Positions 1 to 64,000 of a stretch of DNA of 64,000 nucleotides are shown piece by piece. Both the position numbers and the translations under genes were made by a program. The stretch lies in sequence record MW879340.1. One strand, written 5' to 3'. The notes beneath the pieces are model-generated. The model was not told where the DNA came from. It made no database searches and saw only the letters and a list, made by a program, of their open reading frames with translations. How positions within the stretch are numbered: the stretch's first letter is position 1; each line of letters begins with the position of its first letter.

Positions 1-19
1 TACTTGGTAAGGTATTCAC

Positions 20-1024
20 ATGAGCAACGACCACCAAGTCAAAATCGTCGATGAAAAAGATAGACTCTTTGAATTCGGGGCCGACATAAAGACAACGGTA
101 TCTGTTCTCAGTAGCTTACCTATTCCGTTAGTAGTACGACAACGAAACGGGGTGAGCTCTGTGATCCGCCCCAAACACGGGGCCGGGTACAATTCAGGCG
201 TAGTGAAGATTCAACTGGAGGTACAAGCTAAGCCTGAAGTATTCTTGAACATAAGTCAACAATCTATGGAGTCTCTACCAGAAGAATATCAAATTCTGTA
301 CCAAGCTATCCAAACTATGAAGGATAGAGGGGCTGCTTGGGGTGGTATGCATTATGCGCGCATCTGCCTCACCTATAGCCGCGAATTCTTAGAACGCCAC
401 GGTGGTGAGTTCTATTCGACATTAGCGGATCTCGTGATCTCCATTCTCCCCGAAGGAGCAACACAAGAGCACCCATACTGCATCAGCGCTATACAGAAAC
501 AACAATCGTCACGTCTGCAAGATGACTTTGAAGGACTCGTGCTTTATGCTGTCCGACTGATTGACCGTTTCGATCAACTAGGCCCACGGTACATGAATAT
601 CAATGGAGACATATTCCGTATCGAACCCGAACCGTTAGAACGCATCACCGAACAGATGGCAGACGGTTTACATTTCCTGGGGACGCACCCGATGAGTAAT
701 GCCAAGGACATTACCCGTAATGCACGCACAACCTACGTCGCAATGGAGAAGTTGTTGAAGGATCCAACGGAATACGGCTTATGGTTAACCTTTGGTGAAG
801 CACGTCATCAAGGGAACAAAACTCTAGAAACAGCTCAGAATGCACTTAAGGAGTCGCAGAAGCTGTGTGATAAGAAAGATCGTTTAATCGAGAATTTGAA
901 GAAGGATGTGGAAGAGGCCAAGAACAAGCAGAAACAGGAGGGGAGTCTTGTGATGCATAAGGGAATCACCGAACTTATTAAACTGGCCACAGCGATGATT
1001 GGCATCGTAAAATTATTAAAGTAA
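20..1024 (+). CDS. Conserved jumbo-phage hypothetical protein with C-terminal coiled coil
   Basis: 334-aa ORF, AAGG upstream, directly before the RNAP subunit; heptad-like C-terminus (ETAQNALKESQKL...). Confidence 0.7.
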   Translation: MSNDHQVKIVDEKDRLFEFGADIKTTVSVLSSLPIPLVVRQRNGVSSVIRPKHGAGYNSGVVKIQLEVQAKPEVFLNISQQSMESLPEEYQILYQAIQTMKDRGAAWGGMHYARICLTYSREFLERHGGEFYSTLADLVISILPEGATQEHPYCISAIQKQQSSRLQDDFEGLVLYAVRLIDRFDQLGPRYMNINGDIFRIEPEPLERITEQMADGLHFLGTHPMSNAKDITRNARTTYVAMEKLLKDPTEYGLWLTFGEARHQGNKTLETAQNALKESQKLCDKKDRLIENLKKDVEEAKNKQKQEGSLVMHKGITELIKLATAMIGIVKLLK

Positions 1025-1036
1025 GGTAACATCATC

Positions 1037-2722
1037 ATGGATCCATTATTCGAAAACTTAATGAAGGGTCAGCTTGTCAAGATGAACCCGGATTTCTACG
1101 AAGGTCTTGTAAAGCGAGAAATGGATAAGTCGCTACATTACCTGGACCGTGTGTTTCGTAGTGCGTTTGGTAGTTTGGGATCTAACATTGAATATCTGGG
1201 CTATCGCTGCTGCCGTCCGGACGAAGAGTATCGCTTTAAGCTGAAACGTAATGGTGGGAACTCTCCATCAAAGATCCGTTACGAGTTAGCCCGCTCTGAT
1301 CTCCGTTTGGTTAAGTTTGACTTCATGATCGATGGGAAGGCCACTCACCCTCTGTTGCTGTACGTACCGTACTGTGACGATACGGGGCTGATGCATTTGC
1401 GTGGAACAGCGCATACGGTCTCCGCGGTTGTAGAAGACCCGGGTGTCTCAATTACGCAGGACGGGTGTTTCTTCCGTGTAACCTGTGACAAGATTGTGAT
1501 CCGTCGTACGGTGCACACCATCTGTAAAGATGAAGTGAACATCGCACAAAAACTGAAGCGTGTGCAAAAGCACATCAACATCCCCTATGGCAAGATCTAT
1601 CGTGCCAAACAACAAAAGGCGAATACCAACAAGAACCCACCGATGCCATCACTTCCGCATTATCTGTTTGCGAAGTTTGGGGTAACGGAGGCGTTCCGTC
1701 GCTTTGCACGTACTGAAGTAGTATTCGGCACCGAGTCAGAGATTACACCGGAAACGTATCCTGATTCAGAATGGACCCGTTATTACAGCACACGTGCGCA
1801 ACATCCCAACAACAAACGGCCTGTTGATTGGGCGCCAACGACTGCGGCCATTGCAGTACGAGCGTTGAATCCAAGTAACCTGACGGAGATCATGGTTGCC
1901 GGCTTCTTCTATGTTGCAGATTGTTACCCACAGGAATTCACCCCTGGCTATTCTGACGAACCGGATCACTGGCGTCTGATGATGGGTAAGATGGTGTTTA
2001 ACCGTCAGGTTAAGAATGTACAGATGACCGACTACCTGCGTCCACACTTTGAGTCCCTGGATACGTATCTGGATGCGATGGCGAAGGAAAATCTGGCAGA
2101 AGAAGGGATTGTGTGTGAAGACATCTACGAGGTGATGGTATTTATCATCGCTAACCTGGATACCATGATTAACACCGTGAATCTGGCAAGTGTGTATGGC
2201 AAGAAGTTGGCTGTCCTGCCCTACGTGCTGTCGCCAATCGTGCATGGGATCTTCTACACGAAATTTAACCTGATGCAGCAATGCAAACAATGGAACGTGG
2301 ATACCACCACCGGTGAGCGTACGATGTGTTTCACAGAAGCCAATCTGTTTGACGCGTTTAACCGTAACTTGAAACCAGAAGTCATTTACAAAGTAAAAGG
2401 ATCTGACCATGGTGAAATCAGTTCGATCGCAGCACCCGGTGACAATAAGCTGTTCAAGATCAACAACAAGTTGGTCCTGCAACAGAATGCGTCAGGTGGT
2501 AAAGGACGTCCCAGCACATCACCGATGTCTGATGATTCCAAATCGTTGGATGTGAGTATCGCTGACTGTACCGCGTATCTTCACATTACCAAACCAGACC
2601 CCTCTGGTCGATCGATTGCCAACCTGTACAAAACTCTGCCCAACAACCGCTTTGAACCATCAGTGAAGCACGACAAGTTGTTCGGCCGGACACAGGCGCT
2701 CATCACTCGTCGTAATATCTGA
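1037..2722 (+). CDS. Non-virion RNA polymerase beta-type subunit, N-terminal part (phiKZ gp123-like)
   Basis: LYVPYCDDTGLMHLRGTAHTVSAVVED resembles the beta N-terminal LPxxxxxG.F.I.G motif; size and position in the core block fit split jumbo-phage RNAPs. Recognised by eye. Confidence 0.72.
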   Translation: MDPLFENLMKGQLVKMNPDFYEGLVKREMDKSLHYLDRVFRSAFGSLGSNIEYLGYRCCRPDEEYRFKLKRNGGNSPSKIRYELARSDLRLVKFDFMIDGKATHPLLLYVPYCDDTGLMHLRGTAHTVSAVVEDPGVSITQDGCFFRVTCDKIVIRRTVHTICKDEVNIAQKLKRVQKHINIPYGKIYRAKQQKANTNKNPPMPSLPHYLFAKFGVTEAFRRFARTEVVFGTESEITPETYPDSEWTRYYSTRAQHPNNKRPVDWAPTTAAIAVRALNPSNLTEIMVAGFFYVADCYPQEFTPGYSDEPDHWRLMMGKMVFNRQVKNVQMTDYLRPHFESLDTYLDAMAKENLAEEGIVCEDIYEVMVFIIANLDTMINTVNLASVYGKKLAVLPYVLSPIVHGIFYTKFNLMQQCKQWNVDTTTGERTMCFTEANLFDAFNRNLKPEVIYKVKGSDHGEISSIAAPGDNKLFKINNKLVLQQNASGGKGRPSTSPMSDDSKSLDVSIADCTAYLHITKPDPSGRSIANLYKTLPNNRFEPSVKHDKLFGRTQALITRRNI

Positions 2723-2791
2723 CATGTTCCCTAACTCGTATGAGTAGCGCTTGTTACGCTCACACATCTACACTTTACGGACAACCTAATT

Positions 2792-5386
2792 ATGTATCAG
2801 CAATTTCCGCAGCAGCCGCAGTATCCTCAGCAACCAATGATGGCACCGCAACAGTATCAGCCGTACGGTGTGCAACCGCAGCAAATGCCGCAGGTTGCCA
2901 TGCCTAACGCGCAGGATGTGTTAAACGCTCTGGTCCAGTATGTCACGCAGAATGCTAACCAGACGCAAATCGGTGCCTACATTTACCAGCGTGGCACTCA
3001 GGGCGGTTGGCAGGATCAGGAATCCGCTACCGCTTTGCGTATTGCGCAAGGTTTCCTCATGCACATTGTGCGTAGTGCGCCAGGTATTCAACCGCAACAA
3101 GCGTTGACGATGGCTATACAGCAAACGTATGAAGTCATGGTGATCTCTGCGCTGAGCATGATGCCACAAATGGTTCAGTCGATGCCACAGCCGGTATTGC
3201 AAGGGTTGCTTCAAAACTTACCGCAACTCCAACAAGCGTTTTCACAAGCAACGCAGCTGGTTGGCCTTAATCAGGTTCTGTTACAGATTCCAGGTTATTC
3301 GGTTCAACAACAGCCGCAGTATCAACCTATCGCGCCACAAACGCAGCTCGCTCCGCAGTATCAGCAGTACGGTCAACCGCAGCAGAACATCCATCAGCAG
3401 TATGCATCGCCGATGGTGTCTCAGCCGGTTCGCCAACCAGGTCAGCAATCAGGTGCAGTAGCCAATAACGGATACAGCAACGCACGTCCGGTTATTCCAC
3501 CGGCAGCAGGGGTTAACCATTTAGGCGTCGCACCTATTGATATCGGTAAGTTAAACATCGGTACCAATCGCGTCCAGCAACAGCAGGAAGAAAACCTGGG
3601 TATCAGCGCACGTAAAGTTAACTACGGTGCGCCGTTGATTCAGGGTAACCTGCTGAAAAGCGAACCTGTTCAACAACCCGTAGCGCCGCAGCAACCTACG
3701 TACACACCGCCGGTACAAGCTCAGCCAGTTGCACCACAGTGGAACAATGGGGTGTTGGAATCTCATTCCACTCCGACGTTAGCGGAAGCTATTCATAACC
3801 AACTGAACCAGGACACCAGTCCAGGCAGCACGCAGTATCCTTCAGACATTAACTTCGACAGCATCATGTCGTTGGATACGGATGAAGAAGCGGCGTTGTT
3901 CAATGCACCGAACGACAACGCTAATCCAATGCCAAGCATGACCGAACTGTTTGGCGCGACCTTTGGGGCGAACAAAGCAACCCACATGCTTGACCCAATG
4001 CAGCAGGCGTTACCACAGATGCACGACACTTCGACTTACGCACATCACGTGCCAGCTGAAGCCGTTGTGGATCTGACCGCGGGTATGACTACTGTTCCAG
4101 TGGAAACCCAGCAGCAGGTAGCCGTGCTGAGTAAAGATGGATTGCCAGATGGTTGGCTCTTCACCGAGAAACATTACGACGCTGATTCCACGGACTTCTA
4201 CAACATCCTGGTTAAAGCGAAACGTCATAAAACCTGTCCGTGGCCAATTGGGTACGATCGTCGCTTCTGCTCGCGTCTGTATCGTTACATGGAAGATGGC
4301 TCAATTGAACAGAAAATCGTTGGAGTATCTATGGATCGCCTTAAACACGACATCTCTCTGCTGGACACCCCAGTGCCAACTGCTCAAATCCGTGATGCGG
4401 AAATGGCTGACTTCGGTCCGCTGACTGCCATGAACGTGAACGAAGCAGTGAAGATCGTTAAAGACCCTGAAGTAACGCAGGAGATCATTGACGAGAAGCT
4501 GGGCGAAAACAGCATCTTTGTTGTTGATAAGCCGGTATACGCGCTGTCACGTCAGGAAGCTATCCTGCTGACCAGCCTGAAAGTGAAACCATTAATGGAG
4601 AAACTGGAGAAAGGTGTGCACGGCTTTGAAACGCAGATCCGTGAGATCAGTCTGGTAACATCACATCCGAACGTTGAAGCTTTCCTGAACAACGAGCATG
4701 TCAACATGCTGACGCAGGATTCTACAGCAACGGACCTGATGCAGCTGGCCGAAGCGATTCGTGCAGTGCGTGCAGAGAACCTGCTGCCAGATCGTTCACT
4801 GCGTAAGATCACCGAGTACATGCGTGAAACATTGAACACCATGTTGCATGCGGACTACGGTTACTCTGACGAACTGGAGCTGGAAGATGAGCAGGCATTC
4901 GAAGACGAACTGGTTGACTTCATGTTGTACATGAACCAATCGCCGGATGACCTCGATGTGCTGCAACGCATCACCAAGAACTGGGATAACGTCCGTGCCC
5001 GTCTGTGTACGTTGTTAACCGGTAAAGCGTTAGAATCCGCTCAACAACAGCTGGGTCGTCGTTACGATCTGCCTGAAGAAGAGCGTAAACTGATGCTGGA
5101 CCAAATGTCTCACGCCATCCTGCTGCAATCTGCGTACAGTGTCACCACCATGGCCCGTACAGCTAAACAGATCCGTGCAGTAGATAACCAGCCTGCATTC
5201 GTTACCATGGCTTCTGAGCGTCCGTATCTGCATCAGCTGATGACTGACATCAAGAAACGTGGTAAAGCGTCTGGTGCTACGCTGAGCAAGCATTTCATCA
5301 TCACCCTGGACGGTATCGACCTGGCATTTACACAGGCTGGTCTGGGTAACGGCAATACGTTCCCAACGTTCTACGTGAACTACTAA
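2792..5386 (+). CDS. Large protein with Gln/Pro/Tyr-rich low-complexity N-terminus, function unknown
   Basis: 864-aa ORF; MYQQFPQQPQYPQQPMMAPQQYQPY and QQQPQYQP tracts; globular-looking C-terminal half. Confidence 0.8.
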   Translation: MYQQFPQQPQYPQQPMMAPQQYQPYGVQPQQMPQVAMPNAQDVLNALVQYVTQNANQTQIGAYIYQRGTQGGWQDQESATALRIAQGFLMHIVRSAPGIQPQQALTMAIQQTYEVMVISALSMMPQMVQSMPQPVLQGLLQNLPQLQQAFSQATQLVGLNQVLLQIPGYSVQQQPQYQPIAPQTQLAPQYQQYGQPQQNIHQQYASPMVSQPVRQPGQQSGAVANNGYSNARPVIPPAAGVNHLGVAPIDIGKLNIGTNRVQQQQEENLGISARKVNYGAPLIQGNLLKSEPVQQPVAPQQPTYTPPVQAQPVAPQWNNGVLESHSTPTLAEAIHNQLNQDTSPGSTQYPSDINFDSIMSLDTDEEAALFNAPNDNANPMPSMTELFGATFGANKATHMLDPMQQALPQMHDTSTYAHHVPAEAVVDLTAGMTTVPVETQQQVAVLSKDGLPDGWLFTEKHYDADSTDFYNILVKAKRHKTCPWPIGYDRRFCSRLYRYMEDGSIEQKIVGVSMDRLKHDISLLDTPVPTAQIRDAEMADFGPLTAMNVNEAVKIVKDPEVTQEIIDEKLGENSIFVVDKPVYALSRQEAILLTSLKVKPLMEKLEKGVHGFETQIREISLVTSHPNVEAFLNNEHVNMLTQDSTATDLMQLAEAIRAVRAENLLPDRSLRKITEYMRETLNTMLHADYGYSDELELEDEQAFEDELVDFMLYMNQSPDDLDVLQRITKNWDNVRARLCTLLTGKALESAQQQLGRRYDLPEEERKLMLDQMSHAILLQSAYSVTTMARTAKQIRAVDNQPAFVTMASERPYLHQLMTDIKKRGKASGATLSKHFIITLDGIDLAFTQAGLGNGNTFPTFYVNY

Positions 5387-5391
5387 TATAA

Positions 5392-5417
5392 GTGGGGGCT
5401 GCTTCGGCGGCTCCCGC
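5392..5417 (+). terminator. Hairpin terminator candidate
   Basis: gtgggggctgc-ttcg-gcggctcccgc followed by ttatgcc. Confidence 0.6.
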
Positions 5418-5442
5418 TTATGCCAATTAACCGGAGACCCGT

Positions 5443-5847
5443 ATGTTAGACAAGCTGGTTACAAAAGAGGATTACGAGGCAGCCTTCTGGTCACTGGAAG
5501 GTGGGCATGAGTACGGTAACCGCTGGATAGAAACAGCAGACCCTACCATCATGGATATCGAAGGACGGTTCTGTCAGGAGGAACTGGAAGCGTTCATTAC
5601 CATAATTAGCTACGATGCTAAACATCCACGTCAACCGCTAATCGACAGAATGCGGGTGGTTAGTGATGTGGAGTATCAACAGGCGGTCGCTCACATTGCG
5701 GCGGGTGATAATGGCAAACAACGTTTGACATTTACACCGCATCCGCATCTCATCGATGTAGACGGCCCATGTTCGATAGCCGACCTCACAGCGTTAATCA
5801 CAATCCTTGACTATAATTGTCAGCGCGCGGGGAAACCTTATGTCTGA
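5443..5847 (+). CDS. Hypothetical protein with two copies of a ~60-aa domain
   Basis: GGAG RBS; internal duplication (DIEGRFCQEELEAFITIISY / DVDGPCSIADLTALITILDY). Confidence 0.7.
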   Translation: MLDKLVTKEDYEAAFWSLEGGHEYGNRWIETADPTIMDIEGRFCQEELEAFITIISYDAKHPRQPLIDRMRVVSDVEYQQAVAHIAAGDNGKQRLTFTPHPHLIDVDGPCSIADLTALITILDYNCQRAGKPYV

Positions 5848-6028
5848 TAAACTCATCACTGAAGAAGAGAAGCGAGCGGCCGAAGATCTGATTCTTAACG
5901 ATCCAGAATACACCAACTACTTTGATGAAGATTGGGATTCAACCCATATTCTACTCGATGGTAAGTTCACCATTGAGCAGTTGGAAGCGGCTATCTTATT
6001 GAAACGTTACACTCAACAAGGAAAGTAA
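5840..6028 (+). CDS. Hypothetical protein, single copy of the same ~60-aa domain
   Basis: Start reassigned to ATG 5840 (MSDKLITEEE); LLDGKFTIEQLEAAILLKRY matches the preceding gene's repeats. Confidence 0.65.
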   Translation: MSDKLITEEEKRAAEDLILNDPEYTNYFDEDWDSTHILLDGKFTIEQLEAAILLKRYTQQGK

Positions 6029-6030
6029 CA

Positions 6031-6354
6031 ATGAGAGATGCTAACTTCGCTGCTAATTCACAGCTGCTGCGTGAGATGCTGTACGAGGTCACCACAGACG
6101 CTAATCTAACCGCACAGCAGCATCGCGACCATGCGTATGTACTGCGTGAGGTTAAACGTCGCTTAAACGAGCGCTACGGCGTTGCTGTGACATTATTCAA
6201 CCTTATCCCGCGTGATGGTACATATCTCAGCGTAGAGGCGCTGAATGAGTTTGGTGTATCCGCACGCATTATTGCCACCCACTTTGCAAACACCGCATGG
6301 ATGGCTAAACGTAAACACTTTGCCTTGTGGCAACCGGATCTTAAATCGGCATAA
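6031..6354 (+). CDS. Hypothetical protein
   Basis: 107-aa ORF, AAGGA RBS, coupled to the previous gene. Confidence 0.65.
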   Translation: MRDANFAANSQLLREMLYEVTTDANLTAQQHRDHAYVLREVKRRLNERYGVAVTLFNLIPRDGTYLSVEALNEFGVSARIIATHFANTAWMAKRKHFALWQPDLKSA

Positions 6355-6420
6355 AAGACGAGCGCCTTCTACCCCGCAGTGGGGTAGAAGGTCGCCGTCT
6401 CACTTATGCTTTTTTTTTGC
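6347..6420. terminator. Bidirectional terminator between convergent genes
   Basis: ccttctacccc-gcagt-ggggtagaagg 11-bp stem, T-tract at 6410-6418, flanked by cggcataa and ttatgc. Confidence 0.75.
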
Positions 6421-9400
6421 TTACACTTTGCCGAAATCTAAGTCGTCGTCAGAACCCTTTTCAGATTCTTTCTTCTTCTTAGCTTCCTTCTTCTGTGTAC
6501 GCTTGGACTTACGGTCACGACCGGTTGGCTTGTCTGCATCTTCTTCTTTGAAGTTGAGCTCGCCATCGTCCTGCTGCTGTTCTTCGAATTCTTCTTCAAC
6601 ACCATCGCTGGTAGGCTCAACGAAGTCGTCTGCTTCTGCACCGTCTACAGGTGGCTCCACAAACGCATCCGCTTCAGCGCCATCGACAGGCTGCTCTACG
6701 AACTCTTCAGGTGTTTCTTCACCTTCAACAGGCGGTACGTCTTCTTCAGAAGCTTCCGGTTGGATAGGGTTACCATCCGCGTCGAACTCTTCTTCCGGTG
6801 GAGTGTCTTCGTTGTTACCGTCGCCTTCCGGATTCGGTTCTTCAAAGTCATTCCCAGCACCGTCTCCCGGTTGTTCCTCGAACTCGCCATCTGCACCATC
6901 GACCGGAGTTTCTTGGAAATCATTACCCGCACCATCGGCAGGTTGTTCCTCGAATTCAGCAGGTGGTACTGGATTACCGTTCTCGTCCAATTCAGGTTCA
7001 GGTTCAACCGATCCTTCCTCGGCTACAATCGGATTACCTTCATCATCCAGCTCTGGCTCAACCGCTTCGATTGGGTTACCGTCTGCATCAAACTCTTCAG
7101 CCGGCTCTACTGGCTCAATCGGGTTACCTTCAGCGTCAAGTTCAGGTTCCACTGGTTCAGCAGATTCAATTGGATTGCCCTCGGCGTCCAACTCTGGTTC
7201 GGTCACGTCGGCCATCGGTTCGATTGGTTCGCCATTAGCATCAAGCTCTGGTGTTGCTTCTGCTGACATCAGTGACGCCGCTTCAGCTGATCCATCGCCC
7301 TCTGCACCTGCCTCGCTTCCGCCCTCAGAGAACTCCCCACCTTCGGAGAACTCACCAGCGCCTTCCACATTACCCTCACCAGTAAAGTCATCGCCACCAG
7401 TACCATCACCGTTAGCATCAAACTCACCGCCAGCACCATTATCAATGACGTTGCCATTTTCATCATACTGGATTTCACCACCGTCGTCACCTCCACCGAA
7501 ACCGTTGGCAGCTGGATCGTTCTCCAGATTGCCTTGCTCTTCCAGCTTATCAAAGGACTTCTTCAACTTGCCTTTCATTTTGTTAGAGAGCTTCAGGTAT
7601 TCGATCAAGCCGTTAGTGGCCTGTTCGTTGTATGCAACCATGGACGCCAGTAACGTGAACGATGCATTAGAATCATCACCCACTTCACACAGCTCAGTAA
7701 TGTCAGCATAGCTACCACTGCCCGCCATCCATTCACGCATTTTGTGCGCAACGAGGTTCTGACGCCACATCTCGAACTTACCGGTATCAGCACCGTCACC
7801 CAGCATATAAGACAGAATGTCGTCAGTGTAGAGATCCTTGATGGTGTTCTCGTAACGCTGACGCATGGTGTCGTATGCACGGTTCTGTTCGTCGATGTCT
7901 CCTTCCATCGGTTCTGGCAGGGACAACTCAATGGAGTTGATGAAGTTCACCAGGATAAAGTTAGCCAACGACTGATCGTTGTTCTCAATCTCTGGATGCT
8001 CTTCCTTCAGCTCTGCAAGCTGTTCTTTCCCTTTCTTAGAGGAAGGTGCCCACAGCTTCTTGTTATCCTGAATGGTCTGGTACAGATCGTTCATCAGGTT
8101 ACCGGACTTGGCAACGATCTTCTGTACGAGTTCAGACAGGAACGCGCAAAGCATGTGACGCTGCATACCCGTGGATTTACGGAACAGGGCGTTGTTGTTG
8201 ATGTGCTCGATCGCAAACTGAGTTGCGTTCTGCGTAGACAGCAGTGCAGGGTCAACGCCCCACATGTTCCACAGCATCTCCAATAACCGGTCGTTCCAGT
8301 CGGCATCCGGTGGTGTGATGTTACGTTTGTCGTAAGACACGTCCACGTCGATGTCAGGATAGCCTGGGTGACCACTGGTCTTAATTTGAACAGATGCTTC
8401 GTCCATGATGTTAATGACGTCACGTGGGTTACGTGCACCAATCAACGAGGACATCGTGCGGTTGCTGTTCAGGTGTGTGGTCACAATCGCTTCAACGGTG
8501 GCATCCGGTTCCGGGTTATCCGGATCCAGCTGGATACCCAGCGTGGTGATGTTAGTAGAAGAAGAGATGTTTGCCATGGTGGTAGCAATTACGTTTGCCA
8601 TCGCCATCGACGCATACAGCTTCGAACGCTCAAGCAGTGAACGGCCAATACCAAAGCGGTTATAATCAAACGCCATGTATACCAGAGACTCTTCTGGCAG
8701 GAAGAGGATCTTGGTTTTCAGGTTACGCAGTGTACGGGCAACCATCATGGATTTGATCTCGTCGGTCATACCCAGCGCCACTTTCTGCGCAAAGGTACCG
8801 TTGACGATACGCTGTACCAGATCGCGTTCAATCTCTTCGTTAACCTTACGGCGGAACTCGGTCATAGAGAAGTTATCAGAAGAACCGTTGCGGTATTCCT
8901 GAGCCATCTCGATAATGCCTTTCGTACCATCAATGGCACTGGCAGTATCCGACTTGTTCTGCATGTTGTCCTGGTAGGCGTTCTCGGACATGGCCGTAGA
9001 CAGCGGGTTACCGTCACCGTCCAACAGCACGTATGCACCGATACGGGCTTTCGGGTTACCTGGCAGGTGAACCGGGATAACCGCTTCAGGAGGCAGATCC
9101 ACCCACAGCACCGCATCCACGTTCTGTTTAGTCAGCTCATCATCACGACGAACTTCTACCAGATCGGTTGGTGCGTAGTCACGGGTTTTAAACAGCTGGT
9201 TATAAATGCCAACGTACTGTTCCTGTGACAGCTGTTTAGAGATGGATGTGTTGCCGCGGTTGTCACCTTTGTCTTTTGGCTTACCGTTCTCATCCAGGGC
9301 TTCGATACCGTAACTGCGGTGCTGACCTTTCAGACCACGCGGTACACGCACCTTGGTTGCCATGGCGTTACGGGCCAGGGTTAGCTTCAGCTGCGGGAGG

Positions 9401-10134
9401 CGCAGAATGGCATCGTTGTCGGTTACTTCGAAACCAAAGTTTTCCGTACCCACGTTGGTGCTGGTCATTGTCGGGACAGTACCGCTGATCAGTGATTCCA
9501 GAGAAGCACGTTGGCCGCTGTTCTTCTGAATAATGAAATCATTATCACCCAGCCAGCCACGGTTAATGAAGTTACCGTCTTTGTATTCGTCTTCCAATGC
9601 TTCCATAGAAGCACGGACGTGACCGTTAATGATATTGTCAAGCGCAGAACTGGACAGCAATGCAATCGGGCGAGAACCTTTGTAAAAAAGGATGTCTGCC
9701 AGCATGTCCTGTAAACGGTCCGTAATTTTATAGTTGTTTTCTACGTAATCCTTTACCGTATTCAACAACATATTGTTCAGGTCGTTGTTACGACCTTCAT
9801 ACGTTTCTGATGTATACGACAGGTTAATACTGGTTAAATCGCGAGGAGACAGAATGGCTGCCTGTAGAATGCTGAGTGCTTTAAAGGCTCCCGGCACCGA
9901 CTCCATGAGCTCATGGTTCGCGTCAATGGTGGTACTGGTGATCTTTGAGATACGATCCAGTGTCGCTTTAGAGATCTGATCCTTGTTAGCGTTACTGCCA
10001 CCTGTTTTAGTTTTTTCTTTGTTGTCTTCAGGTGTCAACATACCCAGGATCGATTGTGATACCGGATCCTTATTCAGCATATTCAGCTTGGGCGTCTTTA
10101 CACCGGACACCCCAGTTAATCTTTGACCAGCCAT
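6421..10134 (-). CDS. Probable portal protein (phiKZ gp129 / SPN3US gp81-like) with long acidic repeat C-terminal tail
   Basis: 1237 aa; AGGAG RBS; divergent from the virion gene block, as recalled for phiKZ-like portals; FDYNRFGIGRSLLE and IQLDPDNPEP segments; ~350-aa Glu/Asp/Pro/Gly tail. Identity inferred from size, synteny and recall. Confidence 0.6.
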   Translation of the reverse strand: MAGQRLTGVSGVKTPKLNMLNKDPVSQSILGMLTPEDNKEKTKTGGSNANKDQISKATLDRISKITSTTIDANHELMESVPGAFKALSILQAAILSPRDLTSINLSYTSETYEGRNNDLNNMLLNTVKDYVENNYKITDRLQDMLADILFYKGSRPIALLSSSALDNIINGHVRASMEALEDEYKDGNFINRGWLGDNDFIIQKNSGQRASLESLISGTVPTMTSTNVGTENFGFEVTDNDAILRLPQLKLTLARNAMATKVRVPRGLKGQHRSYGIEALDENGKPKDKGDNRGNTSISKQLSQEQYVGIYNQLFKTRDYAPTDLVEVRRDDELTKQNVDAVLWVDLPPEAVIPVHLPGNPKARIGAYVLLDGDGNPLSTAMSENAYQDNMQNKSDTASAIDGTKGIIEMAQEYRNGSSDNFSMTEFRRKVNEEIERDLVQRIVNGTFAQKVALGMTDEIKSMMVARTLRNLKTKILFLPEESLVYMAFDYNRFGIGRSLLERSKLYASMAMANVIATTMANISSSTNITTLGIQLDPDNPEPDATVEAIVTTHLNSNRTMSSLIGARNPRDVINIMDEASVQIKTSGHPGYPDIDVDVSYDKRNITPPDADWNDRLLEMLWNMWGVDPALLSTQNATQFAIEHINNNALFRKSTGMQRHMLCAFLSELVQKIVAKSGNLMNDLYQTIQDNKKLWAPSSKKGKEQLAELKEEHPEIENNDQSLANFILVNFINSIELSLPEPMEGDIDEQNRAYDTMRQRYENTIKDLYTDDILSYMLGDGADTGKFEMWRQNLVAHKMREWMAGSGSYADITELCEVGDDSNASFTLLASMVAYNEQATNGLIEYLKLSNKMKGKLKKSFDKLEEQGNLENDPAANGFGGGDDGGEIQYDENGNVIDNGAGGEFDANGDGTGGDDFTGEGNVEGAGEFSEGGEFSEGGSEAGAEGDGSAEAASLMSAEATPELDANGEPIEPMADVTEPELDAEGNPIESAEPVEPELDAEGNPIEPVEPAEEFDADGNPIEAVEPELDDEGNPIVAEEGSVEPEPELDENGNPVPPAEFEEQPADGAGNDFQETPVDGADGEFEEQPGDGAGNDFEEPNPEGDGNNEDTPPEEEFDADGNPIQPEASEEDVPPVEGEETPEEFVEQPVDGAEADAFVEPPVDGAEADDFVEPTSDGVEEEFEEQQQDDGELNFKEEDADKPTGRDRKSKRTQKKEAKKKKESEKGSDDDLDFGKV

Positions 10135-10165
10135 TTATAAGGCTCCTTGTATTCGGGAGATTCCC

Positions 10166-12628
10166 ATGAATTTAGACTATACGATTTACGAGCAGGATAA
10201 TAAGCAGTTTGCTCGTACCGTGATACTCCACTCGACGCGAACGGCGGAGGCCATTAACCTGAAAATGGCAATGTTGGGATATTCGTATCTTCAGCAGGAC
10301 AAGCGTACGTGGAAGTACTACATGAACCTCGCTGGCGTATATCATGGTTCGAACAAACCCATGCAGGTACGCTCCCTTGACAACGGTGAGCTGATTGACT
10401 TCACCGCAGAGAACATGCGTATTCACGTCTCCACTGCCCGCAGCTATCAATACGGTACCGACTACTATAAAGAGCTGCTGGCCAAGTTCCCTGATCAACA
10501 AATGCTGATTCGTGGTATCCTGAACCCCATCCCGTATGAGGTTTCCACCACCGCAAAAGAATACCAGATCATCTGGTACGAATCTGATCTGATTCTGGAA
10601 GGGGAAGACAACGTCCTGCCGCAGTTGCAGAACTGGATCTATACCTACGTCAAACAAACTGAACACCAGAACTACACCAACCTGACCGATAACTTAATGC
10701 ATCCTTATTTCTTTGGGATCATTGAGATGCACTTGGCCACTCGCCTGATGATGATTCGTTTTGAAAACATCGGGACGAACTATGTGCATGATTTCCACAT
10801 CTGGGCCCACTTGGGGTCGCATGCAGGGTTACAACGCTACAAGCCTTACTTAACCCGTAAGCAGGTATTGTGGCTGTATCGCAATATCGTCTGGCTTACC
10901 CGTAACCCAGGGAAACGTTATCAGTTTGACCGGATCATGGATAACCTGCTGACTGAGCGCAGCATTCCCATTGCGGCATACAACGCACAGCACTCCACGG
11001 TTAGCCTGCTGGAAGATGTAAAGGCTGGTGTGCGCTTTAAGCGTGAACTGTTGAACATGCAGGACAAGATCTCTGACGATGCGTACTTCCGTACCACCCG
11101 TGAGATTCTGGAAGACCAGGTACCGTTAGCCCGTGATAACATCGACGTTTACGAAGATGCGATCCCGGCGACCACACTGTCCGTACGCGCTAACCGTAAC
11201 GCGCAACTGCCGACCAAGGTGCTTGAGTCTACAATGCGTGACCTGTCTGAATCGGTGGCGTTCCCATTGTCTAACACCATTCTTAATGAATGGGCCCGTA
11301 TGAGCTCTGAGGGGCGTTATACGGCGATGGTCTCTATGGTTAATCCAAAGACCGGGCTGACGATGAACATGTCCGTTAAAGACGCGTTCGTGCTGTATCT
11401 GTACGCTGTGTGGCAGGGACAAGGCCAACCGCTGGAGTTTGTCCCGCGCTACCAGGCTACGATGTGTATGAAGATCCCACGCCCAACCTTTGCACAGTTA
11501 AAGGAGCGTCATGGTTCGAAGAACGTTACCGATGCCTGGATTCTGCAAGCGTTAACCAATCAGCCTGACCTACCTGCAATCATCTCCACCGAAACCTTCT
11601 ACAAGAAGATGGTAGAGATCAACGACGCGACACAGTTACACCGTGATCTGTGGACGTACCGTAACTGGCACATGGAACGCGCTGAAATTGAACTGATGGT
11701 CTTTGATCTGTACGAAGACGTGACGTGTGATTTCAACTCGGGTACCAAGTACGAAGATTGGTTTAGCATTCGTGGCTGGGACTTAACGGATATTCAGCCT
11801 GAGGACTGGACCACCATTGCGGTTAACCTGATGACCACGGCGACCGGGATGGACACCACGGACCAGCAACGTATGGCAGATGTGCAGAAGGCCATGCTGG
11901 AGCTGACCCTGGAGCTGTCTTCCTACACCATCCAGGTAATCCGTAAGATCAACGATCAGGCGATTGTGCAGTTGGACTACCCTACATTGCGTCTGGGTGA
12001 AGTGCATATGCGTACGGGTCAGACTCACCACACTAACACCAACGTGCGTATCATCAAAGCACCGATGAAACGTAAGTCCACCGTGGACATGGTATCGAAG
12101 TCGAACATCATTGCGTCACACGGGTCTTCTCGTCGTCGTTGGGTGTACGATCTGTGTACTGCGGTCGGCGCTTCGGCAGTGGGTCGTCCGAAGACGCGTT
12201 TCTATGCAGATGGGGCAACTGCCCGTATCCGTGATGAAGATAAGATCATCGAACCGATTGTCCGCACCACCTTGTTAGATGGGCTGTGGCCAACGCCGTT
12301 TGAAGATACCCGTCCAGTGATTGAACAGGATCAGGTACTTGACGGTTTGTGGACAGAACCAAAGGCTGTGGGTAACCAATTGCTGGATGGTCTGTGGCAA
12401 CAACCTATTGCGGTAGGCAGCCAGATGTTGGATGGGCTTTGGGGCGCAACTTACAACGTGGATGAGCAGTTACTGAACGGTTTAGCTCACGACGATTTGC
12501 AAGTTAACCTTGAACTGCTGAACGGGCTGTATGCGAATACCCTGCCGAAAGTGGTTTCCTTTACGCCGTCTGATATTGACGATGAAACGAAGAATTCCTT
12601 AGACGCGCAACAGTGGGACGGTGAATAA
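10166..12628 (+). CDS. Virion structural protein (phiKZ gp128-like, probable baseplate)
   Basis: 820 aa, GGGAG RBS, first gene of the structural operon; C-terminal LDGLW repeats. Confidence 0.55.
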   Translation: MNLDYTIYEQDNKQFARTVILHSTRTAEAINLKMAMLGYSYLQQDKRTWKYYMNLAGVYHGSNKPMQVRSLDNGELIDFTAENMRIHVSTARSYQYGTDYYKELLAKFPDQQMLIRGILNPIPYEVSTTAKEYQIIWYESDLILEGEDNVLPQLQNWIYTYVKQTEHQNYTNLTDNLMHPYFFGIIEMHLATRLMMIRFENIGTNYVHDFHIWAHLGSHAGLQRYKPYLTRKQVLWLYRNIVWLTRNPGKRYQFDRIMDNLLTERSIPIAAYNAQHSTVSLLEDVKAGVRFKRELLNMQDKISDDAYFRTTREILEDQVPLARDNIDVYEDAIPATTLSVRANRNAQLPTKVLESTMRDLSESVAFPLSNTILNEWARMSSEGRYTAMVSMVNPKTGLTMNMSVKDAFVLYLYAVWQGQGQPLEFVPRYQATMCMKIPRPTFAQLKERHGSKNVTDAWILQALTNQPDLPAIISTETFYKKMVEINDATQLHRDLWTYRNWHMERAEIELMVFDLYEDVTCDFNSGTKYEDWFSIRGWDLTDIQPEDWTTIAVNLMTTATGMDTTDQQRMADVQKAMLELTLELSSYTIQVIRKINDQAIVQLDYPTLRLGEVHMRTGQTHHTNTNVRIIKAPMKRKSTVDMVSKSNIIASHGSSRRRWVYDLCTAVGASAVGRPKTRFYADGATARIRDEDKIIEPIVRTTLLDGLWPTPFEDTRPVIEQDQVLDGLWTEPKAVGNQLLDGLWQQPIAVGSQMLDGLWGATYNVDEQLLNGLAHDDLQVNLELLNGLYANTLPKVVSFTPSDIDDETKNSLDAQQWDGE

Positions 12629-13559
12629 CCAAATCCTATGTTATCGTGTTTTTAACCCCATGAAGGAGCTACCTGTGACTGCACCAATTGTGTATCAAGA
12701 AGGTGCCGATTACTACGTGGTTGATCCGTCCCTACCATCAAGCGAATTGGTGTACGGTCTGATTAACCACGATAACGGTACTAACTACACACCGACGACG
12801 CTGCGTCTTTCAACGCCGCAGGTCAACCTTGATACGGTGAAGTATCCGCGTAACAGTAAGATCTTTGCAGTCACCCGTCCAGGGGCCGCTGTTCAGGGAT
12901 CGACCTGGTACTACTACGACCGTATCTCTTTGCCGTACTACTTGCAGAACTACCCAGAGATCCGCGTTGATGTGCCAGACGGTGCACTGACCATGCGTGC
13001 ACTGATCCCGTTCTTCAACGAGACCTTTAACATGGGTCTGGAAGCAGCGGACGTACGCGATGATCTTATCGACTTCTCGCCTAATGCCTCGAACCGCTTT
13101 ACCATCTCCACAGCCTCACTGGCCTGGCAGGATTCGGTAGAGATCATCGTTGATGCAGCGAAGATCGACCTGGGTACCGTTGTGGGTAATGCTGAGCTGG
13201 ATCTGATTCAGGTAGTGGACGAACATCCTAAGACCTACGGTGAAATGTACGGTTACTGGACGAACACTAAACCAATCGGTCCGGTGCTGTTCGATATCCC
13301 AATCACCAAACTGGCGGACGACGTCCTGGCCCGTGCACTGACGAGTGTCACCGGCGACTTCTGGACGCACGAATCCAAACTCAGTCCGTTTAACCTGTAC
13401 AACGGGACGGTACTGTACAACGGTCGTATTGTCGACCAGACGACCTGGCCGGGTAACGCTGAGAAAGGTTACATGATGGTGGTCAACGTGGATCCGACTT
13501 TCTGTAGCGAGTTCCAGAACCCGCTGGTGTTGTACTACAACCGGGTGCAGGGGAGCTAA
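12621..13559 (+). CDS. Virion structural protein, baseplate/tail paralogue family
   Basis: Shares YYDRISL / FNLYNGTVLYNG-type blocks with 13562 and 15305; GTG start overlapping the previous gene. Confidence 0.6.
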   Translation: MNNQILCYRVFNPMKELPVTAPIVYQEGADYYVVDPSLPSSELVYGLINHDNGTNYTPTTLRLSTPQVNLDTVKYPRNSKIFAVTRPGAAVQGSTWYYYDRISLPYYLQNYPEIRVDVPDGALTMRALIPFFNETFNMGLEAADVRDDLIDFSPNASNRFTISTASLAWQDSVEIIVDAAKIDLGTVVGNAELDLIQVVDEHPKTYGEMYGYWTNTKPIGPVLFDIPITKLADDVLARALTSVTGDFWTHESKLSPFNLYNGTVLYNGRIVDQTTWPGNAEKGYMMVVNVDPTFCSEFQNPLVLYYNRVQGS

Positions 13560-13561
13560 TC

Positions 13562-14389
13562 ATGACTTTACAGAACATCATCCATAAACGTATCAATGAC
13601 CTGATGGCTCCGGCCTTCAACAAGGCCTTTGGTACGAACCTGAAGTTCACCGACTTTGACTTTGTCTCTGTACGTCCCAACACGGCACAAGGTGCAACCA
13701 AAGACACCAAAGGTATCCTGCGTGCGGTAGAAGCATCCAAAGCCTATACCGGTCAGCGTGAAGTCAGCTACAACCGTCTGGACGCTCAGGAACTGTTCTA
13801 CGGGATTCCGAAATTCATTGAGCTTGCTGCCAATGAGATGGACGAATACTCCGTGGTTGGTTACCTGTCTAAGCGCTACGGGTTAGAGCTGGACGTCAAC
13901 TACGTAGAAGCGGTCACCTTGGGTCAGGGTTACGTCGAAGTGGCTTTCGCCGATACGTCTCCGATCATCAAAGGTAAAGTGCGCTTCAACTACTACCTGT
14001 CGTCTATCGACTTGAACGAGTTGATCGCTGACCCGCTGGTAGGTGCACTGCATACGCCAGAGATCTCCGCTGCGGCCAATATCAGTCTGTACAGCTATCC
14101 GTTAGATTTGACATTTGTTAAATATGACATAGAGGGCATGATCGTTAACTCGAACGCACCTCTGGCTTTAGCTGAAGTACTGAATGCCGTTACGGGCGAT
14201 CCATGGACGATCTCTGCACAGTCGGGCGATTACAATTTGGGTGAAGCGAAACTGGTCTTCCAAGGCCTGAGCTCTGAAGCGAATAGCAAAGGCTATCCGG
14301 CTAACACCCACTACCCGAAATGTGCGATCTATCGCTTATCTAACCTGTGCACCAATTTCAGCGGCTTGCTGCTGGTGAACATGTATTAA
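13562..14389 (+). CDS. Virion structural protein, same paralogue family
   Basis: YNRLDAQELF, YNLGEAKLVFQG and terminal LLVNMY blocks. Confidence 0.6.
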   Translation: MTLQNIIHKRINDLMAPAFNKAFGTNLKFTDFDFVSVRPNTAQGATKDTKGILRAVEASKAYTGQREVSYNRLDAQELFYGIPKFIELAANEMDEYSVVGYLSKRYGLELDVNYVEAVTLGQGYVEVAFADTSPIIKGKVRFNYYLSSIDLNELIADPLVGALHTPEISAAANISLYSYPLDLTFVKYDIEGMIVNSNAPLALAEVLNAVTGDPWTISAQSGDYNLGEAKLVFQGLSSEANSKGYPANTHYPKCAIYRLSNLCTNFSGLLLVNMY

Positions 14390-14402
14390 AAAGGAACAGT
14401 AG

Positions 14403-15290
14403 ATGAAACGTAACGTCCGCACACAGTATGGCAACATGCTACAGGTTGCCAACCAGCTGGGCATTCCGCACAAGATCCTTGAGCGCTCAACGCTCAATGA
14501 GAAGTTTGGTCGTTTGGCTGGGGTTAACCCCCCGGCCAGTACTAACCCGAAGATGCAGTACTTCGTGATTGGTTACGGCGGTCACCTTGGTTATCTGGGT
14601 ACCAACGGCACCTATCTGTCTACCGCTATCGATCACCAGCCTGATCATGCGGCGCTGTACAAACACATCCCGTTCATCCTGCGTGAGCCGGGTAGCGATC
14701 TGTCTGCTGATCAGCGTGACAAGTATCGTATCCGTACCATCTGGACGGATGAAACCACCGGTAAGAAATACATCGCTTACTGGGCGAAAGTCATCAGCAT
14801 GGCAAACGTGGTTGTGCAGTCTAAGAAGACGGTCAAAGATCCGGTAACCGGTGCACTGGTACCATCTGACTGGGCGCCGGATTCTAACGCACTGAACCCA
14901 CAGCCACCGTCACTGGATACCAACAACCTCGATCAGGTTGTGACCTCTTCCACCTTCTACTCTGCGAACGCCGAGCTGGATCTGTCCCTGACTGCACTGG
15001 ACTGTGCTGAGCTGCTGAACGTAGCCCGCATCATGTTCAAAGACGAAGCGTACGCGCTGGTGTCTGAATACGGTCTGGTGTCTGGCGTGGATCAGGTGAC
15101 CTCTGGTGACAACGGCACCGGCGGTACGATTCAGTACAAAGAGATCATCGGTTCTCAGGTAAACAACTTCCTGACCAACCGCGGGGCTGCTGCGGACGAT
15201 TCCGATACTGGTATCGAATGCCTGGTGAACTACGGTGCTACCGAAGCGCTGGTTGCGGACAACGCGACTAACGCCACGTTCCTGAAATAA
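14403..15290 (+). CDS. Virion structural protein
   Basis: 295 aa inside the structural operon; AAGGA RBS; STLNEKFG and YFVIGYGGH blocks recalled from phiKZ-like virion proteins. Confidence 0.55.
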   Translation: MKRNVRTQYGNMLQVANQLGIPHKILERSTLNEKFGRLAGVNPPASTNPKMQYFVIGYGGHLGYLGTNGTYLSTAIDHQPDHAALYKHIPFILREPGSDLSADQRDKYRIRTIWTDETTGKKYIAYWAKVISMANVVVQSKKTVKDPVTGALVPSDWAPDSNALNPQPPSLDTNNLDQVVTSSTFYSANAELDLSLTALDCAELLNVARIMFKDEAYALVSEYGLVSGVDQVTSGDNGTGGTIQYKEIIGSQVNNFLTNRGAAADDSDTGIECLVNYGATEALVADNATNATFLK

Positions 15291-15304
15291 GGTAAAGGCA
15301 ACGG

Positions 15305-16141
15305 ATGAATATCTTTGATAAAGCTCGTGACTCGTTGCTGTTCGACTTAATTGAAGAACACAACAACATCAAGCTGAATCGCACCTACGCCATCCTGACT
15401 AACTGGACGAATGGCACCGGTGTGAACGGTGTTGATGCTACGGTGGACGTTGAGTCAAATGACCCGGCGTTCTACTACAACTTCAAACGCATTAACTACG
15501 GCAAGCTGGATCTTAACAATGAGTTCAAGTTACTGAACCCAACGTTGAAGTTCACCGAGGCCGATACCAGCCATACCCTGTTGAATCTCATCAATCAGAA
15601 GTATGGTCTGGTATTGACTACCGATGACATCCAGCTCACCCAGGTGGACTCTTCTGCTACACCGTGGCAGATCTATATCCGCGCGAAGCCAACATCCCCG
15701 ATTGCGAAAACCAATACGCAGGGTGTGCTCTTCAAACTGGACACCACCAACAACCACCTCAGCGTGCCGTTGAAGAAACTGGTGCTGACGGGTCTGGTGC
15801 CGCCATCAACCGACCTGGCGCGTTTACAGGGCCCGTTAATGACGTATCCGGCTTTCACTGCGAACTCTACTCCGGTAGCGAACTACGCAGTGGGCTATGT
15901 CATGACTGCGCCGTCTCAAAACGACTGGGCGGTAGCGGATATTCTGTCTACCACCACCGGTGAGCAATGGGGGTTCACCCATAGCAACTACACCCTGTAC
16001 GGGGCGAAGGTGTTATTCAACGGGCTGACCTCGTTAGCATTGACCAACGGCTATCACGTGAACACGGATCACACGTACGTGCTGATTCTGCAATGTGGTT
16101 CAGTCGGTAAAGTTGGCGGTTACGTCGTAGTGCATTACTAA
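15305..16141 (+). CDS. Virion structural protein, same paralogue family as 12621/13562
   Basis: YGKLDLNNEF, YTLYGAKVLFNG and terminal VVVHY blocks. Confidence 0.6.
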   Translation: MNIFDKARDSLLFDLIEEHNNIKLNRTYAILTNWTNGTGVNGVDATVDVESNDPAFYYNFKRINYGKLDLNNEFKLLNPTLKFTEADTSHTLLNLINQKYGLVLTTDDIQLTQVDSSATPWQIYIRAKPTSPIAKTNTQGVLFKLDTTNNHLSVPLKKLVLTGLVPPSTDLARLQGPLMTYPAFTANSTPVANYAVGYVMTAPSQNDWAVADILSTTTGEQWGFTHSNYTLYGAKVLFNGLTSLALTNGYHVNTDHTYVLILQCGSVGKVGGYVVVHY

Positions 16142-16182
16142 TGTGTGTGGTGGGGGAGACCCCACCCACTAAGTGAGGCTGT

Positions 16183-16797
16183 ATGGTTTTTCACGATCAG
16201 CGTCCTGTTGAGCCGTTACGCATCGTGAGCATTGACCCCGGCACGGAAACCATGGGGTGCTCGTTACTTGGCCTGCATCCTATCACGCTGGAACAGTCAT
16301 ACTTTGAATCGTTCACTATGCGTGGTTCGGTGTTGAACTACTACTGGGGTAACGTCCTGCACGATGGGTTCTCTCGAGACTCCCGTCTGCTGGCACTGGA
16401 AGATCAACTTGTCCAATACTTCTGCCGTGTGCAACCGCACATCGTGGTGTATGAAGACAACTACCTGGGTGCCTCACCGCAATCCTTTAAAGCCCTGATT
16501 GAAGCATGCGTATGTATCCGTCAGGCCATCTGGCGTTATAACCCGTACATGCCGTCGTACACCGTGAAGCCTAACCAGGCGAAGTCTACGGTGAATGCGA
16601 TTGCTAAACGTGGTATGACCCAGGAAGAACGAAAAGAATTAGTGCGACAAGGTTTGATGCATTACCAGCCATTGCGTGTTCCGCCATTGATCTTAGCGTC
16701 TCTGGATGAACACTCGGTCGACTCGGTAGCCATCGGTGCGTACGCGCTACAAGAAATCAGCAACGAAATACTTACGGGTGAATGGAGAATGCCATGA
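16183..16797 (+). CDS. ruvC: Holliday junction resolvase RuvC-like
   Basis: RNase H-fold motifs IVSIDPG, VVYED and DEHSVDSVAIG. Confidence 0.85.
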   Translation: MVFHDQRPVEPLRIVSIDPGTETMGCSLLGLHPITLEQSYFESFTMRGSVLNYYWGNVLHDGFSRDSRLLALEDQLVQYFCRVQPHIVVYEDNYLGASPQSFKALIEACVCIRQAIWRYNPYMPSYTVKPNQAKSTVNAIAKRGMTQEERKELVRQGLMHYQPLRVPPLILASLDEHSVDSVAIGAYALQEISNEILTGEWRMP

Positions 16798-17201
16798 CTA
16801 CCATGAAAGATGGTGGTGGTGATCCAGTTGTTGAAGCGGACGATCGTGTCCTTGATGCATTACAGAACTCTCCGCATGGTCTTGTGTCGAAAGCCATGGT
16901 GATCTGTGGGGTGACGTCTGTGATTACCGTGAATGCCTGTGCCTTGATCTTCTTTGGCATGTGTGTGGTTCACGTGGTGATTAACAGCTCCTGGCCACCT
17001 AACGTGGGCTGGGGGATTACGTCTGTAATGTTGATTGGTCCGGTCTTAACCGCATGGCAGTTCATGGGTGTGCGTAAGATCCTTACGTCTATCTTCTCTG
17101 AAAATAACTCACTTGGGTCTATCATCAAAGAAGTGGTTTCCCGTCGAATGGGTATGTCTCCACCTGCCCCGCCAAAGCCTCCTGAAGATCCACCGGCATA
17201 A
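16794..17201 (+). CDS. Two-TMD membrane protein, holin candidate
   Basis: Two hydrophobic segments; charged/Pro-rich tail; GGAG RBS fits ATG 16794, which overlaps the ruvC stop; in-frame Mets also at 16782 and 16803. Confidence 0.45.
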   Translation: MTTMKDGGGDPVVEADDRVLDALQNSPHGLVSKAMVICGVTSVITVNACALIFFGMCVVHVVINSSWPPNVGWGITSVMLIGPVLTAWQFMGVRKILTSIFSENNSLGSIIKEVVSRRMGMSPPAPPKPPEDPPA

Positions 17202-17246
17202 AGAAAGACCCCTGGGCCGCTCACGCAGTCCAGGGGTCTTATGCCG
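17194..17246. terminator. Bidirectional terminator between convergent genes
   Basis: aagacccctgg...ccaggggtctt stem bracketed by CGGCATAA and TTATGCCG. Confidence 0.7.
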
Positions 17247-17249
17247 TCT

Positions 17250-17738
17250 TTATTGTTTTGGTGGTAGAATACTAACTTGGTTCGCTTGCTCAATCGCGGT
17301 CAACAATCCCTTCGTGTATTTAAGCAGAGTATTGTAACGGTCGGCGAGATCATCAGCTTCTGACCCAAACCTGATTAAGAAGATACTGTCTTGTTCCGGT
17401 AAGAAGTATTCTTCGTAATCCACGTTATCGTACTGAGTGACAATGACAGGCGTTACCGCCGACGTCACACTCGAGGTCGATGCGACAGGCGAACTGTTCG
17501 CATTGAACTGCGTCAGTAGTCGGCTCCCAAAGTTAACGTCCGCAGGTTGATCCAATGCAGCTGGAATCCCCTGAACCACGATCCGCTTACTGTCCAGCAG
17601 TTGCTGGGTAAGGGACTGGGTGGGTTGCGGGGGTAACTGGTTTGCGGATTGACAACCTGAGAGTGCCATTAGTAACAGCGCTGACATTAGCATTAGCGGT
17701 CTGTTCATTCTCTTTCTTTCGTTGTTCATAATCAGCAT
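17250..17738 (-). CDS. Outer-membrane spanin (Rz1-like lipoprotein)
   Basis: Lipobox LLLMALSGC; overlaps the 3' end of the i-spanin in another frame; true start may be Met11 (17708). Confidence 0.7.
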   Translation of the reverse strand: MLIMNNERKRMNRPLMLMSALLLMALSGCQSANQLPPQPTQSLTQQLLDSKRIVVQGIPAALDQPADVNFGSRLLTQFNANSSPVASTSSVTSAVTPVIVTQYDNVDYEEYFLPEQDSIFLIRFGSEADDLADRYNTLLKYTKGLLTAIEQANQVSILPPKQ

Positions 17739-18000
17739 CCAGCTTTTGAGTTAACGCCATCTGTTGTTTGGTGATATCAAGCATCTGATTGCTGACTTCT
17801 TGCAGGTTAGACAACTGCCCGCGAATAGCCGTCAGCTCCTCACCGTTTTTCTCGGTGATCTCAGATAGCTTCCCAATCTCCTTTCCAGTATCGACAAGCG
17901 CGTGCACAACCCAGACAATGGCAAGGACCACTGCGATCTTCTGCCAATTACCCAGTAGTGCGGTAAGCCCGTTGGAGAATAATGCCCCAATGCTCTTCAT
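17587..18000 (-). CDS. Inner-membrane spanin (Rz-like)
   Basis: N-terminal TMD, long coiled coil, and C-terminal GTLRLSI motif typical of Rz proteins. Confidence 0.72.
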   Translation of the reverse strand: MKSIGALFSNGLTALLGNWQKIAVVLAIVWVVHALVDTGKEIGKLSEITEKNGEELTAIRGQLSNLQEVSNQMLDITKQQMALTQKLDADYEQRKKENEQTANANVSAVTNGTLRLSIRKPVTPATHPVPYPATAGQ

Positions 18001-18009
18001 AGACGATTC

Positions 18010-19239
18010 CTAAAAGGTGGCTATTTTCAACCAGTAAGCGTTCGGCTTTAACCACGGGTCAGACATTAATGCGTAGTCTGTCACGATAGCTTCTTGCTTA
18101 TAGCCCACGGTTGAGTTGAGGGCACCACGCTTCTTGAGATGGCGGGTCAGTAACCGATGACGCTTCTCACCCGGTCGTAACAGGGGTTCAGCCATCACAC
18201 CGTTGTTGAGCACCACAGGGACAGGCTCGTCCGTGGGCACAGTGAACAAACCTGGCCAGGTATGGCGTTCCAACGGAACCATATCAAGATATAACAGAGG
18301 ATTGTCGAAGACGACCCAGAAGCTTTGTGAGAGCAGGAACCACGACTTAATAAAGTCATCGCTCTCCAGGACTTCCTTCGTCATCACATTCGGTTCGTCC
18401 GGGTTGATCTTAGCCGGGACTGCATCAAGGTTGATGTAATCACGGTCGTAGAAGAAGCGGTCGACCCAATCGACACGTCCAGTTAAGAAGTTAGCCGTGG
18501 TGTCGCTGATTAAGGTCAACAGATCGTTCTGCCAGTACAAGATCCCACCTACCACCAATGCCACTGATTTGCCCTTAGCATTGAACGGTAGTTTCAGCAT
18601 CATCTGTTCTTTCAAGGAACTGTACTCATCAGCCGGATAGATGTCACCCGCACTGATTGGATGAATGCTGAGGGTGGAGAGGTTGTTAAAGGTCAGAGCT
18701 CCTGTGTTAACCTCGTTAGCGTGCCAAGCATCACGACAGGCGTCCAGAATGTAGATGCCATCATCTGACACTACCGAACGATGCAGATAACCGTTTACCG
18801 TGAACAAGGACGTGGCAAACAGCGCTTTGTAATCAACACCCTTCTTAGAGATAAGCAGGTCCTCGGCGTCAGCGAAGGTAAAGTTGGTTGTTGGGTGGGA
18901 CCGAATGAGTGTTGGCTTTTGTGTGAACCACCACGCATTCAGGTTAGAGAACTTAGCGTGTCGTTCCGTTAAGTTCGGGAGGGTATCGGTGGTCGTCAGC
19001 GAACGAGAGCCCAAGGTGGCGAACCACTGGTCAAGCGTACCGCTAAAGGCAACGAGTTCAGCATAATAATCCTGCAAGCGCAGGCAGACGTTCTTGGTTA
19101 AAAACGTGTTCGAAACAATAACACGGTTCTCACTGTAAGCACGAACCACATCTGCCACTTGCATTGCAGAGATGTCATCGTTGACCAAACGGGGACGGGA
19201 GCCCTTCGTCTGGGAAATGCAGGCGACATACTTATACAT
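18010..19239 (-). CDS. Probable virion structural protein
   Basis: 409-aa ORF with AAGGA RBS within the structural region; no catalytic motif seen. Confidence 0.5.
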   Translation of the reverse strand: MYKYVACISQTKGSRPRLVNDDISAMQVADVVRAYSENRVIVSNTFLTKNVCLRLQDYYAELVAFSGTLDQWFATLGSRSLTTTDTLPNLTERHAKFSNLNAWWFTQKPTLIRSHPTTNFTFADAEDLLISKKGVDYKALFATSLFTVNGYLHRSVVSDDGIYILDACRDAWHANEVNTGALTFNNLSTLSIHPISAGDIYPADEYSSLKEQMMLKLPFNAKGKSVALVVGGILYWQNDLLTLISDTTANFLTGRVDWVDRFFYDRDYINLDAVPAKINPDEPNVMTKEVLESDDFIKSWFLLSQSFWVVFDNPLLYLDMVPLERHTWPGLFTVPTDEPVPVVLNNGVMAEPLLRPGEKRHRLLTRHLKKRGALNSTVGYKQEAIVTDYALMSDPWLKPNAYWLKIATF

Positions 19240-19264
19240 AATCCGTCCTTATATGAAATTCAAT

Positions 19265-19270
19265 CATATG
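19265..19270. promoter_or_regulatory. Palindromic CATATG: candidate bidirectional phiKZ-type late (TATG) promoter
   Basis: Sits in the 77-nt spacer between divergent structural genes; phiKZ nvRNAP late promoters have a TATG core. Confidence 0.4.
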
Positions 19271-19316
19271 TGTTCATTGCCTAATACAAGCTATAAAATA
19301 TCTTGGGAGAAATACC

Positions 19317-20285
19317 ATGGCTGCTGTTAACCTGGGAGACGTCGTCTACCCATTCAACCCGCTTGGTACAGAAGCGGGTGCTCAGATTAAGGGCGAGGAC
19401 TATACCCTCACGCCTGCTAATGGGAAGAACTACGTAACCATCGTCCCACGTGCAGCTCCCTTCTTCCGTTTAAACGTTAAGATCATCAACGCCGCTACCG
19501 GTGCTGAACTGGTCGAAGACCGTGATTACACCTTCGGCTACATGTACAACCAATTCTCGCAGCTCTTATATAAAGGCTTGTACGGTTGTATCACCTTTAC
19601 CAACCTGTCTGCACCGATCAACGTTAAGATCGACTACGCAACGCTCGGTACGCCGTTTGTACTGTCCGGCGCCAAGTATGCTGAACTGGTGGCGAACATC
19701 GTTAACAACGATCGTGAGATCTTCTGGGAACAGATTGTTAACCCGCCGTCAGAATACCCACCGATCCCACACATCCACCCTGCGTCTGAAACCATGGACT
19801 ACCAGCAATACATCGATGCGATGAAAGTTGGTCAGAACGTGGTCATCAATGCGATCGCTCAGTACATGAAGTCACTGACCGATCACGGTGCACTGAAGAA
19901 CGCCCACCAGGTGGATGCGGCAGCGGTGCTGTTGGAGAAAGTCAAGAACTACCCAATGGCGGCGGTAGCTGACATCCCGGGCAACAACGATCAGGTCTAC
20001 GTCAGCCTGCTGATGGCGAAGAAGATCTACCAGTACATGTTCACTGGGTTGCCGCAGGTGGCGCTGGACTCTGCGGTTATTGGTGAGCTGCTGACGGCGA
20101 AAGCCACTACCACGATCCTGACTGATTTGTTCAATGCCGGGTTGATGAACACCGACGAACAAGCCAACTTTAAACAGTGGCAGACTTACGTGGGTTCGTT
20201 GATCGTGAAGGCCTGTAAAGGCACGACTGACATCATCACCGCACCGTCACGTAACGGTATCTTCCAACGTTTACTGGGACAATAA
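19317..20285 (+). CDS. Virion tail/baseplate protein, tail-fibre paralogue family
   Basis: YPFNPLG and IFWEQIVNPPSEYPPIPHIH blocks shared with the next two genes. Confidence 0.6.
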   Translation: MAAVNLGDVVYPFNPLGTEAGAQIKGEDYTLTPANGKNYVTIVPRAAPFFRLNVKIINAATGAELVEDRDYTFGYMYNQFSQLLYKGLYGCITFTNLSAPINVKIDYATLGTPFVLSGAKYAELVANIVNNDREIFWEQIVNPPSEYPPIPHIHPASETMDYQQYIDAMKVGQNVVINAIAQYMKSLTDHGALKNAHQVDAAAVLLEKVKNYPMAAVADIPGNNDQVYVSLLMAKKIYQYMFTGLPQVALDSAVIGELLTAKATTTILTDLFNAGLMNTDEQANFKQWQTYVGSLIVKACKGTTDIITAPSRNGIFQRLLGQ

Positions 20286-20288
20286 CCT

Positions 20289-21536
20289 ATGGCCTTTGAT
20301 ATCCTTCATTTGACGTTTGACCCGTCCGGGGTAGCGACGTCGAATAAGATTATCAATGACCTGATTGAACTTCCCGAGTCTCCATTCAACCGAGCAATCG
20401 TGTTGAAGTTCGGGATGTTCTACGTCAAGTCGTTGGTACTGAAGAAGGAAGATGGAACACCGCTGGTTAAGTGGAAGGATTATCGTCCTGTGGTTCCGTC
20501 TTCTAAAACGTATCGTGATCTGCGTAACCGTACGGGGAAAGATGTGGCGGCGTGGTTGATGATTGACACCACGTACCAAGGTCGAGTGATTGCGGAGTAT
20601 CAGGCAGTGGGCTGGTATGAAGGGATTGCGAATGAAGACCTCATTGACATCCTGACTGCGATTGCCAATGACCGTCGTCCGTATTACTGGGAAGACATCA
20701 ACGATCTTCCTTCCGCGTTCCCACCGGCACCGCACGTGCACAACGTGGCTGACTTCTACAACTGGTATTATGCCACCCAGGCATTGCTGCGTTATGCATC
20801 TGCTCTGGAGAAACTTGACAAGCTGCCATCGCTGGACAGTTTTGTTACTCAGTTGAACGCCATTCGCACCGACATCAATACCAAAGCAGAAGCGATCTTC
20901 ACGGCTCTGCAAACGCACTACCGTCTGTTCAACAACCCGCACAAAGTAACACCGACAACGGTATCGGATGCGGACCTGCTGAAGAACTATCCAATGGCCT
21001 CCTTAGCGGAAGCGTTGGCAGGCACAGCTGGTCGTTACATGTCACCATCGATTGCCTCTCAGGCGGCGTATCAAACGCTGTTGAAGAACGATGGCGGTAT
21101 TGTGCATATCGGTCGCGTACCAATGTTGCAGTTCGGTGATCTGACGAGCACACCGATTCCGTACACCACGTCTGGCTTCACGTTGAACATCACGGCAGCG
21201 GTTCCGGCTATTCTGGCATCGAAGCATTATACGTTACCGGTCTCCAGCATTAACCTGGCGAGTTGGGTGGCGGCTCCGGCCAGTAAGACGTTATATCTGT
21301 ATGTGCGTGTTCGTGATGGTAAGGCGACGTATGAGGTAGCGACAGCAGCTTCACCAGAAACAACCACGTATGTTAACGTTGGCACCATTACCACGAACGC
21401 TTCGGCCATCAGTGCGGTTGCAATCAATAAAGTATCAGGCGTCGGTACCGTACGTGTGTCTCCATCGAAGATTGGTTCGGGGATCTCGGTCACCACTGGT
21501 CTGCCGTCGAAAGATGGTGCGTACGCCTGGAAGTAA
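20289..21536 (+). CDS. Tail-fibre-like virion protein
   Basis: YYWEDINDLPSAFPPAPHVH block plus the C-terminal domain ending GSGISVTTGLP. Confidence 0.62.
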   Translation: MAFDILHLTFDPSGVATSNKIINDLIELPESPFNRAIVLKFGMFYVKSLVLKKEDGTPLVKWKDYRPVVPSSKTYRDLRNRTGKDVAAWLMIDTTYQGRVIAEYQAVGWYEGIANEDLIDILTAIANDRRPYYWEDINDLPSAFPPAPHVHNVADFYNWYYATQALLRYASALEKLDKLPSLDSFVTQLNAIRTDINTKAEAIFTALQTHYRLFNNPHKVTPTTVSDADLLKNYPMASLAEALAGTAGRYMSPSIASQAAYQTLLKNDGGIVHIGRVPMLQFGDLTSTPIPYTTSGFTLNITAAVPAILASKHYTLPVSSINLASWVAAPASKTLYLYVRVRDGKATYEVATAASPETTTYVNVGTITTNASAISAVAINKVSGVGTVRVSPSKIGSGISVTTGLPSKDGAYAWK

Positions 21537-21557
21537 TTCGAAGAACAGGAGTGTCCA

Positions 21558-24500
21558 ATGAACACACCGAGCTTGGAGCGTTATCCGTTTGACTACACGG
21601 GTGAAGCGACAACCAACCTGGTGGATGGCGAACTACATGTTATTCCACCGGGGAAGAAGAACAAGATCTTTTCCCTGTTAGAAGGAGCGGCGTTCAGCCG
21701 CTCTATTAAGCTGCGCTACGGTGACGGTACCTACCTGCGTCCATGGGTAGACTTCCAGCCAGCGTATCTGTATCCGGAAGCGACACAAGCGGTAGGTGAT
21801 GCCTGTACGGGTCTGGTGATGATCATTAATGAATCCGTTAGCGGTTACGTCTACGCTGAATACCAGGTCGTGGGCGATCGCTACCAGCATAACAGCAAAG
21901 CCGTTGAGGATCTGCTGTGGGCTGCGGTGTCAGATGATCGTCCTGTGTTCTGGCCAGATATCCTGGATCGTCCAAGCGTGTTCCCGCCCGCACCACATAC
22001 CCACGACATCTTTAACGAGACGTACGGCTGGGATGAGCGTGTGCTGTTGGTTGATACCTGGACTACTGAGGTCCTGGAAACCGCTGACAACGAACGCCTG
22101 GAAGGTATTCGCGCTGCTGTCCAAACAGTGGAGGCATACCTGACCCAACGCTTTAGTCAGGTTAACCAGATTGTGGACACCCACATCAATACCAAACACG
22201 CCCATGCTGAAACAAAAGCACAGGCTGGTTTCGGTAGTCTGGTTAACATCCCAACGGCCACGATTGATCAGGCACGTAACGGTGACCGCTTGGACCTGCG
22301 CTTAACCGTAGCGGGTGCAGAGGCAATCTTGACCGATGCCTTGACCGCGTATTCTGCTAACTTAATGAAGCAGGGTATTCTGCCGATCTCTCGTTGGGGT
22401 AACCTGACGTATCTGGAACCTGGCGTGTCCGGGTCCTTTGAGGGGTCAGCTCAGATCAGTACCGTGGATTCTCGCATGTCCGTATTGGAAGTAGACGGTA
22501 CGTTAGTGCGTCTGCGTTCTGGCACCAACGGCACGTCGGTCGGTATCTATTACGACTATATGCTGAATGCGGTGACTGATCCACTGGGTGCATCGATGAT
22601 CAAGACCAACACCCAATACTGGCCTGCGGCAATGGGTGCGACATACAAGCCTTATCGCTTGTTCCGTTCCACCTCTGACGTGTTGTGGGGTTTAGCGTAT
22701 CAGGTATCTGCGTTCCCAACCCTGAACAACAAATACTTCATTGCACTGACGGGTTCGTCCTTTGACTCGTCTAAGCACGATGTGGCGTTTGTCAACAGCA
22801 CCTACACCCACAGTGAATACGGCCTGCGTTCAATCACCGACCGTGCACACCTGACTATCATCGATGGTTACGTGTACTGTGTGGATTACTGTCCATGGGG
22901 TAACACCCGTAAGGTCGGGTTCGTAATCCTGCGTGTGCCGGTCGCCGACATCAAGTCTAAGACTGACGTCACTTGGGAATTCCTGAAAGGCTGGACGGCT
23001 ACAGGCGGTATCGGTGGCACCATGACCGGTGACTCCATCAACATGGCAGCGAGGGAATACTCTACCGTCGCCAGTGACAACCCAATGATCTTGGGTGATG
23101 CACCAATGGAAGCCACACTGTACCGTAGCTCCTGGATGTTCTACGTGGTGTCTGACTCCCCGGGTGTGTTGCGTATTGCCATGGGCGGGATGATGCATTA
23201 TTACACCACCCAGCGTTTGCAGGTACAGTCCATTGGGTTCCGTTGTTTGGTGAACGTGAATACCAAGACGGCTCAGTGGGTGGATTCGCCTAAGCAGATG
23301 CGTGTGCGGATTAACAACGGTGATCTGGCAAACATCAGCCTGGATACGACTGACGCGGCGAAACTCAACCAAATGCAATTGGCGTTAGCAGTTGGGCAAG
23401 GTACGCAGGGCGGTGATGAACACGGTTGTTACTTCATCGACTACAACACCGGTTATTACATGAAGTCGTACATCACTAACATCCTGAACGTATCAATCGC
23501 ATGGGAAACCGGGCGTATTGCTAACTGGACCAACAAAATCGCTGCGTGGGATATTGTGGGTCGTCAGGTTGTGCGTGATCGTCGTCAGGTGGATAACCCG
23601 ACCTTTGGTTCGCCGGTGAACAACAGTCTGATGCAACCATACGGCTTAACCGGTAACCGGATGCTGCTGCGTGTGCTGAACGAAAGCAACAACATGAAGT
23701 TGGTACGGGCGTCTTACGGGACGAACAACAACTACACCTACAACGTTACCAACGTGGGTGCGGTAAAAGGTTATGAACCTACTGCCGATCGTGTTGATGC
23801 GCCAGAGATAAATTGGAACTATCGTGCGATCAGTTACCTCAACGGGTCTTCCTTGTCCATGTGGGGTAGCGTACTGATTCCGTATATGAACTCAGCGCCG
23901 ACCACCATCAATGCCGCTGACGGCACCTATGCGAACACCACCGGTGTGACCTGGGACGTCAATGAATTAAACGCCGCAGCACTGGCCTTTGCTCGTACGC
24001 TGGACATTGGTGCAGTAGTAACAGATGCGCGCTGCGACATCTTTGTTCCGCAGGATGCGTCATTACCAATCTTGGCGACTATCTGGACACGTCACACCAC
24101 TACGCTGGGTGCGACTTCTCGTATCTATGTGACGGGTGTGAACTACTCCGGTGCTCGTACAGGTAACATCACGGGTTATTCGTTGAAGACCTCTGGGTAC
24201 TTCTATAATGACTCGGTGGTTGACCGTGCATCGCCTGGTTCAAACAACAACACTGGCCAACAGCCTGGGATGACCGTACACCGTGTGGGTAATGACTTGA
24301 TCATCACCGCAGGGTCGTCTACTCAGACTTCAGTACCGGGCGGGTTAGCGGCGCATTTTGCGTGCTTCTCGTATAACCTAACTACCGGTGCAATTACTCC
24401 GACGAATTATAAGCTGATTGATACTAACCCGTATACGGGCGGCATCGGTTGGTTCCCAATGATTCTGCCGGGGTATGGCACACTGCTGCTTGATCGTGAC

Positions 24501-24995
24501 ATGGCGGGTCAAACGTTTGGTACACTGATGGGTGTGCTGCCAATGGGTAACACGGTAGCGGACTTTAACTCGTTTAATGCGGGTGATAAGACCGATCGCT
24601 TTGTTATCATGGCTCAGGAAGTTAAGCAGGGGTGGATGATCTACTTCACCGAAGAAGTTCCTGTGATTCTGAATGGGCGTGAAGGCACTGCACCGATTAC
24701 GGCAATCGACCTGACAACTGTGAAAGCGAATCCGGCTAACACCACGTTCTACTGTTACGCAGTGGAAACCAATGGGGTGATGTCGTATCGCATTACAGCA
24801 ACGGAAGAAGCACCGACCATCAACAAGATGTACATCGGTACGATTGTCACCAGCGGTAACGCCATCAGCAACATCCGACTGAACAAGCGTTCACGTATCG
24901 GCATTTACCAAATCTCTGATACCAAGTCTGGTACGTCTATTCCGGTCTCTACCGGTCTGCCGTTCCAACGTGGTGATTGGTCGTGGGATTCATAA
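21558..24995 (+). CDS. Long tail-fibre-like virion protein
   Basis: 1145 aa, beta-rich; VFWPDILDRPSVFPPAPHTH block; C-terminal GTSIPVSTGLP. Confidence 0.65.
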   Translation: MNTPSLERYPFDYTGEATTNLVDGELHVIPPGKKNKIFSLLEGAAFSRSIKLRYGDGTYLRPWVDFQPAYLYPEATQAVGDACTGLVMIINESVSGYVYAEYQVVGDRYQHNSKAVEDLLWAAVSDDRPVFWPDILDRPSVFPPAPHTHDIFNETYGWDERVLLVDTWTTEVLETADNERLEGIRAAVQTVEAYLTQRFSQVNQIVDTHINTKHAHAETKAQAGFGSLVNIPTATIDQARNGDRLDLRLTVAGAEAILTDALTAYSANLMKQGILPISRWGNLTYLEPGVSGSFEGSAQISTVDSRMSVLEVDGTLVRLRSGTNGTSVGIYYDYMLNAVTDPLGASMIKTNTQYWPAAMGATYKPYRLFRSTSDVLWGLAYQVSAFPTLNNKYFIALTGSSFDSSKHDVAFVNSTYTHSEYGLRSITDRAHLTIIDGYVYCVDYCPWGNTRKVGFVILRVPVADIKSKTDVTWEFLKGWTATGGIGGTMTGDSINMAAREYSTVASDNPMILGDAPMEATLYRSSWMFYVVSDSPGVLRIAMGGMMHYYTTQRLQVQSIGFRCLVNVNTKTAQWVDSPKQMRVRINNGDLANISLDTTDAAKLNQMQLALAVGQGTQGGDEHGCYFIDYNTGYYMKSYITNILNVSIAWETGRIANWTNKIAAWDIVGRQVVRDRRQVDNPTFGSPVNNSLMQPYGLTGNRMLLRVLNESNNMKLVRASYGTNNNYTYNVTNVGAVKGYEPTADRVDAPEINWNYRAISYLNGSSLSMWGSVLIPYMNSAPTTINAADGTYANTTGVTWDVNELNAAALAFARTLDIGAVVTDARCDIFVPQDASLPILATIWTRHTTTLGATSRIYVTGVNYSGARTGNITGYSLKTSGYFYNDSVVDRASPGSNNNTGQQPGMTVHRVGNDLIITAGSSTQTSVPGGLAAHFACFSYNLTTGAITPTNYKLIDTNPYTGGIGWFPMILPGYGTLLLDRDMAGQTFGTLMGVLPMGNTVADFNSFNAGDKTDRFVIMAQEVKQGWMIYFTEEVPVILNGREGTAPITAIDLTTVKANPANTTFYCYAVETNGVMSYRITATEEAPTINKMYIGTIVTSGNAISNIRLNKRSRIGIYQISDTKSGTSIPVSTGLPFQRGDWSWDS

Positions 24996-25038
24996 AACAC
25001 TGCTGGGGTGGAAACACCCCAGCTTATTAGGAGGTCGA

Positions 25039-28000
25039 ATGTCACGTTATGACGCTGAAGGCTTAGAGCCAGGTTCATGGGGTGAGTTCTTCGCAGCGCT
25101 GGAGCACATGACCACGCGCATGCAGAGTTCTAAGTTTAACAGCTATGAACTGGCAGTGTCCTTGGTGGCTCCGTTGCAGGCTAACGTGATTGCCCAGTAC
25201 AACACGGCCATGACCAAGCTGGTAAGCCACACTACCAATTACACCAATGCACACGACATTGATCGTGACGTCTTGCAGCTGGGGTTGGTTGACAACGTTG
25301 CGGTGGCGACGCTAGAACAAATTGCTGACGGTGGTTACGGCGATCTGTACATTACCGCGGATGGTTTCTCAGCGTTGGCTGCGAAAGTGTTCGGAGACTT
25401 CGGTACGGTTCTGCACCACCAGGGGATCAACCCCATTTCTGTTTATGGCGACGTATCCTGGTTACCACCAGATGTATCAGGCTCCTTCGAAGGGTCTGGT
25501 CAGGCGAATGCCGGTAACGCCGGTAGCTTCTCGTTGATCGAAGACGATGGCACCTTGATCGGGTTACGTCGTGGTACGAACGGTACGTCTCAGGGTTTGT
25601 ACTACTACTATCAGAGTAACGCTGAAGACAAGATCGACGCCGTAGGTCCTGTACGCATGAACTTGCGTTATTCACCGGCTAACCGCCCTGCTGGGTTTGA
25701 GTGTCTTGACACCATCTCCTCAGACGTGGGTTGTATTGTTGGGATCGGGTTTGGGCATGCTACGTACAACGGCTTTGTGTCATTAACCAACGGCACCATG
25801 GACGTCAGTAAACACTACACCGGTTACTTTAACGTAGCAACTGCGTTTGGTGATATTCCGGCTTACGACACGTTCTCTTCGGCGTGTGTGGTTGGCAACT
25901 ACGTCTACATCTTTATTCCGATGATTGCTGCGTCGTGGAACTACAGCGGCGAAGTCCCAGACCCTTATGACTTCAAAGTGTTCCGTTGTCCGACGTCTCA
26001 AATCGTAGCGGGTGGCGCAGTCACATGGGAAGCTATTACCAGCTGGAACTCCACGGGGCTCTGGGGTAATACGGGCGTTACGCCAAACATTCGCATCACA
26101 CCATCAATCATCAGTAAGACCGCGGCAAACAAACCGTTCATTCTGCATGAGAACCGCAGCTGGACCACCACGTACAGCCCGGTACACTCTGGTCGTCGAA
26201 CCATGTGTTGTGTAAACCCCGCTAACCCTGCTCAGGTGCGTTTAGTGGTCTATCACACCATCTGGACCTCGTTGGCTAACGGAACCGCTGTGATGCCAAA
26301 CATGGCGTTCTCGATGCTGATTAACGTTACGGCGAAGACGGCGGTCGCGGAAGATGGTGCGTCGTACATCAAACACGTGTCACCTAACCAGAACTCGGTG
26401 TCGTTGGTGTCAACGTCTATTATGGATGATGCCACTAAGGTCACTGGTTTTAACTATGCTGGCAACTGGCACCCGAACACCCTGGTTACGGCGCGCGGTT
26501 ACATGCTCAGTCGTGGGTCGGGTAACCAGCCGGATGAGAACTCCCGTTTCCTGCGTGCGCAGATCACCAACTTTGTGAACCGTTATGATGCACTGCGTAT
26601 GCGTAACCGTGTTGTCCGTGCTATCAACAACGCCCCGGATACCATCCGTGTAGGTTCTGATTTCACCAACGGATCAATGAACCCACGTATGTTGCCAGGG
26701 TTGTATCTGATGTATAACGGTACGGCAACGTCGGGTAGCAACCAGTTCTCTTACGGTCGTGCAAAACGCTTGCAGTTTATCGGATCACCTACCTTTAACT
26801 ACGGCACCATTAACTCGGGTGTGTTAAAGGGTTGGGCCCCGAACAGTACGCGTGTGGAGTTCACCACGAACATCACCTTTAACCAGGCAGTGTTTATCTC
26901 CCGTGCAGCCAGTGACGGTTCATTAGTCGCTGATGCATCTGTTGCTTACGGTCCGACTACGATAGTGTCTTCTGGGACGGCGATCAATAAAGACCTGACC
27001 ATCTCAGGAAACTTTACCTGGTCGGCTACCGAAGGCAACAACATGGCGATCACCATTGCACGTCAAGTGTTGGCGAAAACCACGTTGTACCAGTATGCCT
27101 GGACAATGTATGTGCCGCAGGATACCAACATGCCGGTGTTGATGGTTATCTCTGCATCGACAGCACGTGATGATGCGGTTGGTTTCCGTTCCTGTAACAT
27201 CCTGGCCGAGCTGAACTACACTGGTGCACGTTCTGGCAACGTAACGGGGTACTCACTGAAGCGTGTGGTTGATTCGGTCATTTACGATCCAATGCCAGGT
27301 GGTGCGTATCTCCAATACGAAACCATGGGCGGGATTCAGTCGTATAAATGTGCAGACGGGACGTACCTGATGTCCATTGGCTGTCCGCCGGTATTGGGAA
27401 CCTACGGTGGTCAGCAGGGGGTGATCTGGTATGCCGCAGTACGGGCTGGCGCGAAGACGTTAGAAGATGCCACGGTCAAACGCTTTAACCATGGTTATTA
27501 TCCAACGTCAGCTAACCCATCCGGCTTTGTACATCCGTCGTACGGCCTGTGTAAAATGGACTACGCGACTAACCAGGCGAACTACAACGCAATCTTGGCT
27601 GTGGATGTGATGGCAAACACGTACGCCGACTATACGGCTTGGGTGTCTAAGGCGAAATACGTCGTGGGTGCGCAGGAAGTAGAACAAGGCTGGATCGTGT
27701 ACTTTACCGCCGATGCACCAGTGTTCTTAGCAGGACGTGAATACACGCTGCCGGCAACGAGCATTGACTTGCGTACGATCAACGCCTCACCGGGGAATAA
27801 GACGTTCTACTGTTACGTGCGTCTGACTACCGCAGGGATCGAGTACTTCATTACCACGGATGCGCTTGCGCCTACCATGACGATGATGTACATCGGTAAG
27901 ATCGTGACGATCACCACGCAGATTTCAACCATTGAGATTACGAAGAAGATTCGTGTCGATACGTTTGAGCTGTCTCCGACCCATATCGGCTCGGGTATCC

Positions 28001-28056
28001 CAACAGGGGTAGGTGTGCCGTCGCAGGTTGGCGACTTCAAAGGTTGGACAACGTAA
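25039..28056 (+). CDS. Long tail-fibre-like virion protein, paralogue of 21558
   Basis: Start moved to ATG 25039 after an AGGAGG RBS; shares PGVSGSFEG/PDVSGSFEG, EVDGTL/EDDGTL and QEVKQGW/QEVEQGW with 21558. Confidence 0.65.
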   Translation: MSRYDAEGLEPGSWGEFFAALEHMTTRMQSSKFNSYELAVSLVAPLQANVIAQYNTAMTKLVSHTTNYTNAHDIDRDVLQLGLVDNVAVATLEQIADGGYGDLYITADGFSALAAKVFGDFGTVLHHQGINPISVYGDVSWLPPDVSGSFEGSGQANAGNAGSFSLIEDDGTLIGLRRGTNGTSQGLYYYYQSNAEDKIDAVGPVRMNLRYSPANRPAGFECLDTISSDVGCIVGIGFGHATYNGFVSLTNGTMDVSKHYTGYFNVATAFGDIPAYDTFSSACVVGNYVYIFIPMIAASWNYSGEVPDPYDFKVFRCPTSQIVAGGAVTWEAITSWNSTGLWGNTGVTPNIRITPSIISKTAANKPFILHENRSWTTTYSPVHSGRRTMCCVNPANPAQVRLVVYHTIWTSLANGTAVMPNMAFSMLINVTAKTAVAEDGASYIKHVSPNQNSVSLVSTSIMDDATKVTGFNYAGNWHPNTLVTARGYMLSRGSGNQPDENSRFLRAQITNFVNRYDALRMRNRVVRAINNAPDTIRVGSDFTNGSMNPRMLPGLYLMYNGTATSGSNQFSYGRAKRLQFIGSPTFNYGTINSGVLKGWAPNSTRVEFTTNITFNQAVFISRAASDGSLVADASVAYGPTTIVSSGTAINKDLTISGNFTWSATEGNNMAITIARQVLAKTTLYQYAWTMYVPQDTNMPVLMVISASTARDDAVGFRSCNILAELNYTGARSGNVTGYSLKRVVDSVIYDPMPGGAYLQYETMGGIQSYKCADGTYLMSIGCPPVLGTYGGQQGVIWYAAVRAGAKTLEDATVKRFNHGYYPTSANPSGFVHPSYGLCKMDYATNQANYNAILAVDVMANTYADYTAWVSKAKYVVGAQEVEQGWIVYFTADAPVFLAGREYTLPATSIDLRTINASPGNKTFYCYVRLTTAGIEYFITTDALAPTMTMMYIGKIVTITTQISTIEITKKIRVDTFELSPTHIGSGIPTGVGVPSQVGDFKGWTT

Positions 28057-28057
28057 A

Positions 28058-28111
28058 CGGCATAAGCAAGGCCTGGCCCTTCCCTTACGGGAGAGGCCAG
28101 TGCCTTTATGC
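28058..28111. terminator. Bidirectional terminator between convergent genes
   Basis: ctggcc-cttccc-ttac-gggaga-ggccag stem bracketed by CGGCATAA and TTATGC. Confidence 0.65.
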
Positions 28112-28114
28112 TGA

Positions 28115-29119
28115 TTATTGCGGACCTGCCGTGGTAGAACCACCAGACTGCACACCACCATGACGGTGAGACATCAGACTGATACCACCGCCACGTACAT
28201 CTTTCTGTGCGGTGATTGAACCTGACGTGGTTGTGTCACCACCAGAGTGGGTGATCGGACCTACCAGTTTTATCCCGCCTGGAGAGTTGATCTCAGTTGT
28301 CTGAGTGTTCACTTTCCAGGTTTGGGTTTCAAACGTGATGCTGTTGTTTGCCTGTACCAACCAATCCTGACAGATCATGTGGATCTTTTGTTTGGCAGTC
28401 AGCTTAAACGTATCTTGGGCAATGATCTCGACGTTCTTCTTGTCAATCTTAAACATTGACTTGTCGGTGTTGATCATCATCCACAAGGCTTTCACAGAAT
28501 CCAGCGTAATGGCATTATCCAGATCATCGGCAACAGAGAACTTCCCTTCACCGTAATCGAACTTCGCCACGTACTGCACGACTTCCCCGTTGGCTTTAGA
28601 GTTGGACATCATCATGTGCTTCTTGTGAGAAGACCATTCAATGAAGTACCAATCCCCATCACCAATGTCTTTGTTCTCTGTGGTGGCCGGCGACCCCGAG
28701 ATAGCGATGACGATGGTTTCTAAACGACGGAGTTCATCATCCAGACCCATCTCACACCAGTAGTACTTGTCCTCATCCCCGACACGCCATACTTCAACGC
28801 GCTCACCGGGTTGGACGTCTGGTGCAGTTACACGGTTTGACCCATGCGGTAACCAAATCGCGGTCACGTTCTGGTCAGTAACCAGTTTATCCTGAACCTT
28901 CTCACCAGCTGCCGTGGTGCCTTTATACTCCAACTGCTGTGGATCAACCGTCACCTGACCAGACATGTACGACGACATCTCACGCAGGTTCACCTGAATC
29001 TCACGTGAGTTGGTTGACTTAGCAGCAGCCACTACACCAGTAGAATGAAGATGCAATACGGAAATGTTTTGCAAAGACTGCTGGCGACCTTGTGGTTGCG
29101 GTGATGCATTTTGTTCCAT
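28115..29119 (-). CDS. Baseplate central spike (gpV / phiKZ gp164-like)
   Basis: OB-like N-terminus (WLPHGSNRVTAPDVQPGERVEV), beta-helix repeats and the C-terminal SHRHGGVQSGG HxH metal-binding apex. Confidence 0.75.
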   Translation of the reverse strand: MEQNASPQPQGRQQSLQNISVLHLHSTGVVAAAKSTNSREIQVNLREMSSYMSGQVTVDPQQLEYKGTTAAGEKVQDKLVTDQNVTAIWLPHGSNRVTAPDVQPGERVEVWRVGDEDKYYWCEMGLDDELRRLETIVIAISGSPATTENKDIGDGDWYFIEWSSHKKHMMMSNSKANGEVVQYVAKFDYGEGKFSVADDLDNAITLDSVKALWMMINTDKSMFKIDKKNVEIIAQDTFKLTAKQKIHMICQDWLVQANNSITFETQTWKVNTQTTEINSPGGIKLVGPITHSGGDTTTSGSITAQKDVRGGGISLMSHRHGGVQSGGSTTAGPQ

Positions 29120-29155
29120 GATTACACCCTAGTTATTTAATACTGAAACCTCTGA

Positions 29156-29164
29156 TGGTATAAG
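29156..29164 (+). promoter_or_regulatory. Extended -10-like motif TGGTATAAG
   Basis: Intergenic upstream of the sbcC operon; identical 9-mer at 58807. Confidence 0.4.
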
Positions 29165-29194
29165 CTAAATACATTACACCCTTAAGGACTCAAT

Positions 29195-29386
29195 ATGTTT
29201 GAATTCGTCGTAGGTTACGATGCGCAAAATATTCCTGGCTGGCTAGCCGACGCCATCAGTAATGGGGCGGTGACCGTGAAAGGCTCATCAACCAGCGAAG
29301 TGCGCTACTACCATGTCAATGGACAGGTAGCGGGTCCAGAACAGACGCTCATGTTCGATGGAAACACCATAACCGTAAAAGGATAA
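29195..29386 (+). CDS. Small hypothetical protein
   Basis: AAGGA RBS; 63 aa; directly upstream of sbcC. Confidence 0.6.
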   Translation: MFEFVVGYDAQNIPGWLADAISNGAVTVKGSSTSEVRYYHVNGQVAGPEQTLMFDGNTITVKG

Positions 29387-29390
29387 TCCC

Positions 29391-31877
29391 ATGCGCATTA
29401 AGTATATTGAACTATACAATTACCAGCGCTTAAAGAACAAAGGGATTAACCGCATCAAGCTGGACTTCACTGAAGTGATTCAAGTCATCATCGGAAAGAA
29501 CGGTGGTGGTAAGTCGTCGTTGATGCGTGAGCTGTCTCCTTTACCGCCGGACAACGGGGATTACATCAAGGGTGGCACCAAATACGTTCTGCTGGAGCAC
29601 AAAGGTCAGCATTATGAACTGATGTCCATCTGTGGCTCTCCATCACGCCATTCCTTTAAGTGTAACGATGTTGAGCTCAATGATTCCAAAAACCTCAGCG
29701 CTCAGAAAGAACTGGTGGAAGTGCACTTTGGTTATACCGGGGAAATCCATGAGTTACTGATGGGGTTGGTTAACGGCGTGGCCTTTACCACCATGTCACC
29801 GGCCAAGCGCAAAGAATGGCTGATGACGCTGTACCCGAATGACTTAACGTACATCACCAATCTGCACGATAAGTTTAAAACCATGCTGCGAGATGCTAAG
29901 GGCGGTATTCGTACCAGCTCGACGCATCTGTCTGGGCTTTATGACCAGCGTGGCGGCGGCAACATCGATGAGATGCAGCAACGCATTGATCAGTTGCAAT
30001 TACGTCGTGACAAGGTCGCTCGCTTGATTTCTGAGCAAGTGTCGAACGAGAACCATCAGGCCAACATCGACCGCACCTACGTCGATCTACAGCGTTTGGT
30101 GAACAGCCACCGTAATCCGATTGCTTTATCCGGCGAATACCGTAACCGTAGCCACATCGTGGATTTGATTAACGAAGCCAACGGTAACTTACAACAGTTG
30201 GACTACGCACATCAGACGCATCGTAAAGAGCTGAACGAGCTTGCCAACAATGAAGTCTTTAAACAAGCAGCCAGTGCTGATGATAAAGAACGTCTGGAAA
30301 AGCAGCAGCGTGAACTGACCGAGCAGTTTGAGCGGGACCGCACCGATTGGGACATTGCGGTATCAAACTACAGTGAGTTACCGGTTTGGCCTGTCATTAC
30401 GGCGTTGAACGAGTTCGACCAGCGTAACCTGATCAGTGTATCCAGTGATCTGCTGCAATCGTTGCTGGCACTTGCGCCGATGGATGATCGTGAAGTTACA
30501 CTGCGTCGTTATGATGCCGTGGTGAAGTTGAAGTATGACCTGGGTCCGGAGATTGACAAGCAAACGGATATCGTTAACCGTATCGTGCACAAGCTGGCTC
30601 ATTTGGAGTCTGCTGACCGTACGGAATGCCCGGCGTGCTCGCATCGTTGGCTGCCAGGTATTTCACCTCAACAGCTGGACGACTTCAGACAGCGCCGTAT
30701 CACCGAACAGCAAACGTTAGATGACCTCACCGCACGCATGAAGAAGTGCGACGACTATATCAACACGTACAGCGTCTGGTATGCTGCTGCCGTACAGTTC
30801 ACCCGCTTCACAGTTGGTCACCAGAATCTGGAATCACTCCACACCTGGCTGACTGAGCAGGAAGTGCTGTATGTAGGTGGTGGTGATTATGCCAGTCAGA
30901 TTATGGCGATCGTTAACGCACTGCCGACTGAACATCGTCTGCATAGCACCAAGGCGGAACTGGAACAGATTGCGGGTCGTCTGAAGATGTTTGATTCCGA
31001 TGCGCTGGAATGGCACAAACGTCGTTATCAGGAACACGAAGACGCGCTGAACAAAGTCATTGAACAGCAGCGTGGTGTGAAACTTGATCTGGCCAAGTTG
31101 AACAGTGACTTGCAAATGGTTGACGATGCTGAGCGCATGGTGAATGAACTGCAACGTCAGCGTGGGTATATCGTTACACAGGTTGGTGAATACGCTAAGC
31201 AAACCTTAACTGGGATTGCTAATGCTGAACACCGTCAACTGGGTGAAGAACAACGCACACTGAATGCGCAGCTGTTTAACAGTCGCTCGCTGGAAGGCAC
31301 CATCATCAGTACTGAGCAACATATTGAGTTAATGAAACAGCAGGAGGAAGTGCTCAAGCTGTTAGTTAAAGCTTCGTCCCCAACCGAAGGCGTGATTGCC
31401 GAACAGTTGTCAGAGTTCATCGAATGCTTCATGGGTAACATGAATGCTGAGATCGATGAGATTTGGGACGATGTGTTGCAGATCAAACCGTGCACCATGG
31501 AGAACGGGACGCTGTCGTATAAGTTCCCATTGTTGTCCGGTGAGTACGATTGTGAAACCGTTGACATTGCCGAATCTTCTACCGGGGAATCGCAGGTGAT
31601 CAACTGGGTATTCCGTTTGGTCGTAATGGAGTACCTGGGCTTCAACGAGTATCCATTGTACGGCGATGAGATTGGCGCCAACTTCGATGAGAAACATCGG
31701 CCGAAGCTGATGGAGTTCTTGAAGAAGTGTGCATCGTCCGGTAAGTACAGTCAGATCTTCTTAATATCGCACTACATCGCCCAGCACGGCGTTTTAACGC
31801 ATGCTGAGGTCTGTGCTCTGTCTACGGATGGTGTGGCGCTCCCTGAGCGTTACAACGAGCATGTGGTGATTTCCTAA
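29391..31877 (+). CDS. sbcC: SbcC/Rad50-like SMC ATPase
   Basis: Walker A GKNGGGKSS, coiled coils, zinc hook CPAC, signature SSTGES, Walker B YGDE, H-loop ISHY. Confidence 0.9.
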   Translation: MRIKYIELYNYQRLKNKGINRIKLDFTEVIQVIIGKNGGGKSSLMRELSPLPPDNGDYIKGGTKYVLLEHKGQHYELMSICGSPSRHSFKCNDVELNDSKNLSAQKELVEVHFGYTGEIHELLMGLVNGVAFTTMSPAKRKEWLMTLYPNDLTYITNLHDKFKTMLRDAKGGIRTSSTHLSGLYDQRGGGNIDEMQQRIDQLQLRRDKVARLISEQVSNENHQANIDRTYVDLQRLVNSHRNPIALSGEYRNRSHIVDLINEANGNLQQLDYAHQTHRKELNELANNEVFKQAASADDKERLEKQQRELTEQFERDRTDWDIAVSNYSELPVWPVITALNEFDQRNLISVSSDLLQSLLALAPMDDREVTLRRYDAVVKLKYDLGPEIDKQTDIVNRIVHKLAHLESADRTECPACSHRWLPGISPQQLDDFRQRRITEQQTLDDLTARMKKCDDYINTYSVWYAAAVQFTRFTVGHQNLESLHTWLTEQEVLYVGGGDYASQIMAIVNALPTEHRLHSTKAELEQIAGRLKMFDSDALEWHKRRYQEHEDALNKVIEQQRGVKLDLAKLNSDLQMVDDAERMVNELQRQRGYIVTQVGEYAKQTLTGIANAEHRQLGEEQRTLNAQLFNSRSLEGTIISTEQHIELMKQQEEVLKLLVKASSPTEGVIAEQLSEFIECFMGNMNAEIDEIWDDVLQIKPCTMENGTLSYKFPLLSGEYDCETVDIAESSTGESQVINWVFRLVVMEYLGFNEYPLYGDEIGANFDEKHRPKLMEFLKKCASSGKYSQIFLISHYIAQHGVLTHAEVCALSTDGVALPERYNEHVVIS

Positions 31878-31880
31878 CAT

Positions 31881-31896
31881 AGGGGCTTCGGCCCCT
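31881..31896 (+). terminator. Hairpin terminator candidate
   Basis: aggggc-ttcg-gcccct directly after the sbcC stop. Confidence 0.55.
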
Positions 31897-31907
31897 TAGG
31901 GGTTTTT

Positions 31908-32384
31908 ATGATTATTATAGAACAGCGTCACCGTTTAATAGATGAGTTGGACGGTCCTATTAACGTGGCACTACAAAAGCGCTTTGCCCACGAAGTGATT
32001 GGCGCGTGCGTCAATACCTGGAACACCTGGTCGTCTAATGCAGATTCAGTATTGATCACTGTTGAACAGGCCAAGACCACCTTCAACGAACTGTGCCACT
32101 TACCGATGCTCGATATCGTTGACAAGTATTGTCTGGGTCGCACACCAATCTATCACCTTATCCGTAACGACATCAAGCTCGCCGAGTCGAACTCAATGCA
32201 AGACTTGAATGTCACCGTGTCGGGTTTACTGCTTAGACTGTTAGAAGGTGATGTGACCGAGGTACGTTTACTTCCAGGTGAATTCTGGCTGGAAAAGTCT
32301 GAAGCCGAAGTTCGTGCCTATTACCAACAATTATTAGATCAACCCTGTGTCGAGTTGTTGAACATTAAAAAGGACCCATCATGA
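31908..32384 (+). CDS. Hypothetical protein
   Basis: 158-aa ORF; stop overlaps the next start (ATGA). Confidence 0.65.
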   Translation: MIIIEQRHRLIDELDGPINVALQKRFAHEVIGACVNTWNTWSSNADSVLITVEQAKTTFNELCHLPMLDIVDKYCLGRTPIYHLIRNDIKLAESNSMQDLNVTVSGLLLRLLEGDVTEVRLLPGEFWLEKSEAEVRAYYQQLLDQPCVELLNIKKDPS

Positions 32385-34483
32385 ACGAAAAGAAAAACAA
32401 GGGTAAGCAGGCCTGGTGTTTAAACACTGTTGCTATCCTGAAGCCGTACGTTGAACGTAAAGAACACATCACCCGTTCAACAGCCGGTCGTTTGGTCAAG
32501 CCGGTAACCAACTGGCAACGTCGTGAACTTGATACGCTGCGCAAGCAAGCCAACCAGATCATTCGCGGTGAGAACGTGAGTCCATTGACGTACACTGTTT
32601 TCGGCATGACGCTTGAGCACCCTGAAATGAAACCGGTTGCTGAAGCGTTTGACAATGCACTAGCCGAACACCGTAAACCATTCTTGTTACCAAGTAACCT
32701 GATGGTCCGTGGTGTGCAGTCGTCCGAGCATGCCGTGTTCCATGACAATGATTTTGGTCGTCGTACCGTGAACGGTGGTGATGTCTGGGTTATCCGTCAT
32801 GAAGATGGCTCATGTGACACCATGTTCATTGAAAACGATCAGACTTATGTGCTGATTAAAGACACGCTGAAATTCCCGCCTACTCAGAAGGTTGGCTATC
32901 GCTGTATCTACCCGGAATGCGTAATCGTCGAGGAAGTGGCACTGGTTGGCGAAACGCAAATGCCAGAGCGTCCATCCGCGCCGCCGCCGGCTGATCTGGT
33001 GTACCTGACCAAAGCGTACGCATTGTCAAAAGAGCCAGAGCGCGGCGACTGCTATAAAGAAGACGGCTGTCTTATTGCGTGGACCGGCACCGAATGGCTC
33101 AACGTCGGTAAACTGGATTTACCTGGTGAACCCGCTAACGGCCCTATTACACTGAACTGGGTAGCCAACATTCAAACCATGGCTGATTTGCCGGACGCTG
33201 CCAAGATCGGCGACATGTACGGCATCTACAACGGTCGCACGCTGGAAGTTGATGTGTATATGGTCTGGACACCTCAGGGTGCGTGGTGTGAGCTTATGCA
33301 GAACACCCGGACTGAAGAGTCCATTCGTACGGCTAAGTTGAAATCGATAGCTGAGCATTTTGGCATTAAGTTGGAAGAAGAGCTGTATGCCAAGATTACA
33401 CAGCCGGTTAAAAGCAAGTATGCGAGCCCAGAACAGCTGGCTTACTACGCCGGATATGCCGGTGTGAATCGTGCGGTGTTTATCAAAGAGCTTCCTACCT
33501 ATGGCTATCTGCGTGAACAGGGTGTTCCGGGTGAAGTCTTTGACATTGCCGATCAGGAAGACATTGGCATTGCAACGGTAGGTTGGGCTGGTGACGACTG
33601 GGTTGATGTAACTGACCTTACTCGTACAGTCCCGCATAAACGTTATCGTTCGTATAATGACCAGGCACCTGTTACACTGGATGAGCATCGTCACGTTGGT
33701 AGCGCTGATGGTGAAACCACTGGACCGGCTCACGTTAAGCGTGTCAATCCAACTGAAGTAGTGTACGTTGCCGACGACGAAACAACCATTGAACTGGATC
33801 ATAAGCTGCGCTCTAGCTACGGTTTCAGCTCAGGTAACCAAACGTGTATGTGGAACGGTGAGGTGTTTATTAAAGTTGGTAAGATCTGGATGCTATTGTT
33901 CACATCCGGTAAATCAGCAAAAGCCGCATCAGATATAGAAGGGTCGTGGGATCAAACGTTTGAGTTTATTTCGCTCGAACAGTTTAAAACGCTCAGCGCC
34001 GACGACTATCGTCCAGGGTTGGCGTACGTTGACCAGGCCGACCATATCCAGGCGTGGGTTAATAACGAATGGACTGATATGGGTCCGTTCCATCATAACC
34101 TCGGCCTGAAGCGTAACGAACGCGGTGAAGTCTGGTACAAGCGTAAAGATGACATTATTGCTGATATGTTGGGGATACGTCCAAACTTCGTTGACTTTAT
34201 TGAACACTGGGGCGAACTGCCAGCTTATCCGGCACTTGGCGATATGTACACCATCCTGAATGACGCGCCTGGTTTTAGCATGAACTCGCGTTCTGCGGTG
34301 TGGGATGGTGAGGTCTGGATTGATCGCAATGATCCTACGTCCATGATCACTCTGCCGTTGTTCACGCCGTTCGAGTTCCCTGTGGCTGAGGCTCCCGCTG
34401 AAGCTGACTGGAAGTTCGAAGAACCCAAGCCAAATCCAACTGGCTTCTGGGCTCGCCTTGGTCGCCTGGTAGGCTTTAAATAA
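32381..34483 (+). CDS. Hypothetical protein with ~6 GD.Y...W.G..W repeats
   Basis: 700 aa; AAGGA RBS; repeated Trp-rich modules. Confidence 0.75.
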   Translation: MNEKKNKGKQAWCLNTVAILKPYVERKEHITRSTAGRLVKPVTNWQRRELDTLRKQANQIIRGENVSPLTYTVFGMTLEHPEMKPVAEAFDNALAEHRKPFLLPSNLMVRGVQSSEHAVFHDNDFGRRTVNGGDVWVIRHEDGSCDTMFIENDQTYVLIKDTLKFPPTQKVGYRCIYPECVIVEEVALVGETQMPERPSAPPPADLVYLTKAYALSKEPERGDCYKEDGCLIAWTGTEWLNVGKLDLPGEPANGPITLNWVANIQTMADLPDAAKIGDMYGIYNGRTLEVDVYMVWTPQGAWCELMQNTRTEESIRTAKLKSIAEHFGIKLEEELYAKITQPVKSKYASPEQLAYYAGYAGVNRAVFIKELPTYGYLREQGVPGEVFDIADQEDIGIATVGWAGDDWVDVTDLTRTVPHKRYRSYNDQAPVTLDEHRHVGSADGETTGPAHVKRVNPTEVVYVADDETTIELDHKLRSSYGFSSGNQTCMWNGEVFIKVGKIWMLLFTSGKSAKAASDIEGSWDQTFEFISLEQFKTLSADDYRPGLAYVDQADHIQAWVNNEWTDMGPFHHNLGLKRNERGEVWYKRKDDIIADMLGIRPNFVDFIEHWGELPAYPALGDMYTILNDAPGFSMNSRSAVWDGEVWIDRNDPTSMITLPLFTPFEFPVAEAPAEADWKFEEPKPNPTGFWARLGRLVGFK

Positions 34484-34491
34484 TTTCGTTC

Positions 34492-34500
34492 CTACATTAC
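34492..34500 (+). promoter_or_regulatory. phiKZ-like early promoter motif CTACATTAC
   Basis: Intergenic; recurs at 41952, 47475, 56605, 57430 and 58088; resembles the phiKZ early TATTAC element. Confidence 0.65.
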
Positions 34501-34539
34501 CTAAAGGTGACTGACAATTAAACCATCTGAGGGTAATGT

Positions 34540-34920
34540 ATGCTTAGTTATTTAACAATATTCTACCCGGGGTTAGAGGAGTCGGTTCAAGAGACCATCA
34601 ATGCAACGAACTATGCAGGTATGCTAACTTCCGCGCATTTCCTCAGAGCAGCCGTTGAGCGCATCAACTGTAACGAGCACAATGCGCTTGACGTGCTGTT
34701 CGCTTTTATCCACTCACTCGAACCCAATCTCCGTGACTGGCCGTACGAGGCCGAAGATGATTGGTTACTGTCAGATCAGTTGACAATGGTGGCGGACAAC
34801 ATACGGCGAATCATCACACCGATGCTGCCGCATCACTCCATGCCACATTACCATAGTCATTCGGAAGACTCGATAACCATGTTAATTAGTACATACCAAG
34901 GGTATCATTATGCGTTCTGA
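34540..34920 (+). CDS. Hypothetical early protein
   Basis: First gene after the promoter motif; GAGGG RBS. Confidence 0.65.
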   Translation: MLSYLTIFYPGLEESVQETINATNYAGMLTSAHFLRAAVERINCNEHNALDVLFAFIHSLEPNLRDWPYEAEDDWLLSDQLTMVADNIRRIITPMLPHHSMPHYHSHSEDSITMLISTYQGYHYAF

Positions 34921-35308
34921 CGATCATTTAAGTGGGCGTATTACTGCCTTCATTGGGAAACTGAAAGATGCCTTACCGGGCACAGACGCAGCTTACAATA
35001 AATGGGTGGCATTGCACTACCCTAAACACACCTGTGTATTAATGCAGCAACGTATGCGTGTTATTGGTATTGCTTTAGCTTGTTATACCAAGGCCACCCA
35101 GGTTACGCCGGATGAAGATCAGGTCCGTCGGGTCATTACCTGGGCTAACCGTAATCCGTTTAACGTCGTGGACGAACACATTGCGATGGAGCTGTTTGTG
35201 CGGTTCCATTCCAACGTACCGGTCCATTATACGGTCACCACTTCGTCGCCACGTCACTGTCTGAAGTTCTCCTATCCTTTAGTCAACCCCAACTTAGTTG
35301 GTAAATAG
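34910..35308 (+). CDS. Hypothetical early protein
   Basis: Overlaps the previous gene; AAGGG RBS. Confidence 0.65.
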   Translation: MRSDDHLSGRITAFIGKLKDALPGTDAAYNKWVALHYPKHTCVLMQQRMRVIGIALACYTKATQVTPDEDQVRRVITWANRNPFNVVDEHIAMELFVRFHSNVPVHYTVTTSSPRHCLKFSYPLVNPNLVGK

Positions 35309-35321
35309 TGTAGGAGGGTAT

Positions 35322-35627
35322 ATGCCTTTGATCGTCGCGACCTGCGTGATCACGGTACCGTCTTTAATTGGGGGTTATGCCAAGTTCGGGTTAACAGATG
35401 CGGAGCTGATCACTCTTGCCATCGATCACGTGAACCGTGGAGACATCGCTTACACGGAACATCCGGAGTATCAACGCTCTGGTTGTGTCTTCAGTGATAC
35501 GATTGTTGACTTGGCTGTGGAGATCATCAACCTGTTGCCGGCTGAGTTAGAATCTGATTATGACCAGCTGACCATCATTGAGATCAATGACGCCGCTGTG
35601 TGCTTATCCCTCGAATTTAAGGACTAG
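35322..35627 (+). CDS. Hypothetical early protein
   Basis: Start moved to ATG 35322 after AGGAGG. Confidence 0.65.
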   Translation: MPLIVATCVITVPSLIGGYAKFGLTDAELITLAIDHVNRGDIAYTEHPEYQRSGCVFSDTIVDLAVEIINLLPAELESDYDQLTIIEINDAAVCLSLEFKD

Positions 35628-35632
35628 GTAGT

Positions 35633-36064
35633 ATGAACACCGTATCAGACCTCCAGCGCGTGATCTGTGTAATAGAGTGTCCGGCTGCCGACACGTTAAT
35701 ACGTGAACACTGTGAGACGAAGAACAAGAGTTGGCGAATCACCTTTGAAGACCTAATGCAGGCTGTGTCATTTGGGATGATAGGTGATTGGCGAAAGGCG
35801 TACTTCGTACTCGAACAGGCTATCGGTATGCCATTGTTCCACCCGACGCACTATGGCAACGATGACTTCTCAGAACCAGCCACCAAGCTGCTCGAAGCAT
35901 TGTCGCTTGCACTGACTCATGCATTACCAAAGACTCGCACCAATAAAGAACACATTGTCGTCGAATGTAACTTCTTGCAGGTTACTGACAAATGGTTCGT
36001 ATTCGATGTGATATTAAAAGAACCCGCACCAGAAGGAGCACCGTACACAGTTATTCACTTCTGA
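35633..36064 (+). CDS. Hypothetical early protein
   Basis: 143-aa ORF tightly spaced in the operon. Confidence 0.65.
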   Translation: MNTVSDLQRVICVIECPAADTLIREHCETKNKSWRITFEDLMQAVSFGMIGDWRKAYFVLEQAIGMPLFHPTHYGNDDFSEPATKLLEALSLALTHALPKTRTNKEHIVVECNFLQVTDKWFVFDVILKEPAPEGAPYTVIHF

Positions 36065-36149
36065 GGAAGTGAACCAAACGCCGTGGAGACGATAGGTTAG
36101 TTTGTTTTGTCTCCACTCAAAATATCCACGACTTTGGTGAAACCTTTAA

Positions 36150-36884
36150 ATGAAAACCATTCCTTCATTCATTCGCATTTTACTGCTTTCGGTAGCAGTA
36201 GCTTTTACAGGGTACGCACAGGCATCAACTTCCTCAAAGAAGGTTGAGTTCAACCAGGCGGGATTTGACAAGTACAAAAAGGTACTGTTAAAGGCCAGCC
36301 GTGCAACGGGAGAATCGGCAACGACGCTCGCGGCGTATTCATCCATTGAAACTAACTTACGTGCTGACGTGTGTAACAGTGCCGGCAGCGGCGCGTGCGG
36401 GATGACTCAGTTCATGCCCCGTACGTGGAAATCACTGGTGAAAGACAATCACCGCAAGTATGGTTTAAGTAGAAACGTATCTCGTTCTAATGCTTACGCT
36501 AATCTGGTCATGACGGCCGAGTACATCAAGTACAACCGTGGCGTATTGCAGCAGGCGTTAAAACGAGATGTCAGCCCATCGGAGGTTTACCTTGCTCATG
36601 CATTGGGTGCCGGTAATGCCATTAAAGTCCTGCGTGCTAACCCTAACCGGAAGATCACCAGCGTACTCAGCATCCACCGTGGTAACAACAACCTGATGTA
36701 CAGAAAGGGCAAAGCCATTACCGTGGCTCAGTTTAAAGCCAACATGCAACGAAAGTTTACCGCTCACAGCTCAGTGTATCGCCCGGCTGTGACATCGTAC
36801 GCGCTCAATCAGATGCCCAAACAGGAGGCCTTAGACCATCTGATCGCGCAGGTAACAACGACACCTGGTGTCGGTACTTTGTAA
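36150..36884 (+). CDS. Lytic transglycosylase (SLT; phiKZ gp144 catalytic-domain-like) with Sec signal peptide
   Basis: SIET catalytic Glu, GxxQFMPRTW and EVYLAHALGAG motifs; N-terminal MKTIPSFIRILLLSVAVAFTGYAQA with an AQA cleavage site. Confidence 0.85.
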   Translation: MKTIPSFIRILLLSVAVAFTGYAQASTSSKKVEFNQAGFDKYKKVLLKASRATGESATTLAAYSSIETNLRADVCNSAGSGACGMTQFMPRTWKSLVKDNHRKYGLSRNVSRSNAYANLVMTAEYIKYNRGVLQQALKRDVSPSEVYLAHALGAGNAIKVLRANPNRKITSVLSIHRGNNNLMYRKGKAITVAQFKANMQRKFTAHSSVYRPAVTSYALNQMPKQEALDHLIAQVTTTPGVGTL

Positions 36885-36919
36885 AGTCTTACATATACCG
36901 TCGATAATGTACACCCAAC

Positions 36920-36948
36920 GGCGAGGCTTCGGCCTCGCCCTTATGCCG
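36920..36948 (+). terminator. Hairpin terminator candidate
   Basis: ggcgaggc-ttcg-gcctcgcc followed by cttatgccg. Confidence 0.6.
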
Positions 36949-36965
36949 ATCTAAGGATAACTCGT

Positions 36966-37904
36966 ATGCCAACTCGTTCCCTGATTGCTTTTACTGGCGG
37001 TCTTGATTCCACCTATGTACTACACGAAGAACTCAAGAAAGGACATGCTGTAGAAGTAGCCTACATCTATGTGACCCAAGGTGAGGGCCAGATACTTGCT
37101 GAACTTAGCAGTCGTCGTCGCATCATCAGCCACTTTAAAAACCTTTTCCCTGGTCAGATTAAAAATGAGTGGATTGTATTGAATCAGGGTCTTCGTGTAA
37201 TGCAAGGTAAATGTGGACCTGAGCGATTTCAACTGGTGCAACAGTATAATTCAATGAATGGACTGATTCAAATTATACTACAGGCCGGGTCAGGTGTTAA
37301 CTATCGTCCGATGACGGGGTGGCACCACCTGGACGTTATGGAGAATAACCCGGGCGAACTACAGTCGGAAGAAACGTATACGTTGTACAAACGTATCTTT
37401 AAAGATCTTGTTCGATCGGTTGATGTGGATCGTAGTATCTTCTGTAATTTAACCACACCTGCTTGGGATATGTCTAAACAAGACATGTGGGATTCGTTAG
37501 ATACGTGGACACAAGCAAACATTAGTTTGGGCTATCGATTTAATCAGGAAGAGTCACGCAATGGCGTGGTTACACTGATAGACAGTTCAGTTAAGAAACG
37601 CCAGGAATACTCATGGATGGGTATATCCGCCGGGGCGTGCACAATGACCCATTTCGATTTACTGCAACCAATAGACCGTTACTTCATTGGGTATCATGCA
37701 GGCGGCTCAGACGGTTACGTTAACCTATTTGATCGTTGTAAGCAGTATTATACTGACCTACCGCACTGTAGTTATGAGACGTTTGATCTGGAGATGATCG
37801 ATAACGTATTAACACGCAAACGCGCACTTAAGAAAACCCTTGACAAAATAGCTGCTATAGGAGACGCACCTAAACCGGATCTTCAGTTAGTAAGTAATAG
37901 CTAA
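36966..37904 (+). CDS. QueC-like PP-loop (adenine nucleotide alpha-hydrolase) protein
   Basis: N-terminal LIAFTGGLDSTYVL...VEVAYI and TPAWDMSKQDMW blocks; no C-terminal Cys4 zinc site. Confidence 0.7.
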   Translation: MPTRSLIAFTGGLDSTYVLHEELKKGHAVEVAYIYVTQGEGQILAELSSRRRIISHFKNLFPGQIKNEWIVLNQGLRVMQGKCGPERFQLVQQYNSMNGLIQIILQAGSGVNYRPMTGWHHLDVMENNPGELQSEETYTLYKRIFKDLVRSVDVDRSIFCNLTTPAWDMSKQDMWDSLDTWTQANISLGYRFNQEESRNGVVTLIDSSVKKRQEYSWMGISAGACTMTHFDLLQPIDRYFIGYHAGGSDGYVNLFDRCKQYYTDLPHCSYETFDLEMIDNVLTRKRALKKTLDKIAAIGDAPKPDLQLVSNS

Positions 37905-37954
37905 CATTCATTCTTTATTCTGTAGCAAACCAAATTAACTCGTAAGGATTTATC

Positions 37955-38395
37955 ATGTCACAAGTTCTCGCTCAACGCGAAATTGTTCTGATCCCTAACA
38001 CGGATATCGTTAAATACGAGATCTCCAATAGCGAGCTGAACGAACTCACCCTCAAGCAGCATTACTGTGAACTGGGGTCGCCAATCAAACCTGCGGATGA
38101 AGATTACATCCCGGCTCGTTTTACCCCACCAGAAGTCACCCGTCGTATTCAGCGCTACACCACGCAGAACATGGCTGAAGTGGTTGGGTTAATAATCTCA
38201 TCACGTGTTGACGTGGCGGGTAACCTGGTTGGCGTGACGCAGATCCTGGACTGCCATCCAAAGGCTGCGGCATTGGCGAAGAAACTGCTGCAACCTAAAT
38301 GCGGTGTGTTGGTGCAACCGCGTATCGGTTATGCGTACGGGATGTTCAATCGTCGTGAGACGAAAGTGTTTGGCTTTGACGTGAGGTTTAAATAA
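37955..38395 (+). CDS. Hypothetical protein
   Basis: AAGGA RBS; 146 aa. Confidence 0.65.
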   Translation: MSQVLAQREIVLIPNTDIVKYEISNSELNELTLKQHYCELGSPIKPADEDYIPARFTPPEVTRRIQRYTTQNMAEVVGLIISSRVDVAGNLVGVTQILDCHPKAAALAKKLLQPKCGVLVQPRIGYAYGMFNRRETKVFGFDVRFK

Positions 38396-38766
38396 TGTCT
38401 AAGTTACTATCGCTGTCTGCCGTGCCCGTGGATAAAGTTCACCCGTTCGGCACCCTTGCCGTGATTCCAGCGATAAAGGATAATGAGCTTGGCACCGCTG
38501 CACGTCATGGAAAGCCGTTTGTCCTGCAACACGACAACGGCTTTTATTACCTGATCACCCCGGCTGTGGCTGATGCGCTGTGTAAACTGGTTAATACGCT
38601 GACACATACTCATGGAGTGGTGGTTACCAGTGAAGTTTACAAACGCGGCACCGGGATGGTTTGGACCAAAGGTTCACAATCACCCCATGCGTACATTACC
38701 GCTGGTGTGGACGGTAAAATGGCTGAAGTACGTGTAAGTGCAGCTGCACTTACATTTGAAGTTTAA
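38395..38766 (+). CDS. Hypothetical protein
   Basis: TAATG coupling with the previous gene. Confidence 0.65.
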   Translation: MSKLLSLSAVPVDKVHPFGTLAVIPAIKDNELGTAARHGKPFVLQHDNGFYYLITPAVADALCKLVNTLTHTHGVVVTSEVYKRGTGMVWTKGSQSPHAYITAGVDGKMAEVRVSAAALTFEV

Positions 38767-38770
38767 CACG

Positions 38771-38803
38771 AAGGCCGGGTAACACCGGCTTTCTTTTTTT
38801 TTT
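38771..38803 (+). terminator. Rho-independent terminator
   Basis: aggccgg-gtaaca-ccggctt then a long T run. Confidence 0.8.
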
Positions 38804-38817
38804 GTCGCGGAGGGATT

Positions 38818-39414
38818 ATGAGAGAGTTCTACATTACGCGCGTTGGGGATTCCCATACCTTCAACGGCGATAAAGTTGAAGGTGCGATTGGTATTACTGC
38901 GAAAAACATGAAAGGCAACGAATACACGCTACGATTGTTGCCGGGGTTTGATCCTTACATGTCGTTGTTAATCGTGCGTAATGGTTTGTTAGGTTTATAC
39001 CGTTTCGATCGTCGCATGTCAGCCATGTCTGATCGTAGTGAAGTGGAAGGGATTGATCACGAAGCTATTTCAACCATTGCACGGGAACTAGGCCGTAACC
39101 TGCTTTCAGAAGAGTCTGGCGTGATTTTCTTAAAGCAGATCGTCGGTCAACTGATGTTCCCAGGTACCGTGGTCACCGTTGGGTCCAGTCCAGTGTATGC
39201 AGGTAACCAATTGGTCTTTACGTTAACGCAACAGCGCTTTAGTTTAAACTACGCCGTTGGGTTGGGTAAGATGCCGATCATGCACCTGAACGAACTGAAG
39301 AAAACAATAACCGGCATTGAGCCAACGTTTGCGAAGCTTTTTGCCAAGATGGTACGCAAGTCCTATGGTCGTGGCGTATCGGTAAGCTTTTCTAATTTGA
39401 TAATCAAACAATAA
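38818..39414 (+). CDS. Hypothetical protein
   Basis: GGAGGG RBS; 198 aa. Confidence 0.65.
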   Translation: MREFYITRVGDSHTFNGDKVEGAIGITAKNMKGNEYTLRLLPGFDPYMSLLIVRNGLLGLYRFDRRMSAMSDRSEVEGIDHEAISTIARELGRNLLSEESGVIFLKQIVGQLMFPGTVVTVGSSPVYAGNQLVFTLTQQRFSLNYAVGLGKMPIMHLNELKKTITGIEPTFAKLFAKMVRKSYGRGVSVSFSNLIIKQ

Positions 39415-39427
39415 AAGGGGTTTTACA

Positions 39428-40204
39428 ATGATTGGAGTTATGCGCGGTTGGTGGGTAGACTTTTGTGAACGCAACAACATCTGTCACTGGAACAACGGGA
39501 TTAAGTGGGGTCGTTACGGTAAGAACGTAAAGGTATACGGTATCGGTGTCGAATACCACTTCGGCATTAAGGCCAAACGTCTTATGTTGGGTCTTGATGT
39601 AGAGAACGGTGGCGAACACCTGGTGATGTTTAAGATCGGTGTACCGTTCCTCTTCAATTGCTACTTCCATCTCGATGCTGCACCAAACCGTTTCACTAAA
39701 TGGTTTGCCGGGACAGACTGCTGTTTGGGTGGTCGTGAAACCGGGTTCTCCATCAGTAAAGACTTCCTGTCGTTCAGCCTGCACAGGACCACTAACGGTT
39801 GGTCATCTGATAAGAACTGTGGTTATGGCGGGACGTATACCTGGGGCGATATCTTCCTGGGTGATCACAATGCCGATGATGTTGGTGTCGAGTACACCAC
39901 ACACGTGGGTAACGTCGGACCGTCTAAGGGTAAGCCTGAAGGCCAGAAGGACGTTGTGTTCGATGTCGAGATCAAGAAGCTACGCAGCCGTTACAGCCGC
40001 TGGTACATGTTCTGGTATCGTAAAGACTACGTCCGTATTGCCATGAAACCACGCGCTGAAATCATCGTGCCGGGTAAGGGTGAGAACTCTTATGATTGTG
40101 AAGATGAAAAGATGGGTGAGATCTCATTCGGCTGGGATACCAAAACCGTCGATGAAGCCCTGGTTGCGTATAACCAATCCCTCCATCGTTACATGACGCG
40201 CTGA
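39428..40204 (+). CDS. Hypothetical protein
   Basis: 258 aa, Trp/Gly-rich; AAGGGG RBS. Confidence 0.7.
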   Translation: MIGVMRGWWVDFCERNNICHWNNGIKWGRYGKNVKVYGIGVEYHFGIKAKRLMLGLDVENGGEHLVMFKIGVPFLFNCYFHLDAAPNRFTKWFAGTDCCLGGRETGFSISKDFLSFSLHRTTNGWSSDKNCGYGGTYTWGDIFLGDHNADDVGVEYTTHVGNVGPSKGKPEGQKDVVFDVEIKKLRSRYSRWYMFWYRKDYVRIAMKPRAEIIVPGKGENSYDCEDEKMGEISFGWDTKTVDEALVAYNQSLHRYMTR

Positions 40205-40211
40205 GGTCCCT

Positions 40212-40841
40212 GTGAAGCTGAGTGAATTAAAAGCCTACATTTACTGGGACTTTGACGACGTACTGGGTCGTACACACGCGCAGATGCTATACTTGCTGAA
40301 GTACATCTTCGGGTACGTTGCACCAGACGACATTTACTTAACTCCAGGTAACACTGACGGTCGGATGGCGTACATCCTCGACAACCCGACGTTCATGCGC
40401 ACTACCGGGTTTGACTATCGTGCGGTTGCTGCCTGGAAACGGATTCAGGAAATGTTCCCCAACATCGAGAATGGATTAGCCACGCACCGTGGTTACCATG
40501 CCGATGGTGAACCGCTTACGATGGCGTTGCTGGACGAGCACTGCTTTAAGTTTGACAGCTATCACTTTATCGATCCGGCGGTACACGGTAAAGACAAGAT
40601 GGCGTACCTGCGTGCGTTGCATGACCCTGACGACATTGTAATCCTGATTGATGACAACACGTTCTACGATCACGATCAGTACCCGAACTCGTTTACAGTG
40701 TTGATCGATAAACCCTGGAACCAACAGATCGCCCCCTCATCGGCTGGAATGCGTGTAGATACCTCTGGCATCTACGAAGCGGTGGAGGCACTGTTGTGTT
40801 TCGCCACCATAAAGGCACCATTCGATGAAAGAGCAGCCTAA
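40212..40841 (+). CDS. HAD-superfamily 5'(3')-deoxyribonucleotidase-like phosphatase
   Basis: Motif I YWDFDDVLG, ATHRG, motif IV ILIDD, LIDKPWN; GTG start with GAGG RBS. Confidence 0.8.
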   Translation: MKLSELKAYIYWDFDDVLGRTHAQMLYLLKYIFGYVAPDDIYLTPGNTDGRMAYILDNPTFMRTTGFDYRAVAAWKRIQEMFPNIENGLATHRGYHADGEPLTMALLDEHCFKFDSYHFIDPAVHGKDKMAYLRALHDPDDIVILIDDNTFYDHDQYPNSFTVLIDKPWNQQIAPSSAGMRVDTSGIYEAVEALLCFATIKAPFDERAA

Positions 40842-41268
40842 CGTAAAAATGTCGGTTGACATGGGTCGCGCATTCATGCTGGCCGAATACCCCTGGTATG
40901 ATACGGACATGTGTCGTTCTAGCCAGGGATTGATTATCCCGCACAACGATTGCCCGGCGGCAGAGAAGATCAAGTACACGCTGTGTCGTCACGCATTGAA
41001 CTGTTATGACAAGAACAGTAAGGTGTTGGACCACGATAGCGTGTTAGAGCTTCTCTGGTTCACGTACGGGTTTGTTCCTTGTGGTGTTGAACACAAAGGT
41101 GTCATCTACCGTATCCTGGTTGCATTGCGCGGTGCGTGCTGGATTGATAAGCCACCTATCGAGTTGGTTGATCCAGACTGCCCTGGTTACAAGCTGTTGT
41201 TTGAGCAGCTGATGCGTATTCGTGCTTCCGTACTTAACTTGCTTAGTCAAGAAAGACAAATGCGCTAA
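40825..41268 (+). CDS. Hypothetical protein
   Basis: 147-aa ORF overlapping the HAD gene end. Confidence 0.6.
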   Translation: MKEQPNVKMSVDMGRAFMLAEYPWYDTDMCRSSQGLIIPHNDCPAAEKIKYTLCRHALNCYDKNSKVLDHDSVLELLWFTYGFVPCGVEHKGVIYRILVALRGACWIDKPPIELVDPDCPGYKLLFEQLMRIRASVLNLLSQERQMR

Positions 41269-41304
41269 TACTTATGTCATTCATTCAATAAAAGAGATTG
41301 TATC

Positions 41305-41883
41305 ATGAACCACGTTTTCTTTTCTCGAGAGCATTTGCTGGTTGTGTATGTAGAAGGTGAACCGCATCCGAAACCGGAAGGGATGGGTGAAACTGCACTG
41401 CTGGATTTGACTAACTGGCCGTGTGACATCATGCCGATTAACGAAACCCAGTGCATGGTGTTCGCTGACCCTGGCTTCATGACCACCTTCGGTTCTGGCT
41501 TTACGCTGAACGGCGAACTGGTAACCGGTTCCCTGGTGTGGCGTGATCGCTTCCTGTATCGCTACAGCTACGAGAAGGAACTTGACCTGATCGGTGATTT
41601 CCCATCAGGCTGGCACAACCTGTCTCGTGACTTCTACGTCAACAAGCTTGAGAACGGTGAACTCTACGACGAGCTGATTGCAACTGCCAACCGTGCAGAC
41701 AACGTCAACGAAACCAAAGAGTACCAGGACCAGTTCGTTGCGCGTATGCTGCGTCTGTTCGTGAAGTACAACGTGCCGGCTCAGTTTGGTTACTGCATCA
41801 ACGTACGTAACGGCTGCATGTCCCGCGTCAACCGTGCACGTATGAAAGAGCTGGAAGAGAAAGCTCGTAACGCCAAAAACTAA
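41305..41883 (+). CDS. Hypothetical protein
   Basis: 192 aa with strong high-expression codon bias (ctg, ggt, aac); followed by a terminator. Confidence 0.7.
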   Translation: MNHVFFSREHLLVVYVEGEPHPKPEGMGETALLDLTNWPCDIMPINETQCMVFADPGFMTTFGSGFTLNGELVTGSLVWRDRFLYRYSYEKELDLIGDFPSGWHNLSRDFYVNKLENGELYDELIATANRADNVNETKEYQDQFVARMLRLFVKYNVPAQFGYCINVRNGCMSRVNRARMKELEEKARNAKN

Positions 41884-41893
41884 ATCATAATTG

Positions 41894-41934
41894 GATCGGT
41901 CTCCTGCTTCGGCGGGAGATTGATCTTTTTATGC
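41894..41934 (+). terminator. Rho-independent terminator
   Basis: gatcggtctcctgc-ttcg-gcgggagattgatc then ttttt-atgc. Confidence 0.75.
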
Positions 41935-41951
41935 TGCATTATTTTTCACAT

Positions 41952-41960
41952 CTACATTAC
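41952..41960 (+). promoter_or_regulatory. Early promoter motif CTACATTAC
   Basis: Just downstream of the terminator; followed by tccagtga. Confidence 0.65.
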
Positions 41961-42031
41961 TCCAGTGATACCTCGGTTATTCTGAACATAATCCCCTTAG
42001 AATATGAACCCCGTTTCAGCGGAGATTTAAC

Positions 42032-42325
42032 ATGTTAGAACATGCGATGTTGATTGTCGGTGTTAAGTTCATCGTCAGCTGTACCATTGTGTTAATTGCA
42101 GAACGTCAACAATCCAAACCGTATTATTACCTGTGTGAAATTATTCTCGGGAGTGCGGTCATTGCTGTAGTCCCATTACTGGGCCACGTAGCACTGTATT
42201 TCTTAACTGCATACAACCTACGTCAATACCCGTACGGAATTATCCGTGCATGGTTATGGCCTGTTGAATTGTATCGTTCAGCGTACAAGTATTTGTTTCG
42301 TCGTTACCCATTTCGTAAACTGTAA
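42032..42325 (+). CDS. Small membrane protein
   Basis: Hydrophobic segments; GGAG RBS; WLWP motif. Confidence 0.65.
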   Translation: MLEHAMLIVGVKFIVSCTIVLIAERQQSKPYYYLCEIILGSAVIAVVPLLGHVALYFLTAYNLRQYPYGIIRAWLWPVELYRSAYKYLFRRYPFRKL

Positions 42326-42334
42326 GGGAATCTC

Positions 42335-42883
42335 ATGTCACTCGTAGATAAGTTTAAAAACTGGAAGCCACAAAAGCAACGTGAACTGTTAGAGCAGCTG
42401 CTGATGATTCATGCCGGCACTGACGGTGCAACACTGCTTTATGGTAAGCCAGACACGGTTAACGTTGCCTGGCACGATTCAGCCGAAACCATCCACCGTG
42501 CGTATTGGGACCCCGTGTGCCAACGTGAACAGATTCCTTACGAGGAGTTGTTCTCACGCATGACACTGGAAACTGGTACGAATGGTGCCGGTGATACGGT
42601 TGGTAACACACCAGAGCAAGTGCTGTCGGGTATTCGTACACAGGGCTGCTGGGCGTTCGTGGATTATAATGCACGTACCCTTCATCTGTGGGTTGGTCCA
42701 ACGGCGGAGCAGGGGATGGTCATGCAAATGATCACCTCTGAACTCAGTCACCTGACACCTGATCGTTGGACCGATGATCAGTTAGAGGAACTGCGTGCTG
42801 AACAGTTTGGTTACGTCGGCAATATTGCATTGCAGATCTTTAACCAGGCCATGGAACAACGCGCTGCAAAACTGGAGGGCTAG
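42335..42883 (+). CDS. Hypothetical protein
   Basis: 182 aa; AAGGG RBS. Confidence 0.65.
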   Translation: MSLVDKFKNWKPQKQRELLEQLLMIHAGTDGATLLYGKPDTVNVAWHDSAETIHRAYWDPVCQREQIPYEELFSRMTLETGTNGAGDTVGNTPEQVLSGIRTQGCWAFVDYNARTLHLWVGPTAEQGMVMQMITSELSHLTPDRWTDDQLEELRAEQFGYVGNIALQIFNQAMEQRAAKLEG

Positions 42884-42884
42884 C

Positions 42885-43109
42885 ATGTGGTCGCCACTAT
42901 TCTATCTCTTATTGGGGTGGTTCATTTCGTCTGTCATGTTGCATTTCGGCGAGAGGCGGGGTATTCGTACGACGAATCCACGCGCTGAACTACCCGGCTT
43001 TATGTCGTGATGGGGGATCTTCTCCTACCCACTCAAAGCGATTGCCCGGACCATTTGGGCAGTCATCAGCTGGTTCTATGAACTGGCGTGGCGTATGGTA
43101 AAAGGATAA
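42885..43109 (+). pseudogene. Small membrane protein gene with an in-frame TGA at 43008-43010 (nonsense allele or readthrough)
   Basis: GGAGG RBS; MWSPLFYLLLGWFISSVMLHFGERRGIRTTNPRAELPGFMS*WGIFSYPLKAIARTIWAVISWFYELAWRMVKG*; the post-TGA frame stays protein-like and ends 6 nt before the next start. Confidence 0.55.
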
Positions 43110-43115
43110 TAATAA

Positions 43116-44222
43116 ATGTCGGCAAGCTATCTGCTGATTGTCTTTATTCCAGCGATGCTGTGGGTGTTGGTCAGCAAACTCATCTTCAGAAAAACGATTA
43201 CCATGATGGAGTGGTGCATCCAGTGTGGTGCGCTTGTCGTGGTGTCGTTACTGATATGGGGGATTATCGCGATGGGAAGCCTCACGATGTCGTATGACAC
43301 GGAGGTGTTGAATGGCTACATCACCAGCAAAGAGTCTGTGCGGGTTACTTGTACGCACGAACACAAATGTGGTGAAACGTGCCGTAAGGGTGATGACGGT
43401 AAACTGCACTGCAAGCCTAAGTACTGCAAAGACCATGCTTACGACGTAGACTGGGACGTGCATTCGACGGTAGGGTCGTTTACCATTGATCGTTTGGACA
43501 GGCGTGGTCTGCAAGAACCGCCTCGCTGGACAAACGTAGTGATTGGTGAACCGGCGGCAAGGGAGTCTTATGCACAGAACTACATGCTGCTGCAAGAAGG
43601 CCACTTCAACACGTCTGATTCGATTATCTCGAAGTACCTGAATCAGATCCCTAAGTACCCGAGCACGTTTGACTACTACCGCTACAACCGCGTCATCAAC
43701 CAAACGACAACGGACTACGGCTGGATCAATACCTACCTGAACGATCAACTCCGTCAGATGGGTAAAGAGAAGCAGTTGAACGTCATCGTAGTAATCACGG
43801 ACAAACCGTACGATTATTATACGGCGATACGGCAAGAGTGGCAGGGTACCAAACGCAACGACGTCCAGTTGTACTTTGGCTTAGACGCAGACGGTAACAT
43901 CGTCTGGTTCAAAGCTGACTCGTTTGCTGATGGTCAATCCAATGCGACCATGCTGGAGTCTCTGCGTATTCCGACCCTGGATGCGAAGATTACTCCGGAG
44001 CTGATTAACGAACAGCTCTTGATCATCAAAGAGAAGTTTGTGCGTCTGCCAAATGAAAAATTGGAATACCTGAAAGATCAATGGTCGCCATCCATTGGCT
44101 TCATTACGTTCCTGACCATCCTTAACCTCCTTGTGGCTATCGGTATTAGTTATTGGCTACACAAAGATGACCTCGGAGAGTTTAAGTTCTTAAACAAAAA
44201 TAAATCACGCAGTTACTATTAA
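43116..44222 (+). CDS. Multi-pass membrane protein with large periplasmic domain (TPM-like C-terminal part)
   Basis: Two N-terminal TMDs, Cys-rich insert, LNVIVVITD...W.GTKRND..LYFG block, C-terminal TMD. Confidence 0.7.
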   Translation: MSASYLLIVFIPAMLWVLVSKLIFRKTITMMEWCIQCGALVVVSLLIWGIIAMGSLTMSYDTEVLNGYITSKESVRVTCTHEHKCGETCRKGDDGKLHCKPKYCKDHAYDVDWDVHSTVGSFTIDRLDRRGLQEPPRWTNVVIGEPAARESYAQNYMLLQEGHFNTSDSIISKYLNQIPKYPSTFDYYRYNRVINQTTTDYGWINTYLNDQLRQMGKEKQLNVIVVITDKPYDYYTAIRQEWQGTKRNDVQLYFGLDADGNIVWFKADSFADGQSNATMLESLRIPTLDAKITPELINEQLLIIKEKFVRLPNEKLEYLKDQWSPSIGFITFLTILNLLVAIGISYWLHKDDLGEFKFLNKNKSRSYY

Positions 44223-44839
44223 TGGAGAACAACATGAGTTACGTTGAACAGCAGCAGCAAAAGAAAAAGATGGGTGCCGGTGTTATTGTGGCGATCGTCT
44301 TTGGCATCATCTTTGCGCTGGGTGCTCTGGTAGTGGGTATTGGGGTAATGGCTTACGTCGGCGCCGCTAACAAAGGTAACCAGATGGAAAACTCCATCGA
44401 CCAACTGCGTCAAAACTCAGCATCAAACCTGAGTAACTTGACTCAGAGCATCCAGGAACAAGCCCAGGTTCCTGAGATGGCCAAAGACCATCTGAAAGAA
44501 ATCATTGAAGCACAGATGTCTGGGCGCTATGGTAAGGATGGTTCGAAAGCGGTGTTCCAGTTCCTGAAAGAACAGAACCTGCAAGTTGACCAACGTATGT
44601 ACCTGAACATCCAGGCTACAATGGCCGGTGGACGTAAAGAGTTTGAAATCACTCAGAACCGTCTCATGTCCCAATGCACCGCGTATAAGAATGAGATCGG
44701 TAACGTGTGGTCTGGCTTCTGGATGCGTTTAGCCGGCTACCCTAAGATTGATGTTAAAACCGTTTGTCGTGCAGTAACGGACAGCAAAACCGATGCGGCA
44801 TTCGAAACCGGTCAGCAGACTAAAATCAGTCTGAAGTAA
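44222..44839 (+). CDS. Single-TMD helical protein (LemA-like)
   Basis: KKK plus hydrophobic TMD, helical body, WSGFWMRLAGYP near the C-terminus; TAATG coupling. Confidence 0.6.
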   Translation: MENNMSYVEQQQQKKKMGAGVIVAIVFGIIFALGALVVGIGVMAYVGAANKGNQMENSIDQLRQNSASNLSNLTQSIQEQAQVPEMAKDHLKEIIEAQMSGRYGKDGSKAVFQFLKEQNLQVDQRMYLNIQATMAGGRKEFEITQNRLMSQCTAYKNEIGNVWSGFWMRLAGYPKIDVKTVCRAVTDSKTDAAFETGQQTKISLK

Positions 44840-44868
44840 TTAAAATAAGAAAGTAGTGCGCTAAACAA

Positions 44869-44892
44869 GGGAGGGCTTCGGCCCTCTCTTTA
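44869..44892 (+). terminator. Hairpin terminator
   Basis: gggagggc-ttcg-gccctctc followed by tttt. Confidence 0.7.
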
Positions 44893-44933
44893 TAACCAAA
44901 TACCAAATTTAACTTGTTGGAGTAATAAAGATC

Positions 44934-46442
44934 ATGGCTAATAACTATCTGGCACTCGTAGAACATTGCACCCACCTGATCAACAACCAGCCTGGTGGAA
45001 TCACCTGGTCACGTTTGCTAGAGCGTGTTAACTCGTTAAATGGCGCAAGCAAGCGCGAAAAGACCCAAGTATTTACCTACCTGAAAAAGAGACCTACTAT
45101 TTGGAACAATAACGCTGACGACATGTCAGACACCTTATTTATGGCCGGCACAGAAGTGTCAGCAAGTGAATTAGCCGAAACCAACACGACGACGGTTTCT
45201 GCTAAAGCCACTGAACGTAAAGAACGTTTGAAGAAGTTTGAAAAGATCAACACGGACAAAACCATCAAGGCGGTTGCGCATCCAACCCCAACCCCTGCCC
45301 GCACTGTTGCCAAGGTCACCCGCATGCCAACTGCTAAAACTGGTATTATCTTTGGAGATAACCACTTGATCGATGAAACCGATGTGATAGCCGAAATGGC
45401 GTGGCACGTATACGAGTCCGGTGAACACGGCATGACCATCAGCTCACTGCGCATGTCTGTTCCAGAGTTCTCTGAATGCAGCGACCCAGACCGCGCGTAT
45501 CTGTTGGTACAGATGCGTCAACGTTTTGGTATCGGGTACTACGAGAAAGAAACCATCGGTGACCGTGTCATCAAGGTGCTGGCCAAACGTACGGGGAGCG
45601 ATTACCGCATTAACCGCGGTGACTGGTTTGTGAAGATGGGCCGTGAGTCGTTCAAACGCCCTGACACCAATCTGGTTGAGCTTCGTCCGCAGGTAGCCAC
45701 CTTTGGTAGCGTGGGCGGTAACTCACTGGCAGACCAGCTGTCTAAACTGAATGCATCGGAACTGTTCAATAAGAACGCCGGCGCAGTGCAGGACGAGTTC
45801 GACGAGGACGAAGACGACGAAGGTATGGAGATGGATGGTAAGCTTGACCAGAATAAAATGGTTAAGACTATTCTTGCCGCGGATATCCCAGCTACCATGG
45901 CACACGTAACGGCGAGTAAGGCAACCGACACGATCACCAGTGTTATTAAGTCAGACGGTAAAGTTGAACCGTTGCCACCGTTGGCTAAACCGTCTCGTGA
46001 CTTTGTGCGTAACTGGGGTAATCGCCGTCCACAGCCGGAGCAGGCTGCTGTATCAGTGCCGGCTGCTAAGCCTGGTATCTCTGGTCATTCAGGTTTCACT
46101 GAGATTCCTAAAGACCTGCTGCCGAAGACCTTCACGCAAGCGCATGATGAAACCACCGCTAAGCCGGCTGTAATGCCTTCTGTCGCACCGAAAGCCGAAC
46201 CTCAGGCAACCACAGTGTCGCAGCAGGATATCGCTCAGACGGCTGATGTGTTGCGTCTGGTGGCGGCGCAGCTGGAAGCTCACACGCAGACCAACACGGC
46301 ACTGCAAGAGAAGAAGGCGCGTTTCGATGTATTGATGCGTATGGCGCGTGAAAGCTCAGTGCAGATTCAAACAGCACTGGACTCTCACAACGACCTGTTG
46401 GACGAACTGCAACGTGCAGCTAACGACCTGACTTCACTCTAA
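44934..46442 (+). CDS. Hypothetical protein with possible winged-helix domains and C-terminal coiled coil
   Basis: GGITWSRLLERV and HGMTISSLRMSV segments; low-complexity linker; coiled-coil end. Confidence 0.65.
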   Translation: MANNYLALVEHCTHLINNQPGGITWSRLLERVNSLNGASKREKTQVFTYLKKRPTIWNNNADDMSDTLFMAGTEVSASELAETNTTTVSAKATERKERLKKFEKINTDKTIKAVAHPTPTPARTVAKVTRMPTAKTGIIFGDNHLIDETDVIAEMAWHVYESGEHGMTISSLRMSVPEFSECSDPDRAYLLVQMRQRFGIGYYEKETIGDRVIKVLAKRTGSDYRINRGDWFVKMGRESFKRPDTNLVELRPQVATFGSVGGNSLADQLSKLNASELFNKNAGAVQDEFDEDEDDEGMEMDGKLDQNKMVKTILAADIPATMAHVTASKATDTITSVIKSDGKVEPLPPLAKPSRDFVRNWGNRRPQPEQAAVSVPAAKPGISGHSGFTEIPKDLLPKTFTQAHDETTAKPAVMPSVAPKAEPQATTVSQQDIAQTADVLRLVAAQLEAHTQTNTALQEKKARFDVLMRMARESSVQIQTALDSHNDLLDELQRAANDLTSL

Positions 46443-47239
46443 TGGGAGCTGTCATGATTAACCCTGCACACGTTGGAACTCCAGACCCTAAGATGCTGAC
46501 TTTGTTGGCAGACTTACTGGAAGAGCAGTTTGGCGTAAGTGAACGTGCAAAGCAGGCATCCGCAACACTGGATCGTTTATGTGTTGAACTTGAGGAGTCT
46601 AAACAACTCCTCAATAAACTCTGGACAGAACGTGAAGTCATTATGGCGGAACTGTTTGCCCTGAGTGAAGAGATGTCGGCCTTGTTAACGGAAGAGAATC
46701 AACTCAATACATTCTCCAGTGAAATTATCATTGATAACATCATTGTGGAAATTGAGATTCAATTCCGTGTCGTAACACGCAACGGGAACCCGGGTCGTGC
46801 GATTGATGCCATTGCTATTAAGCAAGGTAAAGAACGCGTAGACATCGTTTCCCAGAACAGCACAACGCTTGTGGTGTATGAAGACAAAGAGCTGATCATG
46901 GATACTGCGATCAACTCTCTGGGCGGAAGCACTATGGAAGATGCGTTGCGTTTCGTCATGACTGCCGTTGAGCGCTGGACGTTAGAACATCGTCACGATA
47001 ACCACTTTGACTTGGTTATCAAGTTGCTGATCAAATGTCAAGTCATTATCCATCCGATTGAGAAGGTGGTCAACCCAACACCTGCTCCGGTCGAACCTGA
47101 ATCTGAAACTCAAAGCACTCGTGCACCCCACACCCGTACTTACATACCACGCGGAAAAACGTTCTGGCGCGAAGGTTATTATCGCACCAGCTGTAACGGC
47201 GTGCGCCATTGGGTTGAAGGTCACGAATACACTCGCTAA
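46442..47239 (+). CDS. Hypothetical coiled-coil protein with basic C-terminal motif
   Basis: TAATG coupling; C-terminal RGKTFWREGYYR...HWVEGH. Confidence 0.65.
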   Translation: MGAVMINPAHVGTPDPKMLTLLADLLEEQFGVSERAKQASATLDRLCVELEESKQLLNKLWTEREVIMAELFALSEEMSALLTEENQLNTFSSEIIIDNIIVEIEIQFRVVTRNGNPGRAIDAIAIKQGKERVDIVSQNSTTLVVYEDKELIMDTAINSLGGSTMEDALRFVMTAVERWTLEHRHDNHFDLVIKLLIKCQVIIHPIEKVVNPTPAPVEPESETQSTRAPHTRTYIPRGKTFWREGYYRTSCNGVRHWVEGHEYTR

Positions 47240-47251
47240 TAAGGAAATGAA

Positions 47252-47416
47252 ATGGAAGAGAAGTTCTCCCTGAAAGATGTTGCTAAACTGCTGGGCATCA
47301 GCGTAAAGTCCATGAAGATTCGTGTGGCTACTGGTAAGTTCAAACAGCCAGATGAACGTAAAGCCGGCGCGCTGTACTGGACACGCGAATCGCTGTCCGA
47401 CGTCCTGCCTAAGTAA
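47252..47416 (+). CDS. AlpA/excisionase-like HTH DNA-binding protein (54 aa; missing from the ORF track)
   Basis: MEEKFSLKDVAKLLGISVKSMKIRVATGKFKQPDERKAGALYWTRESLSDVLPK; AAGGA RBS; followed by a terminator. Confidence 0.8.
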   Translation: MEEKFSLKDVAKLLGISVKSMKIRVATGKFKQPDERKAGALYWTRESLSDVLPK

Positions 47417-47427
47417 GCGGCATAACG

Positions 47428-47460
47428 GTAGGGGCTTCGGCCCCTACTGCTTTCTTTTTT
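47428..47460 (+). terminator. Rho-independent terminator
   Basis: gtaggggc-ttcg-gcccctac then a T-rich tract. Confidence 0.8.
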
Positions 47461-47474
47461 ATTTGTTTTGAAGC

Positions 47475-47483
47475 CTACATTAC
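47475..47483 (+). promoter_or_regulatory. Early promoter motif CTACATTAC
   Basis: Intergenic, after the terminator, upstream of 47526. Confidence 0.65.
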
Positions 47484-47525
47484 TAAGATGGCATAGACAA
47501 CTTAATTTAAAAAGGAACACTTGAC

Positions 47526-49271
47526 ATGTCCGAGCACGTAATTGATTTACTGAACGATGACGAAGAAGTAGAAATCAAACCCGTCGTTATCTATTCCCCT
47601 AAAGTTGCCAGCTCATTAATGTTGGGCTGGACCAGCGAGGCCTTCGGTAAAACCTTCCACGCTACAATGGATCTAGGTCGTTATCTGTCGTCTATCTGGC
47701 AGACACATCCAGACGGGTTTCGTTACATCAACGTGAAAGGCATTAAGCTTTCACAGCGTATCAGCGATGACGCCATCCTGAACGGTGAACTGACGCTGGA
47801 CATGGTTTACCGTGAAGGTGAATTTACGGTGAACAAGGCGGTGTTTGCTAACAACAGCTTTGAACCGGCTGACCCAATGGTCTACACCACGTTTGATCGT
47901 ATCGATGAAATGGTGGTTGAATCCATTACCGTTGATAAGCAACATGTGGTGGTCACCGGTAACAAACCAGCTGAGCAGTGGAACGCACCATCACCAACAC
48001 CGTCGGTGCTGCGCCGTATCACCATGCGCTACCTCACCGAGAAGAACCGTCCGCGTGAAATCATCTTCGACGTACCGCCTCATCGTGGGATGCTGCGTCG
48101 TGTATCTGATGGTCGTTTACATCTGGACATGGAAAACGTACGTGTGGAAAACCACCTGTATGATGAAGCTGGTTTGAAGCTGACCAACCAGCATCTGGAT
48201 GTGGGTGTAACACTGTCCGTGTCATACGTCAACAACGAGCCGGTGCTGGGTGAAGTGTTGGTCATCAATCCTAAGCTGACTGTTGATGGGCAAGAGCTTC
48301 GTCGTGGCTGGTTTGGTTACATCAGTTCACTGCATTTCGATAACGGTCGTAAGGTCGACGTTGATATGCCTGAGAACTACGAACTGCATCCGTTTGTGTA
48401 CCTGGAAGGTATGAACCACCATCCGGAACACATGGGTCACTGGGTACCGTTCAACGGCTGGCGCATGAAAGACCGCTATGACCTGCGTCTGCACAACGGT
48501 GAAGAGCACAAGTATTATTATCCGAATGCATGTGCCTGGTCGAAAATGGGTGAACACGAAGGTCCTGCTCGTCTTGAAGACAAAGATGTTGCCTTTGTAC
48601 GCCAAGTGCCGGATGAAGAATGTCACGAACAGTTCTTCTTCTCTGGCGAAGAACGTGTCAAGCGTAACCTTTCAATGTTCGGTGATGCTGTGCCAGATGT
48701 CTACGTACTGCCAGATGGTTCGGTGCAGTTCAAGATCCGTCACCGTCGTATGTTTGCTGACTCGCAGATTGTGGCTGATGTATCACCGTCTGACATGTTC
48801 CGTCATACCAGCACGATCCTCGGTCACGGTGACTTTACATTAACCGAAGTTCTGCACGTACCGTTCCGTGTCGATACACCGCTGTTTAAAGCCGCTGTAC
48901 GCTATCTTAAAGGCCAGCTGGAAGACAAGCAGTACACTGGCTTCAGTTTGGCTGAACACAGCGAACACGGCTATGTAGGGACGCTCAATGGTGAAAGCTT
49001 TGCCGACAATGAAGTTGACTGGGTTATCCGTCAGTTGATTCCTATTGCTCAGGCATTGCCGAAGAAACCAGAAGAGAAAGGTCCTGTCTTTGTTGACCCA
49101 TTCCGTACGGGCCGTGGTATCTCTGTTAATGGGAAACCTAACAAGAACGGTCGTATCTATCCAACGGCTGGCTCACTGCCTAAGAAGCCTAAGAACAACA
49201 AGGCTATCAAGAAGGCGGCTAAGAAGGAACGTACGCGTTTAATGAAGGAGGCTAAAGTTGCTAAAGCTTAA
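47526..49271 (+). CDS. Hypothetical protein with Lys-rich C-terminal tail
   Basis: 581 aa; AAGGA RBS. Confidence 0.75.
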   Translation: MSEHVIDLLNDDEEVEIKPVVIYSPKVASSLMLGWTSEAFGKTFHATMDLGRYLSSIWQTHPDGFRYINVKGIKLSQRISDDAILNGELTLDMVYREGEFTVNKAVFANNSFEPADPMVYTTFDRIDEMVVESITVDKQHVVVTGNKPAEQWNAPSPTPSVLRRITMRYLTEKNRPREIIFDVPPHRGMLRRVSDGRLHLDMENVRVENHLYDEAGLKLTNQHLDVGVTLSVSYVNNEPVLGEVLVINPKLTVDGQELRRGWFGYISSLHFDNGRKVDVDMPENYELHPFVYLEGMNHHPEHMGHWVPFNGWRMKDRYDLRLHNGEEHKYYYPNACAWSKMGEHEGPARLEDKDVAFVRQVPDEECHEQFFFSGEERVKRNLSMFGDAVPDVYVLPDGSVQFKIRHRRMFADSQIVADVSPSDMFRHTSTILGHGDFTLTEVLHVPFRVDTPLFKAAVRYLKGQLEDKQYTGFSLAEHSEHGYVGTLNGESFADNEVDWVIRQLIPIAQALPKKPEEKGPVFVDPFRTGRGISVNGKPNKNGRIYPTAGSLPKKPKNNKAIKKAAKKERTRLMKEAKVAKA

Positions 49272-49695
49272 GCCCTGTCCGTTGTGTGCGTCACCTGCTA
49301 AGGCTGGTAAGTACGCACTGGTCTTCTGGCACGTTAAGTGTACGCAGTGTATGTTGACGTTGAAAGACATGCACACGTCAGAAGAAGCTGTAACGGCAGC
49401 CTGGAACACGCGGATGTCCGAACAGGACAAACGTAATGAAGGTAAACGCTGGTCAAAGAAAGACTATTATGAAATCGTCAATCTGAAGACCGGCGAAGTG
49501 CTGAAACAGTTCCGTGAGTACGATGGGCCTGATGATGACATTGATGTTGACATTATCCCTATTCTGAAAGAGTACGGGTTTAACTGGTCGCATTATGATT
49601 TCGCACGTCGTGTCGGTACCGACATCTCGTTCAGCGGTAAGCACCGAATCCATACTGAGCTGCGTTACTACGACGACATCTCCTGGAGGGACTAA
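49258..49695 (+). CDS. Lar (restriction alleviation)-like zinc-ribbon protein
   Basis: LKPCPLCASPA...VKCTQC...EEAVTAAWNTR; TTG start after AAGGAGG. Confidence 0.65.
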   Translation: MLKLKPCPLCASPAKAGKYALVFWHVKCTQCMLTLKDMHTSEEAVTAAWNTRMSEQDKRNEGKRWSKKDYYEIVNLKTGEVLKQFREYDGPDDDIDVDIIPILKEYGFNWSHYDFARRVGTDISFSGKHRIHTELRYYDDISWRD

Positions 49696-49697
49696 CC

Positions 49698-49895
49698 GTG
49701 GGTATGTACAAGTTCTTCGTTGAAGGGCATTGTGTGGTCGAATGGAAAGAGGAAGATCCAATGCCGTCACGGGCTAAAGGTCAATGCCTCCAGACGTACG
49801 ACTTACCCATTGCCAAACGCGACGGGGTGGTAACGTATTATTCCAACGGTCATTGTCGACTGGAATACATTCCTGATAAAGAAGGTGAATCATGA
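49698..49895 (+). CDS. Small hypothetical protein
   Basis: GGAGGG RBS; GTG start; coupled on both sides. Confidence 0.55.
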   Translation: MGMYKFFVEGHCVVEWKEEDPMPSRAKGQCLQTYDLPIAKRDGVVTYYSNGHCRLEYIPDKEGES

Positions 49896-50377
49896 TTGAT
49901 GCATCTGCTCCAATTCTGGAAGTGAACAAAGCCTATCTCATTGGTGAATCCGAACGTGGGTTGTTGTACACCAATGACATGGTTGTGAAACCTGTAATCG
50001 CATTCATGAATCTGGGTGACTTAACTGAGTCTGTCAGTATCCGTGGTAACATGCAGGATGAACTCAGTTCGTTTCTGCATCACGTGCATGGCGGTCAAGT
50101 GCACGTCGGTGAGATCTTCATGTTCAACGGACGCACACGCATTGATTTGAACCCTGGCTTAGCCGCATTGTATCAAGCTGGTAATTGGCCGGGTCATGTG
50201 AATGGTGTCATTATGGCGTGTGCTCAAGGGTTTATGATGACGACTCTCAGTGTGGTGGCTGACAACTTTAGCCCGCCGCTACACAGACAGTTGCCGGTGA
50301 TTCGTTACTACCAGCTTGCGTGGGTCGATCGTAACGGCGACCACCATGCGTTCAGAGATATTATCGAAGTACAATAA
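49892..50377 (+). CDS. Hypothetical protein
   Basis: 161 aa; ATGA overlap. Confidence 0.65.
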   Translation: MIDASAPILEVNKAYLIGESERGLLYTNDMVVKPVIAFMNLGDLTESVSIRGNMQDELSSFLHHVHGGQVHVGEIFMFNGRTRIDLNPGLAALYQAGNWPGHVNGVIMACAQGFMMTTLSVVADNFSPPLHRQLPVIRYYQLAWVDRNGDHHAFRDIIEVQ

Positions 50378-50383
50378 ACCTTA

Positions 50384-50556
50384 TTGTATAGTAGGTAGTA
50401 CTCTGTGGTGATCAATCGTGAAAGCCACATCAGTAGGGGGTGGTCAACATCTCCCACGGGGAAGGGTTAGACTCCGGCAGCGACTGCACAGTCGTATGTG
50501 GCACTACCAAAGTCGGATGGCTCCGGTAATGCTGCGTCACGCTGTTTTCTATACAA
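50384..50556 (+). ncRNA. Candidate structured non-coding RNA
   Basis: Closed by ttgtatag/ctatacaa; several internal complementary helices; followed by a hairpin terminator; no RBS for the spurious GTG 50418. Strand inferred from the terminator. Confidence 0.5.
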
Positions 50557-50561
50557 CCTAT

Positions 50562-50592
50562 GGCTGGGGGAAACCCCAGCCCTTTTATGCCG
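50562..50592 (+). terminator. Hairpin terminator
   Basis: ggctgggg-gaaa-ccccagcc then ctttt-atgccg. Confidence 0.75.
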
Positions 50593-50609
50593 CTTTAAAG
50601 GAAACTCGT

Positions 50610-51242
50610 ATGAAAATCATTCAGAAAGAAGTACTGAATGCAATATTTACCAGCCTTACAGATGACACCAAAGTAACCGGTCAGCTGTTACCCTGGAACT
50701 GGTTGGGTGATGACATCATCCAGTCGTTAAACGCTGCACACGGGTTTAATTGGCCTCACAACCCTATGGCTGGTTACTGTTTACCATTCGCTCAGCCGAT
50801 GTCAGTAGCCTGTAGTAAAGAACAGTATTGGTTGTATTTCATCGCCAATTACCGTTACTACGATAACACGGCTGTTGACATAGCCAGTCTTGATTACAGC
50901 CTGTTCATTGAAGGCGAGACAGAGATTATGAACATCTGTCTGACGGGCTGGCAATTGGGGCGTTATCACGGGGAAACCAAAGCCCATGGCGAAGTATCAA
51001 AAGGCATTGTCGATTATGATGGTCGTGTAATTTTTGATCATTATAAAGCTATCCCACGACTGATGGAAAACTTCAGTCACCTGCTGATGACCCGTGAGCT
51101 GTTGCGTGGTGATCCGTACCTGGCTTGCTTTGCCACACATCACCACAATGAAGTGTACCGCAACTATCCGTATCCTAATGCGGTGCGTGAACTGGAACTT
51201 CCTACTAACCGTCTTTTGAAAGATATTGTCTGGGGTAAATAA
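50610..51242 (+). CDS. Hypothetical protein
   Basis: Start reassigned to ATG 50610 (MKIIQKEV) after AAGGA. Confidence 0.7.
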   Translation: MKIIQKEVLNAIFTSLTDDTKVTGQLLPWNWLGDDIIQSLNAAHGFNWPHNPMAGYCLPFAQPMSVACSKEQYWLYFIANYRYYDNTAVDIASLDYSLFIEGETEIMNICLTGWQLGRYHGETKAHGEVSKGIVDYDGRVIFDHYKAIPRLMENFSHLLMTRELLRGDPYLACFATHHHNEVYRNYPYPNAVRELELPTNRLLKDIVWGK

Positions 51243-51655
51243 TGGGACAAGCAATTGCGTTTCTAATCAAAGATGCCGACGAACCAGAAATGGCGGGTGT
51301 CTTAATTCAGACCGAACGTGAAATGGATTTCGACGACATTAAGCGTGATGTTGAACGCATCGTTAATTATGAAGATCTACAGGACAAGTTCTACATGCGT
51401 ATGGCTGACGACGAAACCACCTTCAGCTTTGTCGTGGTGGAAGGCGTGTCAATGCCGGTATTCATTTTCCACAACGTGTCACGTCGTAACTGGTCTCAGG
51501 CTGCCGCGGACGTTATCGCTAAAAACGCTGTCGGCTATTCCGTTGTGTTGTTCACACCAGAAGCCTTAGCGATCACTGTAAAGAACACCATTGGGCTTAT
51601 GGGGCTCGATGATGTCTGTGGTCCACTGCGCGGCATTCCTTACAAAGAAATGTAA
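51242..51655 (+). CDS. Hypothetical protein
   Basis: TAATG coupling. Confidence 0.65.
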   Translation: MGQAIAFLIKDADEPEMAGVLIQTEREMDFDDIKRDVERIVNYEDLQDKFYMRMADDETTFSFVVVEGVSMPVFIFHNVSRRNWSQAAADVIAKNAVGYSVVLFTPEALAITVKNTIGLMGLDDVCGPLRGIPYKEM

Positions 51656-51733
51656 AGGTTAACATAACTACACGAATGATTTGAATGGCAGTTGTGCCAT
51701 GTACCTTGTTCCATTTTCCAGTAAGGATACAAA

Positions 51734-52396
51734 ATGAAACATGTTTTAGTAGCGGACTTAGAAACTGGTAGTAAAGAGAAAGATGCCGCGGTGTTTGCCA
51801 TTGCAGCTGTTCTTTTTAATATCGAAGATCCCGCTTCTGTTGAAAGAATCAAACAGGCTTTTGCCGCTGGTGAAAGTCTTGACGATTATCTTTATACTAA
51901 ACTACACGTTGGTGATCAGTGGATGGATGGCCGTCGATTAGATGATGACACGCAGGGCTGGTGGCGTCAGGATCGACTCCGTATCCCACGCGAAGCACAG
52001 AAGGGTGGCGTTGGTGATTTCCGCGTTGCTCTGAAGGCTTTCGTTAAGTTGGTCAACGAACTGGTTAAACGTCACCAGGAAGAGTACGGCACTGATAGTA
52101 AAATCGTCGTGTACTTCCGTGATCGTCAGTTCGATGACAACATTCTCCAACATGCCGGGGAAATGTATAACGTTAAATTCCCTTATCAATTCAACCAGCG
52201 CCGCGACATAAGGACGTATATCGACACCAAACTCAACACCACGATCGGGTACATCCCGGACTTTAAACCGTTCCCTGATCTGCCACGTCATCACGCCATG
52301 ACAGACGTGCTACATGACGCCGCTTCTATGTGTGAAGCGAACCGCCGTTCTTTATTAACCACACGCAGTGCATTATCTGATGACACGTCACCGTAA
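51734..52396 (+). CDS. DEDD 3'-5' exonuclease (RNase AS / ExoVIII-like)
   Basis: LVADLETG, WWRQ, FDDNIL, RRDIRT and HHAMTD motifs. Confidence 0.8.
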   Translation: MKHVLVADLETGSKEKDAAVFAIAAVLFNIEDPASVERIKQAFAAGESLDDYLYTKLHVGDQWMDGRRLDDDTQGWWRQDRLRIPREAQKGGVGDFRVALKAFVKLVNELVKRHQEEYGTDSKIVVYFRDRQFDDNILQHAGEMYNVKFPYQFNQRRDIRTYIDTKLNTTIGYIPDFKPFPDLPRHHAMTDVLHDAASMCEANRRSLLTTRSALSDDTSP

Positions 52397-52572
52397 CAGG
52401 TGGCGACCTTTATGCCTTTCAGACCCGTCATCTGATATGGCATTTTTGTAGTTGTACGGCGCGTGTGTACGGAACAGCAGGACAGTCAAGACAACGGACC
52501 AGTCGATGGCGAACACTTAATCAGCTTAGCCACTGATTAGGTACAAGTAACTTTTGATTCTGGAGGATCATC

Positions 52573-53019
52573 ATGACTACCCTTAACGTTGCGAACTACT
52601 GGGCTGAAGTGAACAACCACGCTGTTGCTAATGCGTTTATCAGCAGCGATGTTAACCAGGTATTCCACCCATTCACCTTGCAGGTTATTTTACACGGGTT
52701 GAATATTAACGACATCAAACAACCAGGCGTTACGTACACGGGACGTTGTCTGGAATTACCCAACATTAATACCCACCTGTCTCCGATCAAGACTTTCATC
52801 TGTCGCTTTGATTTCCAGGGCACCAGAATGATCAATTCGCTGATCGTGAGTATCAAGATGGATCTTGGCACCAACCAGGTATCTGCTGTACCGTTACTGG
52901 GTTGGGATGTTTACGGTCGATCTATTGCGGAAGCATTGGATCTTCGTCAGGGGATGGAGATTTACGATTCGTACGGTAACATCAAAGCATGTGCTGACTG
53001 GCTGATGACAGCGGCATAA
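52573..53019 (+). CDS. Hypothetical protein
   Basis: GGAGG RBS; 148 aa. Confidence 0.7.
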   Translation: MTTLNVANYWAEVNNHAVANAFISSDVNQVFHPFTLQVILHGLNINDIKQPGVTYTGRCLELPNINTHLSPIKTFICRFDFQGTRMINSLIVSIKMDLGTNQVSAVPLLGWDVYGRSIAEALDLRQGMEIYDSYGNIKACADWLMTAA

Positions 53020-53024
53020 AGACC

Positions 53025-53072
53025 AGGTGGCGCTTGTGACGTTGTCACAGCGCCGTACCTATTTACTTTTTT
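53025..53072 (+). terminator. Hairpin terminator
   Basis: ggcgc-t-tgtgac-gtt-gtcaca-gcgcc stem followed by a T-rich run. Confidence 0.6.
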
Positions 53073-53074
53073 AA

Positions 53075-53527
53075 ATGGGAATCACACTAATGCTTAAGAT
53101 CTTCAACGAGTGTTTAAATGCGATCAACAAGTGCATTAAAGGTTTGCTCGAAGATGGTTTGTTAAGTGTAAATCAGGATTTCGGACAGACTATCGAACCC
53201 TGGCAACGTAAAGCGCTGAATGGGATCGTGGGGGATCACGAGGTAACCGATATCACCGGTTGTCATCTTCCACAGATCGACATTCACGGCATGCCCACTG
53301 ACGCGATGGTAGTCGGTTTCCAATACAAAAAGGATAACCGTCTATGCTGGGCGTCTGCATTAGTGGTTTCGAATGCGGCAACCCAATGGTCTAACGTCTC
53401 GGTACTGACTGCGGAAGAAGCGCAGGCTGGTCTGGACGAAGACAAGCAAGTGGTTGGCCTGAAGTACCCGTCCATTGGCCAAGTTGGTCAGATGGCGGCG
53501 GAAGCTTTACCTGCGCAAGCAGCATAA
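53075..53527 (+). CDS. Hypothetical protein
   Basis: 150 aa; start may be Met6. Confidence 0.65.
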   Translation: MGITLMLKIFNECLNAINKCIKGLLEDGLLSVNQDFGQTIEPWQRKALNGIVGDHEVTDITGCHLPQIDIHGMPTDAMVVGFQYKKDNRLCWASALVVSNAATQWSNVSVLTAEEAQAGLDEDKQVVGLKYPSIGQVGQMAAEALPAQAA

Positions 53528-53580
53528 TTAAAAAGACTACAAACAAGAATTCGTTTACTTTACTCAAAGGAAATTCGCCA

Positions 53581-54732
53581 ATGGACAGTTATCTCGTTTT
53601 AGGCCACCATATCCTGCGTGATGGTCGTCGACGTGGTGATCGTACTGGTACCGGAACCAAAAGCATCCGCAGCGCCAAACTGGTGTTCGACATGCAGAAA
53701 GGTTTCCCCCTACCCACGACCAAAGTTGTTCACCTGGAAAAGGTGTTCCGTGAACTGAAGTGGATTCTGATGGGCGAGTCAAACATGGCTTACCTGGAAG
53801 AACACGGCTGTGGCTTCATCTGGCGGAATTGGTCGTTAAGCGAGCCGGTAACACAAATGGTTCGTTATGCCGATTGGCGCCGTCTTAAGGTGTTGAAGGA
53901 TGACTACCCTGAGGCGTACGCGATCTGGCAATCAGAAGGGTATGAAAAGCGTTCGATTAAAGAAGGCCACGCCTTCATGGATAAGTATGAGGTTCCTACT
54001 CACTGGGAGAAAGTCTTAATCCCTGCGGGTGAAACCAATGCACCATATGGTCCAGCTTGGCGTAAGTGGCAAGGGCGTAATGGCGAAGAGATTGACCAGA
54101 TTCAATATCTGCTTGATACTCTGCGCACCAATCCGTTTAGCCGCCGTATTCTGTTATCTGCATGGGATCCCGCTAACCTGCCGGACGAGACCATCTCACC
54201 ACAGGAGAACATTAAAAACGGTAAGCCGTGTCTGACACCTTGCCACTGGGCTATTGAAATGTACACCGACGAAATGACGGTTGATGAACGTATCAACTGG
54301 TTGGTGGAACGCAACCCAATGGCCTGGGACAAATGGGTAGATGCGGGCAACTTAAAGCAGGATGAACTGTTGGATAAGTTCCTTGACGATCGTGGTGTGC
54401 CAAAGCATTTCCTCGATTTGAAATGGCACCAACGTTCAGTGGACTTCTGTGTTGGGCTTCCTTACAACATCGCCAGTTACGGTATGCTGTTGATGATGTT
54501 TGCCACCACGTTGAACATGGTTCCTCGTGAGCTGGAACTCGACGGCACCAACGTCCACATTTATAACAATCATGTTGAAGGCTTCGCCCAGCAATTCAGT
54601 CGTGCACCGCGTGAGCTGCCACGTCTTGAAGTGGTCAACAAGCGTGAACGACTGGAAGATTACGAGTGGGAGGACTTTGTCCTTAGCGGTTACAACCCGC
54701 ACCCATTTATTAAATACGACGTTTCCATCTAA
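53581..54732 (+). CDS. thyA: Thymidylate synthase with two insertions
   Basis: DRTGTGT, TTKVV, PYGPAW, RRILLSAW, catalytic PCH, QRSVD, PYNIASY (Asn, so dUMP-specific), HIYNNH. Confidence 0.95.
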   Translation: MDSYLVLGHHILRDGRRRGDRTGTGTKSIRSAKLVFDMQKGFPLPTTKVVHLEKVFRELKWILMGESNMAYLEEHGCGFIWRNWSLSEPVTQMVRYADWRRLKVLKDDYPEAYAIWQSEGYEKRSIKEGHAFMDKYEVPTHWEKVLIPAGETNAPYGPAWRKWQGRNGEEIDQIQYLLDTLRTNPFSRRILLSAWDPANLPDETISPQENIKNGKPCLTPCHWAIEMYTDEMTVDERINWLVERNPMAWDKWVDAGNLKQDELLDKFLDDRGVPKHFLDLKWHQRSVDFCVGLPYNIASYGMLLMMFATTLNMVPRELELDGTNVHIYNNHVEGFAQQFSRAPRELPRLEVVNKRERLEDYEWEDFVLSGYNPHPFIKYDVSI

Positions 54733-54741
54733 GTACCTGTA

Positions 54742-54770
54742 AAGGGGGCTTCGGCCCCCTTCTTCCTTTT
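54742..54770 (+). terminator. Rho-independent terminator
   Basis: aagggggc-ttcg-gccccctt plus pyrimidine/T tract. Confidence 0.75.
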
Positions 54771-54798
54771 ATGACGTTTAAAGACTCAAGGAACCCGT

Positions 54799-55428
54799 AT
54801 GTCAGAACCAAACGTATTAAAGCAGTCGACTTTCCCACTGAATAACAACCTGGTAGCTATTGAGGCTGATGGGGTTGGTAAATATCCGTTCGTGTTTCTG
54901 CTGGAAGAAGCAACCACCGAGAAACTGCTTAAACTTAATGACAACTTGAAAGCACTTGGTAAGGACCCCATTGATACCAATAAAACGATCAATGAGGCGT
55001 TGGCAAGCGCGCTGGACGGATTGTTATCACGTAACAAACATCCGCATGACCTACCGGACTATTTTGTGCCTAAACATTTCTTCCATCCTGAAGTGGGTGA
55101 CTGGTGGAACGAACGCTGTTGCGGTTACGGTACAGTGCATGAAGTATTCAGTGATGATGACTTCGTCTTTGACCTCACGGCTAATCTGGCTGGGTTGGAG
55201 CCGGGTCTTTATCGTATTAATCGCCAGTGGCTGGCTCGCTTTGTGGCATACGACTGGAAAGCATTGTTGGCTAAGCCAGAAGGCCAGCATACCGCCAGCG
55301 AATTCTGTGCTGACCCAATGCGCGGTTCTACTCGTCGGCCAGAAACAGAGGCCAAGCGCGCAGCGTGGTATGCGTTGAATAAAGAAGATGTGAAAGATAT
55401 CCGTCAGTTCGCACCAGCTGATAAATAA
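54799..55428 (+). CDS. Hypothetical protein
   Basis: AAGGA RBS; 209 aa. Confidence 0.7.
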   Translation: MSEPNVLKQSTFPLNNNLVAIEADGVGKYPFVFLLEEATTEKLLKLNDNLKALGKDPIDTNKTINEALASALDGLLSRNKHPHDLPDYFVPKHFFHPEVGDWWNERCCGYGTVHEVFSDDDFVFDLTANLAGLEPGLYRINRQWLARFVAYDWKALLAKPEGQHTASEFCADPMRGSTRRPETEAKRAAWYALNKEDVKDIRQFAPADK

Positions 55429-55456
55429 AACAAAATGCTATAGGTAGTGGTTGTAG

Positions 55457-55490
55457 GAGTGGGGGGTTTCGCCCCACTCTTTTATTTTTT
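55457..55490 (+). terminator. Rho-independent terminator
   Basis: gagtgggg...ccccactc then a T tract. Confidence 0.75.
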
Positions 55491-55522
55491 ATTATTGATA
55501 CACACATCGGGTTACTGCCATT

Positions 55523-55840
55523 ATGGTACCGAATAACGTTTATAGTGACACCTTGTCACTTATCCAGTTTCTTGAATCGCATGCCGAGGTCCCTTGTTCC
55601 GCTTTACGCATCACCGACAAGGCTAATCGGCGACATCTACCTTACGACGCCCAGGAGGCTATTCTGGAGTTGCAGTACCTGCTCAATGAGTATTTTAATG
55701 AGAGCGCCAAAGTGGAAGCCTTATTAAAATACTGCGCCGAGCATCTATGTATCTTGACCTGTACCCAGGGAACGGAAGACACCTGGGGCCTCACGACTTT
55801 CTTCCTCAATCTGACCAAAGGTAAGATCTGGTTTGGTTAA
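55523..55840 (+). CDS. Hypothetical protein
   Basis: 105-aa ORF; weak RBS. Confidence 0.5.
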   Translation: MVPNNVYSDTLSLIQFLESHAEVPCSALRITDKANRRHLPYDAQEAILELQYLLNEYFNESAKVEALLKYCAEHLCILTCTQGTEDTWGLTTFFLNLTKGKIWFG

Positions 55841-55849
55841 TGTTGACAG

Positions 55850-56530
55850 ATGAATGATATGTCTTTGTTACCTGAGGGATGTCTCGTGAGTCGATCAATG
55901 ACCTGGTCTAAACTGGAGATGGTTTGGCTATTGGTTGCGTCCTTGGTGTTATCGGCCACAGCGTGCTTCTACGCGAACTGGTTCTACTACGTAGCGACCA
56001 TGTCGTTTGTGCTGCACTTCATTCTTCTATCTCGCGGCTGTGTCATGGGGTTCTTTTTTGGCGGCGTCATGGTCGCCTTCTACGGATTCTATTGCTACCG
56101 TGTGGGAATGGCCTTTCACTTAGGGGCGCAAGGGCTGTACATGTTAGTCAATATCGTAGGTGCTGTTATCTGGCAGTATCAATTTGCTTTTCGTAAGCCA
56201 CAGCTAATGCAAGAACTTCCGCGTTGGCATGACGCGCTACTGACAGCCGTGCTGATCTTTGGTACGGGTGTCGTGGCGCATAACCTTATCGCCTCCGGCG
56301 ACACAGAAGAGTCCTTACGACCGTTTACCATTATTGGTGCGAGCATAGGGACGATCATGGTCATCTTTGAATTCCGTGAACGGTGGTGGGTATGGATGCA
56401 GGTGTGCAGCATTGCTGTCGTCCTGTGGGCCATGCACTACATACAAACCGGCTACGGTATCCCAGGGGTAGTCGCCTGGTTGGTTGCTTTGTTTAGCGTT
56501 GTTATTTGTCACTACACGCATCGAAAGTAA
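55850..56530 (+). CDS. PnuC-like nicotinamide riboside/vitamin transporter
   Basis: About 7 TMDs; GFFFGGVMVAFYGFYCY, QGLYMLVNIVGAVIW and RERWWVWM blocks match the PnuC layout. Confidence 0.7.
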   Translation: MNDMSLLPEGCLVSRSMTWSKLEMVWLLVASLVLSATACFYANWFYYVATMSFVLHFILLSRGCVMGFFFGGVMVAFYGFYCYRVGMAFHLGAQGLYMLVNIVGAVIWQYQFAFRKPQLMQELPRWHDALLTAVLIFGTGVVAHNLIASGDTEESLRPFTIIGASIGTIMVIFEFRERWWVWMQVCSIAVVLWAMHYIQTGYGIPGVVAWLVALFSVVICHYTHRK

Positions 56531-56542
56531 TATCACGGTGGC

Positions 56543-56587
56543 GATCTTCTCCTGCTTCGGCGGGAGAGGATCCCGCCTTTTATGCCG
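56543..56587 (+). terminator. Hairpin terminator
   Basis: tctcctgc-ttcg-gcgggaga (identical to 41900-41919) followed by tttt-atgccg. Confidence 0.7.
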
Positions 56588-56604
56588 TCCAAATACTTTC
56601 ACAC

Positions 56605-56613
56605 CTATATTAC
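56605..56613 (+). promoter_or_regulatory. Early promoter motif CTATATTAC
   Basis: After the terminator; followed by ctaagtga. Confidence 0.65.
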
Positions 56614-56653
56614 CTAAGTGATCGTGATCCCTAAACTTGTATGAGTATTTATC

Positions 56654-56953
56654 ATGACTATGTCTGAAGACAAAGAAGAACGTCTGGCGGCTATAGACCG
56701 CATGAAGATAAAAATGGCTGGGTTACAAACCGAAGCAAAGAACTGCTGGGATGAAGTCACCCGCGGTCAACACAGCATCTCTATTCAGCACGGCCACCCC
56801 AATCAGCTGAAGAAAATACAGGATCTTCAGGCGGTTATTGTCAAAGCCACGCAAGCAGACAATGAGGCTAAAGAGATCCAACGCTTTATCGACCGTGCCG
56901 TACAAACGTACGTGCGGGATTATCCACAGTTCGGAAGAGGAATCTTAAGATGA
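56654..56953 (+). CDS. Small coiled-coil protein
   Basis: 99 aa, helical. Confidence 0.65.
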   Translation: MTMSEDKEERLAAIDRMKIKMAGLQTEAKNCWDEVTRGQHSISIQHGHPNQLKKIQDLQAVIVKATQADNEAKEIQRFIDRAVQTYVRDYPQFGRGILR

Positions 56954-57363
56954 CACCACCGTTAGTGCTTTACCGTTGTGGTTGGCAGGCCGCTCAGAAC
57001 CCGGTGTATTACGCCATACATCACCCTCCTTCTCCAGGACTGCTGTCGTACTGGTTGACTGGTCAGGGCGATTCCTACGACACCTACGTTGGTATTGTGG
57101 CGTGCCCTGCGGGCAGTGACCCAATGGAAGTGGTTCGTCGTGATTTCCTCAATGTTGTTGATCGTAACATGACGACCCGCTACACCTATGGTGACGCAAT
57201 GAGTGATCGCTTCCCAATGGCGACGCTCGACTGGGCTGATCAACGACTGGCATACTTTGCAGCCACGGGGCAGATCTGGGATAAACCGATAGTCGGTCAT
57301 TATCAGATTGCGCCTGACGACACCTGGTGGTGCACAACCAACGTCGAGTTCTTCGACCTGTAA
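56950..57363 (+). CDS. Hypothetical protein
   Basis: ATGA overlap; GAGGA RBS. Confidence 0.65.
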   Translation: MTPPLVLYRCGWQAAQNPVYYAIHHPPSPGLLSYWLTGQGDSYDTYVGIVACPAGSDPMEVVRRDFLNVVDRNMTTRYTYGDAMSDRFPMATLDWADQRLAYFAATGQIWDKPIVGHYQIAPDDTWWCTTNVEFFDL

Positions 57364-57368
57364 TCTAC

Positions 57369-57399
57369 AAGGGCCATTTCGGTGGTCCTTTTATTTTTT
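57369..57399 (+). terminator. Rho-independent terminator
   Basis: aagggcca-tttcgg-tggtcctt plus a T tract. Confidence 0.7.
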
Positions 57400-57429
57400 G
57401 TTTCTTTTACGATGCAGATAATCTCAGAC

Positions 57430-57438
57430 CTATATTAG
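57430..57438 (+). promoter_or_regulatory. Early promoter motif variant CTATATTAG
   Basis: After the terminator; followed by catagtga. Confidence 0.55.
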
Positions 57439-57496
57439 CATAGTGAATAAGAGCAATGAACTTTGCCCTTTAACCCTTAACCGTTGGAGATTCACC

Positions 57497-57730
57497 ATGA
57501 ACACTACTCAAGTTTGCGTTGCCGGTATCGTTGCTGTTGTTGCCCTGGGTGTTGTTGCTGATATTAAAGCACGTTTCAAAAAGAAACCTGTTCCTCAGCC
57601 TAAACCTAACCTGACCGATGCACAAGTACACGAACTGGTAATGGGTCGTATCCGTAAAACTCATGCACCAGAAATGCACGAAGCCTTTGACATCATTGGT
57701 AAAGTATGCGGTAATTCAATCTATCGCTAA
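57497..57730 (+). CDS. Small N-terminally membrane-anchored protein
   Basis: Start moved to ATG 57497 after GGAG; VCVAGIVAVVALGVV followed by a KKK stop-transfer. Confidence 0.7.
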   Translation: MNTTQVCVAGIVAVVALGVVADIKARFKKKPVPQPKPNLTDAQVHELVMGRIRKTHAPEMHEAFDIIGKVCGNSIYR

Positions 57731-57739
57731 GGGGCTACC

Positions 57740-58021
57740 ATGCTTACAACTCAACAGTACAATGAACGTCGTATGATGATTGCTAACCTGGAAGCGGAGT
57801 TATCCAAACACTGCGAACGCACCCAAGCTGCTGCTCGTTTTGCTTGTAAACTTCAGAAGCAAGCAAACAGACAAAAGCCAGGTAGCGCCGAACATAAACT
57901 GTACGCATGGTTAGCATCTGAGGCTAACTGGGACAGTGAGTTGATGTACGACGAAACCGGCGATCTGGTCAGGCGCAATGAATACGCCAAAGACAAGTTA
58001 AAACAAGACATTAAGTCTTAA
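57740..58021 (+). CDS. Small helical protein
   Basis: AAGGGG RBS; 93 aa. Confidence 0.65.
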   Translation: MLTTQQYNERRMMIANLEAELSKHCERTQAAARFACKLQKQANRQKPGSAEHKLYAWLASEANWDSELMYDETGDLVRRNEYAKDKLKQDIKS

Positions 58022-58027
58022 CTCATC

Positions 58028-58055
58028 AGGAGGAACTTCGGTTCCTTCTTTTTTT
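58028..58055 (+). terminator. Rho-independent terminator
   Basis: aggaggaac-ttcg-gttccttct plus a T tract. Confidence 0.8.
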
Positions 58056-58087
58056 GTTTATTTAACGAGTCGCATTTAATTTCAAAT

Positions 58088-58096
58088 CTACATTAC
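58088..58096 (+). promoter_or_regulatory. Early promoter motif CTACATTAC
   Basis: After the terminator; upstream of 58150. Confidence 0.65.
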
Positions 58097-58149
58097 TAAG
58101 GCGATAAGCCGTATAAACTTTCTATCCATAACTCGTAAGGAAATATATC

Positions 58150-58539
58150 ATGGTCAATGACATTTCTATTCACGACCCGCTCCCTCCAGAACTGCGTATG
58201 GAGGCCGAGTACCTCGTATCGCAGATCATCTGCCCGATCACAAACGCCATAGAGATGTATACAGCGCGTTTTGATGGCGTGTTGGAGTCGTTGGCTATGT
58301 TGCTCATCTGTGAGCGTCACGCTGCCGTAGACGCGTTCCTGCACGTTTGTGATGAGCATGCGCTGTCCGGTGCTGCGGCGTACTTAATCCTGGATAAGAC
58401 TCGCCCCCGTAAAGAGTTCCTGTCCAACTGGGAGCGCTGTAACGAAAAGTGGCATCGCTTGTACGTGCAAAACATTCGTGCATGCCAAACTCTCGCAGAG
58501 ATGTTGGAAGTATCGCGCGCCCAAGGTCGGATACTGTAG
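58150..58539 (+). CDS. Hypothetical helical protein
   Basis: AAGGA RBS; 129 aa. Confidence 0.7.
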   Translation: MVNDISIHDPLPPELRMEAEYLVSQIICPITNAIEMYTARFDGVLESLAMLLICERHAAVDAFLHVCDEHALSGAAAYLILDKTRPRKEFLSNWERCNEKWHRLYVQNIRACQTLAEMLEVSRAQGRIL

Positions 58540-58547
58540 GAGGTAAC

Positions 58548-58796
58548 ATGTCTGAAGAAAAACGTACTGCACAAGGGGTGAGCGTCAAGTTCCCGACTGA
58601 ACCTAAAAACGACATGTTGTCGTACGATGAGTTCATTCAGTTGTTTGACCTGTCTGGGGATAAAAGCAAGTCAGTGTTCATTCATAACGCCATTCGTCAT
58701 TATGCTAGCGTTGTTCGTGATCGTATTGACCAGGAACAGCAAGACCTGGCTGAGCGCAGTAAAAAGATAAGCGAACTGTTTCCACCTAAACCTTAA
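58548..58796 (+). CDS. Possible ribbon-helix-helix DNA-binding protein
   Basis: Start moved to ATG 58548 after AGGAGG; GVSVKFP...KSKSVFIHNAIRHY then a coiled coil. Confidence 0.5.
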   Translation: MSEEKRTAQGVSVKFPTEPKNDMLSYDEFIQLFDLSGDKSKSVFIHNAIRHYASVVRDRIDQEQQDLAERSKKISELFPPKP

Positions 58797-58859
58797 CCCG
58801 TCTGTATGGTATAAGACAAACCTGCACTTATGCCGTTTCGATCTAATAAGAGAGATAAA

Positions 58860-59630
58860 ATGAATCAGCCAGCAAGAACGCTAAAAGTTAATCTTGATGT
58901 GACTGACCCTAATAAGGTTAACATCTATCGTCGTAACCGTTTCTATGAAATCCTGGAAGAGTTCCTGCCACGAGAGTTCATCGATAAAGCTCTGGCCGAA
59001 TACGCCAAGAACGACGCTGCGCATCTGGAAGATCACGCCATCATTGTCGTCACCAACGCTGACATCATCATGGATCGCTTCCCTGAACTGCGTGAAGATC
59101 GTCGTGTCATTCTGACCGGTGCTTTACTGCACGATGTGAAGTGTCATGTTAACCGCGATAAACATCACATCCTGGGTGCGTTAGCCGTTTACCGCGAATA
59201 CATCCGCAGCAACATGATCACGCGTTCGACGTTCTTCCAGGAAGAGATTACGCGCATTGAGGAGTGTGTACTGGAACACCGTGCGTCGTGGAAACACAAA
59301 CGCAGCCATGATGCTTCTGAATGCGTGGCCGCAGCTGACCGGGGTAAACCTGATCTGTTTGGTTACATGCGTCGTGCGGTGCGTTTCCGTTATGCCCACC
59401 TGCCAGAAGGCGCTGAAGTCACCGATCAGATCAAGCGTCAGATCATTGCCGAATCCATTGTGCACATGCGTGAGAAATTCGGTGAGTCGGGGTATGCCTG
59501 GGAAACCATGCCGAAGTACACCCTGCTGATGTACGAAGATGACATTGCTGAAATGAAAGCAGCGGTGATGTCATCTAACAGCGGTCTGCACGCAACAGCC
59601 TTTGAGCTGTTTGACGGTTGGGTCGTTTAA
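58860..59630 (+). CDS. HD-domain metal-dependent phosphohydrolase
   Basis: EDHAIIV, ALLHDVKCH, DKHHILGA, VLEH and AAAD motifs; start likely Met 58860. Confidence 0.8.
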   Translation: MNQPARTLKVNLDVTDPNKVNIYRRNRFYEILEEFLPREFIDKALAEYAKNDAAHLEDHAIIVVTNADIIMDRFPELREDRRVILTGALLHDVKCHVNRDKHHILGALAVYREYIRSNMITRSTFFQEEITRIEECVLEHRASWKHKRSHDASECVAAADRGKPDLFGYMRRAVRFRYAHLPEGAEVTDQIKRQIIAESIVHMREKFGESGYAWETMPKYTLLMYEDDIAEMKAAVMSSNSGLHATAFELFDGWVV

Positions 59631-59638
59631 CCTTTAAT

Positions 59639-59662
59639 GCCGGGGTAACACCCGGCGCTTTA
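59639..59662 (+). terminator. Hairpin terminator candidate
   Basis: gccgggg-taaca-ccccggc; loop similar to the 38771 hairpin. Confidence 0.6.
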
Positions 59663-59690
59663 TTACCTTTACCCGTAAGAGGAACCTACC

Positions 59691-60170
59691 ATGTCTACTA
59701 TGTCTCTCGTGCCTGCTGAATCACCATTCCGTGCCAAGTTCAAACATCCTGAGCTGTTAGCTCCAAAGCGTGTAATTGTTCCTGTTAAAGAAGAACTGTT
59801 CGCGCTGAAGCTGGAACGTCAACCGGTTAAGGTCAACAGCGCGTCATATACAGCAGAACGTTTGGTGGCGTTGCTGAACAAACTGGAATCCCGTAACGAA
59901 GTCATCAAGTCGGTGGAAATCGCTGACTGGGTGCTGGGCTGTCGTATGCAGGACGATGTTATCGGTATCCTGGCCAAAGGTAACAAGCCGGTAGATCTGG
60001 CTCACTACGTTTGGTATGGCCGTGCCGATATCTGGCAGCACGCATTGAACCTGGATGACCTGGTTCAGCTGTTACAGCGCAAGTATGGTCATGCGTTGAA
60101 AACACCTTACCTGTCTGAGAAGTGTCTGCAACTCGAACTGAATGTTCGGATTGTCATGCTCGATCGCTGA
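59691..60170 (+). CDS. Hypothetical protein
   Basis: GAGGA RBS; 159 aa. Confidence 0.7.
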   Translation: MSTMSLVPAESPFRAKFKHPELLAPKRVIVPVKEELFALKLERQPVKVNSASYTAERLVALLNKLESRNEVIKSVEIADWVLGCRMQDDVIGILAKGNKPVDLAHYVWYGRADIWQHALNLDDLVQLLQRKYGHALKTPYLSEKCLQLELNVRIVMLDR

Positions 60171-60185
60171 TATGTATTTTCATAC

Positions 60186-60251
60186 ATCTCTGTCTCTTAG
60201 TATAGAAGCCATTATTGGTTTTTAGCGAGCTAACGCTAACGAGACAGAGAT
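60186..60251. repeat. 11-bp perfect inverted repeat enclosing two hairpins
   Basis: atctctgtctc (60186-60196) / gagacagagat (60241-60251); inner aagcca-ttat-tggttt and ttagcg-agctaa-cgctaa. Confidence 0.75.
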
Positions 60252-60284
60252 TATGATGATCTATATTTAAAGAGAATATTAACC

Positions 60285-60830
60285 ATGATCAGTTTATATA
60301 TACTCATTGCATTACTAACCATCAGTTTAGTAGCTATTGTTGCTATTCATGTTGGTTACGTCAAGCGAGTGCATCGTCGTTTCACCAACATCAACTTAGC
60401 ATACCTGCTGTCGATGTATTATACGGCTATGCGCAGTATCGCCATGGATGAGGTGCCCAGTCAATCGATTGCGGCGGGATCACAAACTGAAGAGCCGTTG
60501 GTTATCAACACCATTGCACAGGCGGTGACCGACTACCTGCAAATCTGGCATTGGGCTCTGTCGTATATGTTCACGGCATCTCGTTTACCGGTGATGAAAA
60601 TCAACATGTCAGTCAGCCATCAAACCACTTATTTAGATGACCTGGGCAACCAGGTCGCTTATGCCTTTCAAGTGACAATACATGCCGCTGACCATGTGCA
60701 AACGTTCCCCCTGATTGTCTCAAACAAAGACGTTAGTCAGGTAGTAGGTAAGATGACGTACCACGCAGACAAGCTCGAACAGCTCGTCAATAAGTTTATG
60801 CGTCCAGATCAAGGAGGTGTCGCCGCATGA
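60285..60830 (+). CDS. N-terminal TMD protein, tandem array member 1
   Basis: MISLYILIALLTISLVAIVAIH then a soluble domain. Confidence 0.7.
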   Translation: MISLYILIALLTISLVAIVAIHVGYVKRVHRRFTNINLAYLLSMYYTAMRSIAMDEVPSQSIAAGSQTEEPLVINTIAQAVTDYLQIWHWALSYMFTASRLPVMKINMSVSHQTTYLDDLGNQVAYAFQVTIHAADHVQTFPLIVSNKDVSQVVGKMTYHADKLEQLVNKFMRPDQGGVAA

Positions 60831-61318
60831 TAATTGTTTATATACTCATAGGCGCAGTGCTGGGTTCGCTCGGCACTGTTGTCTATCTTAACCACCAACG
60901 TGAAGCGCGCTTAAGCCGGGACATGGAAACCGCTCCACAGGCTTATGCCGACTTCTATCGTCAAATCCTTGAGAAGTTCAGCAATCCCTCAATTCCAAGA
61001 CTTCGTCAAACGTCTACGTTATCCCATGACCAGAAAGACCTGTTGCAGGTGTTGAATGAATCCAGCGGCATCGTGGCTGATGTGCGCTCGATGGTTAGAG
61101 TGCCTAAACATCTCTTACCTAATTTTTTGATTGATACTGAGAACACTGAGTTCGATCGCAACGGGTGCGTGGAATTGTGGGTGCATATATCTGACGATGT
61201 ATCTGAAGTGTACTATTTATCATCCACGAATCTTAGCATACTGACTGATGTGCTGAACAGAGCCAATATGACGTTTGAACGTCAGCTGATGATCATCGCC
61301 AAAGGGAGCGAGCAATAA
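60827..61318 (+). CDS. N-terminal TMD protein, tandem array member 2
   Basis: MIIVYILIGAVLGSLGTVVYL; ATGA overlap; GGAGG RBS. Confidence 0.7.
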   Translation: MIIVYILIGAVLGSLGTVVYLNHQREARLSRDMETAPQAYADFYRQILEKFSNPSIPRLRQTSTLSHDQKDLLQVLNESSGIVADVRSMVRVPKHLLPNFLIDTENTEFDRNGCVELWVHISDDVSEVYYLSSTNLSILTDVLNRANMTFERQLMIIAKGSEQ

Positions 61319-61824
61319 TGAGTAACAAAGACATCATTACCGTGGTATTAGTTGTGGGCTTGGTCGCAGCAATTGCGTATGCGCTGTATCGCGGCTACAA
61401 GTCATCTAAAACCACACCCGGTGACCAGCAGGTTCAAGTAGTGCATTCGTTCTTCAATGAATCCCTGCACGACTTACTGGCTTCGGTGTCACGTAAGATC
61501 GAAGATCACTTTGAAACCGAATACGGTGATGGTGACTATCTGTTCGAAGAACAGTACATTCGCCACACGGCTATCGTGACGGACTTCAGCGGCTGGGCAA
61601 GTAATCACTTTGGTTACTGCGGGTATCCGCACCACATCACCTCGGTAAACCTGGCCGAAGCAGGGCAGTTCATGATGGCGCGCCTTATTCGTGTTTCCAC
61701 CGGTCCCGCTGAGCACAAAGAGTACATCGTGCCGTTTGATAACCTGGCGTATTTGGTTGATCGTCTGACGGACATGAACACTTACAACGAACAACTGGTA
61801 CGTATGTTTAAGGATACCGAATAA
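61318..61824 (+). CDS. N-terminal TMD protein, tandem array member 3
   Basis: IITVVLVVGLVAAIAYALY; TAATG coupling. Confidence 0.7.
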   Translation: MSNKDIITVVLVVGLVAAIAYALYRGYKSSKTTPGDQQVQVVHSFFNESLHDLLASVSRKIEDHFETEYGDGDYLFEEQYIRHTAIVTDFSGWASNHFGYCGYPHHITSVNLAEAGQFMMARLIRVSTGPAEHKEYIVPFDNLAYLVDRLTDMNTYNEQLVRMFKDTE

Positions 61825-62240
61825 TGGATTCCATGTCATGGTTCAATCTGGTGATGTGTCTTCTGGTTGTTATTGTGCCCGTGAGTATTGGGATGTGGCT
61901 TTGTGGCGATCATGATAACCGTAAGTACCTGAGCCGTTACATCAACGGGGCTAACTCGGCAATATCCAGATTTGGGCATTCGCTTGAGATACCACTGACC
62001 AATATCTCACCGCCATCAAATAAAGAACAAATGGGTTTCATGTATGCCATTGATGGTTTCACGTCGGACGGTGACGCTATTCTTAGTTACCACAATGTCG
62101 ATGGCGATTACATCGAACATCGTTGTGTAGAGGCGCGTAATATCGAGTCAACCATTGAGATGCTGAAGTTCGGTATTGACGCTCACGGCAGAATCATTTT
62201 CAATCACGGTTGGGCGCGGCGTCTATTCGAACGAGAGTAA
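61824..62240 (+). CDS. N-terminal TMD protein, tandem array member 4
   Basis: WFNLVMCLLVVIVPVSIGMWL; TAATG coupling. Confidence 0.7.
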   Translation: MDSMSWFNLVMCLLVVIVPVSIGMWLCGDHDNRKYLSRYINGANSAISRFGHSLEIPLTNISPPSNKEQMGFMYAIDGFTSDGDAILSYHNVDGDYIEHRCVEARNIESTIEMLKFGIDAHGRIIFNHGWARRLFERE

Positions 62241-62298
62241 AACCGAACATCTTTGCACCATTATTTGAGCTTTAACTATAACCAAAAAGGGAACTGTA

Positions 62299-62568
62299 AT
62301 GTCTGTTAGTAAGCGTAAAGTGGGAAGTCGTTTCTTGAAGCTGGTAGCCCTGGCCTTCGTTGTTTATGTCATCGGTATGTTCTTCTTCCTTAACGGAATA
62401 GACTCACCGAGCAAGCTGGATGGGTTCCAGAAAACCAGCGTTGATAACACCCCCATCTTTAACCTTACCGAACCGCACACGCAGTGCCAATACGTGTACG
62501 ACTCAGTAAACAAAACCGTGAAGCAGGCCAAAGGGTCTGAACACTGTGAATTACCATCATTCAATTAA
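62299..62568 (+). CDS. Small membrane-anchored/exported protein
   Basis: Basic N-terminus, TMD, two Cys in the C-terminal part. Confidence 0.65.
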   Translation: MSVSKRKVGSRFLKLVALAFVVYVIGMFFFLNGIDSPSKLDGFQKTSVDNTPIFNLTEPHTQCQYVYDSVNKTVKQAKGSEHCELPSFN

Positions 62569-62590
62569 CTTAACTCGTAGGGAACAAAAA

Positions 62591-63064
62591 ATGAAAAAGA
62601 TCATGACGGCTGAAGAATGGGTAGTCTGGTTAGAAAAACAGATGGTGGAAAACACCGAATGTGGGATGGAGTGGACGCCAGGTCATTTGGTTGCCAACAT
62701 CTTTGATATCACCACGTACGACGATGCCGCGGACCGTGTGTTCGCTGAGCACATCGTTGAAGTACTTACAGCGATTGCGACAAGAACCACGTTTGAGTAC
62801 CAGGCGCAATCCACTGAACATTATTATCGTTTCTTGACGGTAATCAATTTCAAGAACATCTACCCGATGCTGGAGTGGGGTACATCTATTCGTGGCTGTT
62901 GGTTTAACTTAGGGTTTGGTAAGAAGTTTGACCCTGTTGATTATCTGACTCGTTTCCAGGATCAAGTATACCCGGTCATTGAATCTCAGGAAGAGATGGC
63001 TGAGTTTGTCAAAGCACTTCGCACGTACCTCGACACCCACCCAGAAACAGAAGACAAGGAATAA
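62591..63064 (+). CDS. Hypothetical protein
   Basis: Start moved to ATG 62591 after AGGGA. Confidence 0.7.
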   Translation: MKKIMTAEEWVVWLEKQMVENTECGMEWTPGHLVANIFDITTYDDAADRVFAEHIVEVLTAIATRTTFEYQAQSTEHYYRFLTVINFKNIYPMLEWGTSIRGCWFNLGFGKKFDPVDYLTRFQDQVYPVIESQEEMAEFVKALRTYLDTHPETEDKE

Positions 63065-63069
63065 CCCGT

Positions 63070-63678
63070 ATGAAAACTATTGCTGACCTGTCTATCAAAC
63101 AACTGAACTCCCTTGCCCATATTGCGATGCTCCGTTTGGACCGTCGCGTGGTGTTTATGGCCGACTCACCAAAAGAAGTCTTTAAAGAAGCGCTTAAAGA
63201 CACGTTATCAGCGTATGAAATGCGTGTACTATTGAAGCTGTTGCCTAACCTCAACATTGGTCAAGTGCCGCTTATCAATGAGCGTGATGAACCGGGTGTT
63301 GCGTTAGTGAAAGCGACCTGGATCGGTATCAATACGTTCGGTCTGGATCGTTTCTTTGCCGGTAGTACACCTAACGGCTACGGTAAGTATAAAAATGAAT
63401 ACATTATCGATTCGCTGGTCCCGATTAATCTGGAAGGGAATTTCAACCATCGTGGCGTGGAAGCTAAGCTGGCCGTAGATTTATACGTCGGTCTGCTGGA
63501 ACGTTTCTATTCACTGGAGTTTCGTGCAACACGTCCGTGCAACGATAACATCTTAAGCAGCACCCGATCTAACATCGGTAACTATTGGGATAACATTGCT
63601 GTTAGGCGTCATCTCGGTAAAGACGTGTCCAAATGGGCCGCGCACGTTGAAAAGCATACAGGTGGTAAACGTGGCTAA
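63070..63678 (+). CDS. Hypothetical protein
   Basis: AAGGA RBS; 202 aa. Confidence 0.7.
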   Translation: MKTIADLSIKQLNSLAHIAMLRLDRRVVFMADSPKEVFKEALKDTLSAYEMRVLLKLLPNLNIGQVPLINERDEPGVALVKATWIGINTFGLDRFFAGSTPNGYGKYKNEYIIDSLVPINLEGNFNHRGVEAKLAVDLYVGLLERFYSLEFRATRPCNDNILSSTRSNIGNYWDNIAVRRHLGKDVSKWAAHVEKHTGGKRG

Positions 63679-64000
63679 ACCAAAGATGCGCGGTAAGTCA
63701 ATCGATGTGGAAGTCAGTGGTGTAATTTATACATTCAACCCCATTGATGGCACCTTCGCTGATATCGAACCTAACAAGCTGATCATCATTGCGTTGGATC
63801 TGAAACGCAATTGTTTCACAGACATCTGGGTGTGTGATGCTGAAACAGATTACGAGCTTCAGGGTCACATGGAAGCTATCCTGGTCAGCGATCGGCATAA
63901 GTGGTTCGATAAGAGTCATGCGATGACCCGCTTAACAGCATGCGATGCTAATTCGTACTCCTTCACAGGACCGAATAAGAAAACCATTAACATGGTACGT
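63671..64000 (+). CDS. Partial hypothetical protein running off the window end
   Basis: GTG start overlapping the previous stop; open for 110 codons (VAKPKMRGKSIDVEVSGVIYTF...). Confidence 0.6.
   Translation, partial: MAKPKMRGKSIDVEVSGVIYTFNPIDGTFADIEPNKLIIIALDLKRNCFTDIWVCDAETDYELQGHMEAILVSDRHKWFDKSHAMTRLTACDANSYSFTGPNKKTINMVR

Follow-up and report, generated by a model that had tools for sequence, protein, structure and literature searches.

A hairpin with a TTATGCYG tail as the probable main terminator of Erwinia jumbo phage pEa_SNUABM_48

Hairpins and TTATGCYG tails

The window, a stretch of 64,000 nucleotides, corresponds to bases 1-64000 of the Erwinia jumbo phage pEa_SNUABM_48 (record MW879340.1), whose 294-kb genome carries 356 annotated CDSs, all labelled 'hypothetical'. 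Its genes include one for a nuclear shell protein (phrog_4795) and, for the RNAP, split beta/beta' genes (PF00562 and PF00623 hits, PHROG RNAP beta-subunit families), so that transcription in the phiKZ style, by phiKZ-type multisubunit RNAPs, is expected. The genome sequence was put together from six annotated stretches, and the gene context of the motif copies was taken from a greedy ORF set (347 ORFs versus the 356 annotated CDSs), in which a few starts are mis-set, e.g., 50418 in place of 50610.

Hairpins with a TTATGC-type tail recur along the window (Table 1). The first-pass annotation had placed TTATGC just 3' of hairpins on the plus strand (5418, 6404, 17239, 28106, 36941, 41929, 50585, 52410 and 56580) and its reverse complement at 6347, 17194, 28058, 47418 and 53012. 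All of these were recovered, as was the motif on both strands at all three convergent junctions. The copies at 5418, 6404 and 52410 match the 6-mer only, and those at 28058 and 47418 do fall outside annotated CDSs. The copy at 58828, described as lacking a hairpin, indeed has none (dG -4.4) and is no terminator. It is conserved in Salmonella phage SA002 within a conserved 60-nt block; a search for a GTATAAG-type box common to this copy and other sites found no family.

Table 1. Putative terminators and related elements in the window (positions are those of the window)
Coordinates	Strand	Element	Hairpin	Tail	Remarks
5390..5425	+	Putative terminator after CDS ending 5386	5390-5419	TTATGCCA, 5418-5425	dG about -25
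6347..6411	.	Putative bidirectional terminator, convergent junction 6354/6421	6355-6401 (shared)	TTATGCCG, 6347-6354 (-); TTATGCTT, 6404-6411 (+)	dG -33 to -35; minus-strand tail overlaps stop codon of + gene; T run follows plus-strand tail
17194..17246	.	Putative bidirectional terminator, convergent junction 17201/17250	17205-17240	17194-17201 (-); 17239-17246 (+)	SA002 ortholog: both tails kept, stem changes compensatory
28058..28113	.	Putative bidirectional terminator, convergent junction 28056/28115	~28065-28112	28058-28065 (-); 28106-28113 (+)	
36920..36948	+	Putative terminator between tandem + genes	36920-36939	TTATGCCG, 36941-36948	Tail only 18 nt before start codon 36966; conserved in SA002
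41893..41936	+	Putative terminator after CDS ending 41883	41893-41926	TTATGCTG, 41929-41936	Followed by promoter-like TACATTAC box at 41953; 10 stem positions with compensatory change in SA002
44867..44897	+	Intergenic hairpin with degenerate tail (example)		TTATAACC	
47418..47451	-	Hairpin between two + genes	47424-47451	TTATGCCG, 47418-47425 (-)	T-rich tail on + side
50562..50592	+	Putative terminator	50562-50581	50585-50592	18 nt before annotated start 50610
52387..52417	+	Weaker putative terminator after CDS ending 52396	52387-52404	TTATGCCT, 52410-52417	dG -14.5
53012..53061	-	Antisense-oriented hairpin, tandem + context	53024-53061	53012-53019 (-)	Tail overlaps stop codon of + gene 52573-53019
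54739-54763		Similar degenerate tail after hairpin		TTTTATGACG	
55455-55489		Similar degenerate tail after hairpin			
56537..56587	+	Putative terminator after CDS ending 56530	56537-56577	56580-56587	Followed by promoter-like TATATTAC box at 56606
57369-57398		Similar degenerate tail after hairpin			
58828..58835	+	Copy without hairpin		TTATGCCG	25 nt before start codon 58860
59639-59667		Similar degenerate tail after hairpin			

The window has 19 copies of TTATGCYG versus 3.59 +/- 1.71 in shuffles, none of 100 shuffles reaching 19, while the bare 6-mer TTATGC is weakly enriched (39 vs 28). The signal is the 8-mer adjoining a hairpin rather than the 6-mer alone. Genome-wide, 56 of the 77 TTATGCYG copies have a strong GC hairpin immediately upstream (dG <= -14 within 45 nt upstream of the tail) against a random-position baseline of 8-11% (random positions, 8.3%; random intergenic positions, 10.6%; scrambled 8-mers, 0-12%). 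The 21 hairpin-less copies are close to chance expectation. When 6-mers were counted without bias over a 19-nt stretch 3' of every strong hairpin, TTATGC also ranked highest (48 observed, 1.0 expected). TTAT is followed by G (77%), C (72%), C (72%) and G (73%). Of 119 copies of the broader TTATKYYG, 73 follow hairpins; both parts of a phiKZ-type terminator, the stem-loop and the TTATKYYG tail, are found.

Gene context and conservation

The placement of the hairpin-linked copies is that expected for transcription-unit 3' ends, with bidirectional copies at convergent genes. A co-directional gene ends upstream of 51 of the 56 copies, its stop codon mostly 11-70 nt away (binomial p = 1e-10); 30 of the 56 are directed towards an opposing gene's 3' end, and eleven convergent junctions of the genome carry tails on both strands. 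Intergenic regions between two plus-strand genes have the tail on the plus side of 15 hairpins and on the minus side alone of only one. Antisense orientation in tandem contexts concerns five hairpin-linked copies, and about five are located less than 20 nt from a start codon. The median hairpin has -25.6 kcal/mol at convergent and -19.1 kcal/mol at tandem sites (p = 0.0003), a difference in strength that fits the gene context. The same tail closes both operons that begin at early-promoter-like boxes and genes for structural proteins, among them the major head gene (294318) and a virion protein gene (6347).

Selection on the element was assessed by comparing 33 sites with their SA002 orthologs. 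The eight motif positions are each 88-100% identical, the stems about 80% and the base after the motif 52%; the final G of the tail is identical at all sites (100%). Among the stem pairs, 32 have changed on both sides and 29 on one side with pairing kept, and 28 are broken. The tail is under purifying selection and the stems show covariation. This stronger selection on the tail than on the hairpin sequence, including a G beyond the RNA end mapped in relatives, points to a sequence-specific termination step. A TTATG tail follows hairpins in eight of the 11 jumbo phages tested, and TTATG-type words top the lists of post-hairpin 6-mers in SA002, RAY, phiKZ, 201phi2-1, Goslar, RSL2 and OBP. The tail is common to phages of six host genera, including Erwinia, Salmonella, Escherichia, Ralstonia and Pseudomonas, which indicates that it goes with the phage lineage and its transcription machinery rather than with the host.

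Interpretation of the element

A signal of this kind has already been mapped experimentally in phiKZ and 201phi2-1, and pEa_SNUABM_48 adds an example of a known element. ONT-cappable-seq of phiKZ identified 61 intrinsic terminators, in which a stem-loop is joined to a YTTATKYYGT tail (Putzeys et al. 2024, PMC10914365), with ends resolved to about +/-2 nt by a method that reads termination, processing and exonuclease trimming to a hairpin alike. In 201phi2-1, terminator motif A (n=59) resembles the phiKZ motif, A/B combinations also occur, and eight terminators of the hairpin-tail type lowered downstream reporter expression in uninfected Pseudomonas chlororaphis (PMC11512511), i.e., with the host RNAP and no phage factor. 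All eight termination-site coordinates printed in the 201phi2-1 text (PMC11512511) fall on the pyrimidine before the conserved G, in the context hairpin-TTTATGN[Y]G, which predicts ...UUAUGCY as the RNA end in pEa_SNUABM_48. The analysis shows the anatomy and strand logic of the pEa_SNUABM_48 element, and its motif is that of these published terminators.

By homology with these relatives, the hairpin with its TTATGCYG tail is very probably the main factor-independent terminator of pEa_SNUABM_48, a phage of the phiKZ-like nucleus-forming jumbo type. The first-pass annotation had suggested a terminator tail specific for the phage RNAP; the terminator part is supported by the motif match with phiKZ and 201phi2-1 and by the co-directional 3' ends; the specificity is not supported, 201phi2-1 terminators of this type having worked with the host enzyme in uninfected P. 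chlororaphis. The nascent RNA would fold into a GC-rich stem-loop, and the next 7 nt, UUAUGCY, would stand in for the usual U-tract. That transcripts end at the tail, and at the pyrimidine just before the conserved G, 7-8 nt past the stem, is carried over from the published relatives. At convergent gene pairs, one hairpin with tails on both strands would stop traffic from both sides; the weaker hairpins between tandem genes may act as leaky stops inside operons. The Y/G step could serve as a pause point, letting the short UUAU tract suffice. The last three hybrid positions (GCY) would form strong pairs, unlike a canonical U-tract, so textbook rules do not explain the physical mechanism.

The main alternative comes from the promoters of these phages. 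The phiKZ late promoter is a TATG whose G is +1, a motif necessary for transcription and bound, as non-template DNA, by the RNAP's beta-like subunit, although it is not sufficient alone (Yakunina 2015; de Martin Garrido 2026). The tails of most lineages, and every pEa_SNUABM_48 copy, contain the same tetranucleotide. The likeness to the TATG promoter core that the first-pass annotation pointed out is real as a coincidence of sequence. The tail might therefore both terminate and, through its TATG, provide the nvRNAP start, stop and restart sharing one spot at least where it lies 15-18 nt before a start codon. The tails at 36941, 50585 and 245680 are so placed, with a Shine-Dalgarno sequence in between, and the hairpin-less 58828 copy is conserved right upstream of a gene. 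Such a dual element is nevertheless improbable. Late promoters are found upstream of genes and need no hairpin (the model promoter P119L has no GC hairpin upstream), whereas the tails come after genes and in many cases run towards the 3' end of an opposing one; the published RNA 3' end is situated 3 nt beyond the G that would serve as +1. No enrichment or preferred spacing of TATG upstream of start codons was found beyond the terminator copies. Many tandem sites, moreover, have a separate promoter-like box 24-57 nt downstream, TAYATTAC, which we take to resemble the phiKZ early promoters. This box was considered as the partner of the tail in one downstream promoter, a reading that was rejected because the spacing is variable and most tails lack a box. 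The opposing genes, the separate boxes and the hairpin-less P119L thus also speak against the terminate/re-initiate or antisense promoter of the first-pass annotation as a general function; a dual role may exist where, in a few cases, the tail precedes a start codon by 15-18 nt.

Two further explanations dispense with a termination signal. As the first-pass annotation also proposed, the tail could be a place where the transcript is cut or bound by a protein, with the hairpin protecting the new 3' end and the mapped ends being processing products. 3' exonucleases stall 7-8 nt past a stable hairpin, where the ends in question lie, and the mapping methods used in relatives do not separate the two processes. 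A tag on the RNA still appears very unlikely: the conserved G past the mapped end is as conserved as the transcribed part, which is consistent with the polymerase reading the signal on the DNA, such terminators cut reporter expression in an uninfected host, and the motif is shared by phages whose hosts have different RNases. Almost negligible is the possibility of a dispersed palindrome (REP/MITE-like) or protein-binding palindrome unrelated to transcription. Flanking the hairpin, the two tails at convergent junctions do make up an extended inverted repeat, but hairpin sequences vary between copies and only the tail is shared, it is one-sided at tandem sites, its orientation tracks the direction of the upstream gene, and the stems evolve by compensatory change.

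Within the terminator reading, the phage RNAP core might itself recognize the tail as DNA. At late promoters, a pocket beneath the beta-lobe binds the single-stranded non-template TATG (Yakunina 2015; de Martin Garrido 2026). It is conceivable, if rather unlikely, that this pocket takes hold of the tail's TATG in the course of elongation and keeps the enzyme in place just while the hairpin is forming. In that case a promoter-like sequence recognized by the core enzyme, and not a weak U-rich hybrid, would bring about termination, promoter and terminator recognition would be two uses of one protein-DNA contact, and the maintenance of TTATG-Y-Y-G across jumbo phages of many hosts would be explained.

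The analysis provides a transcription-unit map for a wholly unannotated phage, with about 60-70 predicted terminators and candidate early promoters beside them. It extends the range of the phiKZ terminator tail to jumbo phages of several host genera, with lineage-specific sharpening. Compact, strong, bidirectional terminators would also be useful parts for the engineering of phages and enterobacteria. A full-text literature search for the 8-mer gave a single match, an unrelated primer.

Comparison with known terminators

In phiKZ as in pEa_SNUABM_48, a GC-rich stem-loop is directly followed by a TTAT-K-Y-Y-G tail, the sites are mostly intergenic 3' regions with bidirectional versions at convergent genes, and the RNAPs are of the same multisubunit type. 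The pEa_SNUABM_48 tail is sharper and GC-richer (TTATGCCG, then A/T/T), and its stem has a C-rich 3' arm, that of phiKZ a G-rich one. Judged from its sequence, it appears to be a lineage-specific sharper form, TTATGCCGAT, of the known terminator class; this word has 24 copies in pEa_SNUABM_48 versus one in phiKZ. The T that closes the published consensus (..YYGT) is not retained: position 9 is A in 45% and T in 23%, compared to T in 53-64% in phiKZ and 201phi2-1, a lineage-specific difference at a weakly conserved position. With 201phi2-1, pEa_SNUABM_48 shares the hairpin plus TTTATG-N-Y-G design and an upstream complement of the tail by which strong or bidirectional sites gain a longer stem, despite a different host and an RNAP beta subunit only 28% identical.

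The canonical intrinsic terminator likewise has a hairpin and an RNA end 7-9 nt after the stem, which is the position predicted here. In place of an uninterrupted U-tract of about four or more, most pEa_SNUABM_48 tails have (Y)TTAT plus GCCG, i.e., UU(U)AU, then a conserved G-C-Y and a conserved downstream G; a minority class is fully canonical, with a hairpin plus T10 (e.g., after hairpin 38768-38795). The pEa_SNUABM_48 tail is sequence-specific, more than a weak hybrid. The elemental pause of multisubunit RNAPs reportedly has the consensus G-10 Y-1 G+1. The predicted RNA end agrees with it, being a pyrimidine with a conserved G as the next templated base, whereas the G at -10 is not conserved in the pEa_SNUABM_48 lineage, where the 3' arm is C-rich.

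The TTATGCYG motif and its hairpins

The window corresponds exactly to bases 1-64000 of record MW879340.1 (294,405 bp), the genome of Erwinia phage pEa_SNUABM_48. The sister isolate pEa_SNUABM_37 showed no difference from it over the stretch tested, and the next relative is the Salmonella phage vB_SalM_SA002 (SA002), with ~76% DNA identity. All 356 CDSs of the record are labelled 'hypothetical protein', despite clear matches for several, among them terminase, DNA polymerase, helicase and an SbcC-like protein. Based on profile searches, pEa_SNUABM_48 is classified as a nucleus-forming, phiKZ-like jumbo phage, encoding a nuclear shell protein, a phiKZ-type major head protein and a split RNAP, of which four beta/beta' pieces were matched. 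The large genes in the window are those of virion proteins, a polymerase and the SbcC-like protein.

The window holds 19 copies of the octamer TTATGCYG where 3.6 would be expected, and none of the shuffles reached 19; enrichment of the bare 6-mer TTATGC is weak there. Over the whole 294,405 bp, 77 copies were found, 56 of them with a hairpin (dG <= -14 kcal/mol) within the 45 nt directly upstream. By the same criterion, hairpins precede 8.3% of random positions, 10.6% of random intergenic positions and 0-12% of scrambled 8-mers. The association noticed in the first-pass annotation is thus real and strongly non-random. The coordinates listed there are all correct, with the copies at 5418, 6404 and 52410 matching the 6-mer but not the full 8-mer. 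In a motif-blind count covering every 6-mer of the 19-nt stretch 3' to each strong hairpin, TTATGC ranked top (48 observed, 1.0 expected). The 21 copies without a hairpin are in majority intragenic, and their number is close to the chance expectation.

Gene context was taken from a greedy ORF set, in which the starts of a few genes are mis-set. Fifty-one of the 56 hairpin-linked copies lie 3' of the stop codon of a same-strand gene, mostly 11-70 nt away. Between two + genes, the tail is on the + side of 15 hairpins and on the - side alone of one, while eleven convergent junctions carry tails on both sides. Hairpins are stronger at convergent than at tandem junctions (median dG -25.6 versus -19.1 kcal/mol, p = 0.0003), in accordance with strong two-way stops at the former and leaky intra-operon stops. 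Several convergent sites have an antisense tail that shares bases with the opposing gene's stop codon (CGGCA-TAA), and this overlap accounts for an earlier remark on Ala-stop codons. At one site, two separate hairpins enclose opposite-strand tails that overlap head-to-head (TTATGCCGGCATAA), an arrangement kept in SA002; at the other sites with two tails, these lie on either side of a single hairpin.

Conservation and anatomy

At 33 sites aligned with SA002 orthologs, identity is 97-100% at seven motif positions and 88% at the eighth, the C/T position, compared to an average of ~80% for hairpin positions and 52% for the base after the motif. Among the stem pairs, 344 are unchanged, 32 are changed on both sides and 29 on one side with pairing retained, and 28 are broken; site 41929 alone has ten compensated stem positions. 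These compensatory stems and the near-invariant tail indicate that the hairpin is selected for its structure and the tail for its sequence. Site positions are also syntenic in RAY, a more distant Erwinia phage.

The full consensus reads as a GC-rich stem-loop followed by (Y)TTATGCCGAT(T). After the TTAT anchor, G, C, C and G are found at 77%, 72%, 72% and 73%, and the three positions beyond the conserved G are A, T and T at 45-64%. The sequence TTATGCCGAT has 24 copies, 22 of them 3' of hairpins. Degenerate tails (TTATGACG, TTATGTCG, TTATACCG and TTATAACC) also follow intergenic hairpins.

A second, minority terminator class has the canonical U-tract design, with a hairpin directly 5' of T10, then often G-Y-C-G. 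At several convergent junctions, a run of 9-13 T starts 0-6 nt past the tail, forming on the other strand an A run between stop codon and hairpin. At four sites, a three-codon frame (Met-Pro-Ile/Leu-stop) begins with the tail's ATG; these frames probably arise as a side effect of the AT-rich bases past the tail, as no ribosome-binding site was present upstream of the four.

Features of pEa_SNUABM_48 located in record MW879340.1
Feature	Coordinates	Remark
Nuclear shell protein (phrog_4795)	202983-205016	profile search
Split RNAP beta/beta' genes	205113-206585 and 224288-228377	profile search
SbcC-like protein	window 29391-31877	match despite 'hypothetical' label
Head-to-head tails	record 172753-172766
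Hairpin + T10 class	window 38768-38805; record 107496, 214942, 239683
T run after tail	window 6404-6420; record 154623, 192850, 252251, 288697
Met-Pro-Ile/Leu-stop frames	window 36943-36954, 50587-50598; record 111165, 294320
Promoter-like box	window 29170, 34493, 41953, 56606, 57431, 58089	+ strand
Promoter-like box, further examples	record 93892, 106698, 124504, 202909	+ strand
Candidate leader terminator	record 245631-245702
Hairpin-less TTATGCCG copy	window 58828-58860

Termination or restart

In phiKZ, ONT-cappable-seq found 133 termination regions, and sixty-one predicted intrinsic terminators consist of a stem-loop and a 'TTAT region' with the tail consensus YTTATKYYGT (PMC10914365). 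Motif A of phage 201phi2-1 (n=59) has the same design, and eight terminators of this type are functional in uninfected P. chlororaphis (PMC11512511). TTATGCYG is compatible with TTATKYYG. By this comparison, the module is very probably a phiKZ-type hairpin + TTATG terminator with a sharper tail, which agrees with the terminator-tail reading offered in the first-pass annotation.

The eight termination sites printed for 201phi2-1 (PMC11512511) were placed on its genome, and 8/8 fall on the pyrimidine right before the conserved G, in the context hairpin-TTTATG-N-[Y]-G. The RNAs of pEa_SNUABM_48 are accordingly predicted to end in ...UUAUGCY, 7-8 nt past the stem. Such a distance is the normal geometry of intrinsic termination. 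The conserved G would then be the next base, unincorporated at RNA release. Because this G past the predicted RNA end is fully conserved versus SA002, it suggests, at an end-mapping resolution of ~2 nt, a signal on the DNA that the polymerase may read, for example a pause at the Y/G step.

The tail also contains TATG, the late-promoter tetranucleotide of phiKZ, where G is +1 (Yakunina 2015); the word TATG was not found in the text of either terminator paper (PMC10914365, PMC11512511), and the promoter coincidence is unmentioned there. The tail could thus double as a restart or antisense promoter, as also proposed earlier. This is possible for a handful of copies lying 15-18 nt 5' of a start codon (36941, 50585 and 245680). 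However, 30 of the 56 tails point at the 3' end of an opposing gene, the model phiKZ promoter P119L has no GC hairpin, and the same tail closes both box-started operons and structural genes. Moreover, a distinct conserved box follows several tails 5' of + genes, at a variable 24-57 nt. Restart was therefore dropped as a general function of the tail. A hairpin-less TTATGCCG copy, 25 nt 5' of a start codon, lies in a 60-nt block that SA002 retains at 84% and whose flanks do not align, and could be a TATG-type start site.

The box (ATTTCA-n3-CC-TAYATTAC-n2-A-n-GTG) has about 22 copies genome-wide, all on the + strand upstream of genes. It resembles phiKZ early promoters, and it probably represents the early (virion RNAP) promoter class of pEa_SNUABM_48. 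In one case, a hairpin with TTATGCCG lies downstream of a promoter-like TACATTAC box, and a gene starts 15 nt further on.

Comparison with other jumbo phages

Counts of 6-mer words 3' of strong hairpins (observed/expected) gave, as the top-ranking words, TTATGC in SA002 (50/1.1) and RAY (45/0.8), TTATGT (25/1.3) and TTATGC (18/0.9) in phiKZ, TTTATG in 201phi2-1 (30/1.0), Goslar (18/0.5) and RSL2 (19/0.7), TATGTT in OBP (27/0.9), and TTATTT in pTD1 (25/0.8) and phiEaH2 (31/0.6). In Bacillus phage PBS1, the words were exclusively T-rich. TTAT is thus general in the ten Gram-negative jumbo phages of this comparison. A large subset, from five host genera (Pseudomonas, Escherichia, Ralstonia, Erwinia and Salmonella), also has the G-Y-Y-G extension; the terminator tail follows the phage lineage and not the host. 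The terminator type itself is already known, but its presence in this lineage had no earlier description. The box-hairpin-gene layout looks like a terminator within a 5' leader, akin to the attenuators or premature stops described in phiKZ and 201phi2-1.

Follow-up and report, generated by a model that had tools for sequence, protein, structure and literature searches.

The Erwinia jumbo phage pEa_SNUABM_48 (MW879340; hereafter pEa48) has a genome of 294 kb, of which a stretch of 64,000 nt, referred to here as the window, was analyzed; the window sequence is also identical to that of pEa_SNUABM_37. Between the stop codon of gp50 (TAA, 50375-50377) and the start codon of gp51 (ATG, 50610) lies a gap of 232 nt (50378-50609), which carries a single plus-strand copy of an RNA element. 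All genes around it are encoded on the plus strand and annotated as hypothetical, comparisons with Pfam, PHROGs and NCBIfam gave no function for gp50, gp51 or gp52, and the confident structural model predicted for gp51 (pLDDT 83.7) has no relative in the PDB with a TM-score >0.22. No family could be assigned to the proteins flanking the RNA, and no partner protein was identified. In the list of open reading frames the gap is covered by a GTG-started frame (50418-51242), of which GenBank annotates 50610-51242 only. The first-pass annotation of this DNA, in which every quoted stretch of sequence is indeed found where it had been placed, took this GTG to be spurious and to mask a gap of 232 nt, and it was right to do so: in pEa48 the in-frame extension preceding the gp51 ATG runs open for 66 codons, whereas in five homologues just 4 codons are open. 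The open frame in pEa48, together with one gene caller having extended the L014 homologue to 236 amino acids, would fit a region coding for an N-terminal extension of gp51 or for a small open reading frame. Against this, the frame is short in the five homologues, indels of 1, 2, 11 and 17 nt occur, and substitutions track base pairs, not codons; a DNA hairpin acting as a DNA-level signal is likewise disfavored by the G-U pairs and the strand asymmetry of the structure set out below, and readings of either kind seem to us very improbable.

We collected 14 homologues, all on the plus strand: nine full and two partial copies in the clade of pEa48 and the Salmonella phage SA002, plus those of RAY, AH06 and Ea35-70 (Agricanvirus). 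Blastn of the pEa48 RNA against a phage collection returned matches confined to the pEa48/SA002 clade, SA002 itself contributing one diverged copy, 80% identical and situated behind a different upstream gene. Scanning IMG/VR with a DNA pattern gave one true new homologue on a contig of 273 kb (L003) and re-found RAY itself (L018), and a search with gp51 led to the Logan contigs L004-L011 and L014, with a gap of ~230 nt upstream of each gp51 homologue. The RAY copy is diverged and was found by reading the syntenic region, where it occupies a 212-nt gap between gp60 and gp61; by blastn, this copy is present in 17 Agricanvirus records, and in AH06 at 93% identity. For each genome record, one place was reported by blastn.

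With a covariance model of the RNA core (R1, 121 positions), the scores of the 12 full copies range from 110 to 125 bits and those of the two partial copies from 51 to 54 bits; over the window the model detects a single copy. Several further candidates were rejected: three IMG/VR hits (L012, L019, L020) are chance matches, two of which (L019 and L020, at 17 bits) match hairpin C only, the JGI metagenome scan returned only a chance terminator (L013), and scans of GTDB genomes gave nothing and then five chance matches in G+C-rich bacteria (best 21.6 bits, stems broken). The RNA was not matched in E. coli genomes, a protein search of IMG/VR with gp51 gave no match, and a protein search with RAY gp60 returned its own cluster only. 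Proteus phage 10, Klebsiella phage Eowyn and Erwinia phage Joad are other jumbo phages with a gp47-like gene; R1 gave no match on their syntenic 40-kb regions, and a large gap before the Joad exonuclease gene is, judged by eye, unrelated to the RNA. The family is narrow, consisting of Agricanvirus, the pEa48/SA002 clade and metagenomic relatives.

The RNA, ~180 nt in length, is previously undescribed. Rfam 15 at gathering score gave no match in the whole window, nor in the RAY and Joad loci, and at E<=10 over 50200-50800 it gave just two chance snoRNA matches of 13-15 bits. No tRNA or tmRNA gene was found in the window by ARAGORN, and none of the ribozyme, riboswitch, 6S, SRP, group I/II intron and phage RNA families of Rfam 15 was matched. 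The failure of the first-pass annotation to match the RNA to tRNA, tmRNA, SRP, 6S or ribozymes is thus borne out by Rfam 15 and ARAGORN, and the comparison with Rfam that it had proposed assigned no family. The RNA is absent from Rfam 15, and no description of it was found in the literature searched.

The plus strand folds at -86.2 kcal/mol (z = -3.6), with none of 200 shuffles equally good; the minus strand folds with z = -2.2. Many of the modelled pairs are G-U, which can pair on the plus strand only, and because such pairs are frequent and the strongest reverse-strand match to R1 in the window reaches 16.6 bits, we place the structure on a plus-strand RNA. Covariation was assessed on the modelled core, consisting of hairpins C, D and E with 25 pairs, in the model-based alignment. 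The core is paired in 95.3% of cells, compared with 85.5% in shuffles and 25-44% when slid. Changes on both sides are seen in 12 of the 25 pairs (7.7 in shuffles, with 3 of 500 reaching 12), and the covariation score is 0.406, against 0.229 when shuffled (0.406 being reached by 0 of 500) and <=0.12 when slid, although some of these counts repeat the same evolutionary events because the set of homologues is narrow and the effective number of sequences only 1.68. We are highly confident that the element is a real, conserved and structured plus-strand RNA. Collecting homologues and testing for covariation had been suggested at first pass for what was then called a candidate novel structured ncRNA; the element is conserved, its helices covary and it matches no described family, while the architecture proposed for it did not stand.

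The comparisons support a predicted row of up to five hairpins (A to E), followed by a tail and the generic phage terminator. In every homologue, conservation begins abruptly at a 5' block (50382-50403), regardless of the upstream gene; the block comprises the AT-rich 10-mer TATTGTATAG (50382-50391) and GGTAGT (50394-50399), here called segment 1. TATT-N-TATAG is also found in RAY, and TATTGTATAG has one other copy in the window, at 19300 on the minus strand, in a divergent intergenic region. The block may be a promoter, a processing site or a single-stranded 5' arm. Hairpin A (50404-50429) is formed by 50404-50409/50424-50429 with an inner helix 50412-50414/50419-50421 and appears in the RNAalifold consensus; all 54 of 54 cells pair, with G-C changed to A-U at 50408/50425 and U-G to C-G at 50409/50424. 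The pairing tgtgg/ccaca, which the first-pass annotation had mentioned as an alternative, is this hairpin, complete with one compensated pair. Hairpin A is missing from the RAY clade and is therefore regarded as an optional module. Hairpin B (50436-50454; 50436-50442/50448-50454) corresponds to the helix gggggtg/catctcc recognized at first pass and pairs in 58 of 63 cells; it folds in every homologue, at -4.8 to -14 kcal/mol, and its tip carries insertions of 11-17 nt that pair with themselves (e.g., GAGC-UUCG-GCUC in L008).

Hairpins C and E had been overlooked in the first fold. The stem of hairpin C (50457-50476; 50457-50461/50472-50476) pairs in 96.7% of cells and encloses a 10-nt loop, RAGGGUUAGA (50462-50471), which is invariant in all 12 full sequences; the stem reads CGGGG/CUCCG, and in RAY CGGGU/ACCCG; between the clades G-C changes to U-A, and G-U to G-C or A-U. 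Hairpin D (50480-50495; 50480-50485/50490-50495, loop GCAN) pairs in 97.1% of cells overall and in 62 of 62 within the pEa48 clade, three of its five modelled pairs having changed on both sides; here the helix cgact/agtcg of the first fold is upheld. Hairpin E (50496-50537) has three tiers, 50496-50503/50530-50537, 50505-50508/50525-50528 and 50511-50514/50519-50522, and is capped by a variable tetraloop. It contributes 15 modelled pairs, eight of them with two-sided changes, and pairs in 94.3% of cells; its middle tier holds two further compensated pairs between RAY and AH06. The 3' tail (50538-50561), which lies between hairpin E and the terminator and contains ctatacaa and ACCTAT, keeps its sequence within the clade and measures 24 nt in pEa48 versus ~65 nt in RAY. 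Its ACCTAT could pair with 50391-50396, and GUAGGU/ACCUAY does so in 53 of 53 cells, although these columns hardly vary (one pair only changes, from G-C to G-U) and RAY has no such helix. For the pEa48 clade alone, RNAalifold proposes a rival GGAG/CUCC fold for B and C; the covariation with RAY favors two separate hairpins.

This row takes the place of the layout drawn at first pass, in which long-range helices were stacked into a closed junction of several helices with a pseudoknot; that layout is not supported by the evidence. The helix gccacat/atgtggc is refuted, since 45 of 63 cells pair and substitutions break it. The proposed closing stem ttgtatag/ctatacaa pairs in 57 of 68 cells (11 unpaired), shows no compensating changes and has no counterpart in RAY. 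The putative pseudoknot tccggc/gtcgga found no support either, with 48 of 54 cells pairing, pairs lost in four lineages and no covariation. More is left of ggtagt/actacc, which is pairable in 54 of 54 cells and has one A-U to U-A change matched between the clades, but it competes with the strongly covarying hairpin E: the middle tier of E, which covaries by itself, uses actacc as its 5' strand, enforcing the long-range helix costs +3.5 to +16.6 kcal/mol, and segment 1 (ggtagt) is deleted in six viable Agricanvirus phages. We consider it at most a transient or alternative pairing. Two tertiary pairings of the hairpin C loop, with ACUCU (50400-50404) and with UCUA of the tail, were considered and, on inspection of the alignment, rejected, both being broken in L005 and L009 and missing in the other clades.

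Across the clade, the RNA is 72-96% identical to that of pEa48, compared with 58-78% for the gp51 gene and 65-79% for the exonuclease gene. It always follows directly after a stop codon, which belongs to gp50, to a protein of 291 aa (SA002 gp50, with relatives of 287-293 aa), to RAY gp60 or to an HNH gene. Next to the RNA, the RAY clade encodes proteins that bear no relation to those encoded there by pEa48 and SA002; the genes of the area common to both clades are a gp47-like gene upstream, and a Rv2179c-like 3'-5' exoribonuclease gene and a thymidylate synthase gene downstream. In both clades the exoribonuclease gene lies ~1.1-1.2 kb downstream of the RNA, and the first downstream genes are unrelated. 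In Ea35-70, Simmy50, Special G, MadMel and Mortimer, the annotation places the HNH endonuclease gene exactly where the RNA has its 5' edge; Desertfox has the same truncated match, with no HNH gene named there in the match table. In the Ea35-70-type phages the HNH gene replaces ~25 nt at the 5' edge and its stop codon lies inside hairpin B, yet hairpins B to E are intact. The exact position of this gene might suggest that the RNA belongs to a mobile element or is what remains of one, for example a group I-like intron or the target or partner of a homing endonuclease. We judge this highly unlikely, as no intron family was matched (including group I, whose P3-P7 core is recognized by RF00028), the RNA interrupts no gene, the ORFs on either side being complete and different from clade to clade, the HNH insertion deletes ~25 nt with no looping out, and most homologues have no endonuclease nearby.

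Immediately downstream of the RNA, the terminator hairpin claimed at first pass was confirmed by a terminator scan (50562-50592, plus strand): the hairpin GGCTGGGG-GAAA-CCCCAGCC (50562-50581) is followed by CTTTTATGCCG. A short gp51 leader (50593-50609) then brings the ribosome-binding site AAGGA (50598-50602) and ACTCGT directly 5' of the ATG. None of this is peculiar to the locus. TTATGCC occurs 20 times in the window compared with 6.3 expected, a threefold over-representation, and by our reading 11 of the copies directly follow a G+C-rich intergenic hairpin, including those on both sides of the convergent gene pair at 17195-17245. The complete cassette of hairpin, TTATGCC, AAGGA, ACTCGT and ATG is common to the gene starts at 5443, 36966 and 50610, with a constant spacing of 24 nt between the T of TATGCC and the ATG (5419/5443, 36942/36966, 50586/50610), RAY has the same arrangement, and other genes of pEa48 carry the bare cassette with no RNA. 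Terminator and leader are thus stereotyped genome-wide and do not form a dedicated expression platform, and the RNA proper (50382-50561) stands as an additional module between the stop codon and the generic cassette. In phage phiKZ, terminators share a "stem-loop + TTAT" motif (PMC10914365) and transcripts from the late promoter, TATG, begin at the G (PMC4666361); by analogy, the pEa48 cassette may both end one transcript and start the next.

The position of the RNA raises the main rival to the reading we prefer, namely that it is a cis-acting leader. The fold itself, or what is bound to it (a ligand, a protein or the RNA polymerase of the phage), would then control the read-through of the terminator (50562-50592) into gp51, gp52 and the exoribonuclease gene, in the manner of a riboswitch-like attenuator or of a put-like processive antiterminator. 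The RNA indeed lies directly upstream of a terminator and of a gene block reaching the Rv2179c-like exoribonuclease in both clades, and phiKZ has many 5' UTR terminators that give short RNAs or read-through transcripts (PMC10914365). A switch between two pairings can also be drawn, as in every clade segment 2 (CUACC, 50504-50508) is able to pair with either segment 1 (50394-50398) or segment 3 (50525-50528), and all three segments follow one A-U to U-A change. However, the energetic cost of the alternative pairing and the loss of segment 1 in the six phages, both given above, stand against such a switch, no complement of either terminator arm conserved in both clades was found on inspection of the alignments, and no riboswitch family was matched. 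The cassette itself is found at many genes, and the first genes that would be controlled differ between the clades. We regard a leader function as rather unlikely, though it deserves to be taken seriously.

A promoter-like motif, TACATTAC or TATATTAC, occurs in seven intergenic regions of the genome. Its nearest TACATTAC-type copy upstream of the RNA lies at 47476, before gp47, with none directly upstream, and a sigma-70 promoter scan gave no site upstream of the RNA. The lack of a directly upstream copy weighs against the reading preferred below, and a longer mRNA might simply include the RNA as one of its untranslated parts. One may also ask whether the RNA is a passive or semi-passive mRNA element, i.e., a structured 3' UTR or intercistronic spacer that shields the upstream mRNA against 3' exonucleases, or a mark for RNase processing by which two transcription units are separated, with no function of its own. 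The constant position directly 3' of a stop codon, whichever the gene, would be in line with this, as would a similar 5' motif, TATAGGTAGT, which precedes another terminator at 55439. On the other hand, other genes manage with the bare terminator cassette, and the loops, which do not vary between the clades, and a degree of conservation that exceeds that of the coding flanks argue for an element that is specifically recognized, as opposed to one acting by its bulk structure. A passive role appears unlikely to us.

We tentatively prefer to see the element as a stable, terminator-bounded ncRNA that binds a partner in trans, and only a smaller part of our confidence in this reading attaches to docking on the 30S subunit. 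The RNA would form the 3'-terminal part of the transcript of the early operon upstream, from the promoter-like TACATTAC at 47476, or would be transcribed from its own 5'-edge block TATTGTATAG; the transcript would end at the terminator and accumulate as a stable RNA of ~180-210 nt; and the parts binding the partner would be those that are invariant and exposed, namely hairpin B and the loops of hairpins C (RAGGGUUAGA) and D (GCAN). The 5' end of the RNA, its abundance and its existence as a discrete species are what we infer from the sequence.

The lead towards the 30S subunit rests on the stretch GGGGGUGGUC of hairpin B. The 5' strand and loop of this hairpin (50434-50446) contain an 11-nt complement of the 3' tail of 16S rRNA, 10-13 nt across homologues and in SA002 of the form GAAGGAGGUGAUCA. 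The duplex with GAUCACCUCCUUA was calculated by RNAduplex at -15.7 to -22.5 kcal/mol, stronger than hairpin B alone (-4.8 to -14 kcal/mol), and the best site is hairpin B in 12 of 12 homologues. Among shuffles, 0 of 300 reach the duplex in the pEa48 clade and ~1% in the RAY clade; the complement is degraded in RAY and AH06, and one equally strong site exists elsewhere in the 64-kb window. The complementarity was noticed post hoc and is partly explained by the fact that hairpin B must pair with its CAUCUCC strand, and we therefore offer a functional role as a hypothesis, not as a finding. By eye, no AUG, GUG or UUG at initiation distance after the complement is shared by the aligned homologues. 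A 26-codon frame from an AUC after the Shine-Dalgarno-like element was considered and rejected, also by eye; pEa48 and SA002 keep it open, whereas in L005 a stop comes after 4 codons, and the substitutions it has undergone are radical.

A complement of the 16S tail with no start codon after it suggests that the RNA may dock on free 30S subunits. Such docking could have a stabilizing effect on the RNA, like that of STAB-SD on its mRNA, or serve to titrate or mark ribosomes. A bolder version, which we consider quite improbable, would have the RNA leave the phage nucleus as a ribosome-docking RNA, grip the 16S 3' tail with the extended anti-anti-Shine-Dalgarno element of hairpin B and recruit a phage factor through the invariant loops of C and D, the 30S subunits of the host being reprogrammed or sequestered in the course of infection. 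We know of no phage RNA of this ribosome-docking kind.

Comparison with known systems places the RNA close to several of them, and apart from each. CpxQ, SroC and DapZ are enterobacterial small RNAs derived from 3' UTRs, which are short and Hfq-dependent and act through a single-stranded seed. Like them, the pEa48 RNA directly follows a stop codon and shares the terminator of the upstream mRNA, whereas it measures ~180 nt, is almost fully structured and ends in a short U-tail (CUUUUAU). 6S RNA takes the shape of a long rod that has a central bubble and is closed by the 5' and 3' ends. The two are alike in size (~180 nt) and in being candidates for binding a large cellular machine, but the pEa48 RNA is a row of hairpins, its closing stem is not conserved and the Rfam 6S models are unmatched. 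Riboswitches and attenuators resemble the RNA in having a conserved, covarying structured domain, with a terminator and then a gene downstream, as well as some alternative pairings; the RNA differs from them in having no dedicated expression platform, no conserved antiterminator, no match to an Rfam riboswitch, and first downstream genes that are unrelated between the clades.

STAB-SD, in the 5' UTR of cry3A from Bacillus thuringiensis, is a start-less Shine-Dalgarno sequence which binds the 30S subunit and stabilizes the RNA (PMC4113751), and it likewise consists of a long complement of the 16S 3' end with no start codon after it. It is, however, a short and unstructured 5' element in a Gram-positive host with RNase J1, while the putative motif of pEa48 sits in a hairpin within a multi-hairpin RNA of enterobacterial phages. 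Closer in setting are the short (<250 nt), terminator-bounded RNAs of phiKZ, candidates for ncRNAs derived from 5' or 3' UTRs (Putzeys et al., 2024; PMC10914365). Both belong to jumbo phages with their own RNA polymerases, are intergenic, shorter than 250 nt and conserved in related phages, and end in a "stem-loop + TTAT(G)"; at its 3' end, the pEa48 RNA has the hairpin at 50562-50581 and then CTTTTATGCCG, a motif that recurs genome-wide, as in the phiKZ type. No sequence homology between the two was detected by blastn in the phage collection, and they are defined in opposite ways, the phiKZ RNAs by transcripts without covariation and the pEa48 RNA by covariation without transcripts.

The outcome is a covariation-supported RNA family that is common to two genera-level clades, better conserved than its neighbor genes and modular, and that was kept intact when a homing endonuclease landed at its edge. 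In nucleus-forming jumbo phages, transcription takes place inside a protein shell and translation outside it, and to our knowledge very little is known of their ncRNAs. In phages such as RAY, an established cell-biology model, deletion, pull-down and structure probing can now be aimed at a defined RNA. Should the RNA act as a leader, this phage family would have its first defined example of a structured regulatory leader; should the complement of the 16S tail be functional, it would represent an RNA-based action of a phage on ribosomes.

A stereotyped cassette recurs in the intergenic regions of the window, in which (C)TTTATGCC(G) comes directly behind a hairpin rich in G+C, with copies at 5393-5442, 17204-17245 (on both strands), 28059-28111, 36919-36965, 47419-47448, 52397-52416 and 56548-56586. 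AAGGA and ACTCGT are often present downstream, ahead of the ATG, and at three genes carrying the cassette the distance from TATGCC to the ATG is exactly 24 nt. The cassette resembles the terminator motif of the jumbo phage phiKZ, and it also overlaps a TATG motif like that of phiKZ late promoters. A different promoter-like motif, (C)TA(C/T)ATTA(C/G), occurs on the + strand in seven intergenic regions, each upstream of + strand genes (29170, 34493, 41953, 47476, 56606, 57431 and 58089), and is probably the AT-rich early promoter class of pEa48.

The ATG within TTATGCC opens a mini-ORF of three codons in pEa48 (50587-50598), and one of eight codons, overlapping the gp51 ATG, in the Salmonella phage SA002. 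In Erwinia phage RAY this same ATG (L015:8504) is the annotated start of gp61, whereas the annotations of Ea35-70 and AH06 place the start at the next in-frame ATG, after AAGGA; the RAY start is probably annotated too far upstream. RAY also encodes an RtcB-type "tRNA splicing ligase" (L015:489-1727), the gene preceding the RAY RNA by about 6.5 kb, and no RtcB was found by Pfam among the pEa48 proteins scanned, from 40825 to 54729.

Within 55439-55490 the 5' motif of the RNA recurs as a second copy (TATAGGTAGT), 10 nt past a stop codon and with a terminator hairpin directly 3' of it; this copy was not found at the corresponding site of L003, a 273-kb IMG/VR contig. A complement to the 3' tail of 16S rRNA, equal in strength to that of the RNA (-19.7 kcal/mol), lies on the + strand at 27412-27429, within the coding region 25039-28056. 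A further intergenic region of 232 nt (42884-43115), with a hairpin and then TTTATG, folds better than its shuffles (z = -2.6) and could contain an additional structured element.

The 5' edge of the RNA is, in Ea35-70, the exact site of an HNH homing-endonuclease gene (L016:1915-2505), and such a gene is likewise found there in Simmy50, Special G, MadMel and Mortimer; Desertfox gives the same truncated match, and the hit table names no HNH gene there. In phages of the Ea35-70 type the HNH gene replaces TATAGGTTGTAACTCAATGG of the RNA, its stop codon lying within GGTGATC of hairpin B. Three Logan contigs from two samples share their first base inside hairpin D (L006:1, L007:1 and L010:1), probably because the assembly graph breaks at this point, the conserved 5' half of the RNA being common to related phages that occur together.

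Within its block, gp51 is the most variable gene. While the RNA of Logan contig L014 (2853-3085) shares 96% identity with its pEa48 counterpart (50378-50612), the adjacent gp51 genes agree at 63% of DNA positions and their proteins at 50%, and this disparity between the two sequences suggests either that mosaic exchange has occurred at the RNA or that gp51 evolves fast.
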